Source: a virus
Taxonomy: Duplodnaviria; Caudoviricetes
DNA: 64,000 nucleotides
Direction: 5' to 3' (one strand)
Virus record (IMG/VR): IMGVR_UViG_3300030117_007612
Span: 32,001-96,000 of that record
In this document: piece by piece, positions 1 through 64,000 of the stretch
Layout of the letters: each line of letters opens with the position of its first letter
How positions within the stretch are numbered: the first letter of the stretch is position 1
Translations under genes and position numbers: made by a program
The notes under the pieces: generated by a model
Told to the model about the DNA's origin: nothing
Database searches by the model: none
The model's input: the letters and a program-made list of their open reading frames with translations, nothing else

Positions 1-56
1 AGAGCCCCACGTTGCCAACGTGGATGTCGCGGGTTCGAATCCCGTCTCCCGCTCCA
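1..56 (+). tRNA. tRNA-Gly(GCC), 5' end truncated by window edge
   Basis: Anticodon stem CCACG(7-11)/CGTGG(19-23) with loop TTGCCAA; T arm GCGGG-TTCGAAT-CCCGT (29-45); acceptor 3' strand CTCCCGC, discriminator T, encoded CCA (54-56), then a T run. Confidence 0.93.
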
Positions 57-96
57 TTTTTTTTGTTGAACTTCTATATACTATAGAGAGGTTTTA

Positions 97-699
97 ATGA
101 AAAATATATTTTTTCTACTTTTTCTTATAGGTTGCAGCAATCCAGCAGAATTAAAAGTAAGTGAGCTTGATACCTCCCAACAGGAGCAAGTAGATCCACC
201 AGAACCGCCAGTTTTTGGTGTAATTGCAAATGAGGATTGCTCCCATGTAAATGTGGGAGATAAAGCATGCAATTTAAGATTACTTGATCAAAACGGTGAA
301 ATTTGGGAATTATATGATTTGATTGGAAATGTGGTAGTCTTGGATTTTTCAACTTCGTGGTGCGGGCCATGCCAAACGGTAGGTCATTATTTACAGCCTT
401 TGCAAGACGATTATCAGTCAATGGATGTTAGTATTGTTACGATTTTAATCGATGGATATGTGCCGGGTACCCCACCTAGCGAATACGACATGAATGATTG
501 GGTTAGTTCCCACAATGTTACATCGGTCTCTGTTCTACAAGGCGCCCGCGACTTAGTCATGGATCCAACAGGTGTAGAAGGATATATAATATCTTCTTTT
601 CCTACATTCTTTTATATCGACAGGAATATGAAATTCTATTCTGGGCATTCGGGATACAACGATCAATATGTGAGAGAAAAAATTGATGAAGCTTTATAA
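97..699 (+). CDS. TlpA/redoxin-family thiol-disulfide oxidoreductase, predicted lipoprotein
   Basis: N-terminal MKNIFFLLFLIGC lipobox; VVVLDFSTSWCGPC thioredoxin motif; cis-Pro motif SSFPTFFYID. Confidence 0.85.
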   Translation: MKNIFFLLFLIGCSNPAELKVSELDTSQQEQVDPPEPPVFGVIANEDCSHVNVGDKACNLRLLDQNGEIWELYDLIGNVVVLDFSTSWCGPCQTVGHYLQPLQDDYQSMDVSIVTILIDGYVPGTPPSEYDMNDWVSSHNVTSVSVLQGARDLVMDPTGVEGYIISSFPTFFYIDRNMKFYSGHSGYNDQYVREKIDEAL

Positions 700-708
700 T
701 TGATTTTA

Positions 709-738
709 TTGTGATATAGTGTTAATATTATCTATAAT
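709..738 (+). promoter_or_regulatory. Possible sigma70-type promoter upstream of phoH
   Basis: TTGTGA(709-714)-N18-TATAAT(733-738) in an AT-rich intergenic region. Confidence 0.35.
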
Positions 739-764
739 TGAGGCTTAAACAAATAATTATATAA

Positions 765-771
765 CTAATTA
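765..771 (+). promoter_or_regulatory. CTAATTA motif (candidate phage late-promoter element)
   Basis: CTAATTA 20 nt before the ATG at 792, with ATAATTA at 753-759; the same core recurs before structural genes. Confidence 0.35.
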
Positions 772-791
772 TAACAACCAACTAATGTTTT

Positions 792-2129
792 ATGAGAAAG
801 AAAAATTACGTAATTGACACCAGTGTTTATTTAACAGATTCTGAGTCAATAAAAAGTTTTGGAAACAATGACATCATCATCCCCCTGAAGGTCTTGGAAG
901 AGATTGATTGTCACAAGAAAAGGCAAGATAATGTTGGCGCGAATGCGCGTCGAATTATAAGGTTTTTGGATAATTTGTGTCAAAAGGGAGACCTTAGCAA
1001 GGGTGTAAGAATTGAAAAAGGAAAGGGAATCGTATCTGTAAAATCCCTAAACGATGTAGAGTTAAAGTTAAATTCTCTGACACCCAACCTTAACCAAGAT
1101 GTACCAGACCATATTATTGTCGCGACGGCACTTACTGTAAAAAGTGAACAGCCAAATCGAAAAACTGTTATGGTGACAAATGATATTAATATGAGAGTTA
1201 TATGCAACTCTTTAGGATTAGAGTGTGAAGAATATAACCCCGCACAAGTTGTTGAAAACATAGAAAGATTATACACAGGATTTTCGTCCATCTTAGTTGA
1301 CGAACAGACAGTTGATCAACTTTATTCGGGTGAAGAATTAATTTTAGATCAGGAATTAAAGAATGTGTGCCCAAATGAATATTTAATGCTGATTTCAAAC
1401 ACAAATGAAAAAAAGACAGCTCTTGCTCGATATTTGGGGCCTGAAACAGCCTTGAGAAGAATTTCAAAGTTCAAAAAAGGAATATGGGGAGTTACGTCTA
1501 GAAACAAAGAGCAATTATTTGCCCTAGATTTGCTTATGGACCCCACTGTGCCAATAGTCACTCTGGTGGGTAAGGCTGGCTCCGGCAAGACGCTCTGCGC
1601 CATAGCAGCCGGCCTTGAGCAGGTAATGAGTAGTGCCGGCGATTCTAAAGCATATAAAAGAATGATTGTGTCCCGACCGGTCCAACCTTTAGGAAAGGAC
1701 ATAGGATTTCTTCCGGGCACTCTCGAAGACAAGATGACCCCATGGTTGACTCCAATTCAAGACAATTTGAAATTTTTAATGGGCGACGATCGTGCAACAT
1801 TAGATATGTATATGCAAAAAGGCATGATAGAAATTGAAGCACTAACATATATTCGAGGAAGATCTATATCAAACGCATTTATTATTATAGATGAGGCTCA
1901 GAATCTATCTAGTCACGAATTAAAAACAATTATTACGCGCGTCGGAGAAGGAACAAAAATTGTCTTAACCGGCGACATCGAACAGATTGATAGTCCATTC
2001 GTTGATGAAACTACGAATGGCTTGACATATGCAATTGAAAAATTTAAAAATCATACGTTAGCTGGTCACGTAACCTTACATAAGGGAGAGCGCTCCAAGG
2101 TTGCATCACTGGCGGCGAGAATACTATAA
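792..2129 (+). CDS. phoH: PhoH-family ATPase with N-terminal PIN domain (PhoH2/YlaK type)
   Basis: PIN start YVIDTSVY, VLEEID, D-x-x-I and VTNDINMR; Walker A GKAGSGKT; GFLPGTLEDKM, RGRSI, IIIDEAQN, TRVGEGTKIVLTGD PhoH motifs. Confidence 0.92.
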   Translation: MRKKNYVIDTSVYLTDSESIKSFGNNDIIIPLKVLEEIDCHKKRQDNVGANARRIIRFLDNLCQKGDLSKGVRIEKGKGIVSVKSLNDVELKLNSLTPNLNQDVPDHIIVATALTVKSEQPNRKTVMVTNDINMRVICNSLGLECEEYNPAQVVENIERLYTGFSSILVDEQTVDQLYSGEELILDQELKNVCPNEYLMLISNTNEKKTALARYLGPETALRRISKFKKGIWGVTSRNKEQLFALDLLMDPTVPIVTLVGKAGSGKTLCAIAAGLEQVMSSAGDSKAYKRMIVSRPVQPLGKDIGFLPGTLEDKMTPWLTPIQDNLKFLMGDDRATLDMYMQKGMIEIEALTYIRGRSISNAFIIIDEAQNLSSHELKTIITRVGEGTKIVLTGDIEQIDSPFVDETTNGLTYAIEKFKNHTLAGHVTLHKGERSKVASLAARIL

Positions 2130-2141
2130 AAAGAGGTTAAT

Positions 2142-2435
2142 ATGGAAAATGATATCACCGAGGAAGAAACTCCTCAAGTTAAAAAAGTGGTCTTTAAAGA
2201 CACAGAATTGAAAAAGCTCATTGTTGATTTTGTCGGAAATTCTCACGATAATGAAAACGTAACAGTTGAGATGATAGTTGAGACAATGGCAAAAGAATTC
2301 CCAGAATTTCTCCTAGCCATTGCTGAGGAAAACTGGATTAGAGGATACCAACAAGCCCTGATTGACGCTGAACAAGACGAACACTTTTTTACAAACGCAG
2401 AAAGCTCACTTGAAAATGAAGAACTACATAGTTGA
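2142..2435 (+). CDS. Hypothetical protein
   Basis: 97 aa ORF with RBS-like AGAGG, in register with neighbours; no motif recognised. Confidence 0.7.
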   Translation: MENDITEEETPQVKKVVFKDTELKKLIVDFVGNSHDNENVTVEMIVETMAKEFPEFLLAIAEENWIRGYQQALIDAEQDEHFFTNAESSLENEELHS

Positions 2436-3120
2436 AAATCAGAAAAAACTAAACTCCGAACAAAAAGAATTCTATAGCATCAACAACACTCACGTTTATA
2501 TAAAAAACAAAATTGTATCACCAAATGGTACAAAAATAAATATTAAAAATGTTGTAGCAAAAATCGAAGAAATTATACCAGCACACTTATTGATGTATGT
2601 TGAATTTATACTTGTTGGCTGGTTTGAAGAATTTGAAAAAAGGGACATAAATTCTTTCTATCAGGATGGAACACTGTATATAAGCAATTTTCAAGATAAT
2701 GAAGACGACATGATCGATGATATTGTACATGAAATAGCACACTCCTTAGAAACTCCTCTTGGTAGGGAAATTTATGGAGATGGTAAAATTGAACAAGAAT
2801 TTATTGGAAAAAGAACAACTTTATATAGAATAATAGAAGAAGAAGGTTATGACGTAAATATTGTTGATTTTTTAAATACTGAGTACAATGAGGAGCTGGA
2901 TAATTTCTTACACAAAACTGTTGGCTACGAAAGATTATCCAACTACATTGCTGGGCTGATGATAAGCCCTTATTCTGCCACATCCATAAGAGAGTACTTC
3001 GCTGAAGTATTCCAAGAATTTTACCTAAGACCAGAACTAGACTTCACTCAGAGGATATCCCCGGCCGCACATGAAAAAATAACTGAACTTCATGTTGGCT
3101 TTTTTCTTGACGAACAATGA
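2416..3120 (+). CDS. Putative zinc metallopeptidase-like protein (HEXXH)
   Basis: IVHEIAHSLE plus a downstream ATSIREYFAE third-ligand motif; start moved to the ATG at 2416 (track start 2362 overlaps the upstream gene deeply). Confidence 0.6.
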   Translation: MKNYIVENQKKLNSEQKEFYSINNTHVYIKNKIVSPNGTKINIKNVVAKIEEIIPAHLLMYVEFILVGWFEEFEKRDINSFYQDGTLYISNFQDNEDDMIDDIVHEIAHSLETPLGREIYGDGKIEQEFIGKRTTLYRIIEEEGYDVNIVDFLNTEYNEELDNFLHKTVGYERLSNYIAGLMISPYSATSIREYFAEVFQEFYLRPELDFTQRISPAAHEKITELHVGFFLDEQ

Positions 3121-3135
3121 TTTTGTTGTTATAAT
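3107..3135 (+). promoter_or_regulatory. sigma70 consensus promoter for the Cas4-like gene and glycan operon 1
   Basis: TTGACG(3107-3112)-N17-TATAAT(3130-3135), 6 nt before the ATG at 3142. Confidence 0.75.
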
Positions 3136-3141
3136 ATAGCT

Positions 3142-3915
3142 ATGACACAAAAATCACATATTTCCTTTTCCGAATTAAAAGAATGGACACAATGCCCGTT
3201 CTACCACAAATTAGTAAGAGTTGACCGTCTCAGCGGATTCAAGGGCAATGAATACACAGCGTTTGGCTCGGCAATTCATTCGGTGTGTGAGAAGAAATTG
3301 CTCTCTGAAGAGGTTGATAATAATTTTTTTATTAAAGAGTTTCAAAAGAATATAGCCGAACTTGATGATGATGTAGAAATCAACAAAAAGATGGTTGTTG
3401 ACATGATGGGGCAAGGAAAGCGCATAATTCCTGAAATTGATGATGCGTTGAAAGATTATTTTGAGTCCTATGAGGTCGTATCCGTAGAAGAATCATTAAT
3501 GGAGCCATTCGATGAAGATTATAATTTTAAAGGATTCATTGATGCTGTTTTGAAAACCCCTGATGGAAAGTATCACATTGTTGATTGGAAGACGTGCTCT
3601 TGGGGTTGGGATGCTCGCCGGCGCTCTGAGCCAATGGTCACTTATCAATTAACCTTTTATAAACATTTTTATGCGAAGAAGCACGGTATTGATCCAAAAA
3701 ATATCGAAACGCACTTCGCACTACTTAAAAGAACTGCAAAATCGGATCGTGTAGAATTTTTTAGGGTCACCTCTGGTCCTCGAAAAACAGAAAATGCAAT
3801 CAAATTATTGCACAAAGCACTATACAATATTAAAAATAAACGATATATTAAGAACCGATTATCTTGCACATCCGGATATGGGTGCAAATTTTATAAGACA
3901 GAACACTGTCCTTGA
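3142..3915 (+). CDS. Cas4-like/RecB-family PD-(D/E)XK exonuclease with probable Fe-S staple
   Basis: HISFSEL...QCP at the N-terminus; FKGFIDAV...IVDWKT catalytic motifs; QLxxY; three C-terminal cysteines (CTSGYGCKFYKTEHC). Confidence 0.8.
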   Translation: MTQKSHISFSELKEWTQCPFYHKLVRVDRLSGFKGNEYTAFGSAIHSVCEKKLLSEEVDNNFFIKEFQKNIAELDDDVEINKKMVVDMMGQGKRIIPEIDDALKDYFESYEVVSVEESLMEPFDEDYNFKGFIDAVLKTPDGKYHIVDWKTCSWGWDARRRSEPMVTYQLTFYKHFYAKKHGIDPKNIETHFALLKRTAKSDRVEFFRVTSGPRKTENAIKLLHKALYNIKNKRYIKNRLSCTSGYGCKFYKTEHCP

Positions 3916-3924
3916 GGAACATAT

Positions 3925-5214
3925 ATGGAAAATAAAAAACTTAAGATTCTAACAATTTCTGATCATCCGCTATCTCCATCTGGCGTAGGGACACAGACAA
4001 AATATTTTATTGAATCTTTAATTAAAACTGGAAATTATAGATTTATCTGCCTAGGCGGCGCTATTAAACATCATGACTATACCCCTGTTAAAGTGGCGCC
4101 ATACAATGAAGATTGGCTTATTTACCCTGTTGATGGATATGGTGATCACGAAAAAATTCGTTCTATTATTAGAAATGAAAAACCAGACGTATTGTGGTTT
4201 ATGACTGACCCAAGATTTTTTACGTGGCTGTGGGAAATTGAAGATGAAATTAGAGCCTTGATGCCAATGGTATACTATCACGTGTGGGATAATTACCCTG
4301 CTCCACATTTTAACAGGCAGTTTTACGAATCAAACGATGTTATCGTGACAATCTCCAAAGTAACAGATGATATTGTTTCAAAAGTTGCTCCGGATGTTGA
4401 TCGCGTATACATACCTCACGCGGTTGATCCTTCAATCTTTAGACCAACCGATGGTACTGACGAGCTTTTTAAGAACAGCATAACCGTAAGAGAAAGAGTA
4501 TTTAATGCCAGCTATGAAGAAACCAAAGATAAATTGCTTTTCTTCTGGAACAATAGAAACGCTAGACGAAAACAAAGTGGATCACTAATTTGGTGGTTTA
4601 AGAAATATCTAGACGTTGTTGGTCATGACAAAGCATCACTCTTGATGCACACAGACCCCAAAGATCCAAATGGGCAAGACTTGACGCATATAATGGAGCA
4701 TCTTGGGTTAAATAAGGGTCAAGTGATGATTTCCAACAACAAAATCTCGCCCCATGACCTAGCAGCTATGTATAATGCTGCAGATTGTACGCTTAACATT
4801 TCCGACGCTGAAGGATTTGGGTTGGCAACGCTTGAGTCTCTGTCATGTGAAACACCGATTATCGTGTGCATGACGGGCGGATTGCAAGAGCAGGTTACTG
4901 ATGGTGAAAATTGGTTTGGTTTTGGTATTGAACCAACATCAAAAGCAGTTATCGGCTCGCAACAAGTACCTTATATTTGCGAAGACAGAATATCAGAGCA
5001 AGACTTTGTCGACACGCTTGTTAAACTTACAAATCTGACAAGCGAGCAGCGAAAAGAATTAGGCCAAGCCGGCCGTCAGCATGTAATGAAAAATTATAGC
5101 TTTGAGGAATTTGAAAAAAGTTGGGTAAACACCATGAGTTCAATTGTTGAAAAGTATGGCTCATGGGAAGATAGACAAAATTATGAACGTTGGAGGCTTC
5201 TGGAGGTAGCATGA
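3925..5214 (+). CDS. Glycosyltransferase, GT-B fold (GT4-like)
   Basis: IPHAVD, NRNARRKQ, YNAADCTLNISDAEGFGLATLESLSCETPII motifs. Confidence 0.85.
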   Translation: MENKKLKILTISDHPLSPSGVGTQTKYFIESLIKTGNYRFICLGGAIKHHDYTPVKVAPYNEDWLIYPVDGYGDHEKIRSIIRNEKPDVLWFMTDPRFFTWLWEIEDEIRALMPMVYYHVWDNYPAPHFNRQFYESNDVIVTISKVTDDIVSKVAPDVDRVYIPHAVDPSIFRPTDGTDELFKNSITVRERVFNASYEETKDKLLFFWNNRNARRKQSGSLIWWFKKYLDVVGHDKASLLMHTDPKDPNGQDLTHIMEHLGLNKGQVMISNNKISPHDLAAMYNAADCTLNISDAEGFGLATLESLSCETPIIVCMTGGLQEQVTDGENWFGFGIEPTSKAVIGSQQVPYICEDRISEQDFVDTLVKLTNLTSEQRKELGQAGRQHVMKNYSFEEFEKSWVNTMSSIVEKYGSWEDRQNYERWRLLEVA

Positions 5215-6476
5215 AAAAGAAGATATTAGTTAAGGCGCCCGTTTTAACACGAAGTGGATATGGCGAGCATTCTAGATTTATATTACAAGCACTTCGCTCG
5301 CGTGAAGATTTGTTTGATATATATGTTGTTCCCTTGAACTGGGGCCAAACAAGCTGGATTATTGAATCTGATGAAGATCGAGAATGGGTTGATAAAGCAA
5401 TTCTGGAGACCACCAAATACCTGCATGAATTCAACAACGATCATGGCAATCAAGGAAAAAAGCCATTCGATATATCCCTTCAGGTAACAATTCCAAACGA
5501 ATGGGAAGACTTAGCCACAAAAAATATTGGTGTTACTGCTGGAATTGAGACCACCAAAGTTGCGCCGGCTTGGATTGAAAAAGCAAAAATGATGGACAAG
5601 ATTATTGTTCCCTCGAAACACTCTAGAGATATTTACAACAACACAGCATACCAAGCGACCAATAATATCACTAAAGAAACTTTATTGTTTAAAAACGATA
5701 CCGAGATTTCAGTAGTGCCATACTCTTCTAGAAAATTTAAACCAGCTAAGATTAATCTAGACTTCGAAACAGATTTTAATTTTTTCACAGTATCACAGTG
5801 GTCTCCTAGAAAGAATATTGAAAACACTATTAAATGGTTTATTGAAGAATTTTATGACAACTCAAATGTTGGTCTTGTTGTTAAGACCAATCTGGCGAAA
5901 AATTGCTTGATGGACAGAGAGGTTTGTTTTGAGAGGATTAAATCCTTATTGTCAGAATATAAGGAACGTGAATGTAAGGTTTATTTATTACATGGTCACA
6001 TGTCTGACGAAGAATTGGCGGCTGTTTATAAACACCCGAAAGTTAAATCCTATTACACCTTAACTCATGGAGAGGGATTTGGTTTACCAATCTTTGAAGC
6101 TGCGTGTCAAGGCTTACCGGTAATAGCACCATCTTGGAGCGGGCACTGTGATTTCTTATTTGCACCATCATCGAGAGGCAAGAATAGCAGAGCAAAATCA
6201 CACTTCTTGAAAGTCGAGTATGATCTTGAGGTCATTCCCGAACATGTGGCGTGGGATGGTGTCATAGAGAAGGATTCAATGTGGTGCGTTCCGCGCCAAG
6301 GTAGTGCGAAGATGGCACTGAGAAACATGTACAAGAATCACGAAAAGCACAAAACTGCAGCAAAGAAACTGCAAAAGTGGGCATTGAAGGAATTTTCTCC
6401 TGAAAAGCTCTATAAAGAAGTTATAAACATTTTGGAGGTTGAGGACAATGACGACGACCTTGTTGTTGTCCAGTAA
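5211..6476 (+). CDS. Glycosyltransferase, GT-B fold (GT4-like)
   Basis: TRSGYG, PRKNIE, THGEGFGLPIFEAACQGLPVIAP; start at ATG 5211 after GGAGG (ATGA overlap). Confidence 0.85.
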   Translation: MKKKILVKAPVLTRSGYGEHSRFILQALRSREDLFDIYVVPLNWGQTSWIIESDEDREWVDKAILETTKYLHEFNNDHGNQGKKPFDISLQVTIPNEWEDLATKNIGVTAGIETTKVAPAWIEKAKMMDKIIVPSKHSRDIYNNTAYQATNNITKETLLFKNDTEISVVPYSSRKFKPAKINLDFETDFNFFTVSQWSPRKNIENTIKWFIEEFYDNSNVGLVVKTNLAKNCLMDREVCFERIKSLLSEYKERECKVYLLHGHMSDEELAAVYKHPKVKSYYTLTHGEGFGLPIFEAACQGLPVIAPSWSGHCDFLFAPSSRGKNSRAKSHFLKVEYDLEVIPEHVAWDGVIEKDSMWCVPRQGSAKMALRNMYKNHEKHKTAAKKLQKWALKEFSPEKLYKEVINILEVEDNDDDLVVVQ

Positions 6477-6481
6477 TTATT

Positions 6482-7522
6482 ATGCAAGAATATTTTACAT
6501 GCAACATGTTCTCCGAGCAGAACATAGATTTTAACGGCAAATTCAAAGTAGTTCAAAAAGAACTAACGCCAGTTAATGAAAGCGAGTTAGGACCCCGCGA
6601 TATCACATATGATTGTGTGTGGGCCGGCTCAAAACAAATTGATAACACGAAGCCTTTTGTTGTTGTACCAATTAGGGATAATTCGAAATTGTTAAAATTT
6701 ACATTAAACAATTTTAAGAAAGCAAACTTTTTCAATTATGTTAATGTGATTATAGTCGATGATAGATCAGAAGAAGATCTGCATTCAATTTGTAAAGAAT
6801 ACAACACCAGCTATCTCAAGATGGATAACGATAAGGGATTTAGCTTTTCAATGCTCAACAATGTTGCTGCATACATCGCAAAGCGTTTGGGTGGCGAAAA
6901 GGTTATTTTTTGGAACAGCGATTTGTGGATTGACAAGATTTCTTATTTTAAGAAGCTTATCTCAAAACACGATTCATCCGGAGCTACAATATCAGGCTCC
7001 AAACTCCTATATCCACACAAGAGTTTACATGACGACGAACATAGTGTAAACATTAAGACACACTTTCCAAACAAGACAGACGGAAGCTATAAGGGCACTG
7101 TACAGTTTGGAAACTGTCGCTGGCTGCCAATGCAGATGCAAGCACAAGATGGAGCTTACAACGCATTTATTCCGATTCACTACAAACGATTTGCAGATAA
7201 AAGTGATCCATGTGTAAATTGTGACACCGGAACAGAATTTGTGACTGGAGCCTTGCAGGTGGTTGATTTGAATTGGTTTATTGAGAATGGCGGATACAAC
7301 CCCTCGTTGCCAAAGGTTTTTCAAGATGTTGACTTATGCTTGCGCGCAGTTACTCAAGGTAAAAAGGTAATGTATTTTGGCAAAGATATTCATTTCTTTC
7401 ACGATGAGTCATATAATCATTTCTCAAATAAAAATCAAGAAAAAATCGACACCCAGTTTCACGCCGACAGTACTTTGTTTGGTAGAATCTGGCGCGGCCG
7501 CATCGAAGCCTTAATTTTATAG
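6482..7522 (+). CDS. Glycosyltransferase family 2-like (GT-A)
   Basis: VVVPIRD, VIIVDDRS, FSFSMLNN, FWNSD, GGYNPSLPKVFQDVDLCLR. Confidence 0.8.
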   Translation: MQEYFTCNMFSEQNIDFNGKFKVVQKELTPVNESELGPRDITYDCVWAGSKQIDNTKPFVVVPIRDNSKLLKFTLNNFKKANFFNYVNVIIVDDRSEEDLHSICKEYNTSYLKMDNDKGFSFSMLNNVAAYIAKRLGGEKVIFWNSDLWIDKISYFKKLISKHDSSGATISGSKLLYPHKSLHDDEHSVNIKTHFPNKTDGSYKGTVQFGNCRWLPMQMQAQDGAYNAFIPIHYKRFADKSDPCVNCDTGTEFVTGALQVVDLNWFIENGGYNPSLPKVFQDVDLCLRAVTQGKKVMYFGKDIHFFHDESYNHFSNKNQEKIDTQFHADSTLFGRIWRGRIEALIL

Positions 7523-7530
7523 GTTACAGA

Positions 7531-8115
7531 ATGCAGAAATTTACTATTGAAGACACCAAGTTTGACGATGTCATTATAATTACTCCGCGAATTTTCACTG
7601 ATGAAAGAGGATATTTTTGTGAAACATACAATGTCGACAATCTAAAAGAGTTAGGGTTTGCTGTAGATATGGTCCAAGATAATCAATCCAAATCACAAAA
7701 AAATGTTATAAGAGGATTACATTATCAGTGGGACGAGCCCATGGGCAAATTAGTCAGAGTAATCAAAGGCTCAGTAAGAGATGTGATTGTTGATATTAGG
7801 AAATATTCCCCTACGTATGGTGAGTCTGCCTCGTTTCTACTAACAGAGGAAAACAACAAACAACTATGGGTGCCATCGGGCTTTGCCCACGGTATTTTAT
7901 CCCTTGAAGACAATACGATAGTTTCATATAAGTGTTCTAGTGTATATAATTCAAGCGGAGAATCAGGAATCAATCCTTTTGATGAATATTTGAATGTAGA
8001 TTGGGGTATTGATAAGGCAGAAGCAATTGTGTCCGAAAAGGATGCAGTTGCAAAATCATTTTTAGACTATGATCGAGATCCAAAATTCTTTAGCAAAAGA
8101 GAGGCCTCCAAATGA
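7531..8115 (+). CDS. rmlC: dTDP-4-dehydrorhamnose 3,5-epimerase
   Basis: PRIFTDERGYF, QDNQSKS, IRGLHYQ, GKLVRV, DVIVDIR, LWVPSGFAHG. Confidence 0.92.
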   Translation: MQKFTIEDTKFDDVIIITPRIFTDERGYFCETYNVDNLKELGFAVDMVQDNQSKSQKNVIRGLHYQWDEPMGKLVRVIKGSVRDVIVDIRKYSPTYGESASFLLTEENNKQLWVPSGFAHGILSLEDNTIVSYKCSSVYNSSGESGINPFDEYLNVDWGIDKAEAIVSEKDAVAKSFLDYDRDPKFFSKREASK

Positions 8116-9068
8116 AGAAGGTGTTACTGGCTGGAGGCGCCGGATTTATTGGATCGCTGCTGACCAAAGAGTTGATGAAAAGAAGATACGATGTCACTGT
8201 TGCTGATTTGTTTTGGTTTGGTGATTATCTTCCAAAAAATACAAAGGTTATAAAGAAAAACGTTATTGATCTCAATGAAGATGAATTAAAAAATTACGAC
8301 GTTGTGGTTTTTATGGGAGGCGTATCTAATGATCCCATGGCTGATTATAGCCCATCTGTTAACTTTATAGAAAACTGCGCAGTGCCATCATATCTTGCAT
8401 ATATGACAAAGCGCGCCGGCGTCAAAAGATTTATATACGCATCATCGTGTAGTGTTTATGGATACACAGCCAATAAATTAATGGATGAAACTGCGCCCGT
8501 ATCTCCAAAGTATCCTTATGGAATTTCTAAATTAGCTGTTGAGAATTCTATTATGAACATGGAGGATGAAAATTTTAGACCCATCTCCTTGCGCAAAGGA
8601 ACAGTTGGTGGCTTCTCTCCAAGGATGAGATATGATTTAGTTGTTAACGCAATGACAAAGACAGCATTGACAAAGGGCAAGATTGTAGTAAACAATCCTT
8701 CTTTGTGGCGGCCGATTATTGATATTAGAGATGTGGTGACTGCGTATATTCGTTCTATTGAGGCGAACCTAGACATCACAGGAATATATAACATCTCATA
8801 TGATAATTACACTATTGGCAGATTAGCCGATGAGATTAAAGATGAGTTATTTAATTTTGGATATGAAATCAACATTGAAACAAAAAATGTACAAGATGTC
8901 AGAAATTATAAAGTTTCAAATGAAAAAGCTAGAATAGAATTGGATTTTGTTGCGAAATATTCTCCAAAAGATTCTGTTCGTGAAATACTGACAAATATTG
9001 ATTTAGAAAATGTTGACTTTTCTGATCAGAAGTATTATAATATTCAAGTGTTCAAGGAGCTGTTTTAA
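8112..9068 (+). CDS. NAD-dependent epimerase/dehydratase (extended SDR)
   Basis: GGAGFIGS, YASSCSVYG, YGISK catalytic motif, RMRYDLVVN. Confidence 0.85.
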   Translation: MKKVLLAGGAGFIGSLLTKELMKRRYDVTVADLFWFGDYLPKNTKVIKKNVIDLNEDELKNYDVVVFMGGVSNDPMADYSPSVNFIENCAVPSYLAYMTKRAGVKRFIYASSCSVYGYTANKLMDETAPVSPKYPYGISKLAVENSIMNMEDENFRPISLRKGTVGGFSPRMRYDLVVNAMTKTALTKGKIVVNNPSLWRPIIDIRDVVTAYIRSIEANLDITGIYNISYDNYTIGRLADEIKDELFNFGYEINIETKNVQDVRNYKVSNEKARIELDFVAKYSPKDSVREILTNIDLENVDFSDQKYYNIQVFKELF

Positions 9069-9070
9069 TA

Positions 9071-9766
9071 GTGAAAATACTGCTCACTGGTGGTAGCGGC
9101 CTTTTGGGTGGCGAATTGCAAAAACTAGACAGCGCTATCGTTGCGCCCGGTAGGGCTTTGATGGATATCAACGATAAAGAATCTTGCCGGCACTGGATTG
9201 AAAAAGAAAAGCCTGATGTCTTGGTTCATGCCGCGGCATTTACCTCTCCCCCGATTTGCGAACAGGAGCCATCAAAGGCGCGCCAAACAAATATAACTGG
9301 CACCACAAATTTAGTAGATCTGTGCGAAGAGAAAAATATTAAATTTGTGTATGTCTCAACTGACTATGTTTTTGATGGCGCCCGTGGCTTATATAACACA
9401 GATGATGCCATTAATCCAATTAACAAGTATGCGTTAACGAAAGCAGCAGGAGAATTAGCCGCCAGAACTTATGAGAACAGCCTTGTCGTTAGGACTAGTT
9501 TTTGTCAAAGAGAATTTCCGTATGAGAAAGCCTTTACCGATCAATATACTAGTCGCGACTATGTTGATATTATTGCTCCAAAGATTTTAAATTGTATTAA
9601 GTCTGATTCTGTTGGAATCGTTCACATTGGCACTGAAAGAAAAACCGTTTTTGAATTAGCCAAGCGCCGAAAGCCAGACGTTGGCGAATTGAGCATAAAA
9701 GACGTCTCATTTAATCCGCCGAGAGATACATCATTTTCTGATAAGGATATGTACTGTGAACAATAA
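9071..9766 (+). CDS. rmlD: dTDP-4-dehydrorhamnose reductase-like protein (RmlD-like, short)
   Basis: GGSGLLG, VHAAAFT, YVSTDYVFDG, PINKYALTK; GTG start. Confidence 0.7.
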   Translation: MKILLTGGSGLLGGELQKLDSAIVAPGRALMDINDKESCRHWIEKEKPDVLVHAAAFTSPPICEQEPSKARQTNITGTTNLVDLCEEKNIKFVYVSTDYVFDGARGLYNTDDAINPINKYALTKAAGELAARTYENSLVVRTSFCQREFPYEKAFTDQYTSRDYVDIIAPKILNCIKSDSVGIVHIGTERKTVFELAKRRKPDVGELSIKDVSFNPPRDTSFSDKDMYCEQ

Positions 9767-10445
9767 AGTAGTATATACAGCACTATATGGCAACAAGGAT
9801 GTATTGAAAGAACCTTTAGTGATAAGTGAAGGCTTCGATTATGTTTGTTTTACTGACGATAAAGAATTGAAATCTAATGTTTGGGAATGTAGGTATACTC
9901 CGCCGGAACATACAGATCCTGTTCGTAGTGCTAAGATATTTAAAGCCAAACCGCACGAATATTTTCCAGATCACGAAGTAAGTTTGTGGGTAGATGCTAA
10001 TTTTCTTATTAAATCGGATTTAAATTTGTTTCTAGAAATAACAAATAATCTTGAAGGTGCAAACATGTCGCTGTTTCAGCACGATCAGGGGCGCAATTGC
10101 ATCTATGACGAAGCAGAGATAATTATACACGACAAAAAAGACGATCCTGAGATAGTCAACAGCCAAATGGAAAAATATAAGTCAGAAAATTATCCCAAAA
10201 ATTATGGACTTACTGCAAATTCAATTTTACTTCGGCGCCATAATTCTGATGATATTACCGAATTATCTGATTTATGGTGGGAAGAGATTGACAACTACAG
10301 TAGACGAGATCAATTGAGTTTTTGCTATTGTTTGTGGAAAAAATCAGTGAAATATTACTTATTAAGATATCCAGATATAGATATCCGTAATAATGAATGG
10401 TTTCATTGGCTCCCTCACAATTACGAATTACAAAAATGGAGTTAA
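9756..10445 (+). CDS. DUF616/TOD1-MUCI70-like glycosyltransferase
   Basis: VVYTALYGNKD, DYVCFTD, SLWVDAN, RNCIYDEA, RRDQLSF. Confidence 0.7.
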   Translation: MNNKVVYTALYGNKDVLKEPLVISEGFDYVCFTDDKELKSNVWECRYTPPEHTDPVRSAKIFKAKPHEYFPDHEVSLWVDANFLIKSDLNLFLEITNNLEGANMSLFQHDQGRNCIYDEAEIIIHDKKDDPEIVNSQMEKYKSENYPKNYGLTANSILLRRHNSDDITELSDLWWEEIDNYSRRDQLSFCYCLWKKSVKYYLLRYPDIDIRNNEWFHWLPHNYELQKWS

Positions 10446-10446
10446 A

Positions 10447-11157
10447 ATGCTATCAGTAGTAATAGCAACATATAACAGGGCTGAAGTCCTTAGACAAAAT
10501 TTAGAGAAATTTAATGAACAAACAGATAAAGATTTCGAAGTTGTTGTCGCGATGGATGGCTCTACTGATAATACAGTAGAAATGCTGGAAAATTTCAAAT
10601 CAGATTTCTCAATCAAGTGGGTTGACACCGAAGAGACTGAAAAGTATTGTTTAGCAAAAGCTAGAAACATGGGATTAGTAGAGTGCTCCGGTGAAGCCGT
10701 TGTTGTACTGGATGACGATAGTTTTCCGACGCCCGATTTTGTTAAGGCACACAAACAATCGGTACGCCAACGAGTACTAACCGGAGGATATAGAAACTCT
10801 CACGATCCCAACGATCCGATGCACTCTAAGATGCAAAATCTTTTAAACAAATACGGCAATTGCAATCCGCACCCTATCACTGAGCTGTTGGTAGAAAATA
10901 ACTGTTGCATGTTGAGAAAAGATTGGATAGGGTGCGGAATGTTCTCTGAGAGGTTTGAGGGGTACGGCGGTTGTGGACAAGAGTTTTTTCACAGATTAGC
11001 TTACCTTGGATATGGTTATCAGTTCAACCCTAGCGCAATGATTTACCATCACAAGGAATTTGAGGGCGATAACGGATTAACAAGAGAAATGAAAACAGAA
11101 CAGGCAAGGCAGATGTCTGAATTAATTTACAAACATGCATGGAGTTATAATAAATAA
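10447..11157 (+). CDS. Glycosyltransferase family 2
   Basis: LSVVIATYNR, FEVVVAMDGSTD, ARNMG, VVLDDD; start at ATG 10447. Confidence 0.85.
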   Translation: MLSVVIATYNRAEVLRQNLEKFNEQTDKDFEVVVAMDGSTDNTVEMLENFKSDFSIKWVDTEETEKYCLAKARNMGLVECSGEAVVVLDDDSFPTPDFVKAHKQSVRQRVLTGGYRNSHDPNDPMHSKMQNLLNKYGNCNPHPITELLVENNCCMLRKDWIGCGMFSERFEGYGGCGQEFFHRLAYLGYGYQFNPSAMIYHHKEFEGDNGLTREMKTEQARQMSELIYKHAWSYNK

Positions 11158-11874
11158 ATGAGCAATGTAGACATATTTGATATGATAGGTGAAAAACTGG
11201 AAAATGTTATTCTACCTGAAGAATACCAACAATTGTGGGACGATATTAATCTCCCAATTCAATTAGAGAAAGCCCAAAGAATGGCTCCCTTGTGGGGCCC
11301 AGATATTAAGCAATCTATGGGGAGTGTTGAATATCTTTCCGAACGCGACAAAATTTTAGAAAAACTTTCCAAGAGAGCTTATTATTTAACTCAAATTGCA
11401 CAAAAATTTAATGCCAAGAATATTGTCGAAATCGGCACCGCCCAAGGCTGGCAGTTTTACAGCTTCGCAGAGTACTGCCAACAGAATGATGGACATGTTT
11501 GGAGTTGCGATATTGAAGATAAACATAGCAAAACACACGCAGAAATATACTCCAATTCAGCCACCTTTGTACATGGGGATAGTGCCAAGTTGGCAGATCA
11601 CATTGAAAGCCTTGGGGTTAAAATTGATATGTTTTATATCGATGGCTCACATGAGGAGGGCGCCGTTTTGCAAGACGTAAAGAATCTAAAGAAAATACAA
11701 ACCGATGAAAAAACACCAGTCTGGATTTTTGATGATTACGATGAAAGATTTGGCTGTTATAATGACATTCATAAAATTGCTAAAATGGCAGAACAATACA
11801 TGGTATACTCTCCGGGTAGGACAGCCAGCAACAACCCAACGCATCAAATGCTACTTTTAGGAAGGTTTAAGTGA
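11158..11874 (+). CDS. Class I SAM-dependent methyltransferase (Methyltransf_24-like)
   Basis: IVEIGTAQG, FVHGDS, FYIDGSHEEGAVLQD, IFDDY. Confidence 0.78.
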   Translation: MSNVDIFDMIGEKLENVILPEEYQQLWDDINLPIQLEKAQRMAPLWGPDIKQSMGSVEYLSERDKILEKLSKRAYYLTQIAQKFNAKNIVEIGTAQGWQFYSFAEYCQQNDGHVWSCDIEDKHSKTHAEIYSNSATFVHGDSAKLADHIESLGVKIDMFYIDGSHEEGAVLQDVKNLKKIQTDEKTPVWIFDDYDERFGCYNDIHKIAKMAEQYMVYSPGRTASNNPTHQMLLLGRFK

Positions 11875-12821
11875 GAATTTTATATCTTGAACGAAATCAC
11901 GGCAACTCTTACTCTTATTATAATGAAATACTGGCATCGCTCCAGAGACACGATAAGGTTGAAGGAGTGGCAAAATATTCAGATTGGCACCCTCAAGACC
12001 CCAACCCGCTGGATATAAGACAGGTAATTGAGAATTGCCCCGAAACGCCAGATGCTATTGTGGTTGGCTTTGGGTGGACCGACTGCAGCGAAGCACACCC
12101 AAAGCCAATCATTGGCGTTAAGGAGTCGTCTATTCCGACGTCAATAATCCTAAACAAAGAATATTCTGCACTTGATAAAAAGCTTTCATGGATCCGGGAT
12201 ATTGACCCGGTCGCAGCATTTACAGTACACCATGATTATAAGCTCTATGAAAAGGAGACTGGCGTACCGTTTTATAAGATACCGTTTGCTGTAAATGAAA
12301 CAGTGTTTAAAAACTATGGACAAAACTATAGTCACGACTTTGGATTTTCGGGTGTTATAAGACCCGAACAAGCCAACAATTGGAGATCTAAAATCCTAGA
12401 AAGCAGCAAAGAATGGCAAGACATCAAGTTCTTTTTCACAGAACACCGACACGATAGTTTGGAATCTTATGCAAAAAGAATCAATTCAACAAAAATCTGG
12501 CTCAGCACAACAGGTCCAGCCGACCTTGTTGGCACTAGGTATTATGAAGTAATGGCGTGCAACACAACTCTTTTAGCATGCAATCGTTTTAAGAATGTTT
12601 ATGATGGTCTTTTCGAAGAGGATAAACACTGCTTTATGTTTGACACGATACAGGAGCTAGAAGACAAAATCCACTACTATATCAACAACGATGATGAAAG
12701 GAACGCAATGATTGAACGCGCGTATAACCACGTGTTAGAAAATCACACATGGAACAATCGCGGCCAAGAAATGATAAAAGTATTAACCACAAAAACGGAG
12801 GAATCAAATGGGAAAGCATAA
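11871..12821 (+). CDS. CgeB-like glycosyltransferase (Glyco_trans_1_2)
   Basis: IPFAVNETVF, DFGFSG, RYYEVMAC, AYNHVLENHTWNNR. Confidence 0.75.
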   Translation: MRILYLERNHGNSYSYYNEILASLQRHDKVEGVAKYSDWHPQDPNPLDIRQVIENCPETPDAIVVGFGWTDCSEAHPKPIIGVKESSIPTSIILNKEYSALDKKLSWIRDIDPVAAFTVHHDYKLYEKETGVPFYKIPFAVNETVFKNYGQNYSHDFGFSGVIRPEQANNWRSKILESSKEWQDIKFFFTEHRHDSLESYAKRINSTKIWLSTTGPADLVGTRYYEVMACNTTLLACNRFKNVYDGLFEEDKHCFMFDTIQELEDKIHYYINNDDERNAMIERAYNHVLENHTWNNRGQEMIKVLTTKTEESNGKA

Positions 12822-13713
12822 CGCAGCAGTATATATTTTATCTTCTAGGACAGACTCGCTAAAGAAGGCCCTAGAATTATTTTATGAGAATTGGAATAAT
12901 GAGTATCAATATCCAGTTTACATCTACCACTTTGACGACATTTACTCTGATGAGTTTATTAATGATGTCAAAAATACTGTAAACGAGAATATTGAATTTA
13001 TTCAAATTGATTATGGTGTGCCCTCTCATATCGATGAGAGCGAATTATTTTACAACAGGCGCTACCTAAGATATGTCCAAACTTCCTTTCCTAAGTCCAG
13101 ATTAGGATATCTGCACATGGAGCATTTTTCATCTAATTTTCATAAATATGGTGAGAAAGGTTGCGTAGGTCGAGAATTAGAACAATACGATTATATCGCT
13201 AGAATCGATGATGATTCTTGGTTTAAAGAAAAGATCGATTTTGATTTCTTCGATTATGCTGAGGATTATCCGCTAGCCACCGGATTTACTTGGAATCACG
13301 TTGATTTGAACCATCTTGAAACAAGAGAGAATCTGTGGCAATTTTATAAAGATTATTTAGATAAGTATGATCTAGCGGCAGACAACATTAAAGATGAACA
13401 GTTAAGAACAGCAATTACAGACAACAACGAAATGCTAATGCACAGTCTTAAGTGGTCGTGCGGTAATTTTAATATCTATAATGTTAAAAAGTTTTTGGAG
13501 CACGGCTGGGAAGAATGGATGGAGGAGATTAATGAATATGGTGGCCTTTATAAACATCGATGGGGAGATCTTGAAGCCCTAGGTTTGTTTGCCTATACTC
13601 ATTTTGACAACCCACTATGTGATTTAGACTTAAGAAACAAAGAACTGTACGAACCCAAGCTGCCAGAGTGCCATTATGCGCCGTCAGTGCAAGATGAAAC
13701 AAAAAGAATTTGA
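12808..13713 (+). CDS. GT15-like (Kre2/Mnt1 alpha-1,2-mannosyltransferase-like) glycosyltransferase, paralog 1
   Basis: YPVYIYH, GYLHM, YDYIARIDDDS, HRWGD motifs. Confidence 0.65.
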   Translation: MGKHNAAVYILSSRTDSLKKALELFYENWNNEYQYPVYIYHFDDIYSDEFINDVKNTVNENIEFIQIDYGVPSHIDESELFYNRRYLRYVQTSFPKSRLGYLHMEHFSSNFHKYGEKGCVGRELEQYDYIARIDDDSWFKEKIDFDFFDYAEDYPLATGFTWNHVDLNHLETRENLWQFYKDYLDKYDLAADNIKDEQLRTAITDNNEMLMHSLKWSCGNFNIYNVKKFLEHGWEEWMEEINEYGGLYKHRWGDLEALGLFAYTHFDNPLCDLDLRNKELYEPKLPECHYAPSVQDETKRI

Positions 13714-13720
13714 GGTATAA

Positions 13721-14449
13721 ATGTCAAAAGCTTATATAACATATTTGTGTAACGACACCTTTATTCCGGGCGCCGTCGCTCTTGTGAAATCAGGTAAGTT
13801 TTTTGAAATTGAAGAGCCTTTTGTGTGCATGATAACTGAAGATGTAACGGAAGAGGGTCGTAAAATTTTATTAGAAAGCGGGTATTCTGATTTGCCGGTT
13901 GTTGACAAAATTGTACCTGAGCGGACTGACGGCATCAAAGATCGCTATAAAGATAACAGTTGGATGATGTACACTAAGCTAAATTTATGGAGCTTAACTC
14001 AATATGAAAAATTAGCGTTTCTTGACGCTGACTGTTTGATAGTTAGTCCCGAAATGGACATGCTTGATATGCCGGCAGTCTCGGCTGTTAAAGATATTGG
14101 ATATGGCGGAATCAGTGCCGGCGTTTTAGTGTTAGATCCGAACGAGGACATCTATAAAGACATGCTTGTCGAAATCAACAACACAGAATACGACAACACA
14201 TATAGCGATCAAAGTTTCTTAGACTGGTATCTTAAAAAGAACGAAATGTGGAATGAAATACCAATTCACTATAATGCACTACAAAAAAGAATTCAATTAA
14301 CTCATGAGTTGAAAGTGTATCACTATAACGGACAAAAGCCTTGGATCACTGATCAAAGCAACAGTTGCCACTGGCAACAGGGCGATAACAAAGAGTATAT
14401 CGCTTGGATGCATTTTTATAATTTAGAGGAAAACAATGAAAAAACATAA
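13721..14449 (+). CDS. Glycosyltransferase family 8 (glycogenin-like)
   Basis: AYITYLCND, YTKLNLWSLTQYEKLAFLDAD, SDQSFL, YHYNGQKPW. Confidence 0.85.
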   Translation: MSKAYITYLCNDTFIPGAVALVKSGKFFEIEEPFVCMITEDVTEEGRKILLESGYSDLPVVDKIVPERTDGIKDRYKDNSWMMYTKLNLWSLTQYEKLAFLDADCLIVSPEMDMLDMPAVSAVKDIGYGGISAGVLVLDPNEDIYKDMLVEINNTEYDNTYSDQSFLDWYLKKNEMWNEIPIHYNALQKRIQLTHELKVYHYNGQKPWITDQSNSCHWQQGDNKEYIAWMHFYNLEENNEKT

Positions 14450-15521
14450 CGCAGCAATTTATATCCTATCATCAAGGGTTTGGGCTTTAAAATTCTCCCT
14501 GAAACACCTATATTGGGCATTTAACAAATATCACGATTACCCTATCTATATTTACCATTTTGATGATATTTACAGTGAAGAATACATTGCCGACATACAC
14601 AACACCGTAAGCAAAAATATCCACTTCATTCAAGTTGATTATGGTGTACCTATGCACATACCAGAGGAAGATCTTTTTTATAATAAAACTGATTTATTAT
14701 ATGTAAAATCACAAAGCTTTGGTAAAAACCGAATTGGTTTTTTACATATGTGTGATTTTGTTAGCAATATTCACAAACATGAAGAATTAAAACAATATGA
14801 TTATGTTATGAGATTAGATGACGATTCTCTTTTCATAAAGGAAATTAATGAATCAGATTTGTTTGACTCATTAGATCCTAGCCAAGCCGGCTCGGGTCCA
14901 TTTGCAACCGGCATCACGTGGTCCAGCACGGCACTGGAGACGCTTGAAACTAGAGTCGGCCTGTTTTCTTTAGTTAAGGAATATGTTAAAAAATACAATA
15001 TTCAAGTTAAAAACGACCAACTCCGCGAGGCTATTGAAGAAGACAACGAAAGAAAGATGCACAAACTGATATGGTCTTGCGGCAACTTAAATTTGTATAA
15101 TGTCCGACAGTTTCTTGATCACGGCTGGCTTAATTGGATTGACATGGTTAATGAATGTGGAGGCTGCTATAAACATAGATGGGGAGATATCGAGGTAATT
15201 GGATTGTTTGCTTATATGCACTTCGATGTTCCTCTTATTGATCTTGATTTAAAGAATTCCGGAAAATATCTTGATAAATGCAACAACACTTTTGGAGATA
15301 TGAGTCATATTTTGACATACTTTGTTCAAAACACTGATCCAGTAGTAGTGTATCAATATATGAAATTTATTGGCGCCCTTGATTGCCTGAAAGAAGATGA
15401 AGATGGTAAGTATTGGGATCTCGAAGAGGTCATTATGCCACGCGCAGCAATTTTTGCGTGGGCACCCCCTCCCGTTAAGTGGTCATCAGACAATGTATAC
15501 AAAGAGGAGAAAGAATTGTGA
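14436..15521 (+). CDS. GT15-like glycosyltransferase, paralog 2
   Basis: MKKHNAAIYILSSR matches the paralog 1 start; GFLHMC, YDYVMRLDDDS, HRWGD. Confidence 0.65.
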   Translation: MKKHNAAIYILSSRVWALKFSLKHLYWAFNKYHDYPIYIYHFDDIYSEEYIADIHNTVSKNIHFIQVDYGVPMHIPEEDLFYNKTDLLYVKSQSFGKNRIGFLHMCDFVSNIHKHEELKQYDYVMRLDDDSLFIKEINESDLFDSLDPSQAGSGPFATGITWSSTALETLETRVGLFSLVKEYVKKYNIQVKNDQLREAIEEDNERKMHKLIWSCGNLNLYNVRQFLDHGWLNWIDMVNECGGCYKHRWGDIEVIGLFAYMHFDVPLIDLDLKNSGKYLDKCNNTFGDMSHILTYFVQNTDPVVVYQYMKFIGALDCLKEDEDGKYWDLEEVIMPRAAIFAWAPPPVKWSSDNVYKEEKEL

Positions 15522-16486
15522 AAAAAGCATTAGTATGTGGAGCCGGCGGATTTATCGGCGGCCATCTTGTAAAATTTTTAAAAGAGAAGGGATATTGGGT
15601 CCGCGGAGTAGATTTAAAATTAAATGAGTTTGCTCCGATTAGCGATATTGCCGATGATTTTGTCGTTGGTGATTTGCGCGACATAGAAGTCATCAGAGCA
15701 GTTATTGATGAAGATATGGATGAAGTATATCAACTGGCCGCTGACATGGGAGGAGCCGGTTTTGTATTTACTGGCGACAATGATGCTGATATTATGCATA
15801 ATTCTGCACTCATTAACTTGAATGTTGCTCATGAAGCAGTTAAAAAGAACGTCAAAAGAGTGTTCTATTCGTCATCGGCATGCATGTATCCAGAGCACAA
15901 TCAGTTGGACCCTGATAATCCCAATTGTACAGAAGACTCAGCATATCCAGCAGATCCGGACTCAGAATATGGTTGGGAGAAGTTGTTCAGTGAAAGAGTA
16001 TTCTTGGCGTTTATGAGAAACCATGATTTAGAAGTCCGTGTTGCTCGCTATCACAACATCTTTGGCCCAGAAGGCACATGGCAGGGAGGCCGCGAGAAAG
16101 CCCCTGCAGCGCTCTGTAGGAAGGTTGCCAACTGTGAAGACGGCGGAGAGATAGAAGTCTGGGGTGACGGAACACAGACGCGTTCTTTCTTATATGTCAG
16201 CGAGTGTGTTGAGGCCACATATCGCCTAATGCAATCAGAATTTACAGGCCCGGTAAATATTGGCTCTGAAGAAATGATTAGTATTAATGATTTTATTGAT
16301 ATGATTGCAGATATCGCCGGCAAAGAAGTAGTGAAAAAGCACATCCCCGGCCCAATTGGTGTTCGTGGTAGAAATTCCGACAACAAGCTATACGAAGAGA
16401 AAGTTGGCTGGGTTGTTTCTCAACCGTTGAGAGAAGGTATAGAAAAAACATACGCTTGGATACAAAAACAGATTGACAATTCATAG
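15518..16486 (+). CDS. GDP-mannose 3,5-epimerase-like extended SDR
   Basis: GAGGFIG, LAADMGGAGF, FYSSSACMYP, YGWEKL, GREKAPAALCRK, GVRGRNSDN; GTG start at 15518. Confidence 0.85.
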   Translation: MKKALVCGAGGFIGGHLVKFLKEKGYWVRGVDLKLNEFAPISDIADDFVVGDLRDIEVIRAVIDEDMDEVYQLAADMGGAGFVFTGDNDADIMHNSALINLNVAHEAVKKNVKRVFYSSSACMYPEHNQLDPDNPNCTEDSAYPADPDSEYGWEKLFSERVFLAFMRNHDLEVRVARYHNIFGPEGTWQGGREKAPAALCRKVANCEDGGEIEVWGDGTQTRSFLYVSECVEATYRLMQSEFTGPVNIGSEEMISINDFIDMIADIAGKEVVKKHIPGPIGVRGRNSDNKLYEEKVGWVVSQPLREGIEKTYAWIQKQIDNS

Positions 16487-16501
16487 AATTGTTATTATAA
16501 T
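16473..16501 (+). promoter_or_regulatory. Perfect sigma70 consensus promoter for glycan operon 2
   Basis: TTGACA(16473-16478)-N17-TATAAT(16496-16501), followed by an AAGGAG RBS and the ATG at 16520. Confidence 0.85.
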
Positions 16502-16519
16502 ATATAAAAAGGAGATGTT

Positions 16520-17143
16520 ATGTCTAATGTATTAGTGTGTGGTCGTGGAGAATCTTTAAACACAATCGGAGAACTAAAGGGCGATTATGATTGTGTCATA
16601 TTGCTTAATGAATTTAATCGTTTCGCCCGAGAGAGCCCCCAGATAGCCGAATTTCTACAAGGTAAAAAAATTATCCAGTTCCTGAACATAACCGAGGGAG
16701 GTCTTGATCAAGAATTTATTAATTATTTTAATATTCGTGACGTGTATGTAACGCGCTTAGGTCCAGATGGTAAAGATTTTGCGTCGTGGTGGCGTCAGCC
16801 TAGGCACCACCGGGTACCCGAATCATTCGGAATACAGTGCAGGTACCAACCACCGGAACTGGAACCTTATATGAATATTGTTGAAAATTCCTCTGATGTT
16901 GCTTTGTTGTTTTCTTTGTTGTCTTTAAATGCTAAAAACATTGATATTATCGGTGTTGATTTCTATGAAGCAGAGTATTTCCTAGGACATAGCGAGCCAG
17001 ACATACAGGACGAAGACGATACAAAGCGCATCATGGGTGCTCACAAGAAGATAGTTTCTTTATTCCCAGAGACAAATTTTAGGTATTATACAAGATCTTC
17101 TTTTGATGCTGAAAAGGAAAATTGCGTTTCTGTGAGAGTGTGA
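16520..17143 (+). CDS. Candidate sialyltransferase-like protein (CstII/GT42-like fold)
   Basis: VLVCGRGESL (cf. IIAGNGPSL), VILLNEF, IDIIGVDFY (cf. IYLSGIDFY), downstream GHS. Confidence 0.5.
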   Translation: MSNVLVCGRGESLNTIGELKGDYDCVILLNEFNRFARESPQIAEFLQGKKIIQFLNITEGGLDQEFINYFNIRDVYVTRLGPDGKDFASWWRQPRHHRVPESFGIQCRYQPPELEPYMNIVENSSDVALLFSLLSLNAKNIDIIGVDFYEAEYFLGHSEPDIQDEDDTKRIMGAHKKIVSLFPETNFRYYTRSSFDAEKENCVSVRV

Positions 17144-17754
17144 TGTCATTTGTCGATGAAGATCATAAATTGTGCTTCATACACGTCCCAAAGGCTGCTG
17201 GCACCAGTGTGTCTTCGGCGTTAAAAAAAAATTTACTGGCTGTGCATCGATGCAGCGCTGATCGGTGGTCGGGCAGCGGATGTAGTACATTATTAGACTA
17301 TCAGAAAGATTTCAACAGACTCCCTGACTGGTCGTTTGCGATAATTAGGAATCCTTACGAGAGGTGCTTGTCTGACTGGACTTTCACACGATGCGCCGTT
17401 CTTCCCGAACTTCGGTACCGAGATGACTGGAGAGAATATTTGGATAATTGTCAAAGTTTGAATTGGAGCGCTTTACATCTCGCCGGCGATGATTCCGCAT
17501 ATGTCGGTGCGTGCCCGTCTCATTGTTTTGTTTCTATTAATGGTGAAATAAAGGTTGACACATTAATCAAAATGGAAAATATAAACAAAGTGCCACAAAC
17601 TATATGGGAAAAAACTGGTATCAGATTAGGCAAGATTCCTAGTCTAAATATAACCAACTCAATTAGGTTTATGGAACTATTAATGGACGAGGAATCAAAA
17701 AGAATTATACGAGAGATATATGCAAAAGACTTTGAATTATATGAGGGCGTGTGA
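17143..17754 (+). CDS. Sulfotransferase family 2 protein, paralog 1
   Basis: FIHVPKAAGTS (5'-PSB), FAIIRNPYER (3'-PB), YAKDFEL; start at ATG 17143 (TGATG). Confidence 0.85.
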   Translation: MSFVDEDHKLCFIHVPKAAGTSVSSALKKNLLAVHRCSADRWSGSGCSTLLDYQKDFNRLPDWSFAIIRNPYERCLSDWTFTRCAVLPELRYRDDWREYLDNCQSLNWSALHLAGDDSAYVGACPSHCFVSINGEIKVDTLIKMENINKVPQTIWEKTGIRLGKIPSLNITNSIRFMELLMDEESKRIIREIYAKDFELYEGV

Positions 17755-18485
17755 TGTCATTTGTTTCCGAAGACCATAAATTGTGTTTTATTCACATTCC
17801 AAAGTCTGCCGGCACAAGTATATCTAATAGTTTAGTTTCATTGCTGCGGTGCCTTCCCGGACAATCCCCCCCATGGGGAAGCCGCGGAATTGATGCCATC
17901 TTTGCCGGTCGCGGCCATGCTACAATCGCCGATTATTATACCATGTTTGATTCGTTGCCCGGCTGGTCCTTTTCAATGATTAGAGATCCGCACAAAAGAT
18001 GTATCTCAGCCTTCATGGTGCATCCGGATTATGGCAGGAAAATGATGACGAAAAGTTTTGCAAATAATGAATCTATGCTGTATTTTGCATGGGAAAAGTA
18101 TCTAGACTATTGCGACGTGATCTGCAAAGGGGATCCCCTTCTCGGGGGTGTCAGTACTCAGCCGGAATTGCTTATGAAAAATAGCCTACTTAATCGCAAT
18201 GGTAACAGGGTGTCTAATTTGGGCCCCGCAATACATGCTTTGCCTTGCTCATATTTTCTTTCAATTGATAATAAGGTGGTTGTAAATAATCTTATTAAAA
18301 TGAAGAATATTGAAAAAGTACCAAAAATTATTTCGAAAAATACCGGCATTAAAATAGGCGATATTTCTCATGAAAATAAATCCAATTCAAGTGATTTTGT
18401 GAAACTTCTTTTGGATAAAAAATCTAAACAACGCATACAAGAAATATATGCAAAAGACTTTGAATTATACGAGGGGGCCGAATGA
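17754..18485 (+). CDS. Sulfotransferase family 2 protein, paralog 2
   Basis: FIHIPKSAGTS, FSMIRDPHKRCIS, YAKDFEL; start at ATG 17754 (TGATG). Confidence 0.85.
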   Translation: MSFVSEDHKLCFIHIPKSAGTSISNSLVSLLRCLPGQSPPWGSRGIDAIFAGRGHATIADYYTMFDSLPGWSFSMIRDPHKRCISAFMVHPDYGRKMMTKSFANNESMLYFAWEKYLDYCDVICKGDPLLGGVSTQPELLMKNSLLNRNGNRVSNLGPAIHALPCSYFLSIDNKVVVNNLIKMKNIEKVPKIISKNTGIKIGDISHENKSNSSDFVKLLLDKKSKQRIQEIYAKDFELYEGAE

Positions 18486-20179
18486 GTAATAGAATTTTAC
18501 ATCCAAATGAATACATAAAGGATTTTCCATATGATTCCTTTGATGGAATGAAGATCACGTTTATTAACATGCCGCTGCGAGAAACAGCGCTTCCAAATGT
18601 TCCGCCTGAAGGGCCGGGAATCTTGGCTGCAATTGCAAGACGCTACGGCGCCGAACCCCACATCCTCGATTTAAATGGATACAGAATCAAAGATGAGTTA
18701 GCCAAAAAGCGCGGCTTACCAAATGGTCGACATATGACCTATGCTGAAGCAGAGGCGCTGATTGTTAAGCATTTAAACAATGTGGGAGATCAAGATGTCA
18801 TTGCCTTCTCGGGCAAAATTACAACACTGAGATGGCAAGAAGAAGTTGCAAAGATTGTTAAGAGGCATCAGCCAGATTGCTTCTTGGTTTCCGGCAACGG
18901 CTTGGCAACAGAAATTAAAACAGGTCTTTTCAAATGGATTCCTGAACTCGATGCCATTGGCAGATCAGAGGGCGATGACATTATTTTGCTCATTCTAAAT
19001 GATGCCATGGCAATTAAGAAGTATGGATTCGCGAAGGCGCTGAATTCAGATAAGCTCAGTCCATATTATCTCGGCGAGATTGACGGCAAGCATCGATTTA
19101 GGTATGAAGGAAATAGGCCTATAAACCTAGATAGTTTGCCGTCTGCTGCATTAGATTTGCTGGAATCGGATCCTTATGGCCATAACGTTTTAGAAGATTA
19201 TATTAATGTTCCGGTATGGGGCTTGGGAGCAAATAATAGCTCGGCAACACCATTTACTATGAAGAGAAGCCTAACCACCGTAAGCAGTCGTGGCTGTCCA
19301 TACGCGTGTGCATTCTGCTATCGAGGCTCGCAGGGTGAAAGAAACTATGGCGTAAGAGCAGTGGAAGATATTGCAACACAAGTACTGGGATACGTTGATA
19401 AGTACAACCTTGATTTCATAGGATTTCCAGATGACAACTTCGCAGTTAGCAAAAGGCGAGTTGCACAATTTCCAAAAGTGTTTAAAGAGTACGGATTAGA
19501 AAACATGCGCTGGGGTACTCATACTCGAATGGATGAAGCCGATGCGCGCATATTTGATATGTCTGAGTCTGGCTGCATTTACATTGGCTTCGGCGCCGAG
19601 TCTGCATCTGAACATACCCTGACGCTGATGAAGAAGGGTGGGTTTATTCTTAAGAACGGCCTTGTAACAAAAAACGTTAATGGCCGAAATTACGAGTTTC
19701 CGAAGACAATGGTTGATGCAATTGTAAATTGTAAAGAAGCAAATATTCACCCGAACTGCACTTGGATCATGGCATACCCCGGAGAGGATCTACAACATTT
19801 CCAAACCAGTGCTGCTTTCATACTTTGGCAAAGAGAATTCTGGACCAAGGGTCTGGCGCCGGGAACTGCTGAATACGACAATGCCTTCGCGGCAGTCAAC
19901 AGTAAAATGTTCACAGCAACAGCATACCCCGGCACTGAAATGTGGAATGTAGTCAAGCCCCAACTACAGAAACACTTTGAGATATCCTTTGACTTTTTAG
20001 GTAATCCTGTTTGTGATGATAACTTTCATCGTTACGTTTTGGAACTAGATGATGCCACAAAAGTCTTGAACGATAAAGACGGCAATCCAGTGAATTTTGG
20101 AGAAATGCCGATGGACACTTTCTTGCAGGCCCGGGAATATGTTGATAATGATCAAATTGAAAAGGTATTAGACTTATGA
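18482..20179 (+). CDS. Cobalamin-binding radical SAM protein (probable class B methyltransferase)
   Basis: N-terminal B12-binding-like domain (FINMPLR, GILAAI); SSRGCPYACAFC; FPDDNF, YIGFGAES, WIMAYPGE. Confidence 0.85.
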   Translation: MSNRILHPNEYIKDFPYDSFDGMKITFINMPLRETALPNVPPEGPGILAAIARRYGAEPHILDLNGYRIKDELAKKRGLPNGRHMTYAEAEALIVKHLNNVGDQDVIAFSGKITTLRWQEEVAKIVKRHQPDCFLVSGNGLATEIKTGLFKWIPELDAIGRSEGDDIILLILNDAMAIKKYGFAKALNSDKLSPYYLGEIDGKHRFRYEGNRPINLDSLPSAALDLLESDPYGHNVLEDYINVPVWGLGANNSSATPFTMKRSLTTVSSRGCPYACAFCYRGSQGERNYGVRAVEDIATQVLGYVDKYNLDFIGFPDDNFAVSKRRVAQFPKVFKEYGLENMRWGTHTRMDEADARIFDMSESGCIYIGFGAESASEHTLTLMKKGGFILKNGLVTKNVNGRNYEFPKTMVDAIVNCKEANIHPNCTWIMAYPGEDLQHFQTSAAFILWQREFWTKGLAPGTAEYDNAFAAVNSKMFTATAYPGTEMWNVVKPQLQKHFEISFDFLGNPVCDDNFHRYVLELDDATKVLNDKDGNPVNFGEMPMDTFLQAREYVDNDQIEKVLDL

Positions 20180-20961
20180 AAAAAGGTATTTTTATAACTG
20201 TGCGCACAAATTCTTCTCGACTGCCCAACAAAGCTTTGATGAAGATATGTGGCAAGCCTACAATTCAATATGCAATTGATCGAGCAAAACAATCCTCATG
20301 TGCGGATGTAATCGTGTTGTGCACCAGTACATCAAACAATGATGACGCATTGTGCGAAATAGCCCACAAGAATGGAATTGAATGTTTTCGCGGAAGCCTG
20401 ATTGATAAGATTGATCGTTGGCTTCAGGCGGCACTTGAATACAAAGTGGATTACTTTGTTAACATCGATGGCGACGATCTTTTTTGCGAACCAGAATTGA
20501 TTGATATGGCATTCGAGCAGCACGATAAAGAAGATCACGACTTTGTAAAGTGCGACGAAGAGAATCTTGTAGTGGGGGCATTCACCCTTGGCGCCAAGAC
20601 AACTGCAATACAGAAAGTGTGTGATATAAAAGACACTGAGGACACCGAGGCCGCGTGGCTTTATTTTTCTGACATGGATATTTTTAAAACTTCCTTGCTA
20701 GAGAACGTTCCAGAATCCTACAACAGACCAGACATCAGAGCAACGTTGGATTATTATGATGACTTTCTTTTCTTTAGTAATATAATTGAATACTTTGGCG
20801 CGCAAAAAAAATCTAGATTTTCTTTATTAGATGTGGTAAAATATGTTGACGAAAACCCAAGAGTGTTGGATATCAACCGAAATTGCCAGCAAGAATATTT
20901 AAACAATCAACAAAAATTAACAAAGCTAATTGTAAAAAAGGAGTATAATGAACGAGCATAA
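20176..20961 (+). CDS. Acylneuraminate/SpsF-type cytidylyltransferase
   Basis: ITVRTNSSRLPNKAL, FRGS, VNIDGDD, RATLDYYDD. Confidence 0.82.
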   Translation: MKKGIFITVRTNSSRLPNKALMKICGKPTIQYAIDRAKQSSCADVIVLCTSTSNNDDALCEIAHKNGIECFRGSLIDKIDRWLQAALEYKVDYFVNIDGDDLFCEPELIDMAFEQHDKEDHDFVKCDEENLVVGAFTLGAKTTAIQKVCDIKDTEDTEAAWLYFSDMDIFKTSLLENVPESYNRPDIRATLDYYDDFLFFSNIIEYFGAQKKSRFSLLDVVKYVDENPRVLDINRNCQQEYLNNQQKLTKLIVKKEYNERA

Positions 20962-21934
20962 ATTGAAAGAAAGGGTGACGTACCAGTCCGGAGAATGGGT
21001 TCCGGAATCGCAAGCTTCCCTCCATATTTATGATTCACAGTTCATGTTTGGTGACGGTGTCTTTGAGATGGCAAGAACTTTTAACCACAAGTTTTTCATT
21101 CTTGATGAACATATCGACAGACTATTTCGCAGCATGCGATATCTGCAGATCCCGATTACCAAGACCAAACAGGAAGTTCGAGATTTGTGTGAAGAGGCCC
21201 TTGAAAGAAACATAGAACATTTCAAGCAATCTGGCGGTGGATTTACCGAAGAGTGTCGTATATTAATAAATGTATCTAGAGGACCTTTATCGATTTATCG
21301 CGAAGTGTTTGAATTAACTAAGGGTGAGAAATGGAATGAACCAAATTGGATTATCAATGTTTGGCCACTTAGCCGAACTTCCAAGACTCTATCACATTAT
21401 TTCGAAACAGGGGCAAATGCAATTATACCCTCACAAAGACAGATCCCTTCGCGACTGCTTGAGAACAAAGTAAAAAATAGAAGTAGAATGCACTATCAAA
21501 TGGCAAACTTACAAGTTAAACCCTTCGGAAAAGATGCAATACCTCTGCTTTTAGATGAAGACGGCTTTGTAACTGAGAGCACCGGAGCAAACTTTTTGAT
21601 GATCAAGGACGGTAAGCTAATCGCACCTGAGTTAAGAAACATGTTGCGAGGCTCTAGTATGATGTATATTTTGGAAACGATCGCACCTCAAATTAATTTG
21701 GAGGTTGTGCACAAGAATTTTGAGCCTTACGATGTCATGCAGTGTGACGAGGCAATGTTTACAGGTACGTTCGTCAATTTGCTCCCTTGTAACCGTTTAA
21801 ACGGCGAATATTTCAATAATAACGTAAAAAACAGCCCAATTGGGCCAATAACACGCCAAATTTGCGACACTTGGTCAGAAAATGTGGGTCTAAATTTCAT
21901 CGAACAAATGCAATATTGGGCTAATAATTGGTAA
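20948..21934 (+). CDS. PLP-dependent aminotransferase class IV
   Basis: FGDGVFEMART, HIDRLFRS, KVKNRSR lysine motif, LLLDEDGFVTESTGANF, EAMFTGT. Confidence 0.85.
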   Translation: MNEHKLKERVTYQSGEWVPESQASLHIYDSQFMFGDGVFEMARTFNHKFFILDEHIDRLFRSMRYLQIPITKTKQEVRDLCEEALERNIEHFKQSGGGFTEECRILINVSRGPLSIYREVFELTKGEKWNEPNWIINVWPLSRTSKTLSHYFETGANAIIPSQRQIPSRLLENKVKNRSRMHYQMANLQVKPFGKDAIPLLLDEDGFVTESTGANFLMIKDGKLIAPELRNMLRGSSMMYILETIAPQINLEVVHKNFEPYDVMQCDEAMFTGTFVNLLPCNRLNGEYFNNNVKNSPIGPITRQICDTWSENVGLNFIEQMQYWANNW

Positions 21935-21938
21935 ATTT

Positions 21939-22622
21939 ATGAATAAAAGAATCATCATTACAGGCTCAGAGGGCCTTTTAGGAACAGAAATAAGCAGATA
22001 TTTGGAAGAATCGGGCAACACTGTGATTCGGTGCGACCTACAATTGGGTCATGATCTAACTGATGAGCAATTTGTTAAAGATTTTTTTGAAAAAAACAAG
22101 GCAGACTGCCTAGTAAACACTTATGCTATTAATCCACATGTTGGTACTGAGGACGAATCGACAAATATGTTCAATATCGACCTAGAATCTTTGAATCAAT
22201 ACCTTCAAGTTAACCTACTTAGCTTGTTTTCTGTATGCAGGGAGTTTGCCAAGAGCAATGAGAATGGTTCGATAGTTAATTTTTCATCCACTTATGGTGT
22301 TGTTTCCCCCAATCCTGCGTTATATGATGAAGGAAAGGAAAAACACATCGGCTATTGCATATCAAAATCAGGTGTAATCCAAATGACACGATACCTAGCG
22401 GTGCATCTGGCGCCCAAGTTCCGTGTAAATTGTGTTGCGCCCGGAGGATGTGGCATGAACACTGGCGAAGAATTTGTAAAGTTGTATGCTGATAAGACGC
22501 CAATGAAAAGAATGATGAACGTCGATGAACTAAACGGAATAATTGAATATCTTTGCTCTGATAAATCAACCTATACCACGGGTGCAAACATTAACGTCGA
22601 CGGAGGCTGGACGATATGGTAA
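21939..22622 (+). CDS. Classical SDR oxidoreductase
   Basis: TGSEGLLG, IVNFSSTYG, YCISK, RVNCVAPGG, GANINVDGGW. Confidence 0.85.
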   Translation: MNKRIIITGSEGLLGTEISRYLEESGNTVIRCDLQLGHDLTDEQFVKDFFEKNKADCLVNTYAINPHVGTEDESTNMFNIDLESLNQYLQVNLLSLFSVCREFAKSNENGSIVNFSSTYGVVSPNPALYDEGKEKHIGYCISKSGVIQMTRYLAVHLAPKFRVNCVAPGGCGMNTGEEFVKLYADKTPMKRMMNVDELNGIIEYLCSDKSTYTTGANINVDGGWTIW

Positions 22623-23464
22623 ACTTTAAGGACATTCAAAAACCCTATTTTATTGGTGAGATTGGAATCAACCACAATGGAGATTTACAAATTGCAAAGA
22701 AGCTGATTGACGCTGTTTGCGCGTGTAGTTGGGATTGTGCAAAATTTCAAAAAAGAAATCCTGATGTTTGCGTACCAGAACATCAAAAGAGCGTACCGAG
22801 GGAAACACCTTGGGGCACAATGACATATCTGGATTATAAACATCGTATTGAATTTGAGAAAAAGGAATATGATTATATTGATAATTACTCAAAGCAAAAA
22901 CCAATTGACTGGACCGCGTCAGTGTGGGATTTAGATAGTCTAGATTTTATGACTCAATATGACGTACCCTTCTTAAAAATTCCATCTGCTAAGATCACAA
23001 GCTTGGATTTGTTGGCCGAGTCGGCAAAGTCTGGTATACCAATTATTATGTCTACTGGAATGTCAGAGCTTCGCGAGGTAGACACTGCCGTCAATGAAGT
23101 TTTAAAACACACCGACAACCTTGTCCTGATGCACACTAATTCAAGCTATCCTTCTCCAGAAAGTGAATTAAACTTGAGCTTGATCCCATTTTATAAAGAA
23201 AGATATGATTGTGTTATTGGTTATTCGGGCCACGAAATGGACCTAGAGCCAACAGTAGTGGCAGTAGTTTTGGGAGCAAAGGTGATTGAGCGACACATTA
23301 CACTGTCACATGACATGTGGGGAACAGATCAAAAATCAAGTTTGGAGGTTATTGCAATGGATATGCTATACAAAAGAATCAAAAACATTGATATAATGAT
23401 AGGTGAACCAATTAAGCATGTCACAAAAAGTGAAGTTCCAATCAAGAAAAAATTAAGAGGATAG
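22616..23464 (+). CDS. neuB: N-acetylneuraminate synthase family protein lacking the C-terminal AFL/SAF domain
   Basis: FIGEIGINHNGD, AKFQKR, KIPSA, IIMSTGMS, MHTNSSYP, GYSGHE, VIERHITL; only 282 aa. Confidence 0.9.
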   Translation: MVNFKDIQKPYFIGEIGINHNGDLQIAKKLIDAVCACSWDCAKFQKRNPDVCVPEHQKSVPRETPWGTMTYLDYKHRIEFEKKEYDYIDNYSKQKPIDWTASVWDLDSLDFMTQYDVPFLKIPSAKITSLDLLAESAKSGIPIIMSTGMSELREVDTAVNEVLKHTDNLVLMHTNSSYPSPESELNLSLIPFYKERYDCVIGYSGHEMDLEPTVVAVVLGAKVIERHITLSHDMWGTDQKSSLEVIAMDMLYKRIKNIDIMIGEPIKHVTKSEVPIKKKLRG

Positions 23465-23465
23465 C

Positions 23466-23801
23466 ATGGTAATTTACGTAGATATTGATGAAACAATTTG
23501 CAATACCCCTGAGAGTAGGGACTATTCTGAAGCAAAACCAATTAAAGAAAACATCAACAAAATTAATGATTTATATGATGAAGGGCATGAAATTGTCTAT
23601 TGGACTGCTCGTGGCACGTTAACCGGGAAAGATTGGACAGAAGTAACCAAAAAGCAATTTAAAGAGTGGGGAGTTAAGTATCACGATTTAAAGCTCAAGA
23701 AGCCTTTCTACGATCTTTTTATTGATGACCGGGCAATTAATTCTGATATGTATTTTCAAAATAATAACAGAAAGGGAGACGTAAATTGGCAATGGACTTG
23801 A
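23466..23801 (+). CDS. Small HAD-superfamily phosphatase
   Basis: YVDIDETIC, YWTARG, KKPFYDLFIDD. Confidence 0.8.
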   Translation: MVIYVDIDETICNTPESRDYSEAKPIKENINKINDLYDEGHEIVYWTARGTLTGKDWTEVTKKQFKEWGVKYHDLKLKKPFYDLFIDDRAINSDMYFQNNNRKGDVNWQWT

Positions 23802-24082
23802 GACAATACTACAAATATTATCTTACCCTCCACCAAAACATAAATTGCCGGCGACTTCACTTTGCGGGTCAATGGGTTACACTGTTCTTTTTATTTTGGG
23901 TATTGTATACAAATACTCTATACTTGTTGCCCTTGGCGTTGTTTGTGATATATCCATTTGCATGGACCGGTCATTTCTTTTTTGAAAAAAATGAGCCCGC
24001 TGCTTTTAAGGCGCCAGTCAAGGCCAAGATATGCGATTGGATTATGTTTAAAGATATCATCTTGGGGAGAATTAAAATATGA
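23786..24082 (+). CDS. DUF962/Mpo1-like small membrane protein
   Basis: YLTLHQN..CRRLHFAG, hydrophobic helix, FAWTGHFFFEKNEPAAF; alternative start at ATG 23792. Confidence 0.8.
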   Translation: MAMDLRQYYKYYLTLHQNINCRRLHFAGQWVTLFFLFWVLYTNTLYLLPLALFVIYPFAWTGHFFFEKNEPAAFKAPVKAKICDWIMFKDIILGRIKI

Positions 24083-24999
24083 TTAACCTGATGCACGTTA
24101 ACGATTACATCATCGACACCAGCAAATTCCGCCCGCTACTACATGATAAGATCGTTGATGAGTTTGAACAAAATATAGCGGACTTTGTTGGGGCTAAGTA
24201 TGCATGCTCATTTCACAGCGCCACAATGGCAATATTCTTAGCGTTGGTTGAAAAGTCTCGGGAGACAATTATAATCCCCAGTGTTATACCACCCGTTGTA
24301 GCAAACGCCATCCTGTGTTCTGGTCATGGTCTAGGCTATCGTGACGATGTAAATTGGGTCGGAAACTCCTACATCCTTCACCAATTTGAGGATCATAAAA
24401 TTATTGATTCTGCCCAGCAGCTTACAGAGAACCAGTTTAAAGAACAGGCTAATGATGAGGACTTAATGATTTTTAGTTTTTATCCTACAAAGCCTGTAGG
24501 TAGTAGCGATGGTGGCCTAATTGTGTCTAATGACAAGGAAAAGATTGACCGGTTGAGAATTTTATCTAGAAATGGAATGTCTCTTGAAAAGAATAGCTGG
24601 GAAAGAAACATACTTTTGCCCGGCTGGAAGATGTATATGAATTCAATTCAGGCTTATATTGCTTATGAAAACTTTAAGAAACTTGAATCAAAAACAAAAA
24701 GGTATAATGAAATTAGAGAAGAGTATAATAGCGCCTTTGACAAAAACAATACAAGTCTCCATCTTTATAGATTAAATGTTGAAGATAACGATTCCTTTGT
24801 TTTAGATATGAAAGAGAAAGGAATCCAGTGTGGAATTCATTATAAAGCAATTCACTTAATGGGCGCATACTCTCGGGCCGGCCTAGATTTGCCAAAATCC
24901 GAGCAAGAAAGTAGAACAACGATCAGTATTCCATACCATGAGATGCTCACGGATGAACAGGTGGAGACTGTTATTAAGGAGATTAAAAATGTTATCTGA
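24079..24999 (+). CDS. DegT/DnrJ/EryC1/StrS sugar aminotransferase (compact)
   Basis: IIDSAQ, FSFYPTKPVGSSDGG with PLP lysine, GIQCGIHY, TISIPYH. Confidence 0.82.
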   Translation: MINLMHVNDYIIDTSKFRPLLHDKIVDEFEQNIADFVGAKYACSFHSATMAIFLALVEKSRETIIIPSVIPPVVANAILCSGHGLGYRDDVNWVGNSYILHQFEDHKIIDSAQQLTENQFKEQANDEDLMIFSFYPTKPVGSSDGGLIVSNDKEKIDRLRILSRNGMSLEKNSWERNILLPGWKMYMNSIQAYIAYENFKKLESKTKRYNEIREEYNSAFDKNNTSLHLYRLNVEDNDSFVLDMKEKGIQCGIHYKAIHLMGAYSRAGLDLPKSEQESRTTISIPYHEMLTDEQVETVIKEIKNVI

Positions 25000-25360
25000 G
25001 AACGGAACAAAAGAAACAGGCATCCTACGCTATATGGAACTGACCGATTTGAAATTTATCCCTAGAAGAATGTATTATATTACTGATACACCAAAGGGAG
25101 AAATTAGAGGAAAACATGGCCACTACGACGATCAGCAATATCTATTCTGCCTTCAAGGCGAGATAAAAGTAGAACTACACTCTATTAAAGAAGTGCGCAC
25201 GGTCTGGATGCGCGCCGGCGATGTTGTGTTTCTTGATAGAATGGTGTGGTCACAACAGCAGTATTTAACCGGCAACGACATTTTGTTGGTACTGTGTTCT
25301 ACGGCATTCGACAAAAAAGACTATATCACAGATATCAATGAGATAACGGGTGATAAATAA
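24989..25360 (+). CDS. FdtA/QdtA-like sugar 3,4-ketoisomerase (cupin)
   Basis: PRRMYYI, RGKHGH, QYLFCLQG, ILLVLCS, DYI; start at ATG 24989. Confidence 0.8.
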   Translation: MLSENGTKETGILRYMELTDLKFIPRRMYYITDTPKGEIRGKHGHYDDQQYLFCLQGEIKVELHSIKEVRTVWMRAGDVVFLDRMVWSQQQYLTGNDILLVLCSTAFDKKDYITDINEITGDK

Positions 25361-26244
25361 TGGCGAGATGCATGGTCACAGGCCATAAAGGCTATATAGG
25401 TTCGAAATTATATCAAGCATTGCTGGATGATGGTCATGATGTAATAGGCATTGATTTAAAAAGTGAAATTCCTCATGACATCTTGGTGGACTTAAAAGAA
25501 GGATCCGACGGAAAATTTCATCCTTATTGGTATAATTTTAAACCAGAGTATATTTTTCATTTAGCTTGTTGGCCAAGAGTTGCATTTAGTATAGAGAAGC
25601 CAGTTGCAACAGCAATAAATAACATTCTTTCCAACTCTATAATGTTAAATTTTGCTAGAAAAGTTGGTTCGGTTAAAAGGTTTATTTATTCTAGCTCTTC
25701 TTCCGTTGTTGGGAATGGTTCTGGCCCCGAGAGTCCGTATGCATTACAAAAATATACAGCCGAGGTGGAGTGCACATTGTATTCTAAGCTTTACGATTTG
25801 GACACTGTCGCTCTTAGGTATTTCAACGTATACTCCCCTGATCAGAAGGTCGACGGGGCATATGCTACGGCTGTTGCGAATTGGATGAAGTTTATTAGAG
25901 AAGGCGAAGATCCCTATATTACCGGAGATGGGGAACAACGAAGAGATATGGTAAATGTTGCGGACGTTGTTTCCGCAAATATATTTGCCATGAATTACCC
26001 AGAGAGCCTTAATGGTCAAGTTTTTGACGTTGGTACAGGCGAGAATATATCGTTAAATGAGCTAAAAGATATCGTAGAAGAACTGCAGCCACATGTTAAT
26101 TTTGAATATAAACCTGAACGCCCGGGCGATGTGCAATTAACTAGGGCAAATACGGAGCCCTTAAAAAAAATAGGATGGCGTGCTAATATTAGTATACGTG
26201 ATGGCATGGTTGAATGCTTCAAGGATTTAGTGAAAGATGTCTGA
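25360..26244 (+). CDS. NAD-dependent NDP-sugar epimerase/dehydratase
   Basis: TGHKGYIGS, YSSSSS, YALQK, LRYFNVY, GDGEQRRD, ERPGDV. Confidence 0.85.
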   Translation: MARCMVTGHKGYIGSKLYQALLDDGHDVIGIDLKSEIPHDILVDLKEGSDGKFHPYWYNFKPEYIFHLACWPRVAFSIEKPVATAINNILSNSIMLNFARKVGSVKRFIYSSSSSVVGNGSGPESPYALQKYTAEVECTLYSKLYDLDTVALRYFNVYSPDQKVDGAYATAVANWMKFIREGEDPYITGDGEQRRDMVNVADVVSANIFAMNYPESLNGQVFDVGTGENISLNELKDIVEELQPHVNFEYKPERPGDVQLTRANTEPLKKIGWRANISIRDGMVECFKDLVKDV

Positions 26245-27079
26245 TGTTGTTGGTATTGTTGGTCAAGGTTTTGTTGGCACAGCTATAAGAGAAGGCTTGT
26301 GTCACTTGTTCCAAATTGAAACTTATGATAAGTTCAAGAAAGAAGCGTCTACCTCTTATAGTGTAGAGGAGCTGTGCACGAAAACGAAAATCATATTTGT
26401 ATGCTTACCAACGCCAATGAAAAAAGACGGAACGTGTGATTTATCCCTTATACAAAACACAATTGAAAAAATAGACAAAGTATCAAACAAGCACGTAGCT
26501 GTTATAAAATCAACAGTGCCGCCGGGGACAACCAAGAAATTAAACAAGATGTGCAATGATTTGCAGGTAGTCTTTAATCCTGAATTTTTGACGGAAGCAA
26601 ATTACATTGATGATTTTAAGAATCAGAATAGAATTATTATAGGTGGACCCCGGCCGGCCTCAACAATTGTCAAGAATCTATACAGAAAAGCCTTCCAACA
26701 AACGCCAATAGTAAAAACAGGCTCAGATACTGCTGAGATGGTAAAGTACTTTACAAACTGTTTTCTTGCAATGAAGGTTAGTTTTGCTAATGAAATCAAA
26801 CAAGTATGTGATGCACACAGAATTGATTTTGACAAAGTGGTAGAATACGCTCTTTATGATCAAAGAATAGGAAATACACACTTATCAGTTCCCGGTCCTG
26901 ATGGCAAAAATGGATTTGGCGGCTCTTGTTTCCCCAAAGATTTAAACGCGTTGATACAGTTTGCGCTCGCTAGCGAGATTGATCCGAAAGTTTTGTCTGC
27001 AATTTGGAATAAAAATTTGGAAGTTAGACCCGAAAAAGATTGGGAATTGTTAAAGGGGAGGGCGGTATCTGATGCCTGA
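26237..27079 (+). CDS. ugd: UDP-glucose 6-dehydrogenase family protein (short)
   Basis: VGQGFVG, FVCLPTP, VIKSTVPPGT, FNPEFL, AEMVKYFTN, GFGGSCFPKD. Confidence 0.85.
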   Translation: MSDVVGIVGQGFVGTAIREGLCHLFQIETYDKFKKEASTSYSVEELCTKTKIIFVCLPTPMKKDGTCDLSLIQNTIEKIDKVSNKHVAVIKSTVPPGTTKKLNKMCNDLQVVFNPEFLTEANYIDDFKNQNRIIIGGPRPASTIVKNLYRKAFQQTPIVKTGSDTAEMVKYFTNCFLAMKVSFANEIKQVCDAHRIDFDKVVEYALYDQRIGNTHLSVPGPDGKNGFGGSCFPKDLNALIQFALASEIDPKVLSAIWNKNLEVRPEKDWELLKGRAVSDA

Positions 27080-27428
27080 ATTGCCAATGAAGCACGTAGA
27101 TAAAGGTTGGGGCTGGGAACGCTGGATTGTCAATAATGAGGAATATTGTGGAAAGCTCCTGTTTTTTAATTCTGGCAAAAGATGCTCATGGCATTATCAT
27201 GTTTTAAAAGATGAGGTCTTTTACTTGCAATCCGGAAAAATGATGATTTATTATTCAGAACAGGATGATATTACAAAAGCAAAACAATTGATTTTGAAAG
27301 CCGGCGATAATTTTCATATATATCGCGGCTTGAGACACCAAATGGTAGCATTAGAAGACTCAGAATTATTTGAATTTTCAACACAACACTTTGATAGTGA
27401 TAGCCACAGAATATTAAAAGGAGATTAA
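27072..27428 (+). CDS. Cupin, mannose-6-phosphate isomerase-like
   Basis: KGWGWERW, CSWHYH..KDEVFY, HQM cupin metal ligands. Confidence 0.75.
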   Translation: MPELPMKHVDKGWGWERWIVNNEEYCGKLLFFNSGKRCSWHYHVLKDEVFYLQSGKMMIYYSEQDDITKAKQLILKAGDNFHIYRGLRHQMVALEDSELFEFSTQHFDSDSHRILKGD

Positions 27429-27432
27429 TAAA

Positions 27433-27636
27433 ATGGCAGAAACAATAGTATACAACCTTTCAGATCAGGCCCTTGGCGCCGTCATGATGGCGCTGCAAAA
27501 ATCTTTGTTAGATCAATCTGACATCGTGCCGGTTTTAAAGAACTTTAAGTTTAGATTGTCGGATACGGGCCTCATGGTCATGAATCCTCCGATTGTCAAG
27601 TTTGAAGACGAAGAGCCAGACAGCGAGAGCGAGTGA
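27433..27636 (+). CDS. Hypothetical protein
   Basis: 67 aa ORF with an RBS (GGAG), in register with neighbours. Confidence 0.6.
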   Translation: MAETIVYNLSDQALGAVMMALQKSLLDQSDIVPVLKNFKFRLSDTGLMVMNPPIVKFEDEEPDSESE

Positions 27637-27641
27637 AGTAT

Positions 27642-27896
27642 ATGCCAAATTACACTTACAGATGTGATCACTGCGAAGTGCAATTTAGTATATTCCACAG
27701 CATTAATGATATTTTGGTAAAATGTCAGGAGTGCAATGAAGAATCTTTGGTGCGTGTGCCACAATCGATTATTAACACCACCAGTACAAAAAAACAAAAA
27801 ACAGGAACGATTGTTAAAGATTACATTAAAGATGCCAAGCTTGATCTTGAGCATCAAAAAAACGAAATGAAAAACGAAATTTATAAAGATGACTAG
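27642..27896 (+). CDS. FmdB-family zinc-ribbon protein
   Basis: MPNYTYRCDHC...CQEC pattern. Confidence 0.8.
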   Translation: MPNYTYRCDHCEVQFSIFHSINDILVKCQECNEESLVRVPQSIINTTSTKKQKTGTIVKDYIKDAKLDLEHQKNEMKNEIYKDD

Positions 27897-28236
27897 ACTA
27901 GAAATAACATTGACATTAATAATGTCAGCTTCTTTGTTGGCAAACATAGGGCTGGTTTTATATTTACGCAGCGCTTTGGTAAGACTATTAAGCTTTTCTG
28001 ATGAATTGTATGATTTACAGGGAATGATAGATAATTTTTCCGATCATGTTAACAGTATTTACGAAATGGAGATGTTTTATGGAGATGAAACACTACAGTT
28101 TTTAATGGAACACGCAAAAGATTTTAAAGCGCAGTTATCTAATTTCGATTACATATACACCCTAGTAGAGAAAGAAGATGACGGAGAATCAGAGCAAGCC
28201 GAAACCGAAGAGAAGGAAGAGGCGGTCCAAGAATAA
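27889..28236 (+). CDS. Hypothetical membrane-anchored protein
   Basis: N-terminal hydrophobic helix (aa ~5-26) followed by a helical acidic region. Confidence 0.6.
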   Translation: MTRLEITLTLIMSASLLANIGLVLYLRSALVRLLSFSDELYDLQGMIDNFSDHVNSIYEMEMFYGDETLQFLMEHAKDFKAQLSNFDYIYTLVEKEDDGESEQAETEEKEEAVQE

Positions 28237-28900
28237 AAAGCATTATTTTACCCAAGATCATGAAGATGCGATAGTTCAATATACAAAAACAAATTGCGTA
28301 AGAGAAAGAACGGAATTGTATGTAAAATGGATTGAACCAGCGTTTAATGAGATGGTGGATAAGATTGTTTTTACTTACAAATTTACAACCTTGCCAAATA
28401 TTCACGACTTGAGGTGTGAATGCAAGGTGTGGCTTACCACCATTCTTGATAAATATGATCCCAACAAGGGATCAAAGGCGTTTTCTTACTTTAGCGTTAT
28501 AACTAAAAATTGGTTTATTCATAAAGTTAAAAAACAGCAAAAACAAAACAAAAGAGAAGTTGACTTAGACAACATTTCTAAAGATTACGAAGAGCGGTAT
28601 CTCTCGACCACCATGCCTTATCTTGAGGATCGAGAGAAAGAGGAGTTTTGGAGACATTTATACAAAGAGATGGCATCATGGGATCCCGATATGATGAAGG
28701 AGAATGAAAGAAAAGTATACGAAGCCATAAAAATTCTTTTTGATAATAGCGAAAGCATAGAAATTTTTAACAAAAAAGCTATTTATTTATACCTGAGAGA
28801 GATCACGGGACTTAACACCAAGCAGGTTGTTAATAATTTAAACAAACTTAGAAAAAAATATAAAACTTTTAAAAGAAATTGGGACAAAGGCGACACATGA
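28178..28900 (+). CDS. Phage-encoded RNA polymerase sigma factor-like protein
   Basis: LDKYDPNKGSKAFSYFSVITKNW resembles sigma region 2 (FDPxKGxKFSTY); C-terminal LREITGLNTKQV HTH resembles region 4. Confidence 0.65.
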   Translation: MTENQSKPKPKRRKRRSKNKKHYFTQDHEDAIVQYTKTNCVRERTELYVKWIEPAFNEMVDKIVFTYKFTTLPNIHDLRCECKVWLTTILDKYDPNKGSKAFSYFSVITKNWFIHKVKKQQKQNKREVDLDNISKDYEERYLSTTMPYLEDREKEEFWRHLYKEMASWDPDMMKENERKVYEAIKILFDNSESIEIFNKKAIYLYLREITGLNTKQVVNNLNKLRKKYKTFKRNWDKGDT

Positions 28901-29199
28901 AAAAAACAGATATGGAAACATTGATGGACGAAGCTCTTGTTAATATTCGAGATGATCGAAAATTAGCACGTGAGCTTTTAAATGATGTTGCCAATCTGCT
29001 AGCTGACACGCCCAGCGAGAGTAAGTATTTGAGCCCCGTGGCTGCCAAACATATAGAAACCCTGCAACGTTCAAATGAACAACTGGTGAAGTTAATATCA
29101 ATTCGTCAAAAAGAAGTAAACGTGGATCAAAACCTTAGCGACAATGATAAAAATGAATTGTTTGAGCTAATAAAAGGCGATAAAACGGAGGAACTATAG
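28897..29199 (+). CDS. Hypothetical helical protein
   Basis: ATGA-coupled start at 28897; helical ~100 aa ORF. Confidence 0.6.
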   Translation: MKKTDMETLMDEALVNIRDDRKLARELLNDVANLLADTPSESKYLSPVAAKHIETLQRSNEQLVKLISIRQKEVNVDQNLSDNDKNELFELIKGDKTEEL

Positions 29200-30336
29200 A
29201 TGTCGTGGCAAAAAAGACTTATCAATCACACAGAACTCGGCGGTCCCGAAGGCATACTGGACATATTAGCAGAGACCATAAAGGGCGTATTCAACCCAAA
29301 TACGAATGCAGGTAGAACTCAATTTAGGGCTTTAGTACTCGACGATTCGGTAAGCCTAAATATTTCTGATGTTGCGCAACTCGGCGGATTAAATATCGAC
29401 GGCGCCGAAGTTGAAAGTGTGTATGCAAATACTTTTCGTCAAGGCGTCCGCGTTAGAATTGTTGAAGAGGATTCGCCCCATGGATGCTTACCTTCACCAA
29501 AATCTATATTGCGACCAGATCAGGCCGACTTAAATTCAATTGCAATGCATCCATTGGCCATATCGCAAGTTGTTTATGAAGATTCACTTCAAAGCACTCT
29601 GCGACCCGGCGACATTGTTTGGTGCACCTACGAGCGCGGCCCTGACGGCTCGAAAACACGAAATTTACAGATTATGCCAAAGGAATATATTCAAAAAGCT
29701 GACAGCAGAGTAACAGGTTTATCTCACAGGCCGATGGCTATTACTGCGATGAGGGGTCCGTCTAAATCATTAGATGAAATGTATGGTGATCGCAGCGCCT
29801 TTACGACCCCCACTGCTCAAGAAACTTTAGACCACTTAAGATCAATTTATCCCGGCGCCTCAGAAGAATTTTTATTTGGACTTATGGGCAACATCAACTC
29901 TGAAAGTGCATTTGATAATATGATCGCCGGCGATCCGCCCAGAACCGAGTACGGCAGAGAAAGAGCCCTCCTCGGCCGCGGCCTACACGGTGTCGAAGGA
30001 GATTACTGTTCACATGGTCACTATCAAATGAATATCTGCGGCAAGACCTACGCCGGCAGCGAGTACATCAGGTGGGCTAGCAATGGCACAGTTGATCCTG
30101 CAAAGGATAAGGTTGAAACAGCTAAGCTAATGTGGAATTGGAAAGGTCAGAGTGAATATGTTAAATACTGGATGGAATCGCAAGGCGCAGATCCGACGAG
30201 CAGCCGACCCCCTCGCTATGGCAGCTGGACAGAATTTATTATGAGAGACTTTGAAAATTGCCTGACATGCGACCACGACGGCCATATTGCTAAACGGGAA
30301 GCCGCATCCAGACAATTACGAAATCAATTAAATTAG
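29200..30336 (+). CDS. Baseplate hub-associated protein with C-terminal phage tail lysozyme-like domain
   Basis: LFGLMGNINSESAF and GHYQ match the GxxGNxxxES lysozyme pattern; N-terminal VRVRI/GDIVW OB-fold-like; position at the start of the baseplate cluster. Confidence 0.6.
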   Translation: MSWQKRLINHTELGGPEGILDILAETIKGVFNPNTNAGRTQFRALVLDDSVSLNISDVAQLGGLNIDGAEVESVYANTFRQGVRVRIVEEDSPHGCLPSPKSILRPDQADLNSIAMHPLAISQVVYEDSLQSTLRPGDIVWCTYERGPDGSKTRNLQIMPKEYIQKADSRVTGLSHRPMAITAMRGPSKSLDEMYGDRSAFTTPTAQETLDHLRSIYPGASEEFLFGLMGNINSESAFDNMIAGDPPRTEYGRERALLGRGLHGVEGDYCSHGHYQMNICGKTYAGSEYIRWASNGTVDPAKDKVETAKLMWNWKGQSEYVKYWMESQGADPTSSRPPRYGSWTEFIMRDFENCLTCDHDGHIAKREAASRQLRNQLN

Positions 30337-30354
30337 AATAATAAGGAGTAAATT

Positions 30355-31365
30355 ATGAGCATTATTGGAGGAGACAAGCGCCCGATGCACGACGTCGGAG
30401 ACGCTAGCAAACTTCAACAAGAAAACCTTGCCATGGCCAAAACGGCAATGCAGAAAATGAATGCTGTGCCGGCAGGCTCTGGCCTCTTTCACACGAAGGG
30501 GGTAGAACCAACTTGCAACCCTGTGAGAGCACCGGCAGAGAAATGGCTGACGTCTCCCGGTGCACCAAATGCTGCAGTTAGAATAGGTAAAGACCGCCCA
30601 CACCATATTACATCGGGCTACGGCGCCAAGGGCGCCACTGGCTGTAGTACTATTGATATTGTTGCCGGCATGGGCGCTAAACATAACACAGCATCAGGCA
30701 CCGGCCCTAGAGACGGGGAGTATCTTAATCCTAGCCCGCATGGCGATGCAGCACGAATATTGTGTACTGCGATGACTGATGTTGATACAAACTTTAGATT
30801 AGATCCCGGCACAATTGGTAGTTCTGTAGCAAGATCAGCATGCGCCATGAAGGCGGACGCAATTAGGCTTATGGGCGCCGACGGCGGTATTAAACTTGTT
30901 ACTGGTAAAGATGATGGAGTTGAGGGTGCTGGATATAACGCCCGCGGCGGCAAGATTAAACAACCCGCCCCCGGTATTGAATTGATTGCTGGGAACAACT
31001 CAGAGCCTAAAAAAGCATACATTAGGATACCAGAGTTTAAAGTTGAAACAATCAGGTCTTTGCAGCCAGTAGCCATGGCTGACAACGTAAGGGATTGCCT
31101 TCAAGAATTATGCACCAATTTACAACAGTTTCAGAGTCATGTTTATTTGTTTATGACAAATCAAATAATTTACAATGCTAACAACAATATCGACCTTTTA
31201 AGACCATGGGTAGCTGCAGTTGGAACACCAGCGACTGTAGGACAAATTGTTAATGCTTGGGTGCCTGATGTCCCTACAAGATATAATTGGTTTGCTTGGG
31301 AGGCTAACTATTTAGTCGCCGGTTCATACAAATATGTTGGGAGCCATAATGTACGCGTTACGTAA
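30355..31365 (+). CDS. Putative baseplate hub/spike (gp5 C-terminal-like) protein
   Basis: Beta-rich, AVRIGKDRP, IDIVAG, KADAIRLMG, IKLVTG; lies between the lysozyme-like gene and gp25; AAGGAG RBS. Confidence 0.45.
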   Translation: MSIIGGDKRPMHDVGDASKLQQENLAMAKTAMQKMNAVPAGSGLFHTKGVEPTCNPVRAPAEKWLTSPGAPNAAVRIGKDRPHHITSGYGAKGATGCSTIDIVAGMGAKHNTASGTGPRDGEYLNPSPHGDAARILCTAMTDVDTNFRLDPGTIGSSVARSACAMKADAIRLMGADGGIKLVTGKDDGVEGAGYNARGGKIKQPAPGIELIAGNNSEPKKAYIRIPEFKVETIRSLQPVAMADNVRDCLQELCTNLQQFQSHVYLFMTNQIIYNANNNIDLLRPWVAAVGTPATVGQIVNAWVPDVPTRYNWFAWEANYLVAGSYKYVGSHNVRVT

Positions 31366-31379
31366 GCCCAGAGGAAGAA

Positions 31380-34300
31380 ATGGCAAAATTTTCTGATTTT
31401 CAAGATTTAAACAACGATGGATTAGTAGATAAATGCGTGGTGGAGCTTCCAATAAAGCAGGATCCATGCCCTACGTGTATTCCAAACCCGCATGCCATAA
31501 GGCCAGATTGGACTAAAAAATCACATCTTGAATCGTATTTAAACCAAAGAACATGTGAATATACGATTATTTTTAGGAGTAACTACAAAGATACCGGCGG
31601 TACCGGCAACTCAGTAAAAGACGAGCAAACTATAGTCGATCGCTGGGAGGAATACAAAGAAGATGCAGTAAAGGAGATACTGGAAGCATATGCAAAAGAC
31701 ACATCTCCCACATATGTGTCGACAACATCGTCGAGTGTAAAATACGATAAAAAAGATTGGTACCTATCCGTAATACCAAACTCTAGAATAAAGTTTAAAT
31801 ATAGAATACCCGCAGAAGTCCTCAATTCAATTCCGGAGGCCCCCCAGCATGCTGAGGCCCCGACAGCACCAATAGAGGTGGAATACGATGTCAATGAATT
31901 AAGATTGGCCTTAATAAGAATAAGCAAAGGTCTGCATCTGTATTCGAGATACATAAGAGTATTTCAGGCCGTTGAGGGAGGTAGGGTTACGTGGGCCCGC
32001 ACAGGTGCGCGCTTCAACTTAGATCCGTACGGAGATAAGACGGGCAAGCTTAGGAGAATCTTGCCTGAGCTTTTAAAATTTTATTGGTCCAAGGGTTGGG
32101 TATTGAACGGTTCTTTACTCCCCGGCTTCGGCAAGAAAGACGCCGAAAAAATTGCAATTGGCTTTAATGAAAATTACACTATAAAATACATGTCTGTGTG
32201 GCAATATGGATGTGAGCACGCAGCCTACACACTTAAAGAAGGACAACTATCTTCGCTTAAAAATAAGACTCCCTTTAATGATCCGACCGCCATGGCATAT
32301 CTTTCTAAAGTTTTCGAAATGGAAAATGATTTAATTTCGAGAGTTCCCAAAGATTGGCTAGAGTTCCTAGAAGAATATACTTACCCAGCATTGCTTGTAA
32401 GACATGCGAATCCGGGAGAATATGATCCATTTGCTCCCGGCGGCCCAATCCAACAGCAGACCATGGGCGCCATTAATGATGCGTTAGCTGGTGCCGGCGG
32501 CAGTACTAACATGACCGCTGGTGACTGTATTGCTGATGATTTTGCGCAAGATTTTAAAGAAATAAAAGATTTTGTCCACGATCAGGTAATGGGCTTGGGC
32601 GATGTGATTGCCTATAAATTTAGAGATAAAATATGCGGCACTGAAGATTCGGCAAGACAAGACGCTGAGGATGTTGGATGGTTTAGTGTTTATGATCCAA
32701 AAACAAGAAAGAATAAAAATGTATACCTTATGGCCCAAGAACAGGCTTTTGCTCAATTGGAGGCCAATGATCAGGTCTTTGTTGAATTGTGCGCAAGGCT
32801 TTTTAGTCTTCTTAATGTTAGTGGCGGCTATCAAAAGATGGACGAATTGTGGGCACAAGTATTCAGCCCGCTAAAGGAGTGCGGCCTATCAGAATTGCTA
32901 TCTGACGTCATTAAGTGTCTTTTGGGCGGCTTAAGTTTAGAAGAGGCCATGGCCAAAGCAATCCTTTCTGCTTTAAACGCTATGGGCATTGAGTCCTTTG
33001 GAAAGCTTTTTGTAGGGTTGCCGCCTGATAAGCAGAGAGAAATTGAAGCGATTGTATGGAGAAGATTAGAAAGTGGAGACGTTCCCGGCTTTGAACCAGA
33101 GAGAATGCGAGCTACTCCTCCATGGGAATCTGATGTAGCAAAGGCCGGAGCTTCGCAAAGAGTGGCAACTGGGGTGGAAGATAGCCCAGTGCCGGTCGAT
33201 CGCGGCCCACCATACAGCGCGCCATCCACTAGGAGAACTCTCGGACAACAATTTGACACAGCTATAAACGACCCATATCAAGGAGTCGATCCAAACAACA
33301 TATTGCAGGTTTACATTGCTGCCTTGATAGATGTTTATGGCGACAATTTATTAGACTTGGTCGACGAGATAAACAAAATTCCGGGCGTCCCGGTTATCAC
33401 TGCCATCATCGCCACTTTGGATTGTCCTCGTCCTCCTATTTTTGATCCGGGCCTGTTCGACTGGCTTAAAGATATTCAGCTTCCATGGTGTAGAAACCAA
33501 AAAGATATTGGCTGGCCAAGAATAAATATGGCACCACCCATGTCGCTAGCTGATATTTTTAAGGCACTTCTAGAGGCCGCCAAGGAAGCGCTCTTGGAAA
33601 TGATTATGAACATCTTGACTCAAATAATCATTAAAATATGTGAGATACTTGGTGACATGATATGTAAGGCGCTAGAGGCTGTTGGTGCTTTGGCAGCTGC
33701 TTTACCGAGCTTAATCAGCGGCGAAAACTCCGTATCGAATGTACTGAGAGATGTTTTCTGTGGCCCAGACGCGTCACAAGAACAAATTGAGCAAGTTACG
33801 GCGCGATTAATAGGCACTCTTGGGGGTGGCGGCGCCGCAATGGCAGATCGTGGATTGGTAAACAACTGGACTGCCGGCGTATCTTCGATGATAACACAAA
33901 GAGAGCTAGCAGAATTGTTCACCGGCCGAGCCGATGATTCAACTATAAACATAATACATGAATTTACACAACTGGAGGTTCCAGAATTTGCTGACGCCTT
34001 AGCTTCACCCACTGACATTAGAAATCTTTTTAAGAATATTGGCGACTTATTCCCACCTGAATTTACAGGTGAGCTTTTGGACATTGTTGATGCCGATGAT
34101 TTACTTGCTGATAAGCCGATAAATCCGTCTTTATGTGCCACTCCGGAGAAGCTAGATGATTTTAAAGCCGCTCGTTGTGCGCTATTAGAAGGCCGAGCCA
34201 CCAAAGAACAGTGTGATAAACTTTATGATGACCTAAAAGATCAATTATTGGATGATCTAGAAGATATCAGCACAGTTTTCCAAAAAGGTGTGAAAGCGCA

Positions 34301-37300
34301 CATTGCAGATCAGTTGCCGCCACTTGTTAGCGCACCCGGCTGTCAAGATGGGCTGTTGCCTTTTGAGCCAGAAGAACATAGAGTTGCAAGAGAAAAAGTA
34401 CAAGAAAGCTTATACAAAGAAATCAAAGTTGCATACACACAAGATTTAGTCGGTGACGGACCTTGGGCATTTCAGTGGGGCGCCCTCAATCTAATACTTT
34501 CTGATGTTAATGGGGTAGCCTATACAGCCCACCAGAAAAAAGCACAAAACATGTTTAATTATGTTGACTTTATCAACGAATCCGGACCCGATCCCGGCGG
34601 ATTTCCCGAGATGCCGCCTTTGGTGGGTGAATTGATGGGCGGCCATAATGGCGCGTTCCCTGTTGATGTTGCCGGCTGGCTGCAAGATTACGTGACCTCT
34701 GGCAGCTATAGAGATCCGACAGTGCCAACTGGCATTTTTAAACCAATTGAGGGATGGCACGAATCTCAAAAAAGAAAAATAATCATAGAACCAAGCCCCA
34801 CAATCTATTCAATTTTTGGCGAAACCCAACAAGAGGTTGCATATGTGATGTTACCCGGATATAAGATGGGAGATTTAAGAGCTAAATTCAGAGACAACGC
34901 AAAAGGCATGCCAAATAAATTCAAGATCGCCGGCGTTACAGATTCAACAAAAGGTCTTGATGGAGAAAACGAGGCATATGGATATGGTTTTGACATGTGG
35001 ATGTCGACTTCAGACTTGGAAGTTAATGGCGGCGATATTGTATATAGAGATGGCGACTGGACATCTTTAAGAATATATGAAAGAAGAAACAACGCATACT
35101 CTGATATAATTGTAGCAAACGATAGTTCAATTAGTGCCATGTTCCCCATGGGCGCCCAAGTTGAAGCATCTCTCGGTGGCAGCGAACTAGGTGTTGGTAT
35201 TAGCCGAGTGAGACCCCCCAATTCTAAACTTCCTCATACTGCGATTATTAGAGAGCACATGGCTGCTGAAGTTAATGAAATTTTAAATAGCCTACCCCCA
35301 GTTGAATACGGTCTTCGCGATGGAAAACCTCCAGATACACCCCCATCAAACAAGTACTTACCGCAAGTTCAAAGGCTGGCTAGTTTTCTTGAGGAAAGAA
35401 AGGTATTGCCGGCCGTGGTTCCAGACGCCACCGGCTGGGGGTCTGGGACCGTTCCTTCGTCAACCTCCATTGATTTGCAATCTCTTGAAGATCTTCATGG
35501 AAATGTAATGAATCTGTTCTCCGATTTAGTTTTCCAGAAGATAGCAGAGGGAGGTATCACAAACCCTGCATTTAATTTTGGCGCCGCACCTGACGGCCTT
35601 TCACCTTCCGACATCATGTATGTCAATCCCGACAATTATACAGACGATAACGGAGACTTCCACGCCGCCGGCCAGCCTTACAGTATACCGTCTAGCGAAG
35701 CTGTTATGGGTATCAGTGCTGCTCAGTATAGTAGTTCGCCGATAGCCAATCGAATTCATTATCTAAATCCGGCAACTTTTGGTGGAACGTATGCCTCTCC
35801 GGGTATTTACATAGAACCACCAAAAAATGACGGATGGCTTGGTCTTTTTGATGCGATAATGCCAGAAGAAGATGGGTGTAAGCCTCGAAGATCAGACCTG
35901 ATTGATTTTGCTGATGTTGGTCAAAGAGTCAACGACTTGTATACCAAAATTCCTGATGATCCAAGATTAAGAATGGGTCCCGAATGTCGATTAGAAGTGC
36001 CATACGCAAGAATTCTCGATAGGGCTTCAGCCGCCGGCATCGAAGGAGTTGTAATGATAGCTATCAGAGCGTTTGCCAGCATGCATTTCATTAAAGCAAT
36101 TGCAACTTATTCAAAATTTAAACCCGTCTTTCCCGATAATTTTAGTAGCATTGTGTCTTCATTTATAATTCAAGAGATGGAAACTAGATTTAAAGAAAAC
36201 GAAAATGTTCTAGGTGATACTTTATTTAAAGATGAAAGATTTTGGTACGCCTTTTTGGAACAATGTGTTCAGATTTATGATCGCAAAGTAACTCTTGGCG
36301 AGGTTGAACCACCCGCAGCCGCCATTCAGGCTTTCAGAGCCTTAAATGATCTGCAAGAAACCTATGATTATCCGGACATGAGGGAACTACGAAAAGCCAA
36401 AAGTCAAGGTTTGCAATATTTAGATAAAACAATACACGATGTTCATTCGCTGAGATATATGAGAAATGTAAAAAACCTCCACTATGTCAGGGATACAGAG
36501 ATGCATGCAAAAAATATTATGAAATATCTCGTTGAAGAAGAGTTAAACAAACTTGGAGAGATTTTTACTCAAAACTTGAAAGATATTGGTTTTGGACCAA
36601 GAATAAAACATCTCGGAAAATATTTTATTAGCAGAGATAACGGCGCCGTAATTGCAGGAACATCGCTGCGACTAGATCAGGAGTTCTATATATCGGCCAC
36701 AGGGTTGCCACTCGTAGAGGGAAACTCTTTCTATACCTCTGGGGGGGAGTTTGCGAAACAGGATGGTAGCGAATATATTGGACAATATCATGTGCACGTC
36801 TCCGAAGGCCGCGGCCCGATTGCCATGGAAGGCCCGTTTCATAAATCGACACCCCATGAAGAATTGATACCCATTTCTAAAGACATGAGAGTTATTGGCG
36901 AAAGTGGCGATAGCCTAGGAGACGTCACAGAACTGGGAGACTCTCCAATGACCTTCGCTGCTGACGGCATGCCCGGTGGCTCTGGAGAGATCCGGCCATT
37001 TAAGCTTGAAAAATTAATGAGAATTACCCCTAAAGCCTCCGCAGAAATGGCGGCCGGCCTTCCAGCTTTGACATCCAGCCCTTCTGGATATGTGCAGCCT
37101 AGGGTGTGGACAAACTATATAAACAATCTTCCATCAACGGTTAAGAGTAGAAATATTTCTGATTACTACGGTAATTTGGAATTTGTATATGATCCGCAGA
37201 GCAACTCAGAAGAACCAATTGGCCTCAAGGCAGGTACAAGCATTGGTGTTGAATACGGCTTAAGATTGTCAATTGTGTTTGAAGACGGAACATCACATTC

Positions 37301-37940
37301 GGTTGCTGAAACTTTTGTCGACGCTCTCGATAAGCCGATAGCTCAATTTGAAGAATTCAATGCAGACTCTCGAATACTATACTGTTTGGTGAACAACCTA
37401 GTAGATTCTCCAGAATTTAAATTTATCACGGAATATGTTTTCCCATTACGTAAAATAACCGCTTTCGCAGCAATCTACAATTCTTATGCGTTCTTGCCTT
37501 CTGTTGGAGAATTGGTTACAAAATATGATAGCACTGATGATCTTACGGCCAAAAAGCCCGGCCGTCGAGTTGATGGAAGTGGTGCCTATGACGAGGAAAA
37601 TTCAATTAGAGGTTGGGAGCCGTATGGTAAAAGAATGAGATATCAACAAAACAACAATCCTGCCACGTGGTTTGAAAAGGGTTTTGATGAATGGGATCGC
37701 GAAGTATTAAAAAGCACCGTACCAAAGATCAGAAGCTTGTTTAAATCTTATTATAATGCCAGAGATTTTGACTGGGGAGAAGACGCCGCAGATGGTGTTG
37801 GTCATTTATTAGAACAAATGAGAGAATCAATACGACCCCCAGCCGGCGCAAAGTATTTGCCATGGTGGAAAAAACGCAAACTTAGAAAACGCCCTCTAAA
37901 TAAAAATGGAGGAATGTGCTCTTCATCAGACGAAGATTAA
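31380..37940 (+). CDS. Giant (2186 aa) putative virion structural protein
   Basis: Uninterrupted ORF directly before gp25; N-terminal DLNNDGLVD Ca-binding-like motif and CPTC. Confidence 0.75.
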   Translation: MAKFSDFQDLNNDGLVDKCVVELPIKQDPCPTCIPNPHAIRPDWTKKSHLESYLNQRTCEYTIIFRSNYKDTGGTGNSVKDEQTIVDRWEEYKEDAVKEILEAYAKDTSPTYVSTTSSSVKYDKKDWYLSVIPNSRIKFKYRIPAEVLNSIPEAPQHAEAPTAPIEVEYDVNELRLALIRISKGLHLYSRYIRVFQAVEGGRVTWARTGARFNLDPYGDKTGKLRRILPELLKFYWSKGWVLNGSLLPGFGKKDAEKIAIGFNENYTIKYMSVWQYGCEHAAYTLKEGQLSSLKNKTPFNDPTAMAYLSKVFEMENDLISRVPKDWLEFLEEYTYPALLVRHANPGEYDPFAPGGPIQQQTMGAINDALAGAGGSTNMTAGDCIADDFAQDFKEIKDFVHDQVMGLGDVIAYKFRDKICGTEDSARQDAEDVGWFSVYDPKTRKNKNVYLMAQEQAFAQLEANDQVFVELCARLFSLLNVSGGYQKMDELWAQVFSPLKECGLSELLSDVIKCLLGGLSLEEAMAKAILSALNAMGIESFGKLFVGLPPDKQREIEAIVWRRLESGDVPGFEPERMRATPPWESDVAKAGASQRVATGVEDSPVPVDRGPPYSAPSTRRTLGQQFDTAINDPYQGVDPNNILQVYIAALIDVYGDNLLDLVDEINKIPGVPVITAIIATLDCPRPPIFDPGLFDWLKDIQLPWCRNQKDIGWPRINMAPPMSLADIFKALLEAAKEALLEMIMNILTQIIIKICEILGDMICKALEAVGALAAALPSLISGENSVSNVLRDVFCGPDASQEQIEQVTARLIGTLGGGGAAMADRGLVNNWTAGVSSMITQRELAELFTGRADDSTINIIHEFTQLEVPEFADALASPTDIRNLFKNIGDLFPPEFTGELLDIVDADDLLADKPINPSLCATPEKLDDFKAARCALLEGRATKEQCDKLYDDLKDQLLDDLEDISTVFQKGVKAHIADQLPPLVSAPGCQDGLLPFEPEEHRVAREKVQESLYKEIKVAYTQDLVGDGPWAFQWGALNLILSDVNGVAYTAHQKKAQNMFNYVDFINESGPDPGGFPEMPPLVGELMGGHNGAFPVDVAGWLQDYVTSGSYRDPTVPTGIFKPIEGWHESQKRKIIIEPSPTIYSIFGETQQEVAYVMLPGYKMGDLRAKFRDNAKGMPNKFKIAGVTDSTKGLDGENEAYGYGFDMWMSTSDLEVNGGDIVYRDGDWTSLRIYERRNNAYSDIIVANDSSISAMFPMGAQVEASLGGSELGVGISRVRPPNSKLPHTAIIREHMAAEVNEILNSLPPVEYGLRDGKPPDTPPSNKYLPQVQRLASFLEERKVLPAVVPDATGWGSGTVPSSTSIDLQSLEDLHGNVMNLFSDLVFQKIAEGGITNPAFNFGAAPDGLSPSDIMYVNPDNYTDDNGDFHAAGQPYSIPSSEAVMGISAAQYSSSPIANRIHYLNPATFGGTYASPGIYIEPPKNDGWLGLFDAIMPEEDGCKPRRSDLIDFADVGQRVNDLYTKIPDDPRLRMGPECRLEVPYARILDRASAAGIEGVVMIAIRAFASMHFIKAIATYSKFKPVFPDNFSSIVSSFIIQEMETRFKENENVLGDTLFKDERFWYAFLEQCVQIYDRKVTLGEVEPPAAAIQAFRALNDLQETYDYPDMRELRKAKSQGLQYLDKTIHDVHSLRYMRNVKNLHYVRDTEMHAKNIMKYLVEEELNKLGEIFTQNLKDIGFGPRIKHLGKYFISRDNGAVIAGTSLRLDQEFYISATGLPLVEGNSFYTSGGEFAKQDGSEYIGQYHVHVSEGRGPIAMEGPFHKSTPHEELIPISKDMRVIGESGDSLGDVTELGDSPMTFAADGMPGGSGEIRPFKLEKLMRITPKASAEMAAGLPALTSSPSGYVQPRVWTNYINNLPSTVKSRNISDYYGNLEFVYDPQSNSEEPIGLKAGTSIGVEYGLRLSIVFEDGTSHSVAETFVDALDKPIAQFEEFNADSRILYCLVNNLVDSPEFKFITEYVFPLRKITAFAAIYNSYAFLPSVGELVTKYDSTDDLTAKKPGRRVDGSGAYDEENSIRGWEPYGKRMRYQQNNNPATWFEKGFDEWDREVLKSTVPKIRSLFKSYYNARDFDWGEDAADGVGHLLEQMRESIRPPAGAKYLPWWKKRKLRKRPLNKNGGMCSSSDED

Positions 37941-37949
37941 AATTAGTGC

Positions 37950-37956
37950 CTAATTA
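37950..37956 (+). promoter_or_regulatory. CTAATTA motif (candidate late promoter)
   Basis: 16 nt before the gp25 ATG, in a 32-nt intergenic gap. Confidence 0.45.
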
Positions 37957-37972
37957 CAGTTAGGGTTTTATA

Positions 37973-38365
37973 ATGGCTGGATTATCACCAAGATTACCAT
38001 TGATGAAAAGTAGTATTGATGGTTTTGAAACAATCAAGACCATCAATGGGTTAGTTTCTCAAAATTTAAAGATGCTAATCTTAACTGCTCCCGGAGAAAG
38101 AGTTATGGAGCCAGACTTTGGCGTTGGCATCCAGTCTTACTTTTTTGAGCCAATGAGGGAAGATACCTATATAAGAATCCAACAAAGAATCAACAGTCAA
38201 GTAAGTATGTATATGCCTTTTGTAACGATAATAAATATTAGCTTTAATTCAATAGCTGATTCACCGGGAAATATTTTTGATTACGATGAGCATTATTTAG
38301 GACTGACAATAGAATACAGCATTGACTCCATAGGGGTCGTTGATGTGTTGGAGATTTTGATTTAA
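37973..38365 (+). CDS. gp25: Baseplate wedge protein gp25/GpW-like
   Basis: QNLKMLILTAPGERVMEPDFGVGI..YFFEP signature. Confidence 0.92.
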   Translation: MAGLSPRLPLMKSSIDGFETIKTINGLVSQNLKMLILTAPGERVMEPDFGVGIQSYFFEPMREDTYIRIQQRINSQVSMYMPFVTIINISFNSIADSPGNIFDYDEHYLGLTIEYSIDSIGVVDVLEILI

Positions 38366-38380
38366 TTAATTAATATGAAT

Positions 38381-38387
38381 CTAATTA
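38381..38387 (+). promoter_or_regulatory. CTAATTA motif (candidate late promoter)
   Basis: 22 nt before the ATG at 38410, upstream of an AAAGGA RBS. Confidence 0.45.
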
Positions 38388-38409
38388 TACTGAGAAAGGA
38401 ACATTATTA

Positions 38410-40212
38410 ATGGGAAAGTACGATGATAGAATAATTCCAATTAATTACACCAATAGAGAATTTGCAACCATTCGCGAAGATCTGATACAGCTTGCGGAAA
38501 GGTTTTATCCCGACACATTTAAAGATTTTAGCGAAGCCTCTTTCGGCTCACTTATGATAGACACTGTTGCTTATGTTGGCGATCAGTTGTCATTTTATTT
38601 GGATTACCAAGCCAACGAGGGTTTTCTAAACTCAGCCGTTGAGTACAACAACATTGTCAGACACGCCTTGCAGCTGGGCTACAGATTCGAAGGGCGCCCA
38701 AGCACCTTTGGCAGGGTTGCCCTCTATATTATTGTACCTGCCACCGCAACTGGTATTGGTCCCGATCGGTCTTATATCCCAATCTTAAAAAGAGGAACCT
38801 CGTTTCAATCAATTAACGGGCTGATGTATATGTTGACTGAAAATATAGATTTTTCTGATCCAAAAAACAAAGTCGTGGTAGCCGAAGTGGATACTGATAC
38901 TGGCGCGCCATCTCAATATGCAATTAAGACTTATGGAAATGTTGTTTCTGGTCGTTTTGGTCAAGAAAGGTTTTCAGTCGGCCCATATGAAAAATTCAAG
39001 TCTCTCCTGCTTGAAAATCCTAACATTTCTGAAATAACAAGCGTTTACGACTCAAAGGGCAATGAATATTATGAAGTACCCTATCTTTCGCAAGATGTAA
39101 TCTATAGAGAAGTATCAAACCCAAATTATAGAAACGACAATGTTCCATCAATATTAAAGCCACTTACGGTGCCTAGAAGATTTACAACCCTTTTTGAGCG
39201 CGGCGGCGTAAGGTTGCAGTTTGGAACAGGTAACGAAGACTTGATATCAGAAGACAAGGTACCAGAACCTCAAAAATTAGCGTTAGATCTTTTCGGTAAA
39301 AATTATGTTACCAGCACGTCTTTCGATCCGTCCAATTTAGTTAGTAGCGATTACATGGGAATAGTCCCGTCAGATACTACCTTAACAGTCTCTTATCGTG
39401 CGACAAATCCAACCAATTCAAATGCTGCAGTGGGCGCTTTAAGAAGCGTTGCGGAGCCGATAGCTGAATTTGAAGATCGGACTGTTTTGGATAGTACAAA
39501 AATAGACAACGTTATTAGATCGATTGAAGTCTTTAATGAAGAGCCAATTGTGGGAGATGTCTCACTGCCTTCGTCAAATGAAATCAAAAGACGAGTTATC
39601 GATAATTTTGCAACTCAAAATAGAGCCGTAACAAGATTAGATTATGAGGCGCTGGCGCAAAGAATGCCCATTAAATTTGGCGCTATAAAAAGAGTTGCTG
39701 CACTTAAGGATCCAGATTCTCAAAAAAGAAACGTAAATTTGTATGTTTTATCTGAAGATACTGGCGGCAAACTAGCAACAGCTAATGATACTATAAAATT
39801 AAATTTAAAAACTTGGCTAAATAATTATAAAATGATTAACGACACTGTTGACATATTGGATGCAAAAATTGTCAATATAGGAATTAATTTCACAATGAAG
39901 ATTAGCAAAGATGTCGATAAGTATGTGACTATGGCCGCAGCCCTACAGGCGCTAAAAGACAAATACAGACAAGCAAGTTATATCGGGGAGCCCTTTTATC
40001 TTTCTGATGTCTACACAACCGTAAACAGATTAAAGGGGGTTGTAGATGTCGTCAATGTGCAAATAGTCAGAAAGCAGGGCAACAACTATTCATCGCATTC
40101 TTTCAACATTCACAGGAACTTATCATCCGATGGAAGATTTGTGCAGGTGCCAAAAAATGTCGCCTTAGAAGTTAAATTTCCCGACGAAGACATTAGAGGT
40201 ACTATAGTATAA
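38410..40212 (+). CDS. Baseplate wedge subunit (T4 gp6/BplJ-like)
   Basis: INYTNREFATIREDL, FKDFSEASFGSLMID..AYVGDQLSFYLD, QFGTG, QNRAVTRLDY. Confidence 0.88.
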   Translation: MGKYDDRIIPINYTNREFATIREDLIQLAERFYPDTFKDFSEASFGSLMIDTVAYVGDQLSFYLDYQANEGFLNSAVEYNNIVRHALQLGYRFEGRPSTFGRVALYIIVPATATGIGPDRSYIPILKRGTSFQSINGLMYMLTENIDFSDPKNKVVVAEVDTDTGAPSQYAIKTYGNVVSGRFGQERFSVGPYEKFKSLLLENPNISEITSVYDSKGNEYYEVPYLSQDVIYREVSNPNYRNDNVPSILKPLTVPRRFTTLFERGGVRLQFGTGNEDLISEDKVPEPQKLALDLFGKNYVTSTSFDPSNLVSSDYMGIVPSDTTLTVSYRATNPTNSNAAVGALRSVAEPIAEFEDRTVLDSTKIDNVIRSIEVFNEEPIVGDVSLPSSNEIKRRVIDNFATQNRAVTRLDYEALAQRMPIKFGAIKRVAALKDPDSQKRNVNLYVLSEDTGGKLATANDTIKLNLKTWLNNYKMINDTVDILDAKIVNIGINFTMKISKDVDKYVTMAAALQALKDKYRQASYIGEPFYLSDVYTTVNRLKGVVDVVNVQIVRKQGNNYSSHSFNIHRNLSSDGRFVQVPKNVALEVKFPDEDIRGTIV

Positions 40213-40213
40213 A

Positions 40214-41851
40214 ATGGCAATTAAAAGATATTTTGCATTAAATGATAATACAATTACAAATGCCTATATGTCAGATCTTAGCACTTTGGCTACTGGATCT
40301 AATATGGGCGCCGCCGATATTCTAGAGGTCTTCTCTATTTACGGGCAAACAATATCCGCTTCTGCCACATCATCAGCGGAATTGTCAAGAGTTTTGATCA
40401 AATTCGATGTAACTGGATCTGGATTTGATAGCATAAAGTCAGAACGTACGGCTGGAAGGATTCCAAGCAGCGGTAGTGTTAACTTTTACTTAAGACTATT
40501 CAATGCACAACACGCAAGAACCGTGCCAGTAGATTATACCCTTGATATCGCCCCGGTTCAACACCACTGGCAGGAGGGCTCAGGTCTGGATATGGATACA
40601 TATAAGGATCTTACGAAAGATAGGAATGGCTCAAATTGGATGAGCGCCTCAAATTCTCCAGACAGAGCGTGGACTACTCCGGGCGGCGACTATTTGGCTA
40701 CCTACAATTATAGTCAAGACTTCTCCACCGGGCTGGAACACTTGGAGGTTGATATAACTCCGCTAGTGGAAGGCTGGATTGCCGGCACATTGGCAAACTA
40801 TGGTGTTGGGATCAAGCTTAGCGCCAGCCATGAAGCTTATTATTCAAGTTCGGTTTGGGGCTTTAGTGGCGTAAAATATGTAGACGGTATTTTATTAAAC
40901 ACGACGGGCGCCCAGAAGTCCTACTATACTAAAAGATTTTTTGGCCGCAACTCTCAATACTTTTTTAAACGGCCGGCCATAGAGGCCCGATGGGATTCTT
41001 CCAGAAAAGATAATCGCGGAAGTTTTTATTATAGCAGCTCTCTTGCGCCATCAGAGCTTAACTTAAACACACTATTTTTATATAACAGAATTCGCGGCCG
41101 CTTAACAAATATTCCGGGAATTGGCACTGGTAATATATACGTAAGTATCTATTCTGGCTCAGCTTTAAATACCGAACCATCTGGATCAAGAATTAAACTC
41201 GCAGCAGACGGAACGCACGTTGGCTCAACATATCCCTATGTTGTGACAGGTAGCCATGTTTCTACTGGTATTTATTCTTGCAAATTTGCAATTACTGGAC
41301 ACTCTGGGCCCCGAAGCACCGTCGGAGCAGCATACGATCCGGGCACCGGCTCTCTCACAAAGCTGTTTGATGTTTGGCATGATAACGCAGGAACACAGTT
41401 CTTTACCGGCACCATTGTGCCCAAGAAGCTAGACGCACAAGATTATAACGATTCAGAGCGTTATGTTACAAAGGTGGTTAACCTGAAGTCAGAATATCGC
41501 TCAAATGAGAACGCAAGATTCAGAGTATTCGCAAGACAAAAGGGGTGGAGTCCTACAATTTATACAGTAGCCAGTAGAGCAACCGAGGCCCTCCCAATTG
41601 AAAGCGGATCATACAGAGTTGTTAGATTGATTGATAATTATGAAGTTTTCCCACATGCAACTGGTGCAAACGTTGTATCGCACTCAATGATGTCGTGTGA
41701 CACGTCTGGTAACTATTTTGATCTGGACATGTCTTTGCTTGAGCCGGGCTATGCGTACGGTTTAAAATTTGCGTACTATAATGAGCTATTGCAGGACTGG
41801 GTAGAGCAACCAGAAATATTTAAATTCATGGTAGATGAGTATGAGCGTTAA
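40214..41851 (+). CDS. Putative tail/baseplate-associated beta-sandwich protein (DNRLRE-like)
   Basis: DNTITNAY, SRVLIKFD, W.EGSG, W.TPGGD, LEVDITPLVEGW pattern; between wedge genes. Confidence 0.55.
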   Translation: MAIKRYFALNDNTITNAYMSDLSTLATGSNMGAADILEVFSIYGQTISASATSSAELSRVLIKFDVTGSGFDSIKSERTAGRIPSSGSVNFYLRLFNAQHARTVPVDYTLDIAPVQHHWQEGSGLDMDTYKDLTKDRNGSNWMSASNSPDRAWTTPGGDYLATYNYSQDFSTGLEHLEVDITPLVEGWIAGTLANYGVGIKLSASHEAYYSSSVWGFSGVKYVDGILLNTTGAQKSYYTKRFFGRNSQYFFKRPAIEARWDSSRKDNRGSFYYSSSLAPSELNLNTLFLYNRIRGRLTNIPGIGTGNIYVSIYSGSALNTEPSGSRIKLAADGTHVGSTYPYVVTGSHVSTGIYSCKFAITGHSGPRSTVGAAYDPGTGSLTKLFDVWHDNAGTQFFTGTIVPKKLDAQDYNDSERYVTKVVNLKSEYRSNENARFRVFARQKGWSPTIYTVASRATEALPIESGSYRVVRLIDNYEVFPHATGANVVSHSMMSCDTSGNYFDLDMSLLEPGYAYGLKFAYYNELLQDWVEQPEIFKFMVDEYER

Positions 41852-44800
41852 GGATTTATTTGAACACGGGACATCAATTGTAAGCTTAAAAAGTGGTTCG
41901 TTAACGGACTCATTCAAAGCTGTTGAGTCCTATAGTAACATTCAACAAATCATAGAAAAACAAAATAGGTTTATACCTCCGATTGATTTTTCTACGACAT
42001 CAAATTTTGCAAAGTTTGGATCTGCAGAGCTTTATTACGACACCGCTATAAAAAGAATATATGGAAACTATCCATATGATGGTACGGCACAAGAAAAGAA
42101 TAAGTTTGACAATCAATCACTTTATATAGATAAATATATATTTGACTACCTTTACCCAAGGAGTACTGGCTATGCCATATTCTCAGCAGAGGGCTGGGGA
42201 TCTCGTACTGGAATATCAACAGACGGTTATGCGACACCCACCACATTAGAATATGTTCAGTTTAGGGGTGGTCCACATACTTCATCTTACGGTATGGACG
42301 GATTGCGAACTTCGTTTTCTGGCTCGAATGTTTATGACGAAAATATTTACGACAATATTGGCCTGCCATCTAATTTTGGCAAAGGATCTCGCACATCCAA
42401 TCTAAAATTCACAGGCAGCGATGGTGCTACAGTTGAGTTTTGGCTGAAAAAGCCATCATTTGATACCACCACAACTACACGTAGGGAGGTTATTTTTGAC
42501 CTCTGGAACAGTCAAACGGCATCTGGCCATTCGGGATCAACTTGCTATGGACGCATGATGATCGAATTAGACGGGGAGTATTCGACCGGATCTTCGTTTT
42601 TGGTCACACTCATGTCCGGTACCAGCGGATTCCAGCATAGGCGAATTGGTAGCTTGGCCGGCACCTCGTCTCTAGCTGACTGGAACCATTATGCCTTCAC
42701 CTTCTTACAGAGCGGTAGCTATCTAAAAACTAAGTTTTATGTCAACGGAGGCTTAAACGAAGAAGTAGATAGTGAATTTGTGATCGGAGGGTTTGAGCAT
42801 GGACAGCTTCAGGCCCGAATAGGAGCCCTCTTGACAGCACCAACGGGTTCTGCTGCGCCGGCAGCGTCTGGAAAGCTTTCTGCTTCTCTTGATGATTTTA
42901 GATATTGGAAAGCTGCGAGAACTTCTAGAGAGATTTCCGAATTTTATTTTGTTCCTGTTCATGGAGGAACAAATACTGATGTTGCCAACGCCACTTTAGG
43001 CGTCTACTATAAATTTAATGAAGGAATTACGGGCACATCAAGCACCGACTCGATTGTTTTAGATTATTCCGGAAGGGTGTCAAACGGCTATTGGGTTGGA
43101 CTCAACACGTCAAGTCGACATACAGGCTCAGCAATAGTTCAAGCCAGCGCAAGTAATTCAGAATTTCTTGATCCGATTATTCACCCAAACCACACCGAGG
43201 TTAAGGTTCTTAGTGAAAATCTTTCCAAATCTGGCTCGCTTCATGATCATTTGAATAATGCAATGTTGTATAATACGATGCCGACATGGATTACTGATCA
43301 GGCAGATAGAGAAGGATCGGAAGACTTAAGATATCTTTGTCATATATTGGGGGCCTATTTTGATAAGATGTATCTGCAAATTGAAAGCCTATCTGCTTTT
43401 AACAATACTCAATATCTGAGCGCTTCGTATAAAGCATTCCCTTTTTATAAGAGTGCCCTAGAAGGCAAAGGGCTGGAAGCGCCTGAAATGTTTATTGAAT
43501 CAGATATTTTAGAAAAATTTGCCCAAAGGACAGACTCGTATAATTTAAATATCGATTTAACTGAGATTAAGAATCTTATATATCAAAACATCCATTCAAA
43601 CTTAATAAACATATACAAAGCCAAGGGCACCGAAAAGGCCATCAGAAATGTAATGAGATCCTTTGGTATTGGCGATGATTTGATTAAGATGAACTTATAC
43701 GCCAATAATGCAACGTTTGAGTTATCGGATAATATACATAATCAATTTATAAAGAAAAAATATGTTAACTTTTCCAAAAAAGGACAAAGTGGTGGCGTTG
43801 TTTATCAAACTGCAGAAGCAGGCAATACAGATAGTTTTGAATTTATTTCCGGAAGTAAAGGAAATCAATATGAAAAAACACTGGGATTCACCTTGGAAGC
43901 AAATGTTATGTTTCCAAAGTATCTTAGAGATCAAACAGATGATTTTTATGATAGAAATTGGCTAACATCGTCGTTATTTGGAATGCACCGCGCAGATCAC
44001 ACGGCCAGTAGCGATGTGACTACATGGTCACCGAGCGGAAGTGATTATGCAAACTTCCAGATTCAGTTTATTAGAGATTACCCGCGCTCTAGAAGCGGCT
44101 ACTTTAGAATTTCATCCTCTAATTCTCCATATCCAATTCCTGAAATGACATCGAGTATGTTCCATGAAGTGTATGATGATGACAATTGGTTGATATCATT
44201 CACCATGCAGCCAAAACGATATAGAGAATTATCTACTGTGTCAGGCGCTAGTCATCTAGATGTGCAAGGATATGATGCAATATTTGCCGGCTATCACAAG
44301 GTGCTGGGAACGACCATTGATTCTTTCTATCTAACACAGTCCATGGAAACAACTGCGTCCCGGGATTTCTTAAAATCAGACAAAAGAGTTTATGCTGGTG
44401 CATATAGAGACAACATGACAGGAACAATGTTGTATCAAAGTGATATAAAGTTGACAGAGATGAGATATTGGGCATACTCTCTTGAGCCCGAAGAAGTCGA
44501 AAGACATGCTGTTGACATTGAAAATGCCGGAATTTTAAATCCATTTAGAATCATTGGTAACTTGGATCCTAATTTCAAAAACATGGAAGTTAGGAGAAAT
44601 GACACGTTGGCCATGCACTGGAACTTTAACAGCGTAACAACATCAGATGCTAGTGGGGAGTTTATCGTACAAGACGCCTCATCTGGCTCTTCGAATAAAA
44701 GAGATAGGTTGGGAATATTTGGAAAATATAGCGGATATCAACACACGGGTAAGGGAAAATTCTTCATAACATCCAGCAAGGAAGCAATATCATATGAATT

Positions 44801-47800
44801 TGTGAACAATGCAAAATTCAGGCACTATGAGCAGATCGCAAGCTCTGATATGATTAATATCATGAACACAGACGATCATATATTTGGCGCTAACCAAAGA
44901 CCTACAGAGTATCACTTTACAATTGAAAAGAGCATGTACGATGTTATTTCACAAGAGATAATCAATATATTTGCCGGCATCGTCGATTTTAACAACTTAA
45001 TTGGAGAGCCCGTCAATCGATACAGAGATGAATACAAAGATTTAAGTAAATTACGTACAATTTTCTTTGACAAAGTTGGAACAACTCCTGATATAAACAG
45101 GTATTTAGATTTCTATAAGTGGTTTGATGATGCTTTGTCTTTGGTTATTAGACAGTTAGTGCCTGCAACTGCTGAGATCTCAGATGATTTATACAACGTT
45201 GTAGAAGAGCACGCGCTTGAAAGAAACAAATATAAAACACCATTTCCAACTATGGAATTCAAAGATCAAATTCCCGAGACCTTCATAAGAGGTATCGAAG
45301 AACTTGAGTATAGTTGGAAATTTGGGCACTCACCACTGCCCGGATCTAATAGGCCACAATATCAAAAAGGGTTGTATTGGAAATCAAGAGCCGAAAAAGG
45401 CAGCGGCCCATCAGCAACTGTTGCGGAGCTTAGTATTAGATCTGCATCTTTGGGCCCATTCATCACCTCTGCCGCCGGCTCTAAGTATACAAATTCATTT
45501 GCAATTGATATAGGTAGAGAAGAATTAAGAGATATAATCCACTCAAATCCACATTTTAGCCAAAGCCTGCCTACCTTATCTAAAGTTGATGGCACTACGT
45601 ATTCGGGCAACGCCCACGCCATAAGGACATTTGCAAAAACGTACAAGTTTAGAGTTTCTAGTCCAGTTGAATCAGTTTTTAAAGGCGGAGTAAACTTCTC
45701 GCCCGGCAAGAGTATGGAAAAAGCCTACAATGCCGTTGCTCCTCATGGGCCTATAGAGGCACATGGATCAATAGGGGGTGTTGGGTGCGAAAATTGTAAA
45801 CTACCGGTCAACATCCTGTTTGCAAGATCTGAAGACTTTGTGCCGTACAATGATTTGTATGATCCTCTTTCTCCGCATGCAAAAATTAAAATGAAGATGA
45901 AGGTTGCACACGGCCGTGATTCTAACAAAGAGATGTTAGGATATGCTACTGCAAAATCTGCCTTCTTCTTCCCGATGAATATTATAAGCGGTACAGTTAA
46001 CCCTGACATGTTGATAAATACTGATGGCGTCGAGGTCGACCGAAAGACCGGCCGTCGACACTTGGAGACGCCCAACAATGCGTATGAGAAGAGGATCTCA
46101 GGCAGCATAACCAACATTCATAACGATGTCTATGGGCCCCACATGGAGAAGCCGATGCAAGGGCCTTTCACCGAGCATTACGTAGGTGGCCACCAGTCAC
46201 GCCATGTTTCATTAAATACAGGTTCTTGGACCAGTGGGTATAGCCACCAATTAAATCGCCCAGAAGCTTGGAGAATCTACATTGGAAGATGTGGTACTCC
46301 GGGATCCATGCCTGACGGTGCAACTGCTGTTGGAATTGTGGGTCCGGACTATCCGCCCCCTGATTTGAAATTATCACTAACTGGCGACCATCAGGTGTCA
46401 GATGTTTATCCATACATAAAATTCCCTAGGGCAGAATATTATCGCGACGGAACTGCAAAGCGCCCAGTCAATATTGGGAACATCCATCATACTACCGGTT
46501 CGCCTACAATTTTAGGTAACTTTAACCATCGGTATGATTATGTACAAACAGCCGGAAGAGCTAGTCAGAAAAGATATCTCAAAGATACATTTGAGCACAA
46601 TTATGGAGATCGTCCGCCGGGAGTATTCGGCAGCAGCAGCATAGAAACAGTTCACCACCATACATCGTCACTCTTGCCACTTAGGTTCTTGCGAGAAAAC
46701 CCAAAATCAGGATATACTTCTGCACCAACTACAGCTAGTGCGCACTTCTTCGATGTAACGAATATCCACACGCTGATATCTGTAAGCACAGGTTCGAAGG
46801 ATCACAGCATTGGCCCGGGCGGATTCGGAAACGTATTCGGCGGCATGGAGCAATCAAGAGCTGGTGGCCCCATTGAGAATACTAGCAATCGGTATGCCGG
46901 CCAGACGTCCGATTACGACGGCACCATCTTTATAGTTCCCAAGCGCCGCCGCCGAGATGGCATCTTTACAACACGCTTCTCCGCCCCGGGCGGTCCTGAA
47001 ATTATGAGTCCCGGATATTTAGATATCCATACAGGAGAATTCTCGGTATACAACAGCCTTAACTTTAGAAACTACACTGTAAGATCAAGTGGCAGCGGCG
47101 AAACAATAGGTCAAGGAATAGTCTTTAGCGATAATGTTGCCGATAAAACAACAGGCTTTAAGTCAATTAGAATGCACAACCAGATGAATACTGGTTCTGA
47201 AGATGAGAGATTGCAGATTCGTCAAGGCTTGAGAACCTTACTTACTAGACACGCTGGCCATGGATATGCAGACTCTCAGTATGGTTACGTTCCGGAATCG
47301 AGATATATTGACGAGGATGATAAAGCCCCGGCCAGTTACCACAAGATTTATCGAAACCGACGCAAACATTTGCGAGAAAGAAACACAGACATAGAGTTTA
47401 TAGCAAACACTCACCGAGGTACGGAATATACCCATGGAGACGATCGTGGTGCACCCGGCGGCGGCAGAACCATAATTACGGCCTCGAATTACGACAATTA
47501 TTGGGTTCAACATGTTATTCCGCGATCAGATCTTAACTACTCGTGGATTACTGCTTCTATATTACATGATGTCGGATCCGGCCTCGATCATATCCTCCAT
47601 CCATCGGTAGATGATCATTATGGATATCTGCCGCATTACACAGTCGGCGAGTGGCAATGGCTAGGATACCATTATAGCGGCTTTCTTTCTTCATCAACAT
47701 ATGAAATCTTATCGTCAGATCCAAAGCCCGGCAAACACAACGCCGAGGGTCCATGGGGATCGGGCAGTGCATGGAAGATACCTTACAACTTTATAAGCGC

Positions 47801-50800
47801 TAGCGACTATGTGGTTTATCATGAAACCGGAAGTACGAATCCTTTAGTGCTCGGCGCCGACAAATCAACAATTCCAGCAAATACATTGAATCACATCCCA
47901 ATTGATTTTGTTGGTTTAAATACTGTCATTTACGAAAACATCACATCCAGCACGGCACAACTGGGTTTCCATCTCGATCATCTCACAAGTTCTGACGGCC
48001 GCGGCCCATCGGCCGCGTACCTAGGCCTTCCCCAACACCCGGCATATATTAATGATTCGATGATTGATATAGCCACGTTCTCCACGCCCCACGGCCGTTA
48101 TAATGCGAGGCCACTTCTAAACATGCTAACATTGCATCGTCAAGGTCCATATGGATGGCCATCTTGGAAACAAACTAGGGGTACATCTCACCCAATAATG
48201 CGCTATGAGCGAGAAAGAAACATATTAAGGGCACCATGGGATGCCATTGAAGCACATTTTGGACTTGATCCTCAAAACAGATATTATATTCAACCGGTCA
48301 CATCAAAGTACAAACCAATTCAAGCTGACATTGCACATCCCGGCGCCCCGGGCATCGAGCGCACTCCTGATGAATACTGGAAAAGAAGCAAAGAGCCATA
48401 CGCGAGATTCTACAGCACAAACTACAATCAAATAGTCGCATTACAATCGGACAGGAGGGATATGTTATTTTTCATGGCACCTCCTCGCTTTGTCCACAAT
48501 ACTTGGTGGGACTCGCTGGCATCCACCTTGGCCGAAGACTGGGCCTCCCGCAACCCAGCCACACGTCCACCGGGCCACCCGGCACAAGGCGCCTTCTTAT
48601 ATAAAACGTTTTATAGGGAGACTGTTTGGCCAAGCAGCTTAATGACATATATGTCAAGCTCTAGAGGTCGAGTTGGACCAGTGGGCGACGATGGCGTACA
48701 TTCGACGTACGAAGAGCGTAGATGGCGAAGTACTCATGCTGATAGAGTAACGCTTGGCGAAAGCTTGAATAATTACAAAGATAACAACATCCACGTGCCA
48801 TATCACAACAGGCGATACTCGTACACTTCAGGCAGCCGACTGACACAGAGCAGTTGGCCATTGGACGCTCAGCAGGACTTTTTGACTCGCCAAGGTGATG
48901 CGACTGGGTGGGGTACTACTGGTTCTACCTCACTTAGTGGTAGCACCATTGCCGGCGACCGTGGAGTTATTCGAGGAAGCCCGGGCACTGTCAACGGGCC
49001 TCCTCGCGTGATTTTCCAAAGGCATTTGGTTGCTGTTAGTGGTTCCGGAAACACGGGATCGTTTGGTGGTCCCGGCGCCGGCCCGGGCTTGACCGGATAC
49101 AACGAAGCCATGGGTATAAGCGCCACTGGCGTGCCACTAGGCCACTTGGACCACATGAATGGTTATGGGTTTATTAGTGGCGGATATCACAGGGGCGAGG
49201 GAGAGCTGCAGAATGGATACACAATGTTCCACGGTGGCCCAACCGCGCTGTCAGGCACTGCAGTTGCCGGCGGATATTGGTCCAACCACCTAGGATATCC
49301 CATGATATTACAAATATCGCCCACAGCTCTTTATGCTAGAAAACAAACGCTGTCATCTTATCGTTCAGTGGTTGGTCCGCATGGAATTGAAGTTCCAGAA
49401 ACAGCATCAAACAAATTAGTTGCAGATGCGTTCTCTTCCTCTGCCGGATGGACCGGCAGCATGCAACCAACTACAGGATCCCCATACGCATTGTACACCG
49501 GTAGTGTCGGTAGAACTTGTTGGGGTAACATTGATCTCTTTGGAGGGGAGGCAAAATGGCAGGCCCCAGAATTAGCAGGATATGTATCAAGAAGCTTTAC
49601 TGTTACCGATGAGGGTTACTTTGACCCGATCACAATGACAACCGTTGGATTTGAATTCTCTATAGATAAAACTTGGATAAGCGCATCGTCTGAGCCTTGG
49701 TATACTTCATATGAAGATTACATTTTAGATGGGAGAGCGGTTGCCAAAGAATACTCAATTGTGCCAGAATATAACTCTTCTAGATGGATTCCCGCATCCG
49801 CTTCTGAAGCTGTGCCGGCTCCCTTTATTAGACCATTTTATGGAGGTCAGCCATATTACAACTTTATAGAAATCAATCTTGGTCATACTAGCTCGTGGAG
49901 TGAGGCAATTAAACGACATGATGAGGAAGTAGTGTTCAAGGTTTCACGTGGAGATAATCTTAAAGATTTACTTGGGGTACAAGAGAGCCTTAACAGTACC
50001 AACTGGGGAGAAGCCGCTTGGTCTTGGCCGTCCAGATTGAAATTAAAACTTGACGCTTTTGTAAAGTTTATACCATATGAAGGTTTCTACCCCGCACAAA
50101 GAACCTTGCAATTAGCTGATCAATTTTGGAAATCTCACGGCCAACAAGTTCAAGTCCATCCGGGCCGCGGCTTTCCACCGGGCCCGGGCTTTCCCGGTTC
50201 TGTTCCAGAAACGTTTGCAATGGGAGGTGCTGGATATGCAAACAGACTTACTTTTGGCACTGGTGACCCAACCATATCCCCATTTGGGGCGACTTGCAAC
50301 CCAATAGGGGGTCAAATTATACGCCATCCTTACGTCGTCGATTTCAATGGCGGCATTTCACCTTCATATAAGGATTTGTCAAGCGCGTGGCAGGCTCATT
50401 TTACTCCCTCCGGCCGCAGCATTCAATCAGGGTCACAAGGCTGGACCTATCACACGGGCTCAGAATCAATGCTACAAGGCAAGCAACTAGCTCGCCCTCT
50501 TGCCCAGACGCTATTTGCGCCCGGGATTTTATACAACTCAATCAAATCAGGGCTTGCTGTTGATTATCCAATATGTGTGTCAGAGTCTTTCGAAAGGGTT
50601 TGTGTCGCATCACACGAATATGCAGGCACATTTAACCCCACTGACACTACTACAGTTGGCGGTTTTCCTCGCCATGGCGCCGATGGAGACAAGATAGGCA
50701 TAGTGCCAACAGATTATTGGGTTATTTCGGGATCCAGAAAGGCCAACACCGACCCAACACACGGCAGATTCGACTACAGAGTACCATTTGAAGCTATAAT

Positions 50801-53543
50801 TAATCCAGCATTCGCCGGCGGAGCCTTTGATGCCCGGCCGGTGATTGATATGGAGCCACACCCCTCAGCCGCCTTGCCGCACACATATGCAGAATTGATA
50901 CCAGCATTTGACGGCAAACCATCGATCTACTCTCAAAAAGCATCAAACTTCTTCGCCGGCGTTGCTGATTTTTACTTAAAAGACAAAAAGTATACAGTAC
51001 TGCAGAGCGATGTTATTACAACTGTTCCAGTGACATCTGGAAACATATATGCAATGAGGCTTAAGCTTTACCGTTCAATGAACTTACCCAGAAAATATAA
51101 TGGAAATCCGAAAGCGAGAAATGTTATATGGGATCGCGAGGGAGATGGCACATATAACCCTCATGTGCACAATGGAATTCATTGGGGTGGTCTTGGTGTT
51201 ACCAGTTCGGTTACAAAGCTGGAGTATCCAATACCACAGGATCCAGCACCATCAGGTACGTTCCCGGGGTATATACACTGGAATCCAGCGGTTGAAAATA
51301 CTAAATTTGAGTGTGGTTGGCCCGGGGCTTCAGAGTTAAAAGAAACATTTACGATGTATTCTCGACCCACCGCCTTTGGGCCTCCGCTTGTTGGAAGATT
51401 TTTAGGTCCGTTATCTCGCTCTTGCGATCATCCAAACGCCGGCGGCGGTACCGCGGATGCAATGACCATAATGAGTCGCGCGACTAGTTCGTTTAGTAAA
51501 GGCACCCAATGGCATTGGCAATCCGAAGGGAGTGGCACTATGGATTCCATTAATGGCTACAATTGGGCTTACACACCGCCCTATTACCATGGTGAAGCGT
51601 GGATGGACATTGTATATAAGCCAACCGCTAGTGAAGAAGTGAACATAGAACAAATCTTCAATTCACCAAGAACGTACGTTAAACACTGGCGTGTCGATCC
51701 CGGACCAACTGGTTCTATTGCACATCGTGGCGGCGCCAACCAAGACACGCACATGATTGTATATGATCCTCTGCCTCCTTCAGCCAGTATAAATGATTCA
51801 GGTCAATTCTATGCCGGAAACAACATTAACTTTAACGCAATGCAGATATCTGCTTCGATCAACGTTTTCAATATTGAAAGACCACACGAAAATCGAATAT
51901 GGGATGTATCGGATCTTGGCGTATTGTATGCCACAGACCCTAGCCCTATGGGTACCGGCCTAGGCGGATTACAATCATGGGTAATTCAGCCAAAATTTGA
52001 AACACCAATGTTGAACTTCAACGACCAGTATAATATTCGAGCGCTACATGCTCCTAGAAACAATACTGAACGCCTCGCCGACAGTGGGTATATAGACATA
52101 CCAATCTACGCATCTGAATCTGTGCCCCGCGGAATGTGGCATCAATTTGGTACAATACCGCAAGAAGAAGATCAGGGGATCTTCATGTCCGTTGAAAGTA
52201 TCCCGGAAAGTTGGTTAAAAAGCCATCCTGATGTCATTCAACACGAGCCCACGATTTACAACAGTCATTATCCCGGAGACGATCGACCTCAATTGGGCGC
52301 GGCGAGGTATCGTTCTTTAGCTGAATTGATTAAGATGCCTGAGACCCCAGTGCGATTAGGAGAGATGCCATGGAGCAAAGAAGTTTCTGAATGTATTGTT
52401 GCGATACCCTACTATATTGACGAAGTGGGCAACAAACGTCACTTCAAGCTCAAGATTAGTCAACAACAATTAAATGAATATAGAATAAAACGACACTACG
52501 CCGGCTGGAAGAATATTTCAGATACAGCGTTTACTGTGGTTAACCCAGAGTCCGGACACACCATTACAAACACCGGACTAACATATCTTTTTGATAAAAT
52601 GGAAAGATTTGTTTTCCCGCCGCATCTAGACTTTTTGAGATATCCCGAAAATGTTTATAAAGCAACAGAGGAGTTAATACCGACGGGCCCGGATCCGGAG
52701 GACGCAGTTTTCTCTGTTTATGGTCCGAGAGTTATGTATGCGTTTGAAATTAAACACACTTTCGATCAGGACGACTTATCCTACATGTGGCAAAACTTAG
52801 CACCAAGAAATTTCAAATCGTATAGAAAAGTAACAGAAGAAATTAGCCACGATCTACTTTCAAGAGTTAGCATGCCGGGCGGCGGAACCAACAACACGTT
52901 CTTGAGCCGGCAAGATTTCATTGAATTTGGTGATAAGATGCGCTGGATGGTGTTTAAGGTGAAACAAAGAGGCACTCAATCCTATATGGATGTGCTACAA
53001 GGAAACAAAAACTTCAGAGAACTTGCCGACCCGGCCGTTCAGGGGGCCAACACGGAGATAGTGTTTGGTCCAGCGACTGCGGATGGCACAGAATTCCCAC
53101 CCATTCCACCTGATTGGACCGATACCGGCGCCGGCAATCTTTTGCCAGATCATGCCTACATTGTTGAACACAATTGGCCGTATGACTATTTTTCCTTGGT
53201 AGAGTCCGCCAAACTTACAGTTGATATTGAGTTTAGACCACTCCGAACTTTTGAAGATGGAAGCTCCTCGGAGGTCTACAGGCATCACGCCCCATACGGT
53301 AACACAAGTATCGAGATTAAATACCCAGAAATGTGGGAACCTAGAATTTCGTATTCCCCATCTCCCGGAGAGTTTACGGGCCCTGATGAATATATGGGCC
53401 CTGACGACGGTGGAGCGCCCACGGTGACAGATTCGGGAGCTGGCTTTACTAGTCCGACTGGCATGACATGGGCCATGCTAGATGGCTCCCCGGGCATTAT
53501 TGAAGCTTCTATGCTAGTTCTAGGAGATGATGATGATGATTAG
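41835..53543 (+). CDS. Giant (3902 aa) baseplate wedge/fibre fusion protein with LamG-like domains
   Basis: 11.7 kb uninterrupted ORF; ATVEFWLKK/WNHYAFTF/LDDFRYW LamG-like; IYKAKGTEKAI Tail_P2_I/gp7-like motif; alternative start at 41841. Confidence 0.78.
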   Translation: MSMSVKDLFEHGTSIVSLKSGSLTDSFKAVESYSNIQQIIEKQNRFIPPIDFSTTSNFAKFGSAELYYDTAIKRIYGNYPYDGTAQEKNKFDNQSLYIDKYIFDYLYPRSTGYAIFSAEGWGSRTGISTDGYATPTTLEYVQFRGGPHTSSYGMDGLRTSFSGSNVYDENIYDNIGLPSNFGKGSRTSNLKFTGSDGATVEFWLKKPSFDTTTTTRREVIFDLWNSQTASGHSGSTCYGRMMIELDGEYSTGSSFLVTLMSGTSGFQHRRIGSLAGTSSLADWNHYAFTFLQSGSYLKTKFYVNGGLNEEVDSEFVIGGFEHGQLQARIGALLTAPTGSAAPAASGKLSASLDDFRYWKAARTSREISEFYFVPVHGGTNTDVANATLGVYYKFNEGITGTSSTDSIVLDYSGRVSNGYWVGLNTSSRHTGSAIVQASASNSEFLDPIIHPNHTEVKVLSENLSKSGSLHDHLNNAMLYNTMPTWITDQADREGSEDLRYLCHILGAYFDKMYLQIESLSAFNNTQYLSASYKAFPFYKSALEGKGLEAPEMFIESDILEKFAQRTDSYNLNIDLTEIKNLIYQNIHSNLINIYKAKGTEKAIRNVMRSFGIGDDLIKMNLYANNATFELSDNIHNQFIKKKYVNFSKKGQSGGVVYQTAEAGNTDSFEFISGSKGNQYEKTLGFTLEANVMFPKYLRDQTDDFYDRNWLTSSLFGMHRADHTASSDVTTWSPSGSDYANFQIQFIRDYPRSRSGYFRISSSNSPYPIPEMTSSMFHEVYDDDNWLISFTMQPKRYRELSTVSGASHLDVQGYDAIFAGYHKVLGTTIDSFYLTQSMETTASRDFLKSDKRVYAGAYRDNMTGTMLYQSDIKLTEMRYWAYSLEPEEVERHAVDIENAGILNPFRIIGNLDPNFKNMEVRRNDTLAMHWNFNSVTTSDASGEFIVQDASSGSSNKRDRLGIFGKYSGYQHTGKGKFFITSSKEAISYEFVNNAKFRHYEQIASSDMINIMNTDDHIFGANQRPTEYHFTIEKSMYDVISQEIINIFAGIVDFNNLIGEPVNRYRDEYKDLSKLRTIFFDKVGTTPDINRYLDFYKWFDDALSLVIRQLVPATAEISDDLYNVVEEHALERNKYKTPFPTMEFKDQIPETFIRGIEELEYSWKFGHSPLPGSNRPQYQKGLYWKSRAEKGSGPSATVAELSIRSASLGPFITSAAGSKYTNSFAIDIGREELRDIIHSNPHFSQSLPTLSKVDGTTYSGNAHAIRTFAKTYKFRVSSPVESVFKGGVNFSPGKSMEKAYNAVAPHGPIEAHGSIGGVGCENCKLPVNILFARSEDFVPYNDLYDPLSPHAKIKMKMKVAHGRDSNKEMLGYATAKSAFFFPMNIISGTVNPDMLINTDGVEVDRKTGRRHLETPNNAYEKRISGSITNIHNDVYGPHMEKPMQGPFTEHYVGGHQSRHVSLNTGSWTSGYSHQLNRPEAWRIYIGRCGTPGSMPDGATAVGIVGPDYPPPDLKLSLTGDHQVSDVYPYIKFPRAEYYRDGTAKRPVNIGNIHHTTGSPTILGNFNHRYDYVQTAGRASQKRYLKDTFEHNYGDRPPGVFGSSSIETVHHHTSSLLPLRFLRENPKSGYTSAPTTASAHFFDVTNIHTLISVSTGSKDHSIGPGGFGNVFGGMEQSRAGGPIENTSNRYAGQTSDYDGTIFIVPKRRRRDGIFTTRFSAPGGPEIMSPGYLDIHTGEFSVYNSLNFRNYTVRSSGSGETIGQGIVFSDNVADKTTGFKSIRMHNQMNTGSEDERLQIRQGLRTLLTRHAGHGYADSQYGYVPESRYIDEDDKAPASYHKIYRNRRKHLRERNTDIEFIANTHRGTEYTHGDDRGAPGGGRTIITASNYDNYWVQHVIPRSDLNYSWITASILHDVGSGLDHILHPSVDDHYGYLPHYTVGEWQWLGYHYSGFLSSSTYEILSSDPKPGKHNAEGPWGSGSAWKIPYNFISASDYVVYHETGSTNPLVLGADKSTIPANTLNHIPIDFVGLNTVIYENITSSTAQLGFHLDHLTSSDGRGPSAAYLGLPQHPAYINDSMIDIATFSTPHGRYNARPLLNMLTLHRQGPYGWPSWKQTRGTSHPIMRYERERNILRAPWDAIEAHFGLDPQNRYYIQPVTSKYKPIQADIAHPGAPGIERTPDEYWKRSKEPYARFYSTNYNQIVALQSDRRDMLFFMAPPRFVHNTWWDSLASTLAEDWASRNPATRPPGHPAQGAFLYKTFYRETVWPSSLMTYMSSSRGRVGPVGDDGVHSTYEERRWRSTHADRVTLGESLNNYKDNNIHVPYHNRRYSYTSGSRLTQSSWPLDAQQDFLTRQGDATGWGTTGSTSLSGSTIAGDRGVIRGSPGTVNGPPRVIFQRHLVAVSGSGNTGSFGGPGAGPGLTGYNEAMGISATGVPLGHLDHMNGYGFISGGYHRGEGELQNGYTMFHGGPTALSGTAVAGGYWSNHLGYPMILQISPTALYARKQTLSSYRSVVGPHGIEVPETASNKLVADAFSSSAGWTGSMQPTTGSPYALYTGSVGRTCWGNIDLFGGEAKWQAPELAGYVSRSFTVTDEGYFDPITMTTVGFEFSIDKTWISASSEPWYTSYEDYILDGRAVAKEYSIVPEYNSSRWIPASASEAVPAPFIRPFYGGQPYYNFIEINLGHTSSWSEAIKRHDEEVVFKVSRGDNLKDLLGVQESLNSTNWGEAAWSWPSRLKLKLDAFVKFIPYEGFYPAQRTLQLADQFWKSHGQQVQVHPGRGFPPGPGFPGSVPETFAMGGAGYANRLTFGTGDPTISPFGATCNPIGGQIIRHPYVVDFNGGISPSYKDLSSAWQAHFTPSGRSIQSGSQGWTYHTGSESMLQGKQLARPLAQTLFAPGILYNSIKSGLAVDYPICVSESFERVCVASHEYAGTFNPTDTTTVGGFPRHGADGDKIGIVPTDYWVISGSRKANTDPTHGRFDYRVPFEAIINPAFAGGAFDARPVIDMEPHPSAALPHTYAELIPAFDGKPSIYSQKASNFFAGVADFYLKDKKYTVLQSDVITTVPVTSGNIYAMRLKLYRSMNLPRKYNGNPKARNVIWDREGDGTYNPHVHNGIHWGGLGVTSSVTKLEYPIPQDPAPSGTFPGYIHWNPAVENTKFECGWPGASELKETFTMYSRPTAFGPPLVGRFLGPLSRSCDHPNAGGGTADAMTIMSRATSSFSKGTQWHWQSEGSGTMDSINGYNWAYTPPYYHGEAWMDIVYKPTASEEVNIEQIFNSPRTYVKHWRVDPGPTGSIAHRGGANQDTHMIVYDPLPPSASINDSGQFYAGNNINFNAMQISASINVFNIERPHENRIWDVSDLGVLYATDPSPMGTGLGGLQSWVIQPKFETPMLNFNDQYNIRALHAPRNNTERLADSGYIDIPIYASESVPRGMWHQFGTIPQEEDQGIFMSVESIPESWLKSHPDVIQHEPTIYNSHYPGDDRPQLGAARYRSLAELIKMPETPVRLGEMPWSKEVSECIVAIPYYIDEVGNKRHFKLKISQQQLNEYRIKRHYAGWKNISDTAFTVVNPESGHTITNTGLTYLFDKMERFVFPPHLDFLRYPENVYKATEELIPTGPDPEDAVFSVYGPRVMYAFEIKHTFDQDDLSYMWQNLAPRNFKSYRKVTEEISHDLLSRVSMPGGGTNNTFLSRQDFIEFGDKMRWMVFKVKQRGTQSYMDVLQGNKNFRELADPAVQGANTEIVFGPATADGTEFPPIPPDWTDTGAGNLLPDHAYIVEHNWPYDYFSLVESAKLTVDIEFRPLRTFEDGSSSEVYRHHAPYGNTSIEIKYPEMWEPRISYSPSPGEFTGPDEYMGPDDGGAPTVTDSGAGFTSPTGMTWAMLDGSPGIIEASMLVLGDDDDD

Positions 53544-53576
53544 TGAAGATTAATTGAATACTAAAACAAAATGGAT

Positions 53577-53583
53577 ATAATTA
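53577..53583 (+). promoter_or_regulatory. ATAATTA motif (candidate late promoter variant)
   Basis: 16 nt before the ATG at 53600. Confidence 0.35.
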
Positions 53584-53599
53584 TTTGTAGGAACACAAA

Positions 53600-54661
53600 A
53601 TGGCAACGTTTTTAGATAAAAAAGAACAAGTACTAGACATTCAGCTAACATCGCATGGCAAGTATCTGCTTTCTGCCGGCAAGTTTAAGCCCGTGTTTTA
53701 TACATTTTTAGATGATAATATCATATATGATTATAATCATGCCGGCGTCGGCGAAAATCAGAAAGAGATACACAACAGAATTACGCAAAACACTCAATAT
53801 CTCCAAACTCAAACACAGTTTGATAGTCCGGAGGAACATGTAAAAGAAAAAATAGAAAAAATTAGATCTAAGGTGCCGTTATTTTTTAGTGAAGAAAACG
53901 ATATGGGCATAGAAAAGGAAATGAGCCATACAAACTTCAATAGAAAAACATATGTGTTCAACAGCACAATAGGTACAGCACCGCCAACAGGCCGTTTTGC
54001 ACCAGCATGGGAAGTTAGAATGATAAAAGGGCAAATATCCGGCTCGTCACCTTTCTTGAGTGAACCTTATGAATTAATTGATATACCTCAAATAGATATC
54101 GAAGTAACGTACAATATAAGAGAACTTTCATTACATAGCCAAGATGACATGTATGTTTCGGAAGAATTTAAAGAGTTTTATGATGAAGAATTTTACATGT
54201 ATGATATGCACAAAAGCGACACATTTAGCGACGACACCTTTCTTCAGGTCTTTGGAGAGGATCCAATTATTGATATTAAGGAATTGAATTCTTTTAGTGA
54301 GATTGAAAATTTTGAAATTGATGTTTATAGAGTCGAACAGAACTACAATAGAAAAATCGGAGGCAATGAAAAATTGGTACGACTGCATTTCGTGAAAGAC
54401 AAACAAGAAATAGTAGATGGAATACTAGTTGACGATGACGGGTACGATCCAGCAGCAGTACCAATTACGACTGATAATGTAGAATATTATTTTAATTTAC
54501 AAGTCGATTCAGATATCGATAAAAGACAATTATGCAAGGCAGTTGATAAATTGAAATCTGATAATTATTTTGTAGATATTCCAATTAATTGTGAAGATTT
54601 AGAACCTAGGCAAAGAATGGATATATATGCTTCGTCCATCGAGCCAGAGGATTGTGATTAA
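53600..54661 (+). CDS. Putative structural protein
   Basis: N-terminal FLDKKEQVLDIQLTSHGKYLL...FLDDNIIYD; located in the structural cluster. Confidence 0.65.
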   Translation: MATFLDKKEQVLDIQLTSHGKYLLSAGKFKPVFYTFLDDNIIYDYNHAGVGENQKEIHNRITQNTQYLQTQTQFDSPEEHVKEKIEKIRSKVPLFFSEENDMGIEKEMSHTNFNRKTYVFNSTIGTAPPTGRFAPAWEVRMIKGQISGSSPFLSEPYELIDIPQIDIEVTYNIRELSLHSQDDMYVSEEFKEFYDEEFYMYDMHKSDTFSDDTFLQVFGEDPIIDIKELNSFSEIENFEIDVYRVEQNYNRKIGGNEKLVRLHFVKDKQEIVDGILVDDDGYDPAAVPITTDNVEYYFNLQVDSDIDKRQLCKAVDKLKSDNYFVDIPINCEDLEPRQRMDIYASSIEPEDCD

Positions 54662-57600
54662 TGAGCAAAAGTTCAGAATACACTAGCGGCAAGGAGATGT
54701 TTGGTGATTTTTTACCAAAAGTTTATATTGACAAAATAACTTTGTCTGGCAGAGAGGATCTGGGAGAGAACATGATGAAGGTTGAGGTGGAAGTGTCATT
54801 AAAAGACAGCTCCAATGCTACTGGAAACTTTTTGCTATTCGATAACCACGAACTTTGGGACCTAATCAATATAGACGTCGCAGTGACATCAGACCCAAAA
54901 GCCCAAGAGTTTATAGAAGGCCAGCGCAGCATACAAAAGCTTGCATATGCACCCGAGTGGCCACTCGGAATTATTGCGGATGACACCGGCGGGCTTGACA
55001 TGGATCCGCAATATGTGTCGCTTTTTGATGGAGAACCGGCCAATAGTTACTGGAAAGTCACTCATTCAGATCGCAGTGCGGGCGCGTGGATCCGACCAGA
55101 ATTATTTAAGGCAAACTACTCTACACAGAACCTTACAGACATTGTGCACGGCCGCTTAGGAGAGAGACCAGAAAGAGGGTTTGTTGGTGAACAAGATGCC
55201 GGCGTAGAATTACTCAAGTTGTTACCTGAAGTCGCCGAAACTCATGATAGTTCTGCTAAAGTTATCAAAACTCTCACATCAACATTTACTTTTTTTATTC
55301 ATAAGAATATGCTTACCAATTTGCAAGATGCAACTGCCCCGGTTGCCGATGATGCCATGAGTGCACTTATGGAGGTGCTCTATGGCTCCGATACCACCAG
55401 CGCCGTACCGGGCGCCCACATTTTTCCAAATGATTTGTATATATTTGCGTACGCGAGAGTAAACACAGATTCCGACTTCTGGGAAGGTGCAAGCACATCT
55501 GCCGGCGGAATAGACAACATAAACGAGATGCCAGAGCTGCAAAATGAATTTATTGGGGAAGTGGCATACGAACACATGATTGACGGTGGTGAGATCAACT
55601 TTAGAGAGTACAAATATTTTACAGAAGATGATCGTCTTTTTCAGGGCCCATTGGTATTGAATACGAATGGGGATTACGTAAAAGCTTTAAATTATGACAA
55701 CGAGAGAATTGCTAATGAAATAGCTGATAGGGTATTGTCTTTGATAGATACGGAAACCGAAAAAGAAAACGCAGCATTGATATATTATTCATACATTGTT
55801 AGCAATTTGGTTGGCTATGCTGAATACCCTGAAATGTTTTTTCAATTATATCAACAACTTAGGCTTATGTCTGATCGTCGGACTACCACATCTGCCGGCA
55901 AAATAGCAAATGCATTTTCCAATGTGATGGAACAACTCAAAGGAATATTTTTGTCGACAGAAAAAGTCTATAAAAAAATGGTTAGAAATTCTAAATATTT
56001 TGATAGGCGCGTACCCGGATCTGCATCTTCGTCTGGAATAAAATTTTGTGCCCCTTCCGAAATAGATGGCGGGTACGGCATGGGCTCGGCGGATATTTCC
56101 ACTCAGCGCAAGCTGCACTCTTGCGTATTGCCAATGTACGATCACGGACATACCGCTTTTAAGTTTGGCCCATCCCCCCACAGTAAAATATGGTTAACTT
56201 CTGACATTCCGGGAGAAAGGTTTGATCCCTCTGGTACTGACTTGAATACCGGACTTGTTACCGCCGGCGATATATCGGACCCGAGAAATCGTTTAAGCTT
56301 TGATAGAGTTAATGCCGATTTTTTGAAAAAAAGAATTAATGGCTGGTTTATGTTAAACTTGGAAAACATGATGTATAAGGCTATATATCACCCGACTGCC
56401 AAACATTTTGTGCTTACTAAGAAATTAGTGCATCATTTTGGTTTTGGTGTTATTTCAAAATACTTTTTTGTCGACCAAGTCACCCTACAAAGAGCGGCGG
56501 TAGATTATAACGATGCGTCCGAAGTTTGGGGCGTCGGCGCTGCCGGCACAGATAGTGTTTCTATGCCTGTTCTTAGTCGCACCCAAGAACACGTATTCAC
56601 ATCAACATTGACTCGTCAAGCTACTGATGATCCGGGCGATGGAACTGATATATCAAAGACTGCGACAAATCTGAGTATGCGCATAGTAAAGCCGTATTTA
56701 GAGCCTTCTATAGCTACAGGCGGTGGTGATGCAACCTTTGGTGATTCTGATATTACAACTGGTGAGGGTTATTATCCTATTGATTGGTTTGGTACCAACA
56801 ATTCCACCGAAAAATTAGGCTTACAGCGCCGGCGAGATACCTTTTCACCTTTTGAGACGGGAGCCACTGCCGATGATGATCTGTACGGCTATCCAGAGGG
56901 CCCCGGGCATTATGGCACTGGATTACATGCTCAAGTAACTCATCCGGCTTTATTAAAAAATCCCGATAAAATGGAAAAAATATTATTTTTCTATTTTTCT
57001 GAGCCTGTGATGGGAATGTTTGGTGTAGAAGATTGTTCAGCAAAAGCATCATTTACCCATAATGGCGCGCCAATAAAAAAGATTCATTTAAAATACGTGG
57101 CAGACTACAATGTAATTAATAATATTGGTGGCATGTGTTATGTTATATGGAACGAATTGAGAAGGCAGAGAAGCATAATCGAAGATTATTTGGCGTTTGC
57201 TGAAAGGGTGTGCTCTTTTGATAACCGCACTGGGAAATTTAATGAATTTTTCGGAGATCAATTTCACCAAATGTTCTATAATAACCTAGGCTATGCTTGG
57301 TGGACAAGGCCCGTAGCATATTATGTATTAGTTCAAGACTTATTGAACAACAGCTACGGCGGCAACAGCGCAGTTATGCGCGAGAAGACACTTAACATAA
57401 TCCAATCGATCGATCCAACATCTGGTACAATATATGCATTGCGTGAATTTATTGAAGACTTTAACGGTTTAGTTAATGGTTGGCATACCAATTTCCGAGG
57501 CATGCACTTGGGTGACAAGTTTGAAGAGTTAGCCGGCGTATATTCATGGCATAAGAACTTTGAACCTCGTGAAAACACGTTCTCATTCAAAAACCCCATT

Positions 57601-58848
57601 TGCGACCCATTGTTTGATTTCCCATATGGTTACGGCGCCGGCTATCATGGTGCCGGCGACTTTGGCCCTTCTACTGGTGCCGGCATGCCCCTGCCTACCG
57701 GAACATACCCAATTACAGATGCGTTTTCAACATATCATACGATTATGGAAAGCGTAGAGTACGAACAATATGCCCGGGCTATTTCACAATTTAATATGGA
57801 GACCATACGGAAATGCTCGGATGAAGGAATTGTCGACAAACAAGTGACTAGTCTCCAGCTGCTCGTAAAAAGAGCGCTCTTCTCGGCGACGTTTGAAACC
57901 CCCGGCGACGAGGTGCTGCACATACACATGACACCAATCACAACTACGGATAATAATTCGGTTAGTTCTGAAAATGTGGATCCCTATCCGCCATCCGGCA
58001 AAGGCATTCGGGCCCCCACCGCTAAACAATTTGAAATATTTGATAAATTCCTTGACGACTATTCTGACGGGTATACATCCGGCACCAACCGTACGGTCGC
58101 GTTCATCGGCGCCGGCGCCACAACTCAGACATACGATGTGCTGAGGAAAATCGAACTGGGTTTGGTCGATGAAGGAACTGCCCCCGGGGGAATGAGAAAA
58201 GGCGCGTGGGAATTATTTATGGAAGCCACATTGGCTTCTGACGGCAAGTCAGGGAATGGCACCGAAAAAGCCCTAGCCGCCGGCGTATCACGTGCAGGAG
58301 GCGGGAACTTTTACCTTCCGGAGAACACTCCCGGCAGCGAATCAGTAGTAAACAAAGCGTACGACTTTCAAGTACTTCGCGAAAGAATTAGAAAAGGTCT
58401 CCGACGCTATGTAGATCTGTATCTGCAACATTTAAAAGAATGTTCTGGCTTAACTGCAAACCAAATTAATAATCGCTATTTTGCCGGCAACTGGCCCTTT
58501 AACGCCTTGGGATATATTCAGAACGGCCCAGATTCTCAAAATCCATTTCGAGGCGCCGAAAATATGTCGAAAACCCGCGGCTGGGGCCAAATCGATCTTC
58601 CAATGCGCGAATTGATAGAAGATTTGCTTGAGGGCGTTAGAAGATTAAGGGTGATGGGCTTTTGGCCATATTTTGACATAAATGATATCCGTAGCTACAT
58701 GGATTTGGGTGCAGAAGGAGAAGGACTCGGCATCGACATCGCCCTAGGCGCCGCCGACGATGAGGGTGGATATTTCTCCCCACCGGGCGACATGATGATT
58801 TCACCCTATTTGGTTCCCGTGGAGTTCGACTTTGGATCTGGCGATTAA
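54661..58848 (+). CDS. Large (1395 aa) putative structural protein
   Basis: Uninterrupted ORF with TAATG coupling; FGDFLPKVYIDKITL start; no catalytic motif recognised. Confidence 0.72.
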   Translation: MSKSSEYTSGKEMFGDFLPKVYIDKITLSGREDLGENMMKVEVEVSLKDSSNATGNFLLFDNHELWDLINIDVAVTSDPKAQEFIEGQRSIQKLAYAPEWPLGIIADDTGGLDMDPQYVSLFDGEPANSYWKVTHSDRSAGAWIRPELFKANYSTQNLTDIVHGRLGERPERGFVGEQDAGVELLKLLPEVAETHDSSAKVIKTLTSTFTFFIHKNMLTNLQDATAPVADDAMSALMEVLYGSDTTSAVPGAHIFPNDLYIFAYARVNTDSDFWEGASTSAGGIDNINEMPELQNEFIGEVAYEHMIDGGEINFREYKYFTEDDRLFQGPLVLNTNGDYVKALNYDNERIANEIADRVLSLIDTETEKENAALIYYSYIVSNLVGYAEYPEMFFQLYQQLRLMSDRRTTTSAGKIANAFSNVMEQLKGIFLSTEKVYKKMVRNSKYFDRRVPGSASSSGIKFCAPSEIDGGYGMGSADISTQRKLHSCVLPMYDHGHTAFKFGPSPHSKIWLTSDIPGERFDPSGTDLNTGLVTAGDISDPRNRLSFDRVNADFLKKRINGWFMLNLENMMYKAIYHPTAKHFVLTKKLVHHFGFGVISKYFFVDQVTLQRAAVDYNDASEVWGVGAAGTDSVSMPVLSRTQEHVFTSTLTRQATDDPGDGTDISKTATNLSMRIVKPYLEPSIATGGGDATFGDSDITTGEGYYPIDWFGTNNSTEKLGLQRRRDTFSPFETGATADDDLYGYPEGPGHYGTGLHAQVTHPALLKNPDKMEKILFFYFSEPVMGMFGVEDCSAKASFTHNGAPIKKIHLKYVADYNVINNIGGMCYVIWNELRRQRSIIEDYLAFAERVCSFDNRTGKFNEFFGDQFHQMFYNNLGYAWWTRPVAYYVLVQDLLNNSYGGNSAVMREKTLNIIQSIDPTSGTIYALREFIEDFNGLVNGWHTNFRGMHLGDKFEELAGVYSWHKNFEPRENTFSFKNPICDPLFDFPYGYGAGYHGAGDFGPSTGAGMPLPTGTYPITDAFSTYHTIMESVEYEQYARAISQFNMETIRKCSDEGIVDKQVTSLQLLVKRALFSATFETPGDEVLHIHMTPITTTDNNSVSSENVDPYPPSGKGIRAPTAKQFEIFDKFLDDYSDGYTSGTNRTVAFIGAGATTQTYDVLRKIELGLVDEGTAPGGMRKGAWELFMEATLASDGKSGNGTEKALAAGVSRAGGGNFYLPENTPGSESVVNKAYDFQVLRERIRKGLRRYVDLYLQHLKECSGLTANQINNRYFAGNWPFNALGYIQNGPDSQNPFRGAENMSKTRGWGQIDLPMRELIEDLLEGVRRLRVMGFWPYFDINDIRSYMDLGAEGEGLGIDIALGAADDEGGYFSPPGDMMISPYLVPVEFDFGSGD

Positions 58849-58898
58849 TCCTCTTATAGATTAATTTGGTACAACTAAAGAATAAAGTCTAAAAAATA

Positions 58899-58905
58899 CT
58901 AATTA
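58899..58905 (+). promoter_or_regulatory. CTAATTA motif (candidate late promoter)
   Basis: 21 nt before the GTG at 58927, upstream of a GGAGG RBS. Confidence 0.45.
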
Positions 58906-58926
58906 ATAACACGGAGGCGACACACA

Positions 58927-59832
58927 GTGCCAAAATCAAGAAGTATTCAATCACTGCAATATTCCTTTAATGAGGATATTGAACATACTAGAAAGGTTGC
59001 CAAATTTCTTTCAAAAAAATTCAGAACAAAAGGCGATCTATCTGTCAGTGAAAGCCAGATGAATAAAAAAGCACCGATTCAAATCAGGCCGAACAAAACA
59101 ATGATTAATGGTAGATCAGTTAGTCTAAAGAATAAAACACCAGATCAGTTGAATCAAATTAATAGAAATGCCGAAATTGAAACTGCATTGGGAGAAATGC
59201 AAAATTTGAGCCTAGAAGGGCTGAGAGACGATCAAAAAGCTATAGCAATGCTTTCATCGATTGGAATTTCTACGCCGGTTAACAGTATTCAATCTATTAA
59301 ACCTATCCGGAATGTATCAACATTCCCCGATGGTCAAGTAAACCCGCTGAAGAAGATTGAGCTTGACGAAACAGTTGGAGATCAAGAGTTCACAAAACTA
59401 TCAAAGAAAAAGCGAAGTCAAGTCAAACAGAACTCTAGACTGACTTCAATGAATCAATCCCAAAGAGATTATCTAATGAGAATCGCCGGCCGAATGTCTG
59501 AGCTACACAACGTTGGCCAAACTGGTTACCCAAACGTCTATAGCGCATATAGGCCGTCTATGGGCGTAACGCCCGAAGCAGTGAAACAGATCACGACAGG
59601 TCGCGGCAGAGTTATTGGATCCGGCGCAACGAGATTTATCGCTAGTCGAGCCGCCGGAATAAACCAAAAGGTGGGAATTCTTTCCTCTGCAGGGACTAGT
59701 GAACTAGATGAAATGTCGACCACAAGACCGGATCGTATTTTGTCTTCCGCCGGCACCACTTCTCCAGATGAGCTTACGGTTGACTCTGGCCCCTTTAAGC
59801 CGGCCATTACTTCCGGGAATACAACATATTAA
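58927..59832 (+). CDS. Hypothetical basic protein
   Basis: GTG start with GGAGG RBS; duplicated ILSSAGT peptide near the C-terminus. Confidence 0.65.
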   Translation: MPKSRSIQSLQYSFNEDIEHTRKVAKFLSKKFRTKGDLSVSESQMNKKAPIQIRPNKTMINGRSVSLKNKTPDQLNQINRNAEIETALGEMQNLSLEGLRDDQKAIAMLSSIGISTPVNSIQSIKPIRNVSTFPDGQVNPLKKIELDETVGDQEFTKLSKKKRSQVKQNSRLTSMNQSQRDYLMRIAGRMSELHNVGQTGYPNVYSAYRPSMGVTPEAVKQITTGRGRVIGSGATRFIASRAAGINQKVGILSSAGTSELDEMSTTRPDRILSSAGTTSPDELTVDSGPFKPAITSGNTTY

Positions 59833-59848
59833 CAGGAGCACCTAATCA

Positions 59849-60781
59849 ATGCCAGATTTAGAAGGTTTAGAAGAATTCAGTGAATATTGGGACTCTATTA
59901 CGGGTAAGAGATGGTCTCAATTTTTTTTGCTGTCACATTTTCAAAAATATGGCCCGAAACTCCCAGCGCCTGCAGGTACCATAACACGGGTATTTCCACC
60001 CGGCTGGAGGCACGCTCCCGGCTATAACCTAATTCACATGAGCGAGCCTCAATTTACTGGGATGTCAATAAATATGCTCGATAATATAGCCAATAACATT
60101 GAAATGAGCCACTATCCTGTTTTGGTTGAGGATAGGCTAGCCGAACCGGTTTTTTATGAGGATGTTAAATGGGTTCCGCCTCCCCCGGAGGAGGCGCTGA
60201 TCCACGGGACCCCGGGAGAGCTTGTCGACATCGGCCGATACGAAATTGACGAATATGTTAATAGTATGTTCATGCTCACATCAGCACAGCTTGAGGATGT
60301 GTCCCGCATCGGTGGTGACCCGGCCTTGGCAGCCTTTGTTGAGAAAGGTAGAAAAACGATACACACCCTTAATACTGCCGCATGGCCGGGCCAGATTGCC
60401 GGCGATGCCGACCAAGCTCTTAGAATGCTAGTAGGTGTTATGCTTGAGGGAATTGAGCCACCCATTGCAGGCAGAGAAATATATTCAAAAATTAAAGAAA
60501 AGGAACTCAATATTGACAATTTTATTTCCACCAATTTAAATAATATAAACATTGGAGCAATTCCGGAATATGAACAAATCCCTCTGGGTCCCGGCACCCC
60601 CGGCGCCACAATGTCTTCCGCTACCGATTGGTTTTCGCCGCCAACGGTTATATCGGACTCCGTGATATCAGTGCCCGCGTCCTCCGTATCCGACCCCGGG
60701 ACTGCCGATGGAATCCCTGATGCCGGCTCAGTTGGCGGTGTATTTGGCGGCGGCGGCCCCGTGGGCGGAATGTATGAATAA
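59849..60781 (+). CDS. Hypothetical protein with Pro/Gly/Ser-rich C-terminus
   Basis: AGGAG RBS; 310 aa ORF. Confidence 0.68.
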   Translation: MPDLEGLEEFSEYWDSITGKRWSQFFLLSHFQKYGPKLPAPAGTITRVFPPGWRHAPGYNLIHMSEPQFTGMSINMLDNIANNIEMSHYPVLVEDRLAEPVFYEDVKWVPPPPEEALIHGTPGELVDIGRYEIDEYVNSMFMLTSAQLEDVSRIGGDPALAAFVEKGRKTIHTLNTAAWPGQIAGDADQALRMLVGVMLEGIEPPIAGREIYSKIKEKELNIDNFISTNLNNINIGAIPEYEQIPLGPGTPGATMSSATDWFSPPTVISDSVISVPASSVSDPGTADGIPDAGSVGGVFGGGGPVGGMYE

Positions 60782-60792
60782 GGGAGAATCAT

Positions 60793-63700
60793 ATGTCTGA
60801 TATACTTTGGGCCCCGACAACTATAGTCGCTCCAGCCGACAGTGCCGATCCGGCTAGTCGACATGACCTTACCGAAGCAGAGAGAGAATTACGATTCTTT
60901 ACAAAAGCAGATCGGCGCCATGGCTTATCGCCTAGGTATTCTGATCATGCTCTGGCCGGCAAGCAATGCACATACGCCGATTCACAAATATATCAGACTC
61001 CAGAGGCAGATAATTTTAGACGTGAATTGAGAAATTTATGGAAGATAAACGAACACAATAGGTTATCAATAGAACCGCTTCCAAAATTGGATGAACTCCT
61101 AGGAGTACCGGGGGCCCCTCCTCGCTATGCTCACACCCCGTATAATTATCGACCGTCAAGTAAGGTTTCTAAAATCATATTTGGCGTTAGCAACGCAATA
61201 GTAACAAATAACACATTTTACAATAAAAGGTCGATGCCAATAAGAGTAGTGGGAGACCCACAATTTTTCCAAACAGATGAACAATGGAGAACTTATGTGG
61301 CCGGCGGAACATACAATGATGTCGAACATAAAGGTATCATACCCAGCACTCAAGTGGCGGATCACCTACACTCATCAATTGTGCCAATGACCGAAGAACA
61401 GCTAGAAAAATATAATTTAGGTGACACAAAGATAAAATATTTTGCTGATTTTAACATGTCATATAATCTTTATAATCCAAAATTTGAATCTAAGAGCAAG
61501 CAAATTTTGGAAATTGCATTGCCAAATTACTATGCTCTTTGGGCTTCTTCAAAAGTTGATCTGACAAAAACAACAAGAGCAGATCTTATTGGAAAAAGGC
61601 TGGATTATGTTATAGATGAAGAGACTGGTGAGGAGGTTTTGGCGCCCGGTCCAGCCGTACCGGTTGGCTCAGATAAGGACGGATTATATCCCTATGCGCT
61701 GTACCGCGATGCTACGTGGTATAGGCATGCAATTTTAAATAATCATATTTCTCCCGGCCGCGTTGCCGACATGTTTAGGGAAAAGAAGACCGTAGTTCCG
61801 GCAGAGACAATATACAGAACAACAAGACAAGAACAACAAATGGCCAAATATTTGGAGGGATACTCAAATAAAATACAACAAGCGGTTACAGATAATCCTG
61901 AAATATACAATTACATGAAAAATATCTTTTTCGACATTGATGCCGCAGACGAATATTTGAAGGAGCGAACTTCCGCGCAAAAAGTTGCAAAATTATTCCC
62001 AGCGAATATAAATCTCAGAATGAGAACTGAAACACCGGGCTTATTTATCGACATGCTGGAAAAAAGCAATTTAGACGGTAAGTTTATGTTGGGGCTTCAT
62101 CACGGATTTGCACAACAGTCCGACATTTATAAAACTAGAAGAAGAGGTTTTGTTAAGACAGTAGAAGAGCCGATTGAAAAAGTTGACGAAGAGGGGTTTT
62201 CATACAATCTTTTTGTGCATGAAAGTGAAGCAGTGGATTTAAATTGTATGAATTTGTTTAGCTGGTGGGACGCGGGATATAGAAATCCCGGCTCGTTTCA
62301 AAATATTAATTTTGTTGGAAGGTCAACTGAAAGCGTAAAACTCGCAACAGATGCGCAAAATCGATATCGATTTGAAAACACAACAAAGCATTTAAAATTT
62401 GCATCGCAATTGAGAAAGTTTTTTGAAGATAAGTTTGATGCGACCAATAGAAATTATGTTGATGTGCTAAAAGCCACTCCAAGCTATGTTGAAACCGTAG
62501 CATATAGAATTGTTAAACGCGGCGGCGCCGCCGAAGGCCCCAACAAGCTTACACCAATAATTCAAAATTTTTGGATTATGAATTCAAAAAGAATGGATGT
62601 GATGAGCTTTTTTGATACGCAAGTAAAATATGGAGCAAATTATAGGTACGATGTCTACGCATACAAAGTAGTTATTGGCACAAAATATAAATATAAAAAG
62701 TTAAAAATTAGCAAAAGAATATCCGGCGAAGTTAGCGCCGGCCGTGTTGATATCGACGGCGAACCGATAGAGGAGACATGTTTGTCATTCTATGATGCAG
62801 AGACGGGAGAAGACGCCGCACCACTGGCAAAGTTTGACCTAATATCCCCAGCGGATACTTCGTATACAGAAACAGTAAAGTTATTCGATTATGAAGTGCC
62901 AAGAGAACTCGGATACGAATCCGGCCGAACAGAGGGTGTGACCATGGCCACGCTAAGTGAATGGGGCGGGGGTGAAGGAAGGTTGGTACCCGATCATATA
63001 CAAGTATCACCAGACCCCTTTCTTGCTGATTTTGAAATTGAATATGAGCCATCTGCTGAGATTATTGAAGTTCCTTTGTTCGCCTATAATGGCACAGTGC
63101 TTGAAAGCCCGACGTCAAAGCCGGGAATTGAGGTTTTCAAAGTTGAAAACAGAGAAGACACGGCAGGATTTAGGATTAGATTTGATGATGTCCCCACATC
63201 AGAAATGCCGCGAATAGTCACAGCAGGCGACGAAGAATACAGAAGGCGATACCTGCTATCAAATGGTTTTCCAACTAATGCAGAAATTAGATATGACTCA
63301 GTTAGTCCTATTGTGGGCTTAGAGGTTTATAGAACTGAAAGAACCCCATACTTATGGTCGGATTTTAATGGCGAAATGCACAATTTCATTCGCACCCAGC
63401 CCGGAACATCAAATTATGTTTTTATGGAAAAAATAAAAACCAACATAAAGTATTATTACATGTTTAGGTCTGTCGATAGCCACGACACACCCGGGCAATG
63501 TTCTGAGATTTATGAAGTGGAATTAGTCAAAAAAGGAGACATTACATATCCAGTTGTCAAGGTTCATGAAATTCCAACAAGAGATGAACTATCAAAACGC
63601 ATGCAGCAGTTATCGAAACCAATTCGAAGACTTATTAGGATATCTCCCTCCATCTCACAAAGAGTTTTAAACCATAAAAAATTAGCAGAATATGGCACAG

Positions 63701-64000
63701 GATACGAAGCTATGCGACATGTCAGAATGGGAGATGAAAATAAATTTACAATCTGGGATGAACAAAAATTTAAAATCCGCTTAACATCTAAGAAAACTGG
63801 TCGTAAAATTGATTTAAATATAAAATTTAAAACAAACAATATAGAAAAAGCAAGAGAGCCGGATTCTCCACTTGAGCCGGAGTCGCCTTCATCGATACTC
63901 GGGTCTTCGACCACGGTATCGTCGGCGGAATTGGGTGCCGACTTGGCTCCGGCCGGGATCGGGTCGGTCGGACCAACCGGGATCGGGTCGGCCGGATCTG
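60793..64000 (+). CDS. Large putative structural protein, 3' truncated (>1069 aa; absent from the supplied ORF track)
   Basis: AAGGGAG RBS then ATG 60793 (MSDILWAPT...); hand translation shows no stop to the window end; FDTQVKYGANYRYDVYAY and KYYYMFRSVD are FN3-like beta motifs. Confidence 0.8.
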   Translation, partial: MSDILWAPTTIVAPADSADPASRHDLTEAERELRFFTKADRRHGLSPRYSDHALAGKQCTYADSQIYQTPEADNFRRELRNLWKINEHNRLSIEPLPKLDELLGVPGAPPRYAHTPYNYRPSSKVSKIIFGVSNAIVTNNTFYNKRSMPIRVVGDPQFFQTDEQWRTYVAGGTYNDVEHKGIIPSTQVADHLHSSIVPMTEEQLEKYNLGDTKIKYFADFNMSYNLYNPKFESKSKQILEIALPNYYALWASSKVDLTKTTRADLIGKRLDYVIDEETGEEVLAPGPAVPVGSDKDGLYPYALYRDATWYRHAILNNHISPGRVADMFREKKTVVPAETIYRTTRQEQQMAKYLEGYSNKIQQAVTDNPEIYNYMKNIFFDIDAADEYLKERTSAQKVAKLFPANINLRMRTETPGLFIDMLEKSNLDGKFMLGLHHGFAQQSDIYKTRRRGFVKTVEEPIEKVDEEGFSYNLFVHESEAVDLNCMNLFSWWDAGYRNPGSFQNINFVGRSTESVKLATDAQNRYRFENTTKHLKFASQLRKFFEDKFDATNRNYVDVLKATPSYVETVAYRIVKRGGAAEGPNKLTPIIQNFWIMNSKRMDVMSFFDTQVKYGANYRYDVYAYKVVIGTKYKYKKLKISKRISGEVSAGRVDIDGEPIEETCLSFYDAETGEDAAPLAKFDLISPADTSYTETVKLFDYEVPRELGYESGRTEGVTMATLSEWGGGEGRLVPDHIQVSPDPFLADFEIEYEPSAEIIEVPLFAYNGTVLESPTSKPGIEVFKVENREDTAGFRIRFDDVPTSEMPRIVTAGDEEYRRRYLLSNGFPTNAEIRYDSVSPIVGLEVYRTERTPYLWSDFNGEMHNFIRTQPGTSNYVFMEKIKTNIKYYYMFRSVDSHDTPGQCSEIYEVELVKKGDITYPVVKVHEIPTRDELSKRMQQLSKPIRRLIRISPSISQRVLNHKKLAEYGTGYEAMRHVRMGDENKFTIWDEQKFKIRLTSKKTGRKIDLNIKFKTNNIEKAREPDSPLEPESPSSILGSSTTVSSAELGADLAPAGIGSVGPTGIGSAGS
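63953..63991 (+). repeat. Direct repeat CCGGGATCGGGTCGG x2 with 24-nt period, coding GIGS repeats
   Basis: Copies at 63953-63967 and 63977-63991; may continue beyond the window. Confidence 0.7.

Follow-up and report, generated by a model that had tools for sequence, protein, structure and literature searches.

The material considered here is the complete genome of a 203-kb marine phage, and the window is a stretch of 64,000 nt of the same genome. Throughout the window (1–64000) lies a field of two palindromic hexamers, GCCGGC (n = 74) and GGCGCC (n = 47), at about 1.9 sites per kb and in the glycan as well as the virion half. A sequence-only reading had given about 74 and about 46 copies in both the glycan and the structural halves, some of them nested, and the nested examples are indeed present: the 12-bp perfect palindrome GGCGCCGGCGCC at 58108–58119 holds both hexamers, and CCCGGCGCCGGCCCGGG at 49071–49087 contains overlapping GGCGCC, GCCGGC, and CCCGGG. 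Further perfect palindromes are GATCGCCGGCGATC (14 bp, 29922–29935, genome 61922, inside a coding region), CGGCGGCGCCGCCG (14 bp, 62520–62533, genome 94520) and the longest GC-rich one, CCGAGTGGCCACTCGG (16 bp, 54953–54968, genome 86953, in coding sequence). The 10-mer GGCCGCGGCC at 29974–29983 has 5 copies in the genome; a strain diverged by 1.9% reads GGCTATGGCC at this position, with three adjacent changes and an Arg/Tyr replacement. At 47440–47455, ACGATCGT and GGTGCACC, also found in relative B, correspond to CCGCGG and GGCGCC in strain A, two palindromes being swapped for two by six substitutions in 16 bp. Finally, GTCGAC occupies 46054–46059, where relatives at 1.9% and 16% divergence both have GCCGGC. 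On either strand the first C is replaced by T, turning Ala-Gly into Val-Asp; in this single case, the substitution is the one that deamination at G-m5C should leave behind.

The GC content of the window is 41.0%, at which base composition predicts 4.7 copies of each hexamer, in agreement with the 4–8 previously estimated for 40–45% GC. An order-4 Markov model expects 49.9 GCCGGC and 35.5 GGCGCC, with GCCGGC attaining the top z. In 200 synonymous-codon shuffles preserving amino acids and codon usage, GCCGGC occurred 17.9 ± 3.9 times (maximum 29) and GGCGCC 18.4 ± 3.4 times (maximum 27) in the window. The enrichment noticed in the sequence-only reading thus stands and survives the codon-preserving shuffles which that reading had itself proposed, but its strength has to be lowered to about 4x and 2.6x, the mononucleotide model inflating it to 10–16x. 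In the whole genome, 182 GCCGGC compare with 57.4 ± 6.9 in the codon shuffle (3.2x, z 18) and 121 GGCGCC with 49.7 (2.4x, z 11), and a dinucleotide-preserving shuffle expects 77 (z 14.5) and 62 (z 9.1), respectively. Under codon and dinucleotide controls alike, no other hexamer of the genome is over-represented as strongly as these two. Chance is excluded as the source of this excess, and the counting method was validated by enriched, neutral, and depleted comparison genomes. Every 10-kb bin from 0 to 190 kb is enriched 2–5x. Spacing between sites is near random (CV 1.18; fraction below 100 bp 0.083 vs. 0.097 for an exponential), and a crude interval test based on CV and short-gap fraction found no quasi-periodic spacing of the HIP (highly iterated palindrome) type along the genome.

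Many of the sites had been described as Ala-Gly or Gly-Ala codon pairs, which holds for 60 of the 74 GCCGGC (GCC-GGC) and 37 of the 47 GGCGCC (GGC-GCC) in the window. In the whole genome, the codon shuffle expects 46, 1.6, and 6.7 GCCGGC in the three frames, of which 143, 12, and 24 are observed; for GGCGCC, 92, 8, and 19 compare with 39, 4.3, and 5.4. The tabulation by frame that had been suggested as a check therefore places the out-of-frame sites in excess as well (an example being cgc-cgg-cgc at 3617, as previously read), in all three frames for GCCGGC and clearly in two for GGCGCC, with a weak effect in frame 1. Within the window, Ala is encoded by GCC in 60 of 70 cases ahead of GGC (86%, compared with a 29% share of GCC among all Ala codons) and in 12 of 36 ahead of other Gly codons. 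The non-palindromic twins GGCGGC/GCCGCC are enriched by about 1.4x.

Since the twins are barely enriched and the flanks of the sites are complementary, the phenomenon is broader than the sequence-only reading had recognized and concerns GC-rich palindromes as a class, beyond the two hexamers. Perfect GC-rich palindromes of at least 8 bp are 2.7-fold and those of at least 10 bp about 5-fold enriched; in the window, 122 vs. 38.0 ± 6.4 and 27 vs. 4.9 were counted. The top 8-mers are nearly all palindromic, e.g., CGCCGGCG (36 vs. 6), CGGCGCCG (26 vs. 3.5), and GGCCGGCC (12 vs. 0.9), and further enriched words comprise CGGCCG, GCGCGC, GCTAGC, CCTAGG, GCATGC, and CCATGG. In a shuffle-free test, 1308 palindromic 6-mers with complementary flanks compare with 1055 expected (z 9.1), and the ratio for non-palindromic words is 1.00. 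Palindromes with spacer 0 are enriched far above inverted repeats with loops. AT-rich palindromes of at least 10 bp are likewise enriched (326 vs. 225), while of the excess of all-GC words in frame, GCCGGC and GGCGCC together supply about 88%. GCCGGC is preceded by a pyrimidine at −1 in 127 of 182 genomic sites and followed by a purine at +6 in 127 of 182 (70% each); YGCCGGCR accounts for 99 of 182, compared with about 70 as estimated from codon-position base use. The enrichment in every frame (weak for GGCGCC in frame 1), the specificity for palindromes, and the complementary flanks locate the pressure in the DNA and not in the protein or codon choice, as the sequence-only reading had suspected. 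Overall, a genome-wide excess of short GC-rich perfect palindromes, mostly at synonymous coding positions and led by (Y)GCCGGC(R) and GGCGCC, is well supported; such palindromes reach about 3–7x what proteins and codon usage demand.

The excess is lineage-specific, a likewise well-supported point that the sequence-only reading had missed. It is shared by some kin (G001, L002, L009, L025, L029, L055, and L060), G002 is neutral, and sister lineages are depleted (G003, 7 vs. 24; G005, 4 vs. 10). Bacterial contigs are neutral or depleted for these words, and on a well-supported tree the trait requires at least three changes. Compared with strain B (14.4% divergence, 93 kb), 138 sites in the phage stand against 115, with 52 shared. 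Between the phage and strains at 1.86% divergence, 89 sites persist, with 13 restricted to the phage and 14 to the strain. The neutral expectation is 12.4 sites destroyed and 3.0 created, a baseline that is imperfect in that destroyed/created is 4.1 for the two palindromes, yet also 2.0 for non-palindromic all-GC hexamers. Loss at 1.9% divergence is about neutral (about 13.5 vs. 12.4). At 14% divergence, conservation of in-frame sites whose amino acids are unchanged is 52%, against 38% for controls (p 0.012) and 30% for Ala-Gly/Gly-Ala pairs written with other codons (p 0.001); raised conservation is likewise seen for other palindromic hexamers (OR about 1.3; p 0.007 and 9e-6). In all frames taken together, conservation is 38% vs. 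33% for non-palindromic GC-rich words (n.s.). Most palindrome gains are single substitutions. Clusters of at least three mismatches touch palindromes in 20 of 76 cases (vs. 13% of single mismatches), no more than their size predicts, and swaps affecting both alleles (3 of 76 clusters vs. about 1.7 expected) are not above chance. Double changes at mirror positions show no excess (66/281 vs. 3813/14739). Individual sites decay nearly neutrally and new ones keep arising, and thus density is stable while positions are not. A packaging or DNA-binding site with fixed positions, which had been among the earlier suggestions, is therefore unlikely, as the sites lack positional conservation and turn over fast. 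It is well supported that a continuing, strand-symmetric, DNA-level bias maintains the excess.

The complete phage genome contains no match to PF00145 (C5-methyltransferase), PF01555 (N4/N6-methyltransferase), PF03852 (Vsr), PF04480 (DUF559, Vsr-like), PF12851 (TET/JBP), or PF00303 (ThyA/dCMP-hydroxymethylase), and the earlier proposal of a phage cytosine methylation or hypermodification pathway is not supported. Methyltransferases of the phage are N6-adenine enzymes only. In addition, the phage brings its own genes for the replisome and recombination, namely DnaE, PolA, RecA-like protein, and UvdE, as annotated in near-identical strains. The genome also strongly avoids CCWGG (1 vs. 241 expected), CTCGAG, GAGCTC, and CAGCTG.

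Cyanobacterial HIPs had been named as the precedent, and the analogy is apt because exactly these two words are known as alternate HIPs: GGCGCC in Calothrix PCC 7103 and RCCGGY/GCCGGC in Oscillatoria PCC 10802, each linked to a cognate m5C methyltransferase (Elhai, 2015; PMC4390886). The general cyanobacterial form is HIP1, GCGATCGC, and HIP sites exceed control words in conservation between related genomes (Xu et al., 2018; PMC5861425). As with the alternate HIPs, the phage features GC-rich palindromes throughout its coding DNA, in every frame (weakly so for GGCGCC in frame 1) and whatever the codon preference, many-fold above composition and lower-order words as in the HIP concept of Robinson (1995) and Elhai (2015). 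Likewise, the trait is lineage-specific with relatives under-representing the same words, and the palindrome continues into the flanks, GGCGATCGCC being an example. Unlike in cyanobacteria, the carrier is a lytic-type phage genome and no cell, the two words coexist and are joined by an excess of further GC-rich palindromes in general, and a search of the phage genome found no cognate methyltransferase. The fold-excess is smaller (3x codon-aware and 10–16x over composition, against 15–300x for HIP1), and the sites, in contrast to HIP1, are only weakly above controls in strain conservation and lack periodic spacing. It is nevertheless well supported to regard them as a phage counterpart of the cyanobacterial palindromes.

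A second likeness concerns Caulobacter crescentus, whose solitary m5C methyltransferase ScmA modifies YGCCGGCR at its first C and has a functional link to the Vsr-like nuclease VsrA (Matthey et al., 2026; PMC12907096). The phage core with its flanking pyrimidine and purine (99 of 182 sites) matches this specificity, and the altered site at 46054–46059 shows C-to-T at the very C that ScmA targets, on both strands; ScmA-type methylation of that base would yield the G-m5C on which Elhai's model builds. However, genes of the scmA and vsrA type are both absent from the phage, and the study of ScmA reports no repair-driven motif excess (PMC12907096). The deamination neighbor GTCGGC/GCCGAC is not depleted in the phage (O/E 1.18; 0.95 in a dicodon shuffle), and the transversion neighbor GCAGGC/GCCTGC (0.76) is as low as GCTGGC/GCCAGC (0.77). 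Repair linked to a cytosine-methyltransferase site raises the frequency of the methylated palindrome at the expense of neighboring words, and in E. coli Dcm/Vsr shapes oligonucleotide abundance in this way, as reportedly described by Bhagwat and McClelland (1992) and Merkl et al. (1992). The phage differs in that transition neighbors are not specially depleted and CCWGG is almost absent. As transversions are as depleted as transitions and GTCGGC/GCCGAC is undepleted, the data argue against classical T:G-only very-short-patch repair, which, acting at one position, cannot create an excess at both synonymous positions.

The preferred reading, held tentatively and at a probability of roughly one in three (0.35), is that the excess is a HIP-like by-product arising where putative cytosine methylation in the host is linked to a bias in mismatch repair, so that the methyl-directed repair bias suggested in the sequence-only reading stays the leading, though putative, idea. 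Phage DNA would be methylated in the host by putative cytosine methyltransferases of the RCCGGY/YGCCGGCR and GRCGYC/GGCGCC types, and methylation-coupled mismatch correction would favor the strand carrying or creating a methylatable palindrome, either by the G-m5C-directed repair of Elhai's model or by Vsr-like very-short-patch repair on replication or recombination heteroduplexes. The palindromes would then be repair by-products and no functional sites, and the depletion in sister phages could arise where hosts pair such methyltransferases with restriction enzymes. The enrichment of many words, AT-rich palindromes included, makes two or three site-specific methyltransferases a less than obvious explanation, and the model would further require host mismatch repair to work on the DNA of a phage equipped with replisome and recombination genes of its own.

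Among the alternatives, a translational preference for the codon pairs GCC-GGC and GGC-GCC, aided by a phage-encoded tRNA-Gly(GCC) (genome 31982–32056), is the least probable and largely refuted. In-frame Ala-Gly or Gly-Ala pairs make up about 80% of the sites, and GGC is the commonest Gly codon (40%); nevertheless, the effect is neither confined to a frame nor set by codon identity. Frames 1 and 2 are enriched 2–7x although sites there call for a rare codon, CGG or CCG, the non-palindromic pairs that GGC and GCC form (GGC-GGC, GCC-GCC) reach only 1.3–1.4x, the same words are depleted in sister phages, and decoding cannot yield complementary flanks or palindromes of 8–14 bp. Hardly more credible is that the phage encodes a cytosine modification for which the sites serve as targets, or that they result indirectly from the avoidance of restriction sites or from a patchy base composition. 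Phages usually avoid restriction-site palindromes (Rocha et al., 2001, as reported in Rusinov et al., 2018; PMC6286503), as the phage itself does for CCWGG, CTCGAG, GAGCTC, and CAGCTG and its sister lineages for GC-rich palindromes generally, but with opposite sign it shows an excess of NaeI, NarI, EagI, BssHII, NheI, FseI, SrfI, and SgrAI sites. Avoidance of CCWGG, CTCGAG, and GAGCTC does force some codon choices (CCC/CCG before Gly), which explains the excess of CCCGGG, and local GC content within the window lies between 0.35 and 0.49. Still, shuffles forbidding these three sites leave the palindrome excess unchanged (54 expected vs. 179), and patchiness was controlled by shuffling within single genes and within stretches of 30 codons (179 vs. 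92 in the latter). Homologs of C5/N4 methyltransferases, TET/JBP, and dCMP-hydroxymethylase are absent from the phage, and the near-total avoidance of the three restriction sites argues against global cytosine hypermodification.

Selection acting weakly on how many GC-rich palindromic sites there are or how densely they lie, each being replaceable by a nearby one, is unlikely, although it comes next after the methylation-coupled reading. A dimeric phage or host protein would bind them for compaction, recombination, replication organization, or, as proposed for HIP1, transformation-like uptake. Palindromy, complementary flanks, and the spacer-0 preference fit a symmetric dimer reading duplex DNA, and the higher in-frame conservation (52% vs. 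38% and 30%), that of other palindromic hexamers (OR about 1.3), and clustered substitutions that sometimes exchange palindromes at one spot (window 35408, 47440) point the same way. Against it stand the many different enriched words, which leave no single site, the non-significant all-frame conservation, neutral losses at 1.9% divergence, aperiodic spacing, both-allele swaps at chance level, mirror-position changes without excess, and 27 toggles vs. about 11 for a fixation-bias equilibrium, the latter a back-of-envelope figure. Less likely still is sequence-agnostic, palindrome-generating mutation by the phage replication or recombination machinery, possibly template switching or quasi-palindrome correction favored by stable GC-rich pairing, for which T4 quasi-palindrome mutagenesis, reportedly described by Ripley, is a precedent. 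Enrichment rises with arm length and GC and involves many cores, some of them AT-rich; creation appears raised with loss neutral, and multi-nucleotide clusters make or exchange palindromes at genome 60780 (three changes giving GATATATC) and at window 29975 and 47440. Such clusters, however, touch palindromes only as their size predicts, single substitutions account for most gains, and looped inverted repeats, the classical product of intrastrand switching, are weakly enriched. The dominance of two hexamers is not what a generic process predicts, and close kin with apparently similar core genes are palindrome-poor.

More generally, coding DNA in this lineage could be actively supplied with perfect GC-rich palindromes by a sequence-agnostic, duplex-symmetric process stemming from the replisome or repair genes of the phage or from its host, a reading that is improbable at about one chance in five. 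If true, it would constitute a new directional mutational or gene-conversion force which is switched on and off between sister lineages, and this phage lineage would offer a small and tractable system for the 30-year-old HIP problem.

Phages are the textbook example of palindrome avoidance, and it is unexpected to find a clade in which some members gain GC-rich, Type II-like palindromes 3-7-fold while their sisters avoid them. The enrichment of GCCGGC and GGCGCC claimed by the sequence-only reading holds, with 74 and 47 occurrences in the window against 4.7 each from base composition. Likewise, the nested 12-mer and the cluster near window position 49071 which it had described were both confirmed. 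As the main control, synonymous codons were shuffled within each gene, keeping proteins and codon usage. The excess persists under this treatment, since only 17.9±3.9 GCCGGC and 18.4±3.4 GGCGCC are expected in the window (n=200; maxima 29 and 27). Across the genome, GCCGGC occurs 182 times instead of 57.4 (z 18) and GGCGCC 121 times instead of 49.7 (z 11), while a dinucleotide-keeping shuffle predicts 77 and 62 (z 14.5 and 9.1). In both genome controls, the two words are the most over-represented among all 4096 hexamers, and each 10-kb bin between 0 and 190 kb is enriched 2-5-fold. Compositional patchiness was rejected as a cause because z values of 9-14 remain with per-gene, 60- and 30-codon window and dinucleotide-preserving shuffles. 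A periodic or paired spacing following Type IIE/IIF logic was rejected as well, the spacing of sites being near random. The genome end at 190000-203368 (~13.4 kb, outside the window) contains neither word, with 4.4 sites expected by shuffles and ~13 at genome density; its GC content is 0.46-0.51, and its history or regime may differ from that of the rest.

The 203,368-bp IMG/VR record (window: bases 32001-96000) is rated complete by CheckV, has a GC content of 42.2% (window 41.0%) and carries nearly all genes on the + strand. All statistics were built on greedy ORF calls made in this analysis (220 ORFs, 93.7% of the genome). The phage is a myovirus with homologues of T4-type baseplate and late-sigma proteins, and its DNA was found repeatedly in marine metagenomes from several studies. 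The phage database returned no DNA match; the closest catalogued relative is Microcystis phage Mel-JY01, the top protein match with 31.6% identity in a gp6-like baseplate protein. The tRNA-Gly(GCC), reader of GGC, is located at genome 31982-32056 and crosses window base 1, so that the window edge cuts it. Further tRNAs are Arg(TCT), Asn(GTT), Leu(TAA), Lys(TTT) and Met(CAT). A second locus of these RNA genes is genome 26533-26865, and they include a tmRNA with the tag ANNNLHFEQRLAA, whose standard one-piece type gives no clue to the host. Upstream of the glycan gene cluster, a PD-(D/E)XK nuclease of 257 aa (PF12705, RecB/AddB-like) is encoded on the + strand at window 3142-3915. The annotation of near-identical strains comprises DnaE, a short PolA, RecA-like, gp32, UvdE and Mre11/Rad50; in the 1.9% diverged L085 and L086, the gene for the UV-damage endonuclease UvdE (PF03851) adjoins the RecA-like and gp32 genes, after PolA.

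The DNA-level pressure supposed by the sequence-only reading is borne out by the excess of GCCGGC in all frames, by palindrome specificity and by the survival of the excess in constrained shuffles. About 80% of the sites lie in frame as Ala-Gly or Gly-Ala pairs, and codon choice at Ala-Gly pairs is an interaction between the two codons. In the window, Ala is encoded by GCC in 60/70 cases before GGC and in 12/36 before other Gly codons, and GGC is used in 60/72 cases after GCC and in 10/34 after other Ala codons. Both hexamers are also in excess beyond in-frame codon pairs, as the out-of-frame sites had suggested: by frame, GCCGGC was counted 143, 12 and 24 times against 46, 1.6 and 6.7 expected (three of three frames enriched), and GGCGCC 92, 8 and 19 times against 39, 4.3 and 5.4 (clearly enriched in two of three). 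Out-of-frame readings require rare codons. The non-palindromic twins GGCGGC and GCCGCC, which use the same codons in the other order, are about 1.4-fold up. An amino-acid-level cause was rejected, as Ala-Gly and Gly-Ala reach 1.23 and 1.05 times expectation, like in palindrome-poor kin. The excess also persists when shuffling is confined to 30-codon windows. Translational or artefactual causes are essentially excluded. A side effect of avoiding CCWGG, CTCGAG and GAGCTC was likewise rejected, because shuffles forbidding those words keep the excess; such avoidance explains CCCGGG only.

The phenomenon extends beyond the two hexamers, which in absolute numbers dominate it and account for about 159/181 of the excess of in-frame all-GC palindromic pairs. 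Their flanking bases pair beyond independence (GCCGGC 79 vs 51, GGCGCC 49 vs 34), and the top over-represented 8-mers are almost all palindromic, led by CGCCGGCG (36 vs 6.0), CGGCGCCG (26 vs 3.5) and GGCCGGCC (12 vs 0.9) and followed in order by GCCCGGGC, GGGCGCCC, CGCTAGCG, TGCCGGCA and GCCGCGGC. Perfect palindromes without spacer and with all-GC arms number 103 vs 26 at arm length 4 and 22 vs 3 at arm length 5; those of arm length 5 with one A·T pair number 46 vs 12, and 12-bp AT-rich palindromes 73 vs 43. Inverted repeats with loops of 1-6 nt are weakly enriched. Altogether, coding sequence holds about 150 GC-rich palindromes of at least 10 bp with diverse cores. A shuffle-free test gave 1308 vs 1055 complementary flanks at palindromic hexamers (z 9.1), and a ratio of 1.00 at non-palindromic words.

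Kin were collected as IMG/VR and MAG-binned contigs with gp6-like homologues, and among them the excess is lineage-specific. Enriched are the genome group G001 (81 vs 22 GC-rich palindromes of at least 8 bp), L002, L009, L025, L029, L023, L008, G004, L055 and L060, while G002 is neutral by the same count (55 vs 59). Two groups are depleted in GC-rich palindromes, namely G003 (L042-L045; 7 vs about 24-25) and G005 (L050-L052; 4 vs 10, and 1 vs 9 for the two hexamers). They are nested among rich lineages within the 100/100 clade holding this phage and thus show the trait reversed within a well-supported clade; the gp6 tree requires the rich state to change at least three times along well-supported branches. 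Bacterial contigs of two MAG bins served as controls and behaved as they should, with observed/expected ratios of about 1 or below. With distant kin (~39% amino acid identity), too few dipeptides are conserved, and no site appeared to be shared in position. As to the host, the kin contigs L053-L060 are binned in MAGs of Parvibaculum, Gammaproteobacteria, Actinomycetes, Woesearchaeota, Neisseriaceae, Pelagibacter TMED166 and Rhodospirillaceae, and in one bin (G006) the GC content of the contigs ranges over 32-57%. These mutually inconsistent labels and the GC spread suggest that the kin-bearing bins are probably mis-binned. The palindrome excess is absent from the other contigs of two such bins.

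Close strains were obtained from cluster look-ups and contig retrieval, and comprise 1.9% diverged contigs (L068, L083, L086) and the 14.4% diverged strain B (L069, L073, L076, L078, L080). The Tara contig L068 shows 326 differences from the phage over 20 kb. Strain B is palindrome-rich to the same degree and also CCWGG-free; over 93 kb, the two hexamers amount to 138 sites in the phage and 115 in strain B, with 52 coinciding. Where amino acids are conserved, 52% of in-frame sites are kept, compared with 38% of four-fold-degenerate non-palindromic pairs (p 0.012) and 30% of Ala-Gly/Gly-Ala pairs coded otherwise (p 0.001), and other palindromic hexamers are slightly more conserved (OR ~1.3). 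Over all frames, the difference between the two hexamers and other all-GC words (38% vs 33% conserved) is not significant. At 1.86% divergence, a comparison of 64 kb found 89 sites kept, 13 confined to the phage and 14 to the strain, and a stratified neutral model expects 12.4 destroyed and 3.0 created (ratio 4.1; in the controls, all-GC hexamers that are not palindromic have a neutral ratio of 2.0 and AT palindromes one of 1.1). Site numbers are hence balanced: losses run close to the neutral rate, and gains exceed what the neutral model expects from single steps. The pattern points to turnover under a continuing creating bias rather than to frozen functional sites, tentatively so because the control words show the neutral baseline to be imperfect. 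Polarisation with strain B yielded 1 gain, 5 losses and 11 ambiguous cases, GC-rich control words being equally loss-heavy. Compensatory double substitutions at mirror positions show no excess under the correct null, and a template-switch signature was rejected, as substitution clusters have no special tie to palindromes. Striking single cases between strains lie at window 29974, 35408, 46054, 47440 and 49257. Short, highly divergent patches between otherwise 98% identical strains (genome 144243-144400, window 28780-28830) resemble tracts of recombination more than the outcome of point mutation.

Other words are avoided. CCWGG occurs once in 203 kb instead of ~241 times, CTCGAG and GAGCTC are missing from the genome (22-24 and 26-27 expected), CAGCTG is found 19 instead of 45 times, and none of 91 Pro-Gly pairs in the window is written CCA-GGN or CCT-GGN. 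GAGCTC is missing from nearly all clade contigs, and CCWGG is avoided only in this phage and the strains close to it. That three restriction sites are almost completely avoided speaks against a global hypermodification of cytosines. The phage-borne C5-methyltransferase, TET/JBP or Vsr genes which the sequence-only reading had brought into play were not matched: the complete genome gave no match to PF00145 (C5 cytosine methyltransferase), PF01555 (N4/N6 methyltransferase), PF03852 (Vsr), PF04480 (DUF559, Vsr-like), PF12851 (TET/JBP) or PF00303 (ThyA/dCMP-hydroxymethylase), with positive controls in reference genomes expected to carry these families, save for TET/JBP, where the control was only sub-threshold. 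An N6-adenine methyltransferase is encoded just after DnaE (genome 168692-169186; PF05869, TIGR01712 above cut-off) and a weak Dam-like ORF at genome 179315-180082; neither can act on all-G/C words. A signature of very-short-patch repair was rejected, as transition neighbours are not specifically depleted.

The literature searched contained no description of phages enriched in GCCGGC/GGCGCC or HIP-like words. The two leading words are identical to those of cyanobacterial alternate highly iterated palindromes: in Calothrix PCC 7103, GGCGCC replaces HIP1, as does RCCGGY, with a drift to GCCGGC, in Oscillatoria PCC 10802, and both replacements coincide with a gained m5C methyltransferase (Elhai, 2015; PMC4390886). 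In most other cyanobacteria with such enzymes, the same words are depleted (PMC4390886), a split mirrored by the rich and depleted sisters of the phage. It was proposed that G-m5C-directed mismatch repair fixes mutations that create methylatable sites (Elhai, 2015; PMC4390886). In addition, for Caulobacter ScmA, which in YGCCGGCR methylates the first C, a functional link to a Vsr-like nuclease was shown (Matthey et al., 2026; PMC12907096); the flank preference of ScmA is matched by 99/182 phage GCCGGC sites, and taken singly, Y at -1 and R at +6 are each present at 70% of them.

It is secure that the excess is DNA-level, palindrome-specific, lineage-specific and dynamically maintained. Its mechanism is not; the favoured one, given a probability of roughly one in three, is that the host methylates cytosines of the phage DNA and that a biased mismatch correction coupled to this methylation produces the palindromes. 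Host methylation with repair is favoured because it fits the leading words and their flanks, strand symmetry, creation-biased turnover, the lack of modification genes in the phage and the split into enriched and depleted lineages. Nevertheless, it poorly explains the breadth of enriched palindromes and the missing transition-specific neighbour depletion. Weak selection for palindromic site density is a less likely alternative, and a palindrome-making bias in the replication or repair of the phage itself a still less likely one. The UvdE homologue of S. pombe also nicks at mismatches, and by analogy phage UvdE is a possible candidate for a phage-borne mismatch-processing activity.

The origin of the cyanobacterial alternate palindromes, whose words lead in this phage, may lie in either biased repair or function. 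Natural strain variation of the 200-kb phage is abundant in Tara and JGI metagenomes, and together with dated turnover and both rich and poor sisters this makes the phage much simpler to work with than a 5-Mb cyanobacterium when biased mutation or repair has to be told apart from selection. If host methylation coupled to repair is the true reading, enriched and avoided words would be an imprint of the host methylome and restriction repertoire, and the palindrome profile would be useful for predicting hosts of uncultured phages.

Follow-up and report, generated by a model that had tools for sequence, protein, structure and literature searches.

A hypervariable glycan gene island at a fixed site in the genomes of marine myoviruses

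What does a phage build with 23.5 kb of glycan genes but no export machinery? The question arises from IMGVR_UViG_3300030117_007612, a 203,368-bp virus genome rated 100% complete by CheckV, of which we analyzed a 64,000-nt window (record positions 32,001 to 96,000; coordinates are those of the window unless stated). A first-pass annotation had proposed an autonomous cytoplasmic pathway, undescribed so far, that glycosylates virion proteins or phage DNA.

Results

A gapless block of co-oriented glycan genes

The block is genuine and is carried by the phage, and the ORF listing of the window places 29 co-oriented plus-strand ORFs within 3925-27428, not the 25 first counted. PhoH and a PD-(D/E)XK nuclease are encoded upstream; downstream come baseplate wedge genes of the gp25 and gp6 types together with giant ORFs. 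GC content is even over the junctions. Flanking features are:

764..773, +, promoter-like element ACTAATTATA, 28 nt ahead of the PhoH start, heading the gapless block 792-27428
3142..3915, +, PD-(D/E)XK nuclease, conserved left flank (PHROG exonuclease; syntenic in 58 IMG/VR relatives, immuto and Mel-JY01)
27433..27896, +, two small ORFs at the right border (67 aa; 87 aa with a Zn ribbon; Zn_ribbon_8 proteins in islands of five relatives)
28178..28900, +, conserved right flank, weakly late-sigma-like (phrog_234, E 3e-4; 61-73% identity in relatives G001-G005)

All intergenic gaps across 792-27428 are shorter than 35 nt. The motif ACTAWWTA occurs 35 times on the genome plus strand, with 23 copies located 18-75 nt upstream of plus-strand starts (2.1 expected). 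The promoter-like element also stands upstream of two tail sheath genes, and most relatives have a similar one ahead of PhoH; as it precedes some non-structural genes too, it does not prove late timing. At the right border, the two small plus-strand ORFs are syntenic in relatives, so that a minus-strand ORF with three transmembrane (TM) segments antisense to them (27513-27947) is probably spurious.

Families were assigned by Pfam and NCBIfam profile searches ("below cut-off" meaning under NCBIfam curated cut-offs). Transferases and decoration enzymes are:

3925..5214, +, GT4a, conserved retaining-type GT-B glycosyltransferase (Pfam Glycos_transf_1 and GT4-conflict)
5190..6476, +, GT4b, second conserved GT4 (Pfam Glycos_transf_1, 27.5 bits)
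6482..7522, +, GT2a glycosyltransferase (Pfam Glycos_transf_2)
9756..10445, +, TOD1/MUCI70 (DUF616) GT-like protein (Pfam PF04765, E 5e-20)
10393..11157, +, GT2b glycosyltransferase (Pfam Glycos_transf_2, E 2e-24)
11158..11874, +, SAM-dependent methyltransferase (Pfam Methyltransf_24)
11871..12821, +, CgeB-like Glyco_trans_1_2 transferase (Pfam, E 1e-21)
12808..13713, +, GT15-like transferase a (Pfam Glyco_transf_15, E 1e-16; 54% identity to GT15b)
13721..14449, +, GT8-like transferase (Atlas features 0.97 to GT8 clusters)
14436..15521, +, GT15-like transferase b (Pfam)
16520..17143, +, CstII/Cst-I-like (GT42-fold) candidate nonulosonate transferase (AF2 model, Foldseek PDB, Atlas)
17122..17754, +, sulfotransferase a (Pfam Sulfotransfer_2, E 6e-12)
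17751..18485, +, sulfotransferase b (Pfam Sulfotransfer_2, E 2e-14)
18482..20179, +, radical SAM enzyme resembling B12-binding (class B) methyltransferases (Pfam Radical_SAM)

Sugar-donor enzymes and accessory ORFs are:

7531..8115, +, RmlC, dTDP-4-dehydrorhamnose 3,5-epimerase (TIGR01221, 205.8 bits, cut-off 155.75; Pfam 207 bits)
8112..9068, +, extended SDR 1, NDP-sugar epimerase/reductase (Pfam Epimerase; no NCBIfam equivalog reached)
9071..9766, +, RmlD-like reductase, 231 aa (RmlD_sub_bind positions 1-151 of 287)
15479..16486, +, extended SDR 2, closest Fcl-like (Pfam Epimerase, E 6e-44; NF047922, 100.8 bits, below cut-off 500)
20176..20961, +, CMP-ulosonate cytidylyltransferase (Pfam CTP_transf_3, E 3e-20; KdsB-/PseF-like matches below cut-off)
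20948..21934, +, class IV aminotransferase (Pfam Aminotran_4, E 2e-39)
21939..22622, +, short-chain dehydrogenase (PRK09186-/PtmA-like, below cut-off)
22616..23464, +, NeuB-family nonulosonate synthase without SAF domain (Pfam NeuB, 215 bits; TIGR03569, 219 bits, below cut-off 399.65)
23466..23801, +, small HAD-type phosphatase (TIGR01689, weak; homologs in eight relatives)
23786..24082, +, Mpo1-like (DUF962) protein (Pfam, E 5e-28; recurrent in relatives)
24079..24999, +, DegT/PseC-type sugar aminotransferase, short, 306 aa (Pfam, E 7e-37)
24938..25360, +, FdtA/WxcM-like 3,4-ketoisomerase cupin (Pfam FdtA, E 5e-23)
25360..26244, +, extended SDR 3, TviC/GalE-like epimerase (profile matches; G001 homolog 63% identical)
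26237..27079, +, minimal nucleotide-sugar dehydrogenase, Ugd-like (TIGR03026, 210 bits, cut-off 189.8)
27072..27428, +, cupin (Pfam Cupin_2; at most 88% identity in relatives)

The profiles bear out most of the inventory read from the sequence at first pass (two GT4, two GT2, DUF616, CgeB-like, two GT15-like, RmlC, three SDRs, FdtA, DegT, two sulfotransferases and NeuB) and add to it the cytidylyltransferase, class IV aminotransferase, short SDR, HAD phosphatase, Mpo1-like protein and terminal cupin. A third sulfotransferase paralog is encoded at genome positions 169192-169899. Three calls hold at family level with reservations. The RmlD-like protein aligns with the N-terminal half of its profile only, a length kept in relatives of 80-95% identity (dN/dS 0.04); the Ugd-like protein has GxGxxG and GGSCFPKD and no C-terminal domain, and is equally short in relatives G001 and G002; and the proposed B12 radical SAM enzyme matches the PhpK and Sden_1168 B12-rSAM families of NCBIfam at sub-threshold scores. 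Two others are supported: the GT8-like ORF, for which a Pfam search gave no match, has a homolog with PF01501 in relative L086, and the AF2 model of the CstII-like protein (pLDDT 81) finds CstII and Cst-I (1ro8, 2p2v) as its top Foldseek PDB matches (prob 1.0, TMq 0.50-0.58).

Island content is swapped at a fixed site

The locus is a hypervariable glycan island at a fixed genomic site behind the PD-(D/E)XK nuclease gene, carried by an abundant lineage of marine myoviruses of ~170-200 kb. Among 58 IMG/VR relatives, GT4a is present in 57 and GT4b in 54, while most remaining island genes occur in 0-11. Five complete relatives have islands of 15-24 kb with differing sugar pathways (Gmd, RfaE-like kinase/cytidylyltransferase, C-methyltransferases). 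The order nuclease-GT4-GT4-sugar genes recurs in cultured Flavobacterium phage immuto and Microcystis phage Mel-JY01, whose hosts belong to different phyla. The baseplate genes thought to adjoin the island do lie downstream here, but the wedge gene is 32 kb away in immuto and 80 kb away in Mel-JY01; the conserved linkage is with the upstream nuclease, not with baseplate genes.

Related contigs binned into MAGs of several phyla could at first hint at a cellular origin, as if an LPS/EPS locus had been joined to phage sequence by misassembly or contamination. Comparative data refute this, leaving it next to no probability: the synteny is repeated in the 58 IMG/VR contigs, Tara scaffolds and cultured phages, and GC does not shift at the junctions. 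Island genes are under strong purifying selection (dN/dS 0.006-0.06) with a silent-site divergence equal to that of flanking core phage genes, which also shows that the contig is not a chimera. A search of 185,579 species genomes yielded no full-length cellular ortholog of GT4a; six of its 11 full-length matches were flank-checked, and all six have PhoH, nuclease and GT4 in phage order, being phage contigs binned into MAGs.

The system is less novel than first supposed. Reports of large LPS-like gene clusters in lytic marine myoviruses go back to 2005, with 24 LPS genes in P-SSM2 and comparable clusters in pelagimyophages and S-SCSM2R (PMC1079782, PMC7029224, PMC12801897). What is new here is the fixed hypervariable locus with a conserved nuclease and two GT4s.

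A conserved GT4 pair

The EX7E motif is conserved in both enzymes (GT4a E296..E304, kept in at least 95%; GT4b E295..E303), and some relatives have GT4b fused to a GT2 domain. GT4a and GT4b are predicted to form a heterodimer: their complex scored 0.86, a model confidence and not a measurement, against 0.00 for the best of three controls. The mark attained by the pair was reached by 51 of 78 solved complexes and two of 108 mismatched pairs. At least 95% of contacts agreed between runs, with partner pLDDT of at least 87. More distant GT4a homologs lie inside the head modules of small siphoviruses, for example phiPsal1 (major capsid-GT4-MT-GT2-neck) and S-CBS4 (portal-GT4-GT-MT). This layout resembles that of Corndog (MT-GT-GT-GT ahead of the major head gene), whose virions are glycosylated according to PMC12363180, citing Freeman 2023; by BLASTP, GT4a itself does not resemble the mycobacteriophage GTs Che8 gp108-110 or Corndog gp34-38.

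The pathway depends on the host

The reported lack of an exporter or priming enzyme extends well beyond the window. A Kyte-Doolittle scan gave no island protein with multiple TM segments. Neither in the island nor in the rest of the genome was a flippase, polymerase, ABC exporter or priming transferase detectable; the islands of more than 58 related contigs likewise have no integral-membrane exporter or priming enzyme; and no ORF with at least four TM segments occurs in the islands of the 58 relatives' loci or in five full islands. The sole strongly hydrophobic protein of the genome (892 aa, no family match) lies 85 kb from the island. Soluble GTs had been taken to speak against a lipid-linked acceptor; bacterial O-antigen GTs are likewise soluble or peripheral and the host could supply priming, flipping and ligation, so solubility carries no such argument. 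"Autonomous" was also too strong: the whole phage genome lacks a sugar-nucleotidyltransferase (NDP-sugar pyrophosphorylase, PF00483) and an APS kinase, as well as recognizable RmlB, NeuC and Pse or Leg early enzymes, so that activated primary sugars and PAPS must come from the host.

Discussion

Candidate targets of the glycan

We tentatively favor, at somewhat less than an even chance, a phage-made protein that ends in the virion and is glycosylated in the cytoplasm, where no exporter is necessary. The host would contribute primary activated sugars, PEP, PAPS, SAM and cobalamin. Three kinds of donor may then be made: a rhamnose-type 6-deoxyhexose (RmlC, RmlD-like), a 3-amino-3,6-dideoxyhexose or uronate-type sugar (FdtA, DegT, SDR 3, Ugd-like) and a CMP-activated nonulosonate (NeuB, HAD, cytidylyltransferase). 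The GT4a:GT4b pair and a GT2 would build a conserved inner glycan that six or seven variable GTs could extend, the CstII-like enzyme might add a nonulosonate cap, and sulfo- and methyltransferases may decorate the product.

The main competitor, possible but distinctly less probable, is the host envelope: phage-made donors would extend or replace a lipid-linked O-antigen, capsule or S-layer glycan, with a host priming transferase, flippase or ABC exporter, and ligase completing the work. The infected cell would thus acquire an altered surface, and the outcome could be superinfection exclusion, less adsorption of progeny to debris, or grazer avoidance. Several observations speak for it. GT2, GT4, GT8, Rml, DegT, FdtA and NeuB are families of O-antigen and capsule loci, hypervariability between conserved flanks is equally typical of such loci, soluble GTs can use undecaprenyl-linked acceptors for which the host carries out priming, flipping and ligation, and with primary NDP-sugars and PAPS already taken from the host, dependence on its export machinery is not far-fetched. 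Host-surface modification is also the published reading for P-SSM2, pelagimyophage islands and S-SCSM2R (PMC1079782, PMC7029224, PMC12801897). However, the GT4 pair, without cellular ortholog, is conserved over phages of Bacteroidota, Cyanobacteria and unknown marine hosts, which a phage-encoded acceptor explains more easily, a common Und-PP-sugar acceptor being possible. In cellular loci, flippase, polymerase and ligase travel with new glycan chemistry, yet none of more than 60 islands has acquired one. The small phages' head modules with GT4a homologs also weigh against the envelope, and a lytic phage leaves a new surface polymer little time to matter.

An improbable third target is a cytoplasmic protein of host or phage, modified for takeover or for protection from proteases or defense systems, or a soluble small molecule. 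All island proteins are soluble, the best solved-structure matches of GT4a include BshA and MshA, which act on small soluble acceptors, and GT4a exceeds the cut-off of the Pfam family "GT4 in conflict systems" (33 against 26 bits); but some ten transferases with capping and sulfation suggest a glycan that is long and exposed rather than a metabolite or regulatory mark, and hypervariability at the strain level is in keeping with diversifying selection on an exposed surface. Phage DNA, named at first pass as the other target, is very unlikely to be glycosylated against restriction, even with a nuclease gene directly ahead of the island in a DNA-metabolism neighborhood. To our knowledge, sulfated, nonulosonate-capped glycans of such size do not occur on DNA, and the genome encodes neither a thymidylate-synthase-type hydroxymethylase nor DpdA/TGT. 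Multi-GT DNA hypermodification is described for other phages (PMC12619734, citing Pyle 2024), but in immuto, a relative with the homologous GT4 pair and sugar island, LC-UV-MS/MS of digested DNA gave only dA, dC, dT and fdPreQ1 (PMC10516641).

For virion glycosylation, candidate acceptors would be fibres or capsid decoration proteins. A plausible O-glycan acceptor is a fibre protein of 1451 aa encoded by the genome, which consists of 34% Ser+Thr and contains a Ser/Thr/Gly repeat region of 440 aa. Relatives retain only its C-terminal 130 aa; the Ser/Thr-rich part is not conserved and is thereby excluded as the shared acceptor of a GT4 pair that is conserved. Should the virion be the target, phage particles would bear strain-specific glycan "serotypes".

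A 29-gene sugar island behind a phage nuclease gene

The complete 203,368-bp IMG/VR record (G000; 100% complete by CheckV) is a lytic-type marine myovirus with a large cluster of glycosyltransferase (GT) and NDP-sugar genes (its neighbours include baseplate, sheath and PhoH genes, and its sources are marine, from Tara and JGI). Between window positions 3925 and 27428 the ORF listing gives 29 co-oriented plus-strand ORFs, and every intergenic gap in the block that contains this island (792-27428) is shorter than 35 nt. Gene identities were assigned by Pfam and NCBIfam profile searches. The GT8 call of the first-pass annotation held for ORF 13721-14449, through Atlas features (0.97) and a PF01501 match in a relative's homolog.

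Genes of the island (window 3925-27428; Pfam/NCBIfam identification unless stated otherwise) and of its flanks
3925-5214, +, GT4a
5190-6476, +, GT4b
island, +, GT2a
island, +, RmlC
island, +, SDR1, an extended SDR
island, +, RmlD-like protein, 231 aa, profile match restricted to the N-terminal half
island, +, TOD1/DUF616 protein
island, +, GT2b
island, +, Methyltransf_24 enzyme
island, +, CgeB-like transferase
island, +, two GT15-like paralogs, 54% identical, on either side of the GT8-like gene
13721-14449, +, GT8-like protein without a Pfam match of its own
island, +, SDR2, a second extended SDR
16520-17143, +, CstII-like protein, 207 aa, without a Pfam match (AF2 and Foldseek)
island, +, two Sulfotransfer_2 enzymes
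island, +, radical SAM enzyme, B12-dependent-methyltransferase-like
island, +, CTP_transf_3 cytidylyltransferase
island, +, class IV aminotransferase
island, +, short SDR
island, +, NeuB, SAF domain absent
island, +, small HAD phosphatase
island, +, Mpo1-like protein
island, +, DegT
island, +, FdtA
island, +, SDR3, a third extended SDR
island, +, short Ugd-like dehydrogenase, GxGxxG and the GGSCFPKD cysteine motif retained
island, +, cupin
upstream flank, PhoH and PD-(D/E)XK nuclease (phage genes)
downstream flank, weakly sigma-like protein, gp25- and gp6-like baseplate wedge proteins (phage genes)
downstream flank, giant ORFs of 2186, 3902, 1395 and >1069 aa

The 3902-aa ORF (window 41835-53543) is probably a giant fibre; its sole Pfam match is Laminin_G_3 (concanavalin A-like lectin/glucanase, residues 187-368), and its GC content of 0.47-0.49 lies above that of the remainder of the window. 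Far from the island, the genome encodes a third Sulfotransfer_2 paralog (G000:C1:169192-169899), 42-44% identical to both island copies, and a second cupin paralog (G000:C1:180421-180819). An intergenic segment just upstream of the window (G000:C1:31328-31459) looks tRNA-like by eye, with a TCT anticodon loop. ORF 29200-30336, used as a query, found no relative among viral contigs.

A conserved GT4 pair heads a hypervariable locus

With the nuclease gene as query, we recovered 58 IMG/VR loci, of which 57 encode GT4a and 54 GT4b (42-66% identity), while most remaining island genes have 0-11 homologs within 10 kb downstream in these loci. Five complete relatives (171-196 kb) keep 15-24 kb between the nuclease and the sigma-like gene. 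Island content varies among otherwise syntenic relatives, as in islands of the P-SSM2 and pelagimyophage type: the islands of the five encode Gmd, PfkB with a cytidylyltransferase (heptose-type), C-methyltransferases and nucleotidyltransferases, together with further SDRs and DegTs. A handful of small genes turn up repeatedly in relatives (HAD, cupin, Mpo1-like, SDR3 and Ugd-like), and GT4b is fused with a GT2 domain in some of them.

Closer relatives encode a GT4a of 95% and 80% identity on contigs of 192 kb and 167 kb, the second of them from Tara; they share the gene order of no fewer than the first 12 island genes. In the comparison with the 95% relative, island genes give dN/dS of 0.006-0.06 at dS of 0.7-1.4, and flanking phage genes 0.02-0.09 at dS of 0.7-1.0. 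As judged from these substitution rates, the island is old in the lineage and functional, and the short genes of RmlD, Ugd and DegT type are not pseudogenes. We rejected an alternative genetic code as the cause of their shortness, since the genes abut gaplessly and their lengths are kept under purifying selection. We likewise discarded a chimera: silent divergence is alike in the island and the flanking phage genes and gene order is kept in relatives, so that an artefact is hardly credible.

GT4a forms more than 8000 clusters at 90% identity in metagenomes, and no full-length cellular ortholog was found among 185,579 species genomes: flanks were checked for six of the 11 full-length genome matches, and all six showed PhoH-nuclease-GT4 synteny, identifying them as phage contigs binned into metagenome-assembled genomes (MAGs) of assorted taxa. 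The MAG labels on the lineage's contigs (L091-L101) span Pelagibacter, Maricaulis, Woesearchaeota, Flavobacteriales, Gammaproteobacteria and a WOR-3 'chromosome' (CP070664.1, ~1.48-1.50 Mb). These placements likely reflect binning or assembly contamination and give no reliable host signal.

Two cultured relatives, the Flavobacterium phage immuto and the Microcystis phage Mel-JY01, have the same order of PD-(D/E)XK nuclease, GT4, GT4 and sugar genes; in immuto the GT4 pair is gp181/gp180. The first-pass annotation had emphasised adjacency to virion genes; the baseplate wedge gene lies 32 kb (immuto) and 80 kb (Mel-JY01) from the island, so this adjacency is not a conserved feature. In Mel-JY01 the GT4a homolog (12001-13489 of the locus L072) is annotated as two neighbouring ORFs of 573 and 909 nt; the gene may be split, frameshifted or interrupted by an insertion. 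The 'Moraphages' (PMC12619734) were considered as the lineage and set aside, as their sole link to this genome is a mention of core GTs.

GT4a and GT4b are predicted to form a complex

Structure prediction suggests that GT4a and GT4b bind each other: the pair scored 0.86, against 0.00 for the best of three controls; 51 of 78 solved complexes reach this mark, as do two of 108 mismatched pairs. At least 95% of contacts agree between runs, and the partner's pLDDT is 87 or more. The passing score may reflect likeness to solved GT-B complexes. Both proteins retain the EX7E motif (E295..E303 in GT4b) in at least 95% of ~50 relatives.

In Gram-positive bacteria, GtfA and GtfB initiate the O-glycosylation of serine-rich repeat adhesins in the cytoplasm, GtfB being a non-catalytic subunit. 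The island is reminiscent of this system in having two neighbouring, co-conserved GT-B proteins, here in a predicted complex, with strain-variable GT2/GT8 extension enzymes, all of them cytoplasmic. It differs in that GT4b retains EX7E, unlike GtfB, and in that the acceptor of GtfA/GtfB is a Ser/Thr-rich fibre, which here is neither adjacent nor conserved. No GtfA or GtfB is named among the PDB sequence matches of GT4a and GT4b, the names being the depositors' molecule names.

The chlorovirus GT B736L (PDB 3oy2) is the second-best solved-structure match of GT4a and the best of GT4b (E 2e-6 and 1e-4). Chloroviruses (capsid glycans) and Mimivirus (fibril glycans) glycosylate virion proteins in the cytoplasm with their own donor synthesis and soluble GTs. 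Virus-encoded donor synthesis, soluble GTs and a cluster content that varies by lineage are common to these giant viruses and the island's phage; giant viruses infect eukaryotes, however, and the likeness, drawn from sequence, is weak at these E values. More distant GT4a homologs (23-25% identity over ~320 aa) lie within head modules of small siphoviruses, in the order major capsid, GT4, methyltransferase, GT2, neck in phiPsal1 and portal, GT4, GT, methyltransferase in S-CBS4, a layout that resembles that of the Corndog genes.

An export-free pathway, probably fed by the host

The first-pass annotation had described a pathway without export or priming genes, and this description stands for the island and for those of its relatives. 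We scanned all ORFs of the complete genome by Kyte-Doolittle hydropathy, a crude method in which flippases or polymerases of 10-12 transmembrane (TM) segments would nevertheless show. The scan found no multi-TM protein in the island, and a hydropathy scan of the 58 loci and five complete relatives found no ORF with at least four TM segments in their islands; by hydropathy there is hence no flippase, polymerase or ABC exporter in any of them. A polyprenyl-phosphate priming transferase (WecA/WbaP type) is absent from the Pfam matches of all island ORFs, none of which is multi-TM. The third feature of Wzx/Wzy or ABC-transporter polysaccharide loci, clustered NDP-sugar synthesis and GT genes, is present.

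A minus-strand 3-TM ORF (27513-27947) was rejected as a candidate for a small membrane component; it is most likely spurious, because it is antisense to two small plus-strand ORFs, one of them a Zn ribbon, that are syntenic in relatives. The sole strongly hydrophobic protein of the genome, L065 (892 aa, G000:C1:142448-145126), lies 85 kb from the island, has about nine hydrophobic segments in residues 548-780, matches no Pfam family and had no tblastn counterpart among 50,697 phage records; a role as tape-measure or ejection protein is possible.

The island also encodes a nonulosonate module. Its NeuB-family synthase reaches 215 bits against Pfam NeuB (cut-off 22.1) and scores under the NeuB and PseI equivalog cut-offs; the CMP-activating cytidylyltransferase reaches 73 bits against CTP_transf_3 (cut-off 22.6). 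As the first-pass annotation had proposed, ORF 16520-17143 folds like Campylobacter CstII/Cst-I (AF2 pLDDT 81; Foldseek prob 1.0, TMq 0.50-0.58, 14-20% identity), with no sequence-family match in Pfam or NCBIfam. In uniting the synthase, the cytidylyltransferase and this CstII-fold candidate transferase the island resembles the bacterial nonulosonate (NulO) pathways that use GT42 sialyltransferases (Campylobacter CstII, Cst-I) and Maf flagellin glycosyltransferases; unlike them, it has a candidate transferase of just 207 aa and a NeuB that lacks the SAF domain and falls below equivalog cut-offs, and no island ORF reached an NCBIfam equivalog for the hexosamine-precursor enzymes NeuC, PseB/C/H/G or LegB/C/H/G. 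The module might run by way of 9-phosphates (a Kdn-like route), with the HAD phosphatase taking part.

The genome encodes no NTP_transferase-type sugar nucleotidyltransferase and no APS kinase, and no SDR reached the RmlB equivalog (NCBIfam). Together with the missing early NulO enzymes, this argues that the pathway begins with host-made activated sugars and host PAPS, and the proposal that it is autonomous goes too far.

What the glycan may be attached to

We favour, at a confidence slightly below even, cytoplasmic glycosylation of a phage-made, virion-bound protein. More than 60 islands without an export gene, a phage-only GT4 pair across hosts of different phyla and the GT4s in head modules all point this way. 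More tentatively, we propose that an abundant lineage of large marine phages may dress its own virions in sulfated O-glycans that differ by strain and carry a nonulosonate cap. The conserved, phage-only, predicted GT4a:GT4b heterodimer would prime the O-glycan in the cytoplasm and the swappable cassette would complete it, yielding phage 'serotypes' that parallel bacterial O-antigen diversity; the coat could lie on fibres or on capsid decoration. A serious rival, which we rate as somewhat less likely than virion glycosylation, is that the phage remodels its host's envelope by way of host machinery, because the island's gene families and hypervariability are classic for O-antigen loci, soluble GTs act on lipid-linked acceptors and the phage already relies on its host for sugar activation. 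It is also the published reading for P-SSM2 (PMC1079782), pelagimyophages (PMC7029224) and S-SCSM2R (PMC12801897). Since cultured immuto (host LMO8) and Mel-JY01 have the island in common, a virion coat and host-surface remodelling can be told apart directly by experiment.

Other cytoplasmic targets appear doubtful. Phage DNA, the second target that the first-pass annotation had offered beside virion proteins, is very unlikely: the complete genome lacks PF00303 (thymidylate-synthase-family hydroxymethylase; the control search was positive in 10 of 14 genomes) and DpdA, and LC-UV-MS/MS of the DNA of the related immuto found dA, dC, dT and fdPreQ1 only, with no glycosylated nucleosides (PMC10516641).

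Relation to known phage glycosylation clusters

Gene clusters termed LPS-like or 'cell-wall synthesis and modification' are known from T4-like lytic myoviruses of the sea: P-SSM2 has 24 such genes (PMC1079782), pelagimyophages have host-recognition islands (PMC7029224) and S-SCSM2R has 22 genes including 13 GTs (PMC12801897); no exporter genes are reported for any of the three. Like the island, these clusters belong to lytic marine myoviruses, comprise tens of GT and NDP-sugar genes and are hypervariable. The island differs in its phage lineage (relatives of immuto and Mel-JY01), in forming one block of 29 genes at a fixed site behind the nuclease, in its conserved GT4 pair and predicted heterodimer, and in its further equipment: a nonulosonate module that includes a CstII-like transferase, plus sulfotransferases and a radical SAM enzyme of the B12 type.

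The mechanism proposed for the island is that of Che8 gp108-110 and Corndog gp35-38, described in the account given in PMC12363180 as soluble GTs plus a methyltransferase without export genes, whose glycan sits on capsid and tail tube proteins (Freeman et al. 2023); by the same account, virion glycosylation is experimentally established for Corndog. The Che8 and Corndog cassettes have only 3-4 genes, no donor-synthesis pathway and actinobacterial hosts. GT4a, GT4b and the GT2s have no BLASTP match to these proteins at E <=0.01.

Phage 'LPS gene' clusters and hypervariable GT-rich islands of marine myoviruses are thus already published. New are the size and chemistry of the island, the fixed-locus architecture of a conserved GT4 pair with a swappable cassette, the predicted GT4a:GT4b complex and the link to cultured, testable relatives. 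For twenty years (since 2005), lytic marine phages have been known to carry 'LPS-like' clusters. The island is among the largest and chemically richest examples, with about ten transferases, sugars of the deoxy, amino and nonulosonate kinds, and both sulfation and methylation, and its conserved, phage-specific, probably heterodimeric GT4 core with a swappable periphery and never an export gene sharpens the question of what such clusters do. If the virion is the target, oceanic phage particles would bear diverse acidic glycan coats, with effects on adsorption, aggregation, grazing and recognition by host defences, and the role of these 'LPS genes' would be answered.

A promoter-like element and a Ser/Thr-rich fibre

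The motif ACTAWWTA occurs 35 times on the plus strand of the genome, and 23 of these occurrences sit 18-75 nt ahead of a start codon, where 2.1 would be expected. The element stands at the head of the PhoH-island block and also precedes two tail sheath paralogs and several unknown genes; a similar element lies upstream of PhoH in most relatives. The motif probably serves as promoter for a class of transcription specific to the phage.

Occurrences of the promoter-like element in the window
764, +, ACTAWWTA (motif start)
31307, ACTAWWTA (motif start)
58898, ACTAWWTA (motif start)
38381 (position of the core), variant TCTAATTATA, core CTAATTATA

The sheath paralogs L074 and L075 (G000:C1:134132-137161 and 137289-140261; 1009 and 990 aa) lie in tandem, share the upstream sequence ...GAAATACTATTTAC... 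and each carry an N-terminal extension of ~650 aa ahead of the sheath domain.

A possible O-glycan acceptor in this phage is L089 (G000:C1:122699-127054), a 1451-aa fibre-like protein with 34% Ser+Thr (genome mean 13%) and 17% Gly, whose N-terminal 440 aa form Ser/Thr/Gly tandem repeats of ~50 aa; repetitive units resembling a beta-helix come next. Conservation is confined to the C-terminal 130 aa, which recur in the immuto 'tail fiber' gene and in the complete relative G002, so L089 cannot be the conserved acceptor. In the structural region, the 349-aa protein L078 (G000:C1:117204-118253) weakly matches a PhuZ-type tubulin (phrog_4733, E 5e-4).
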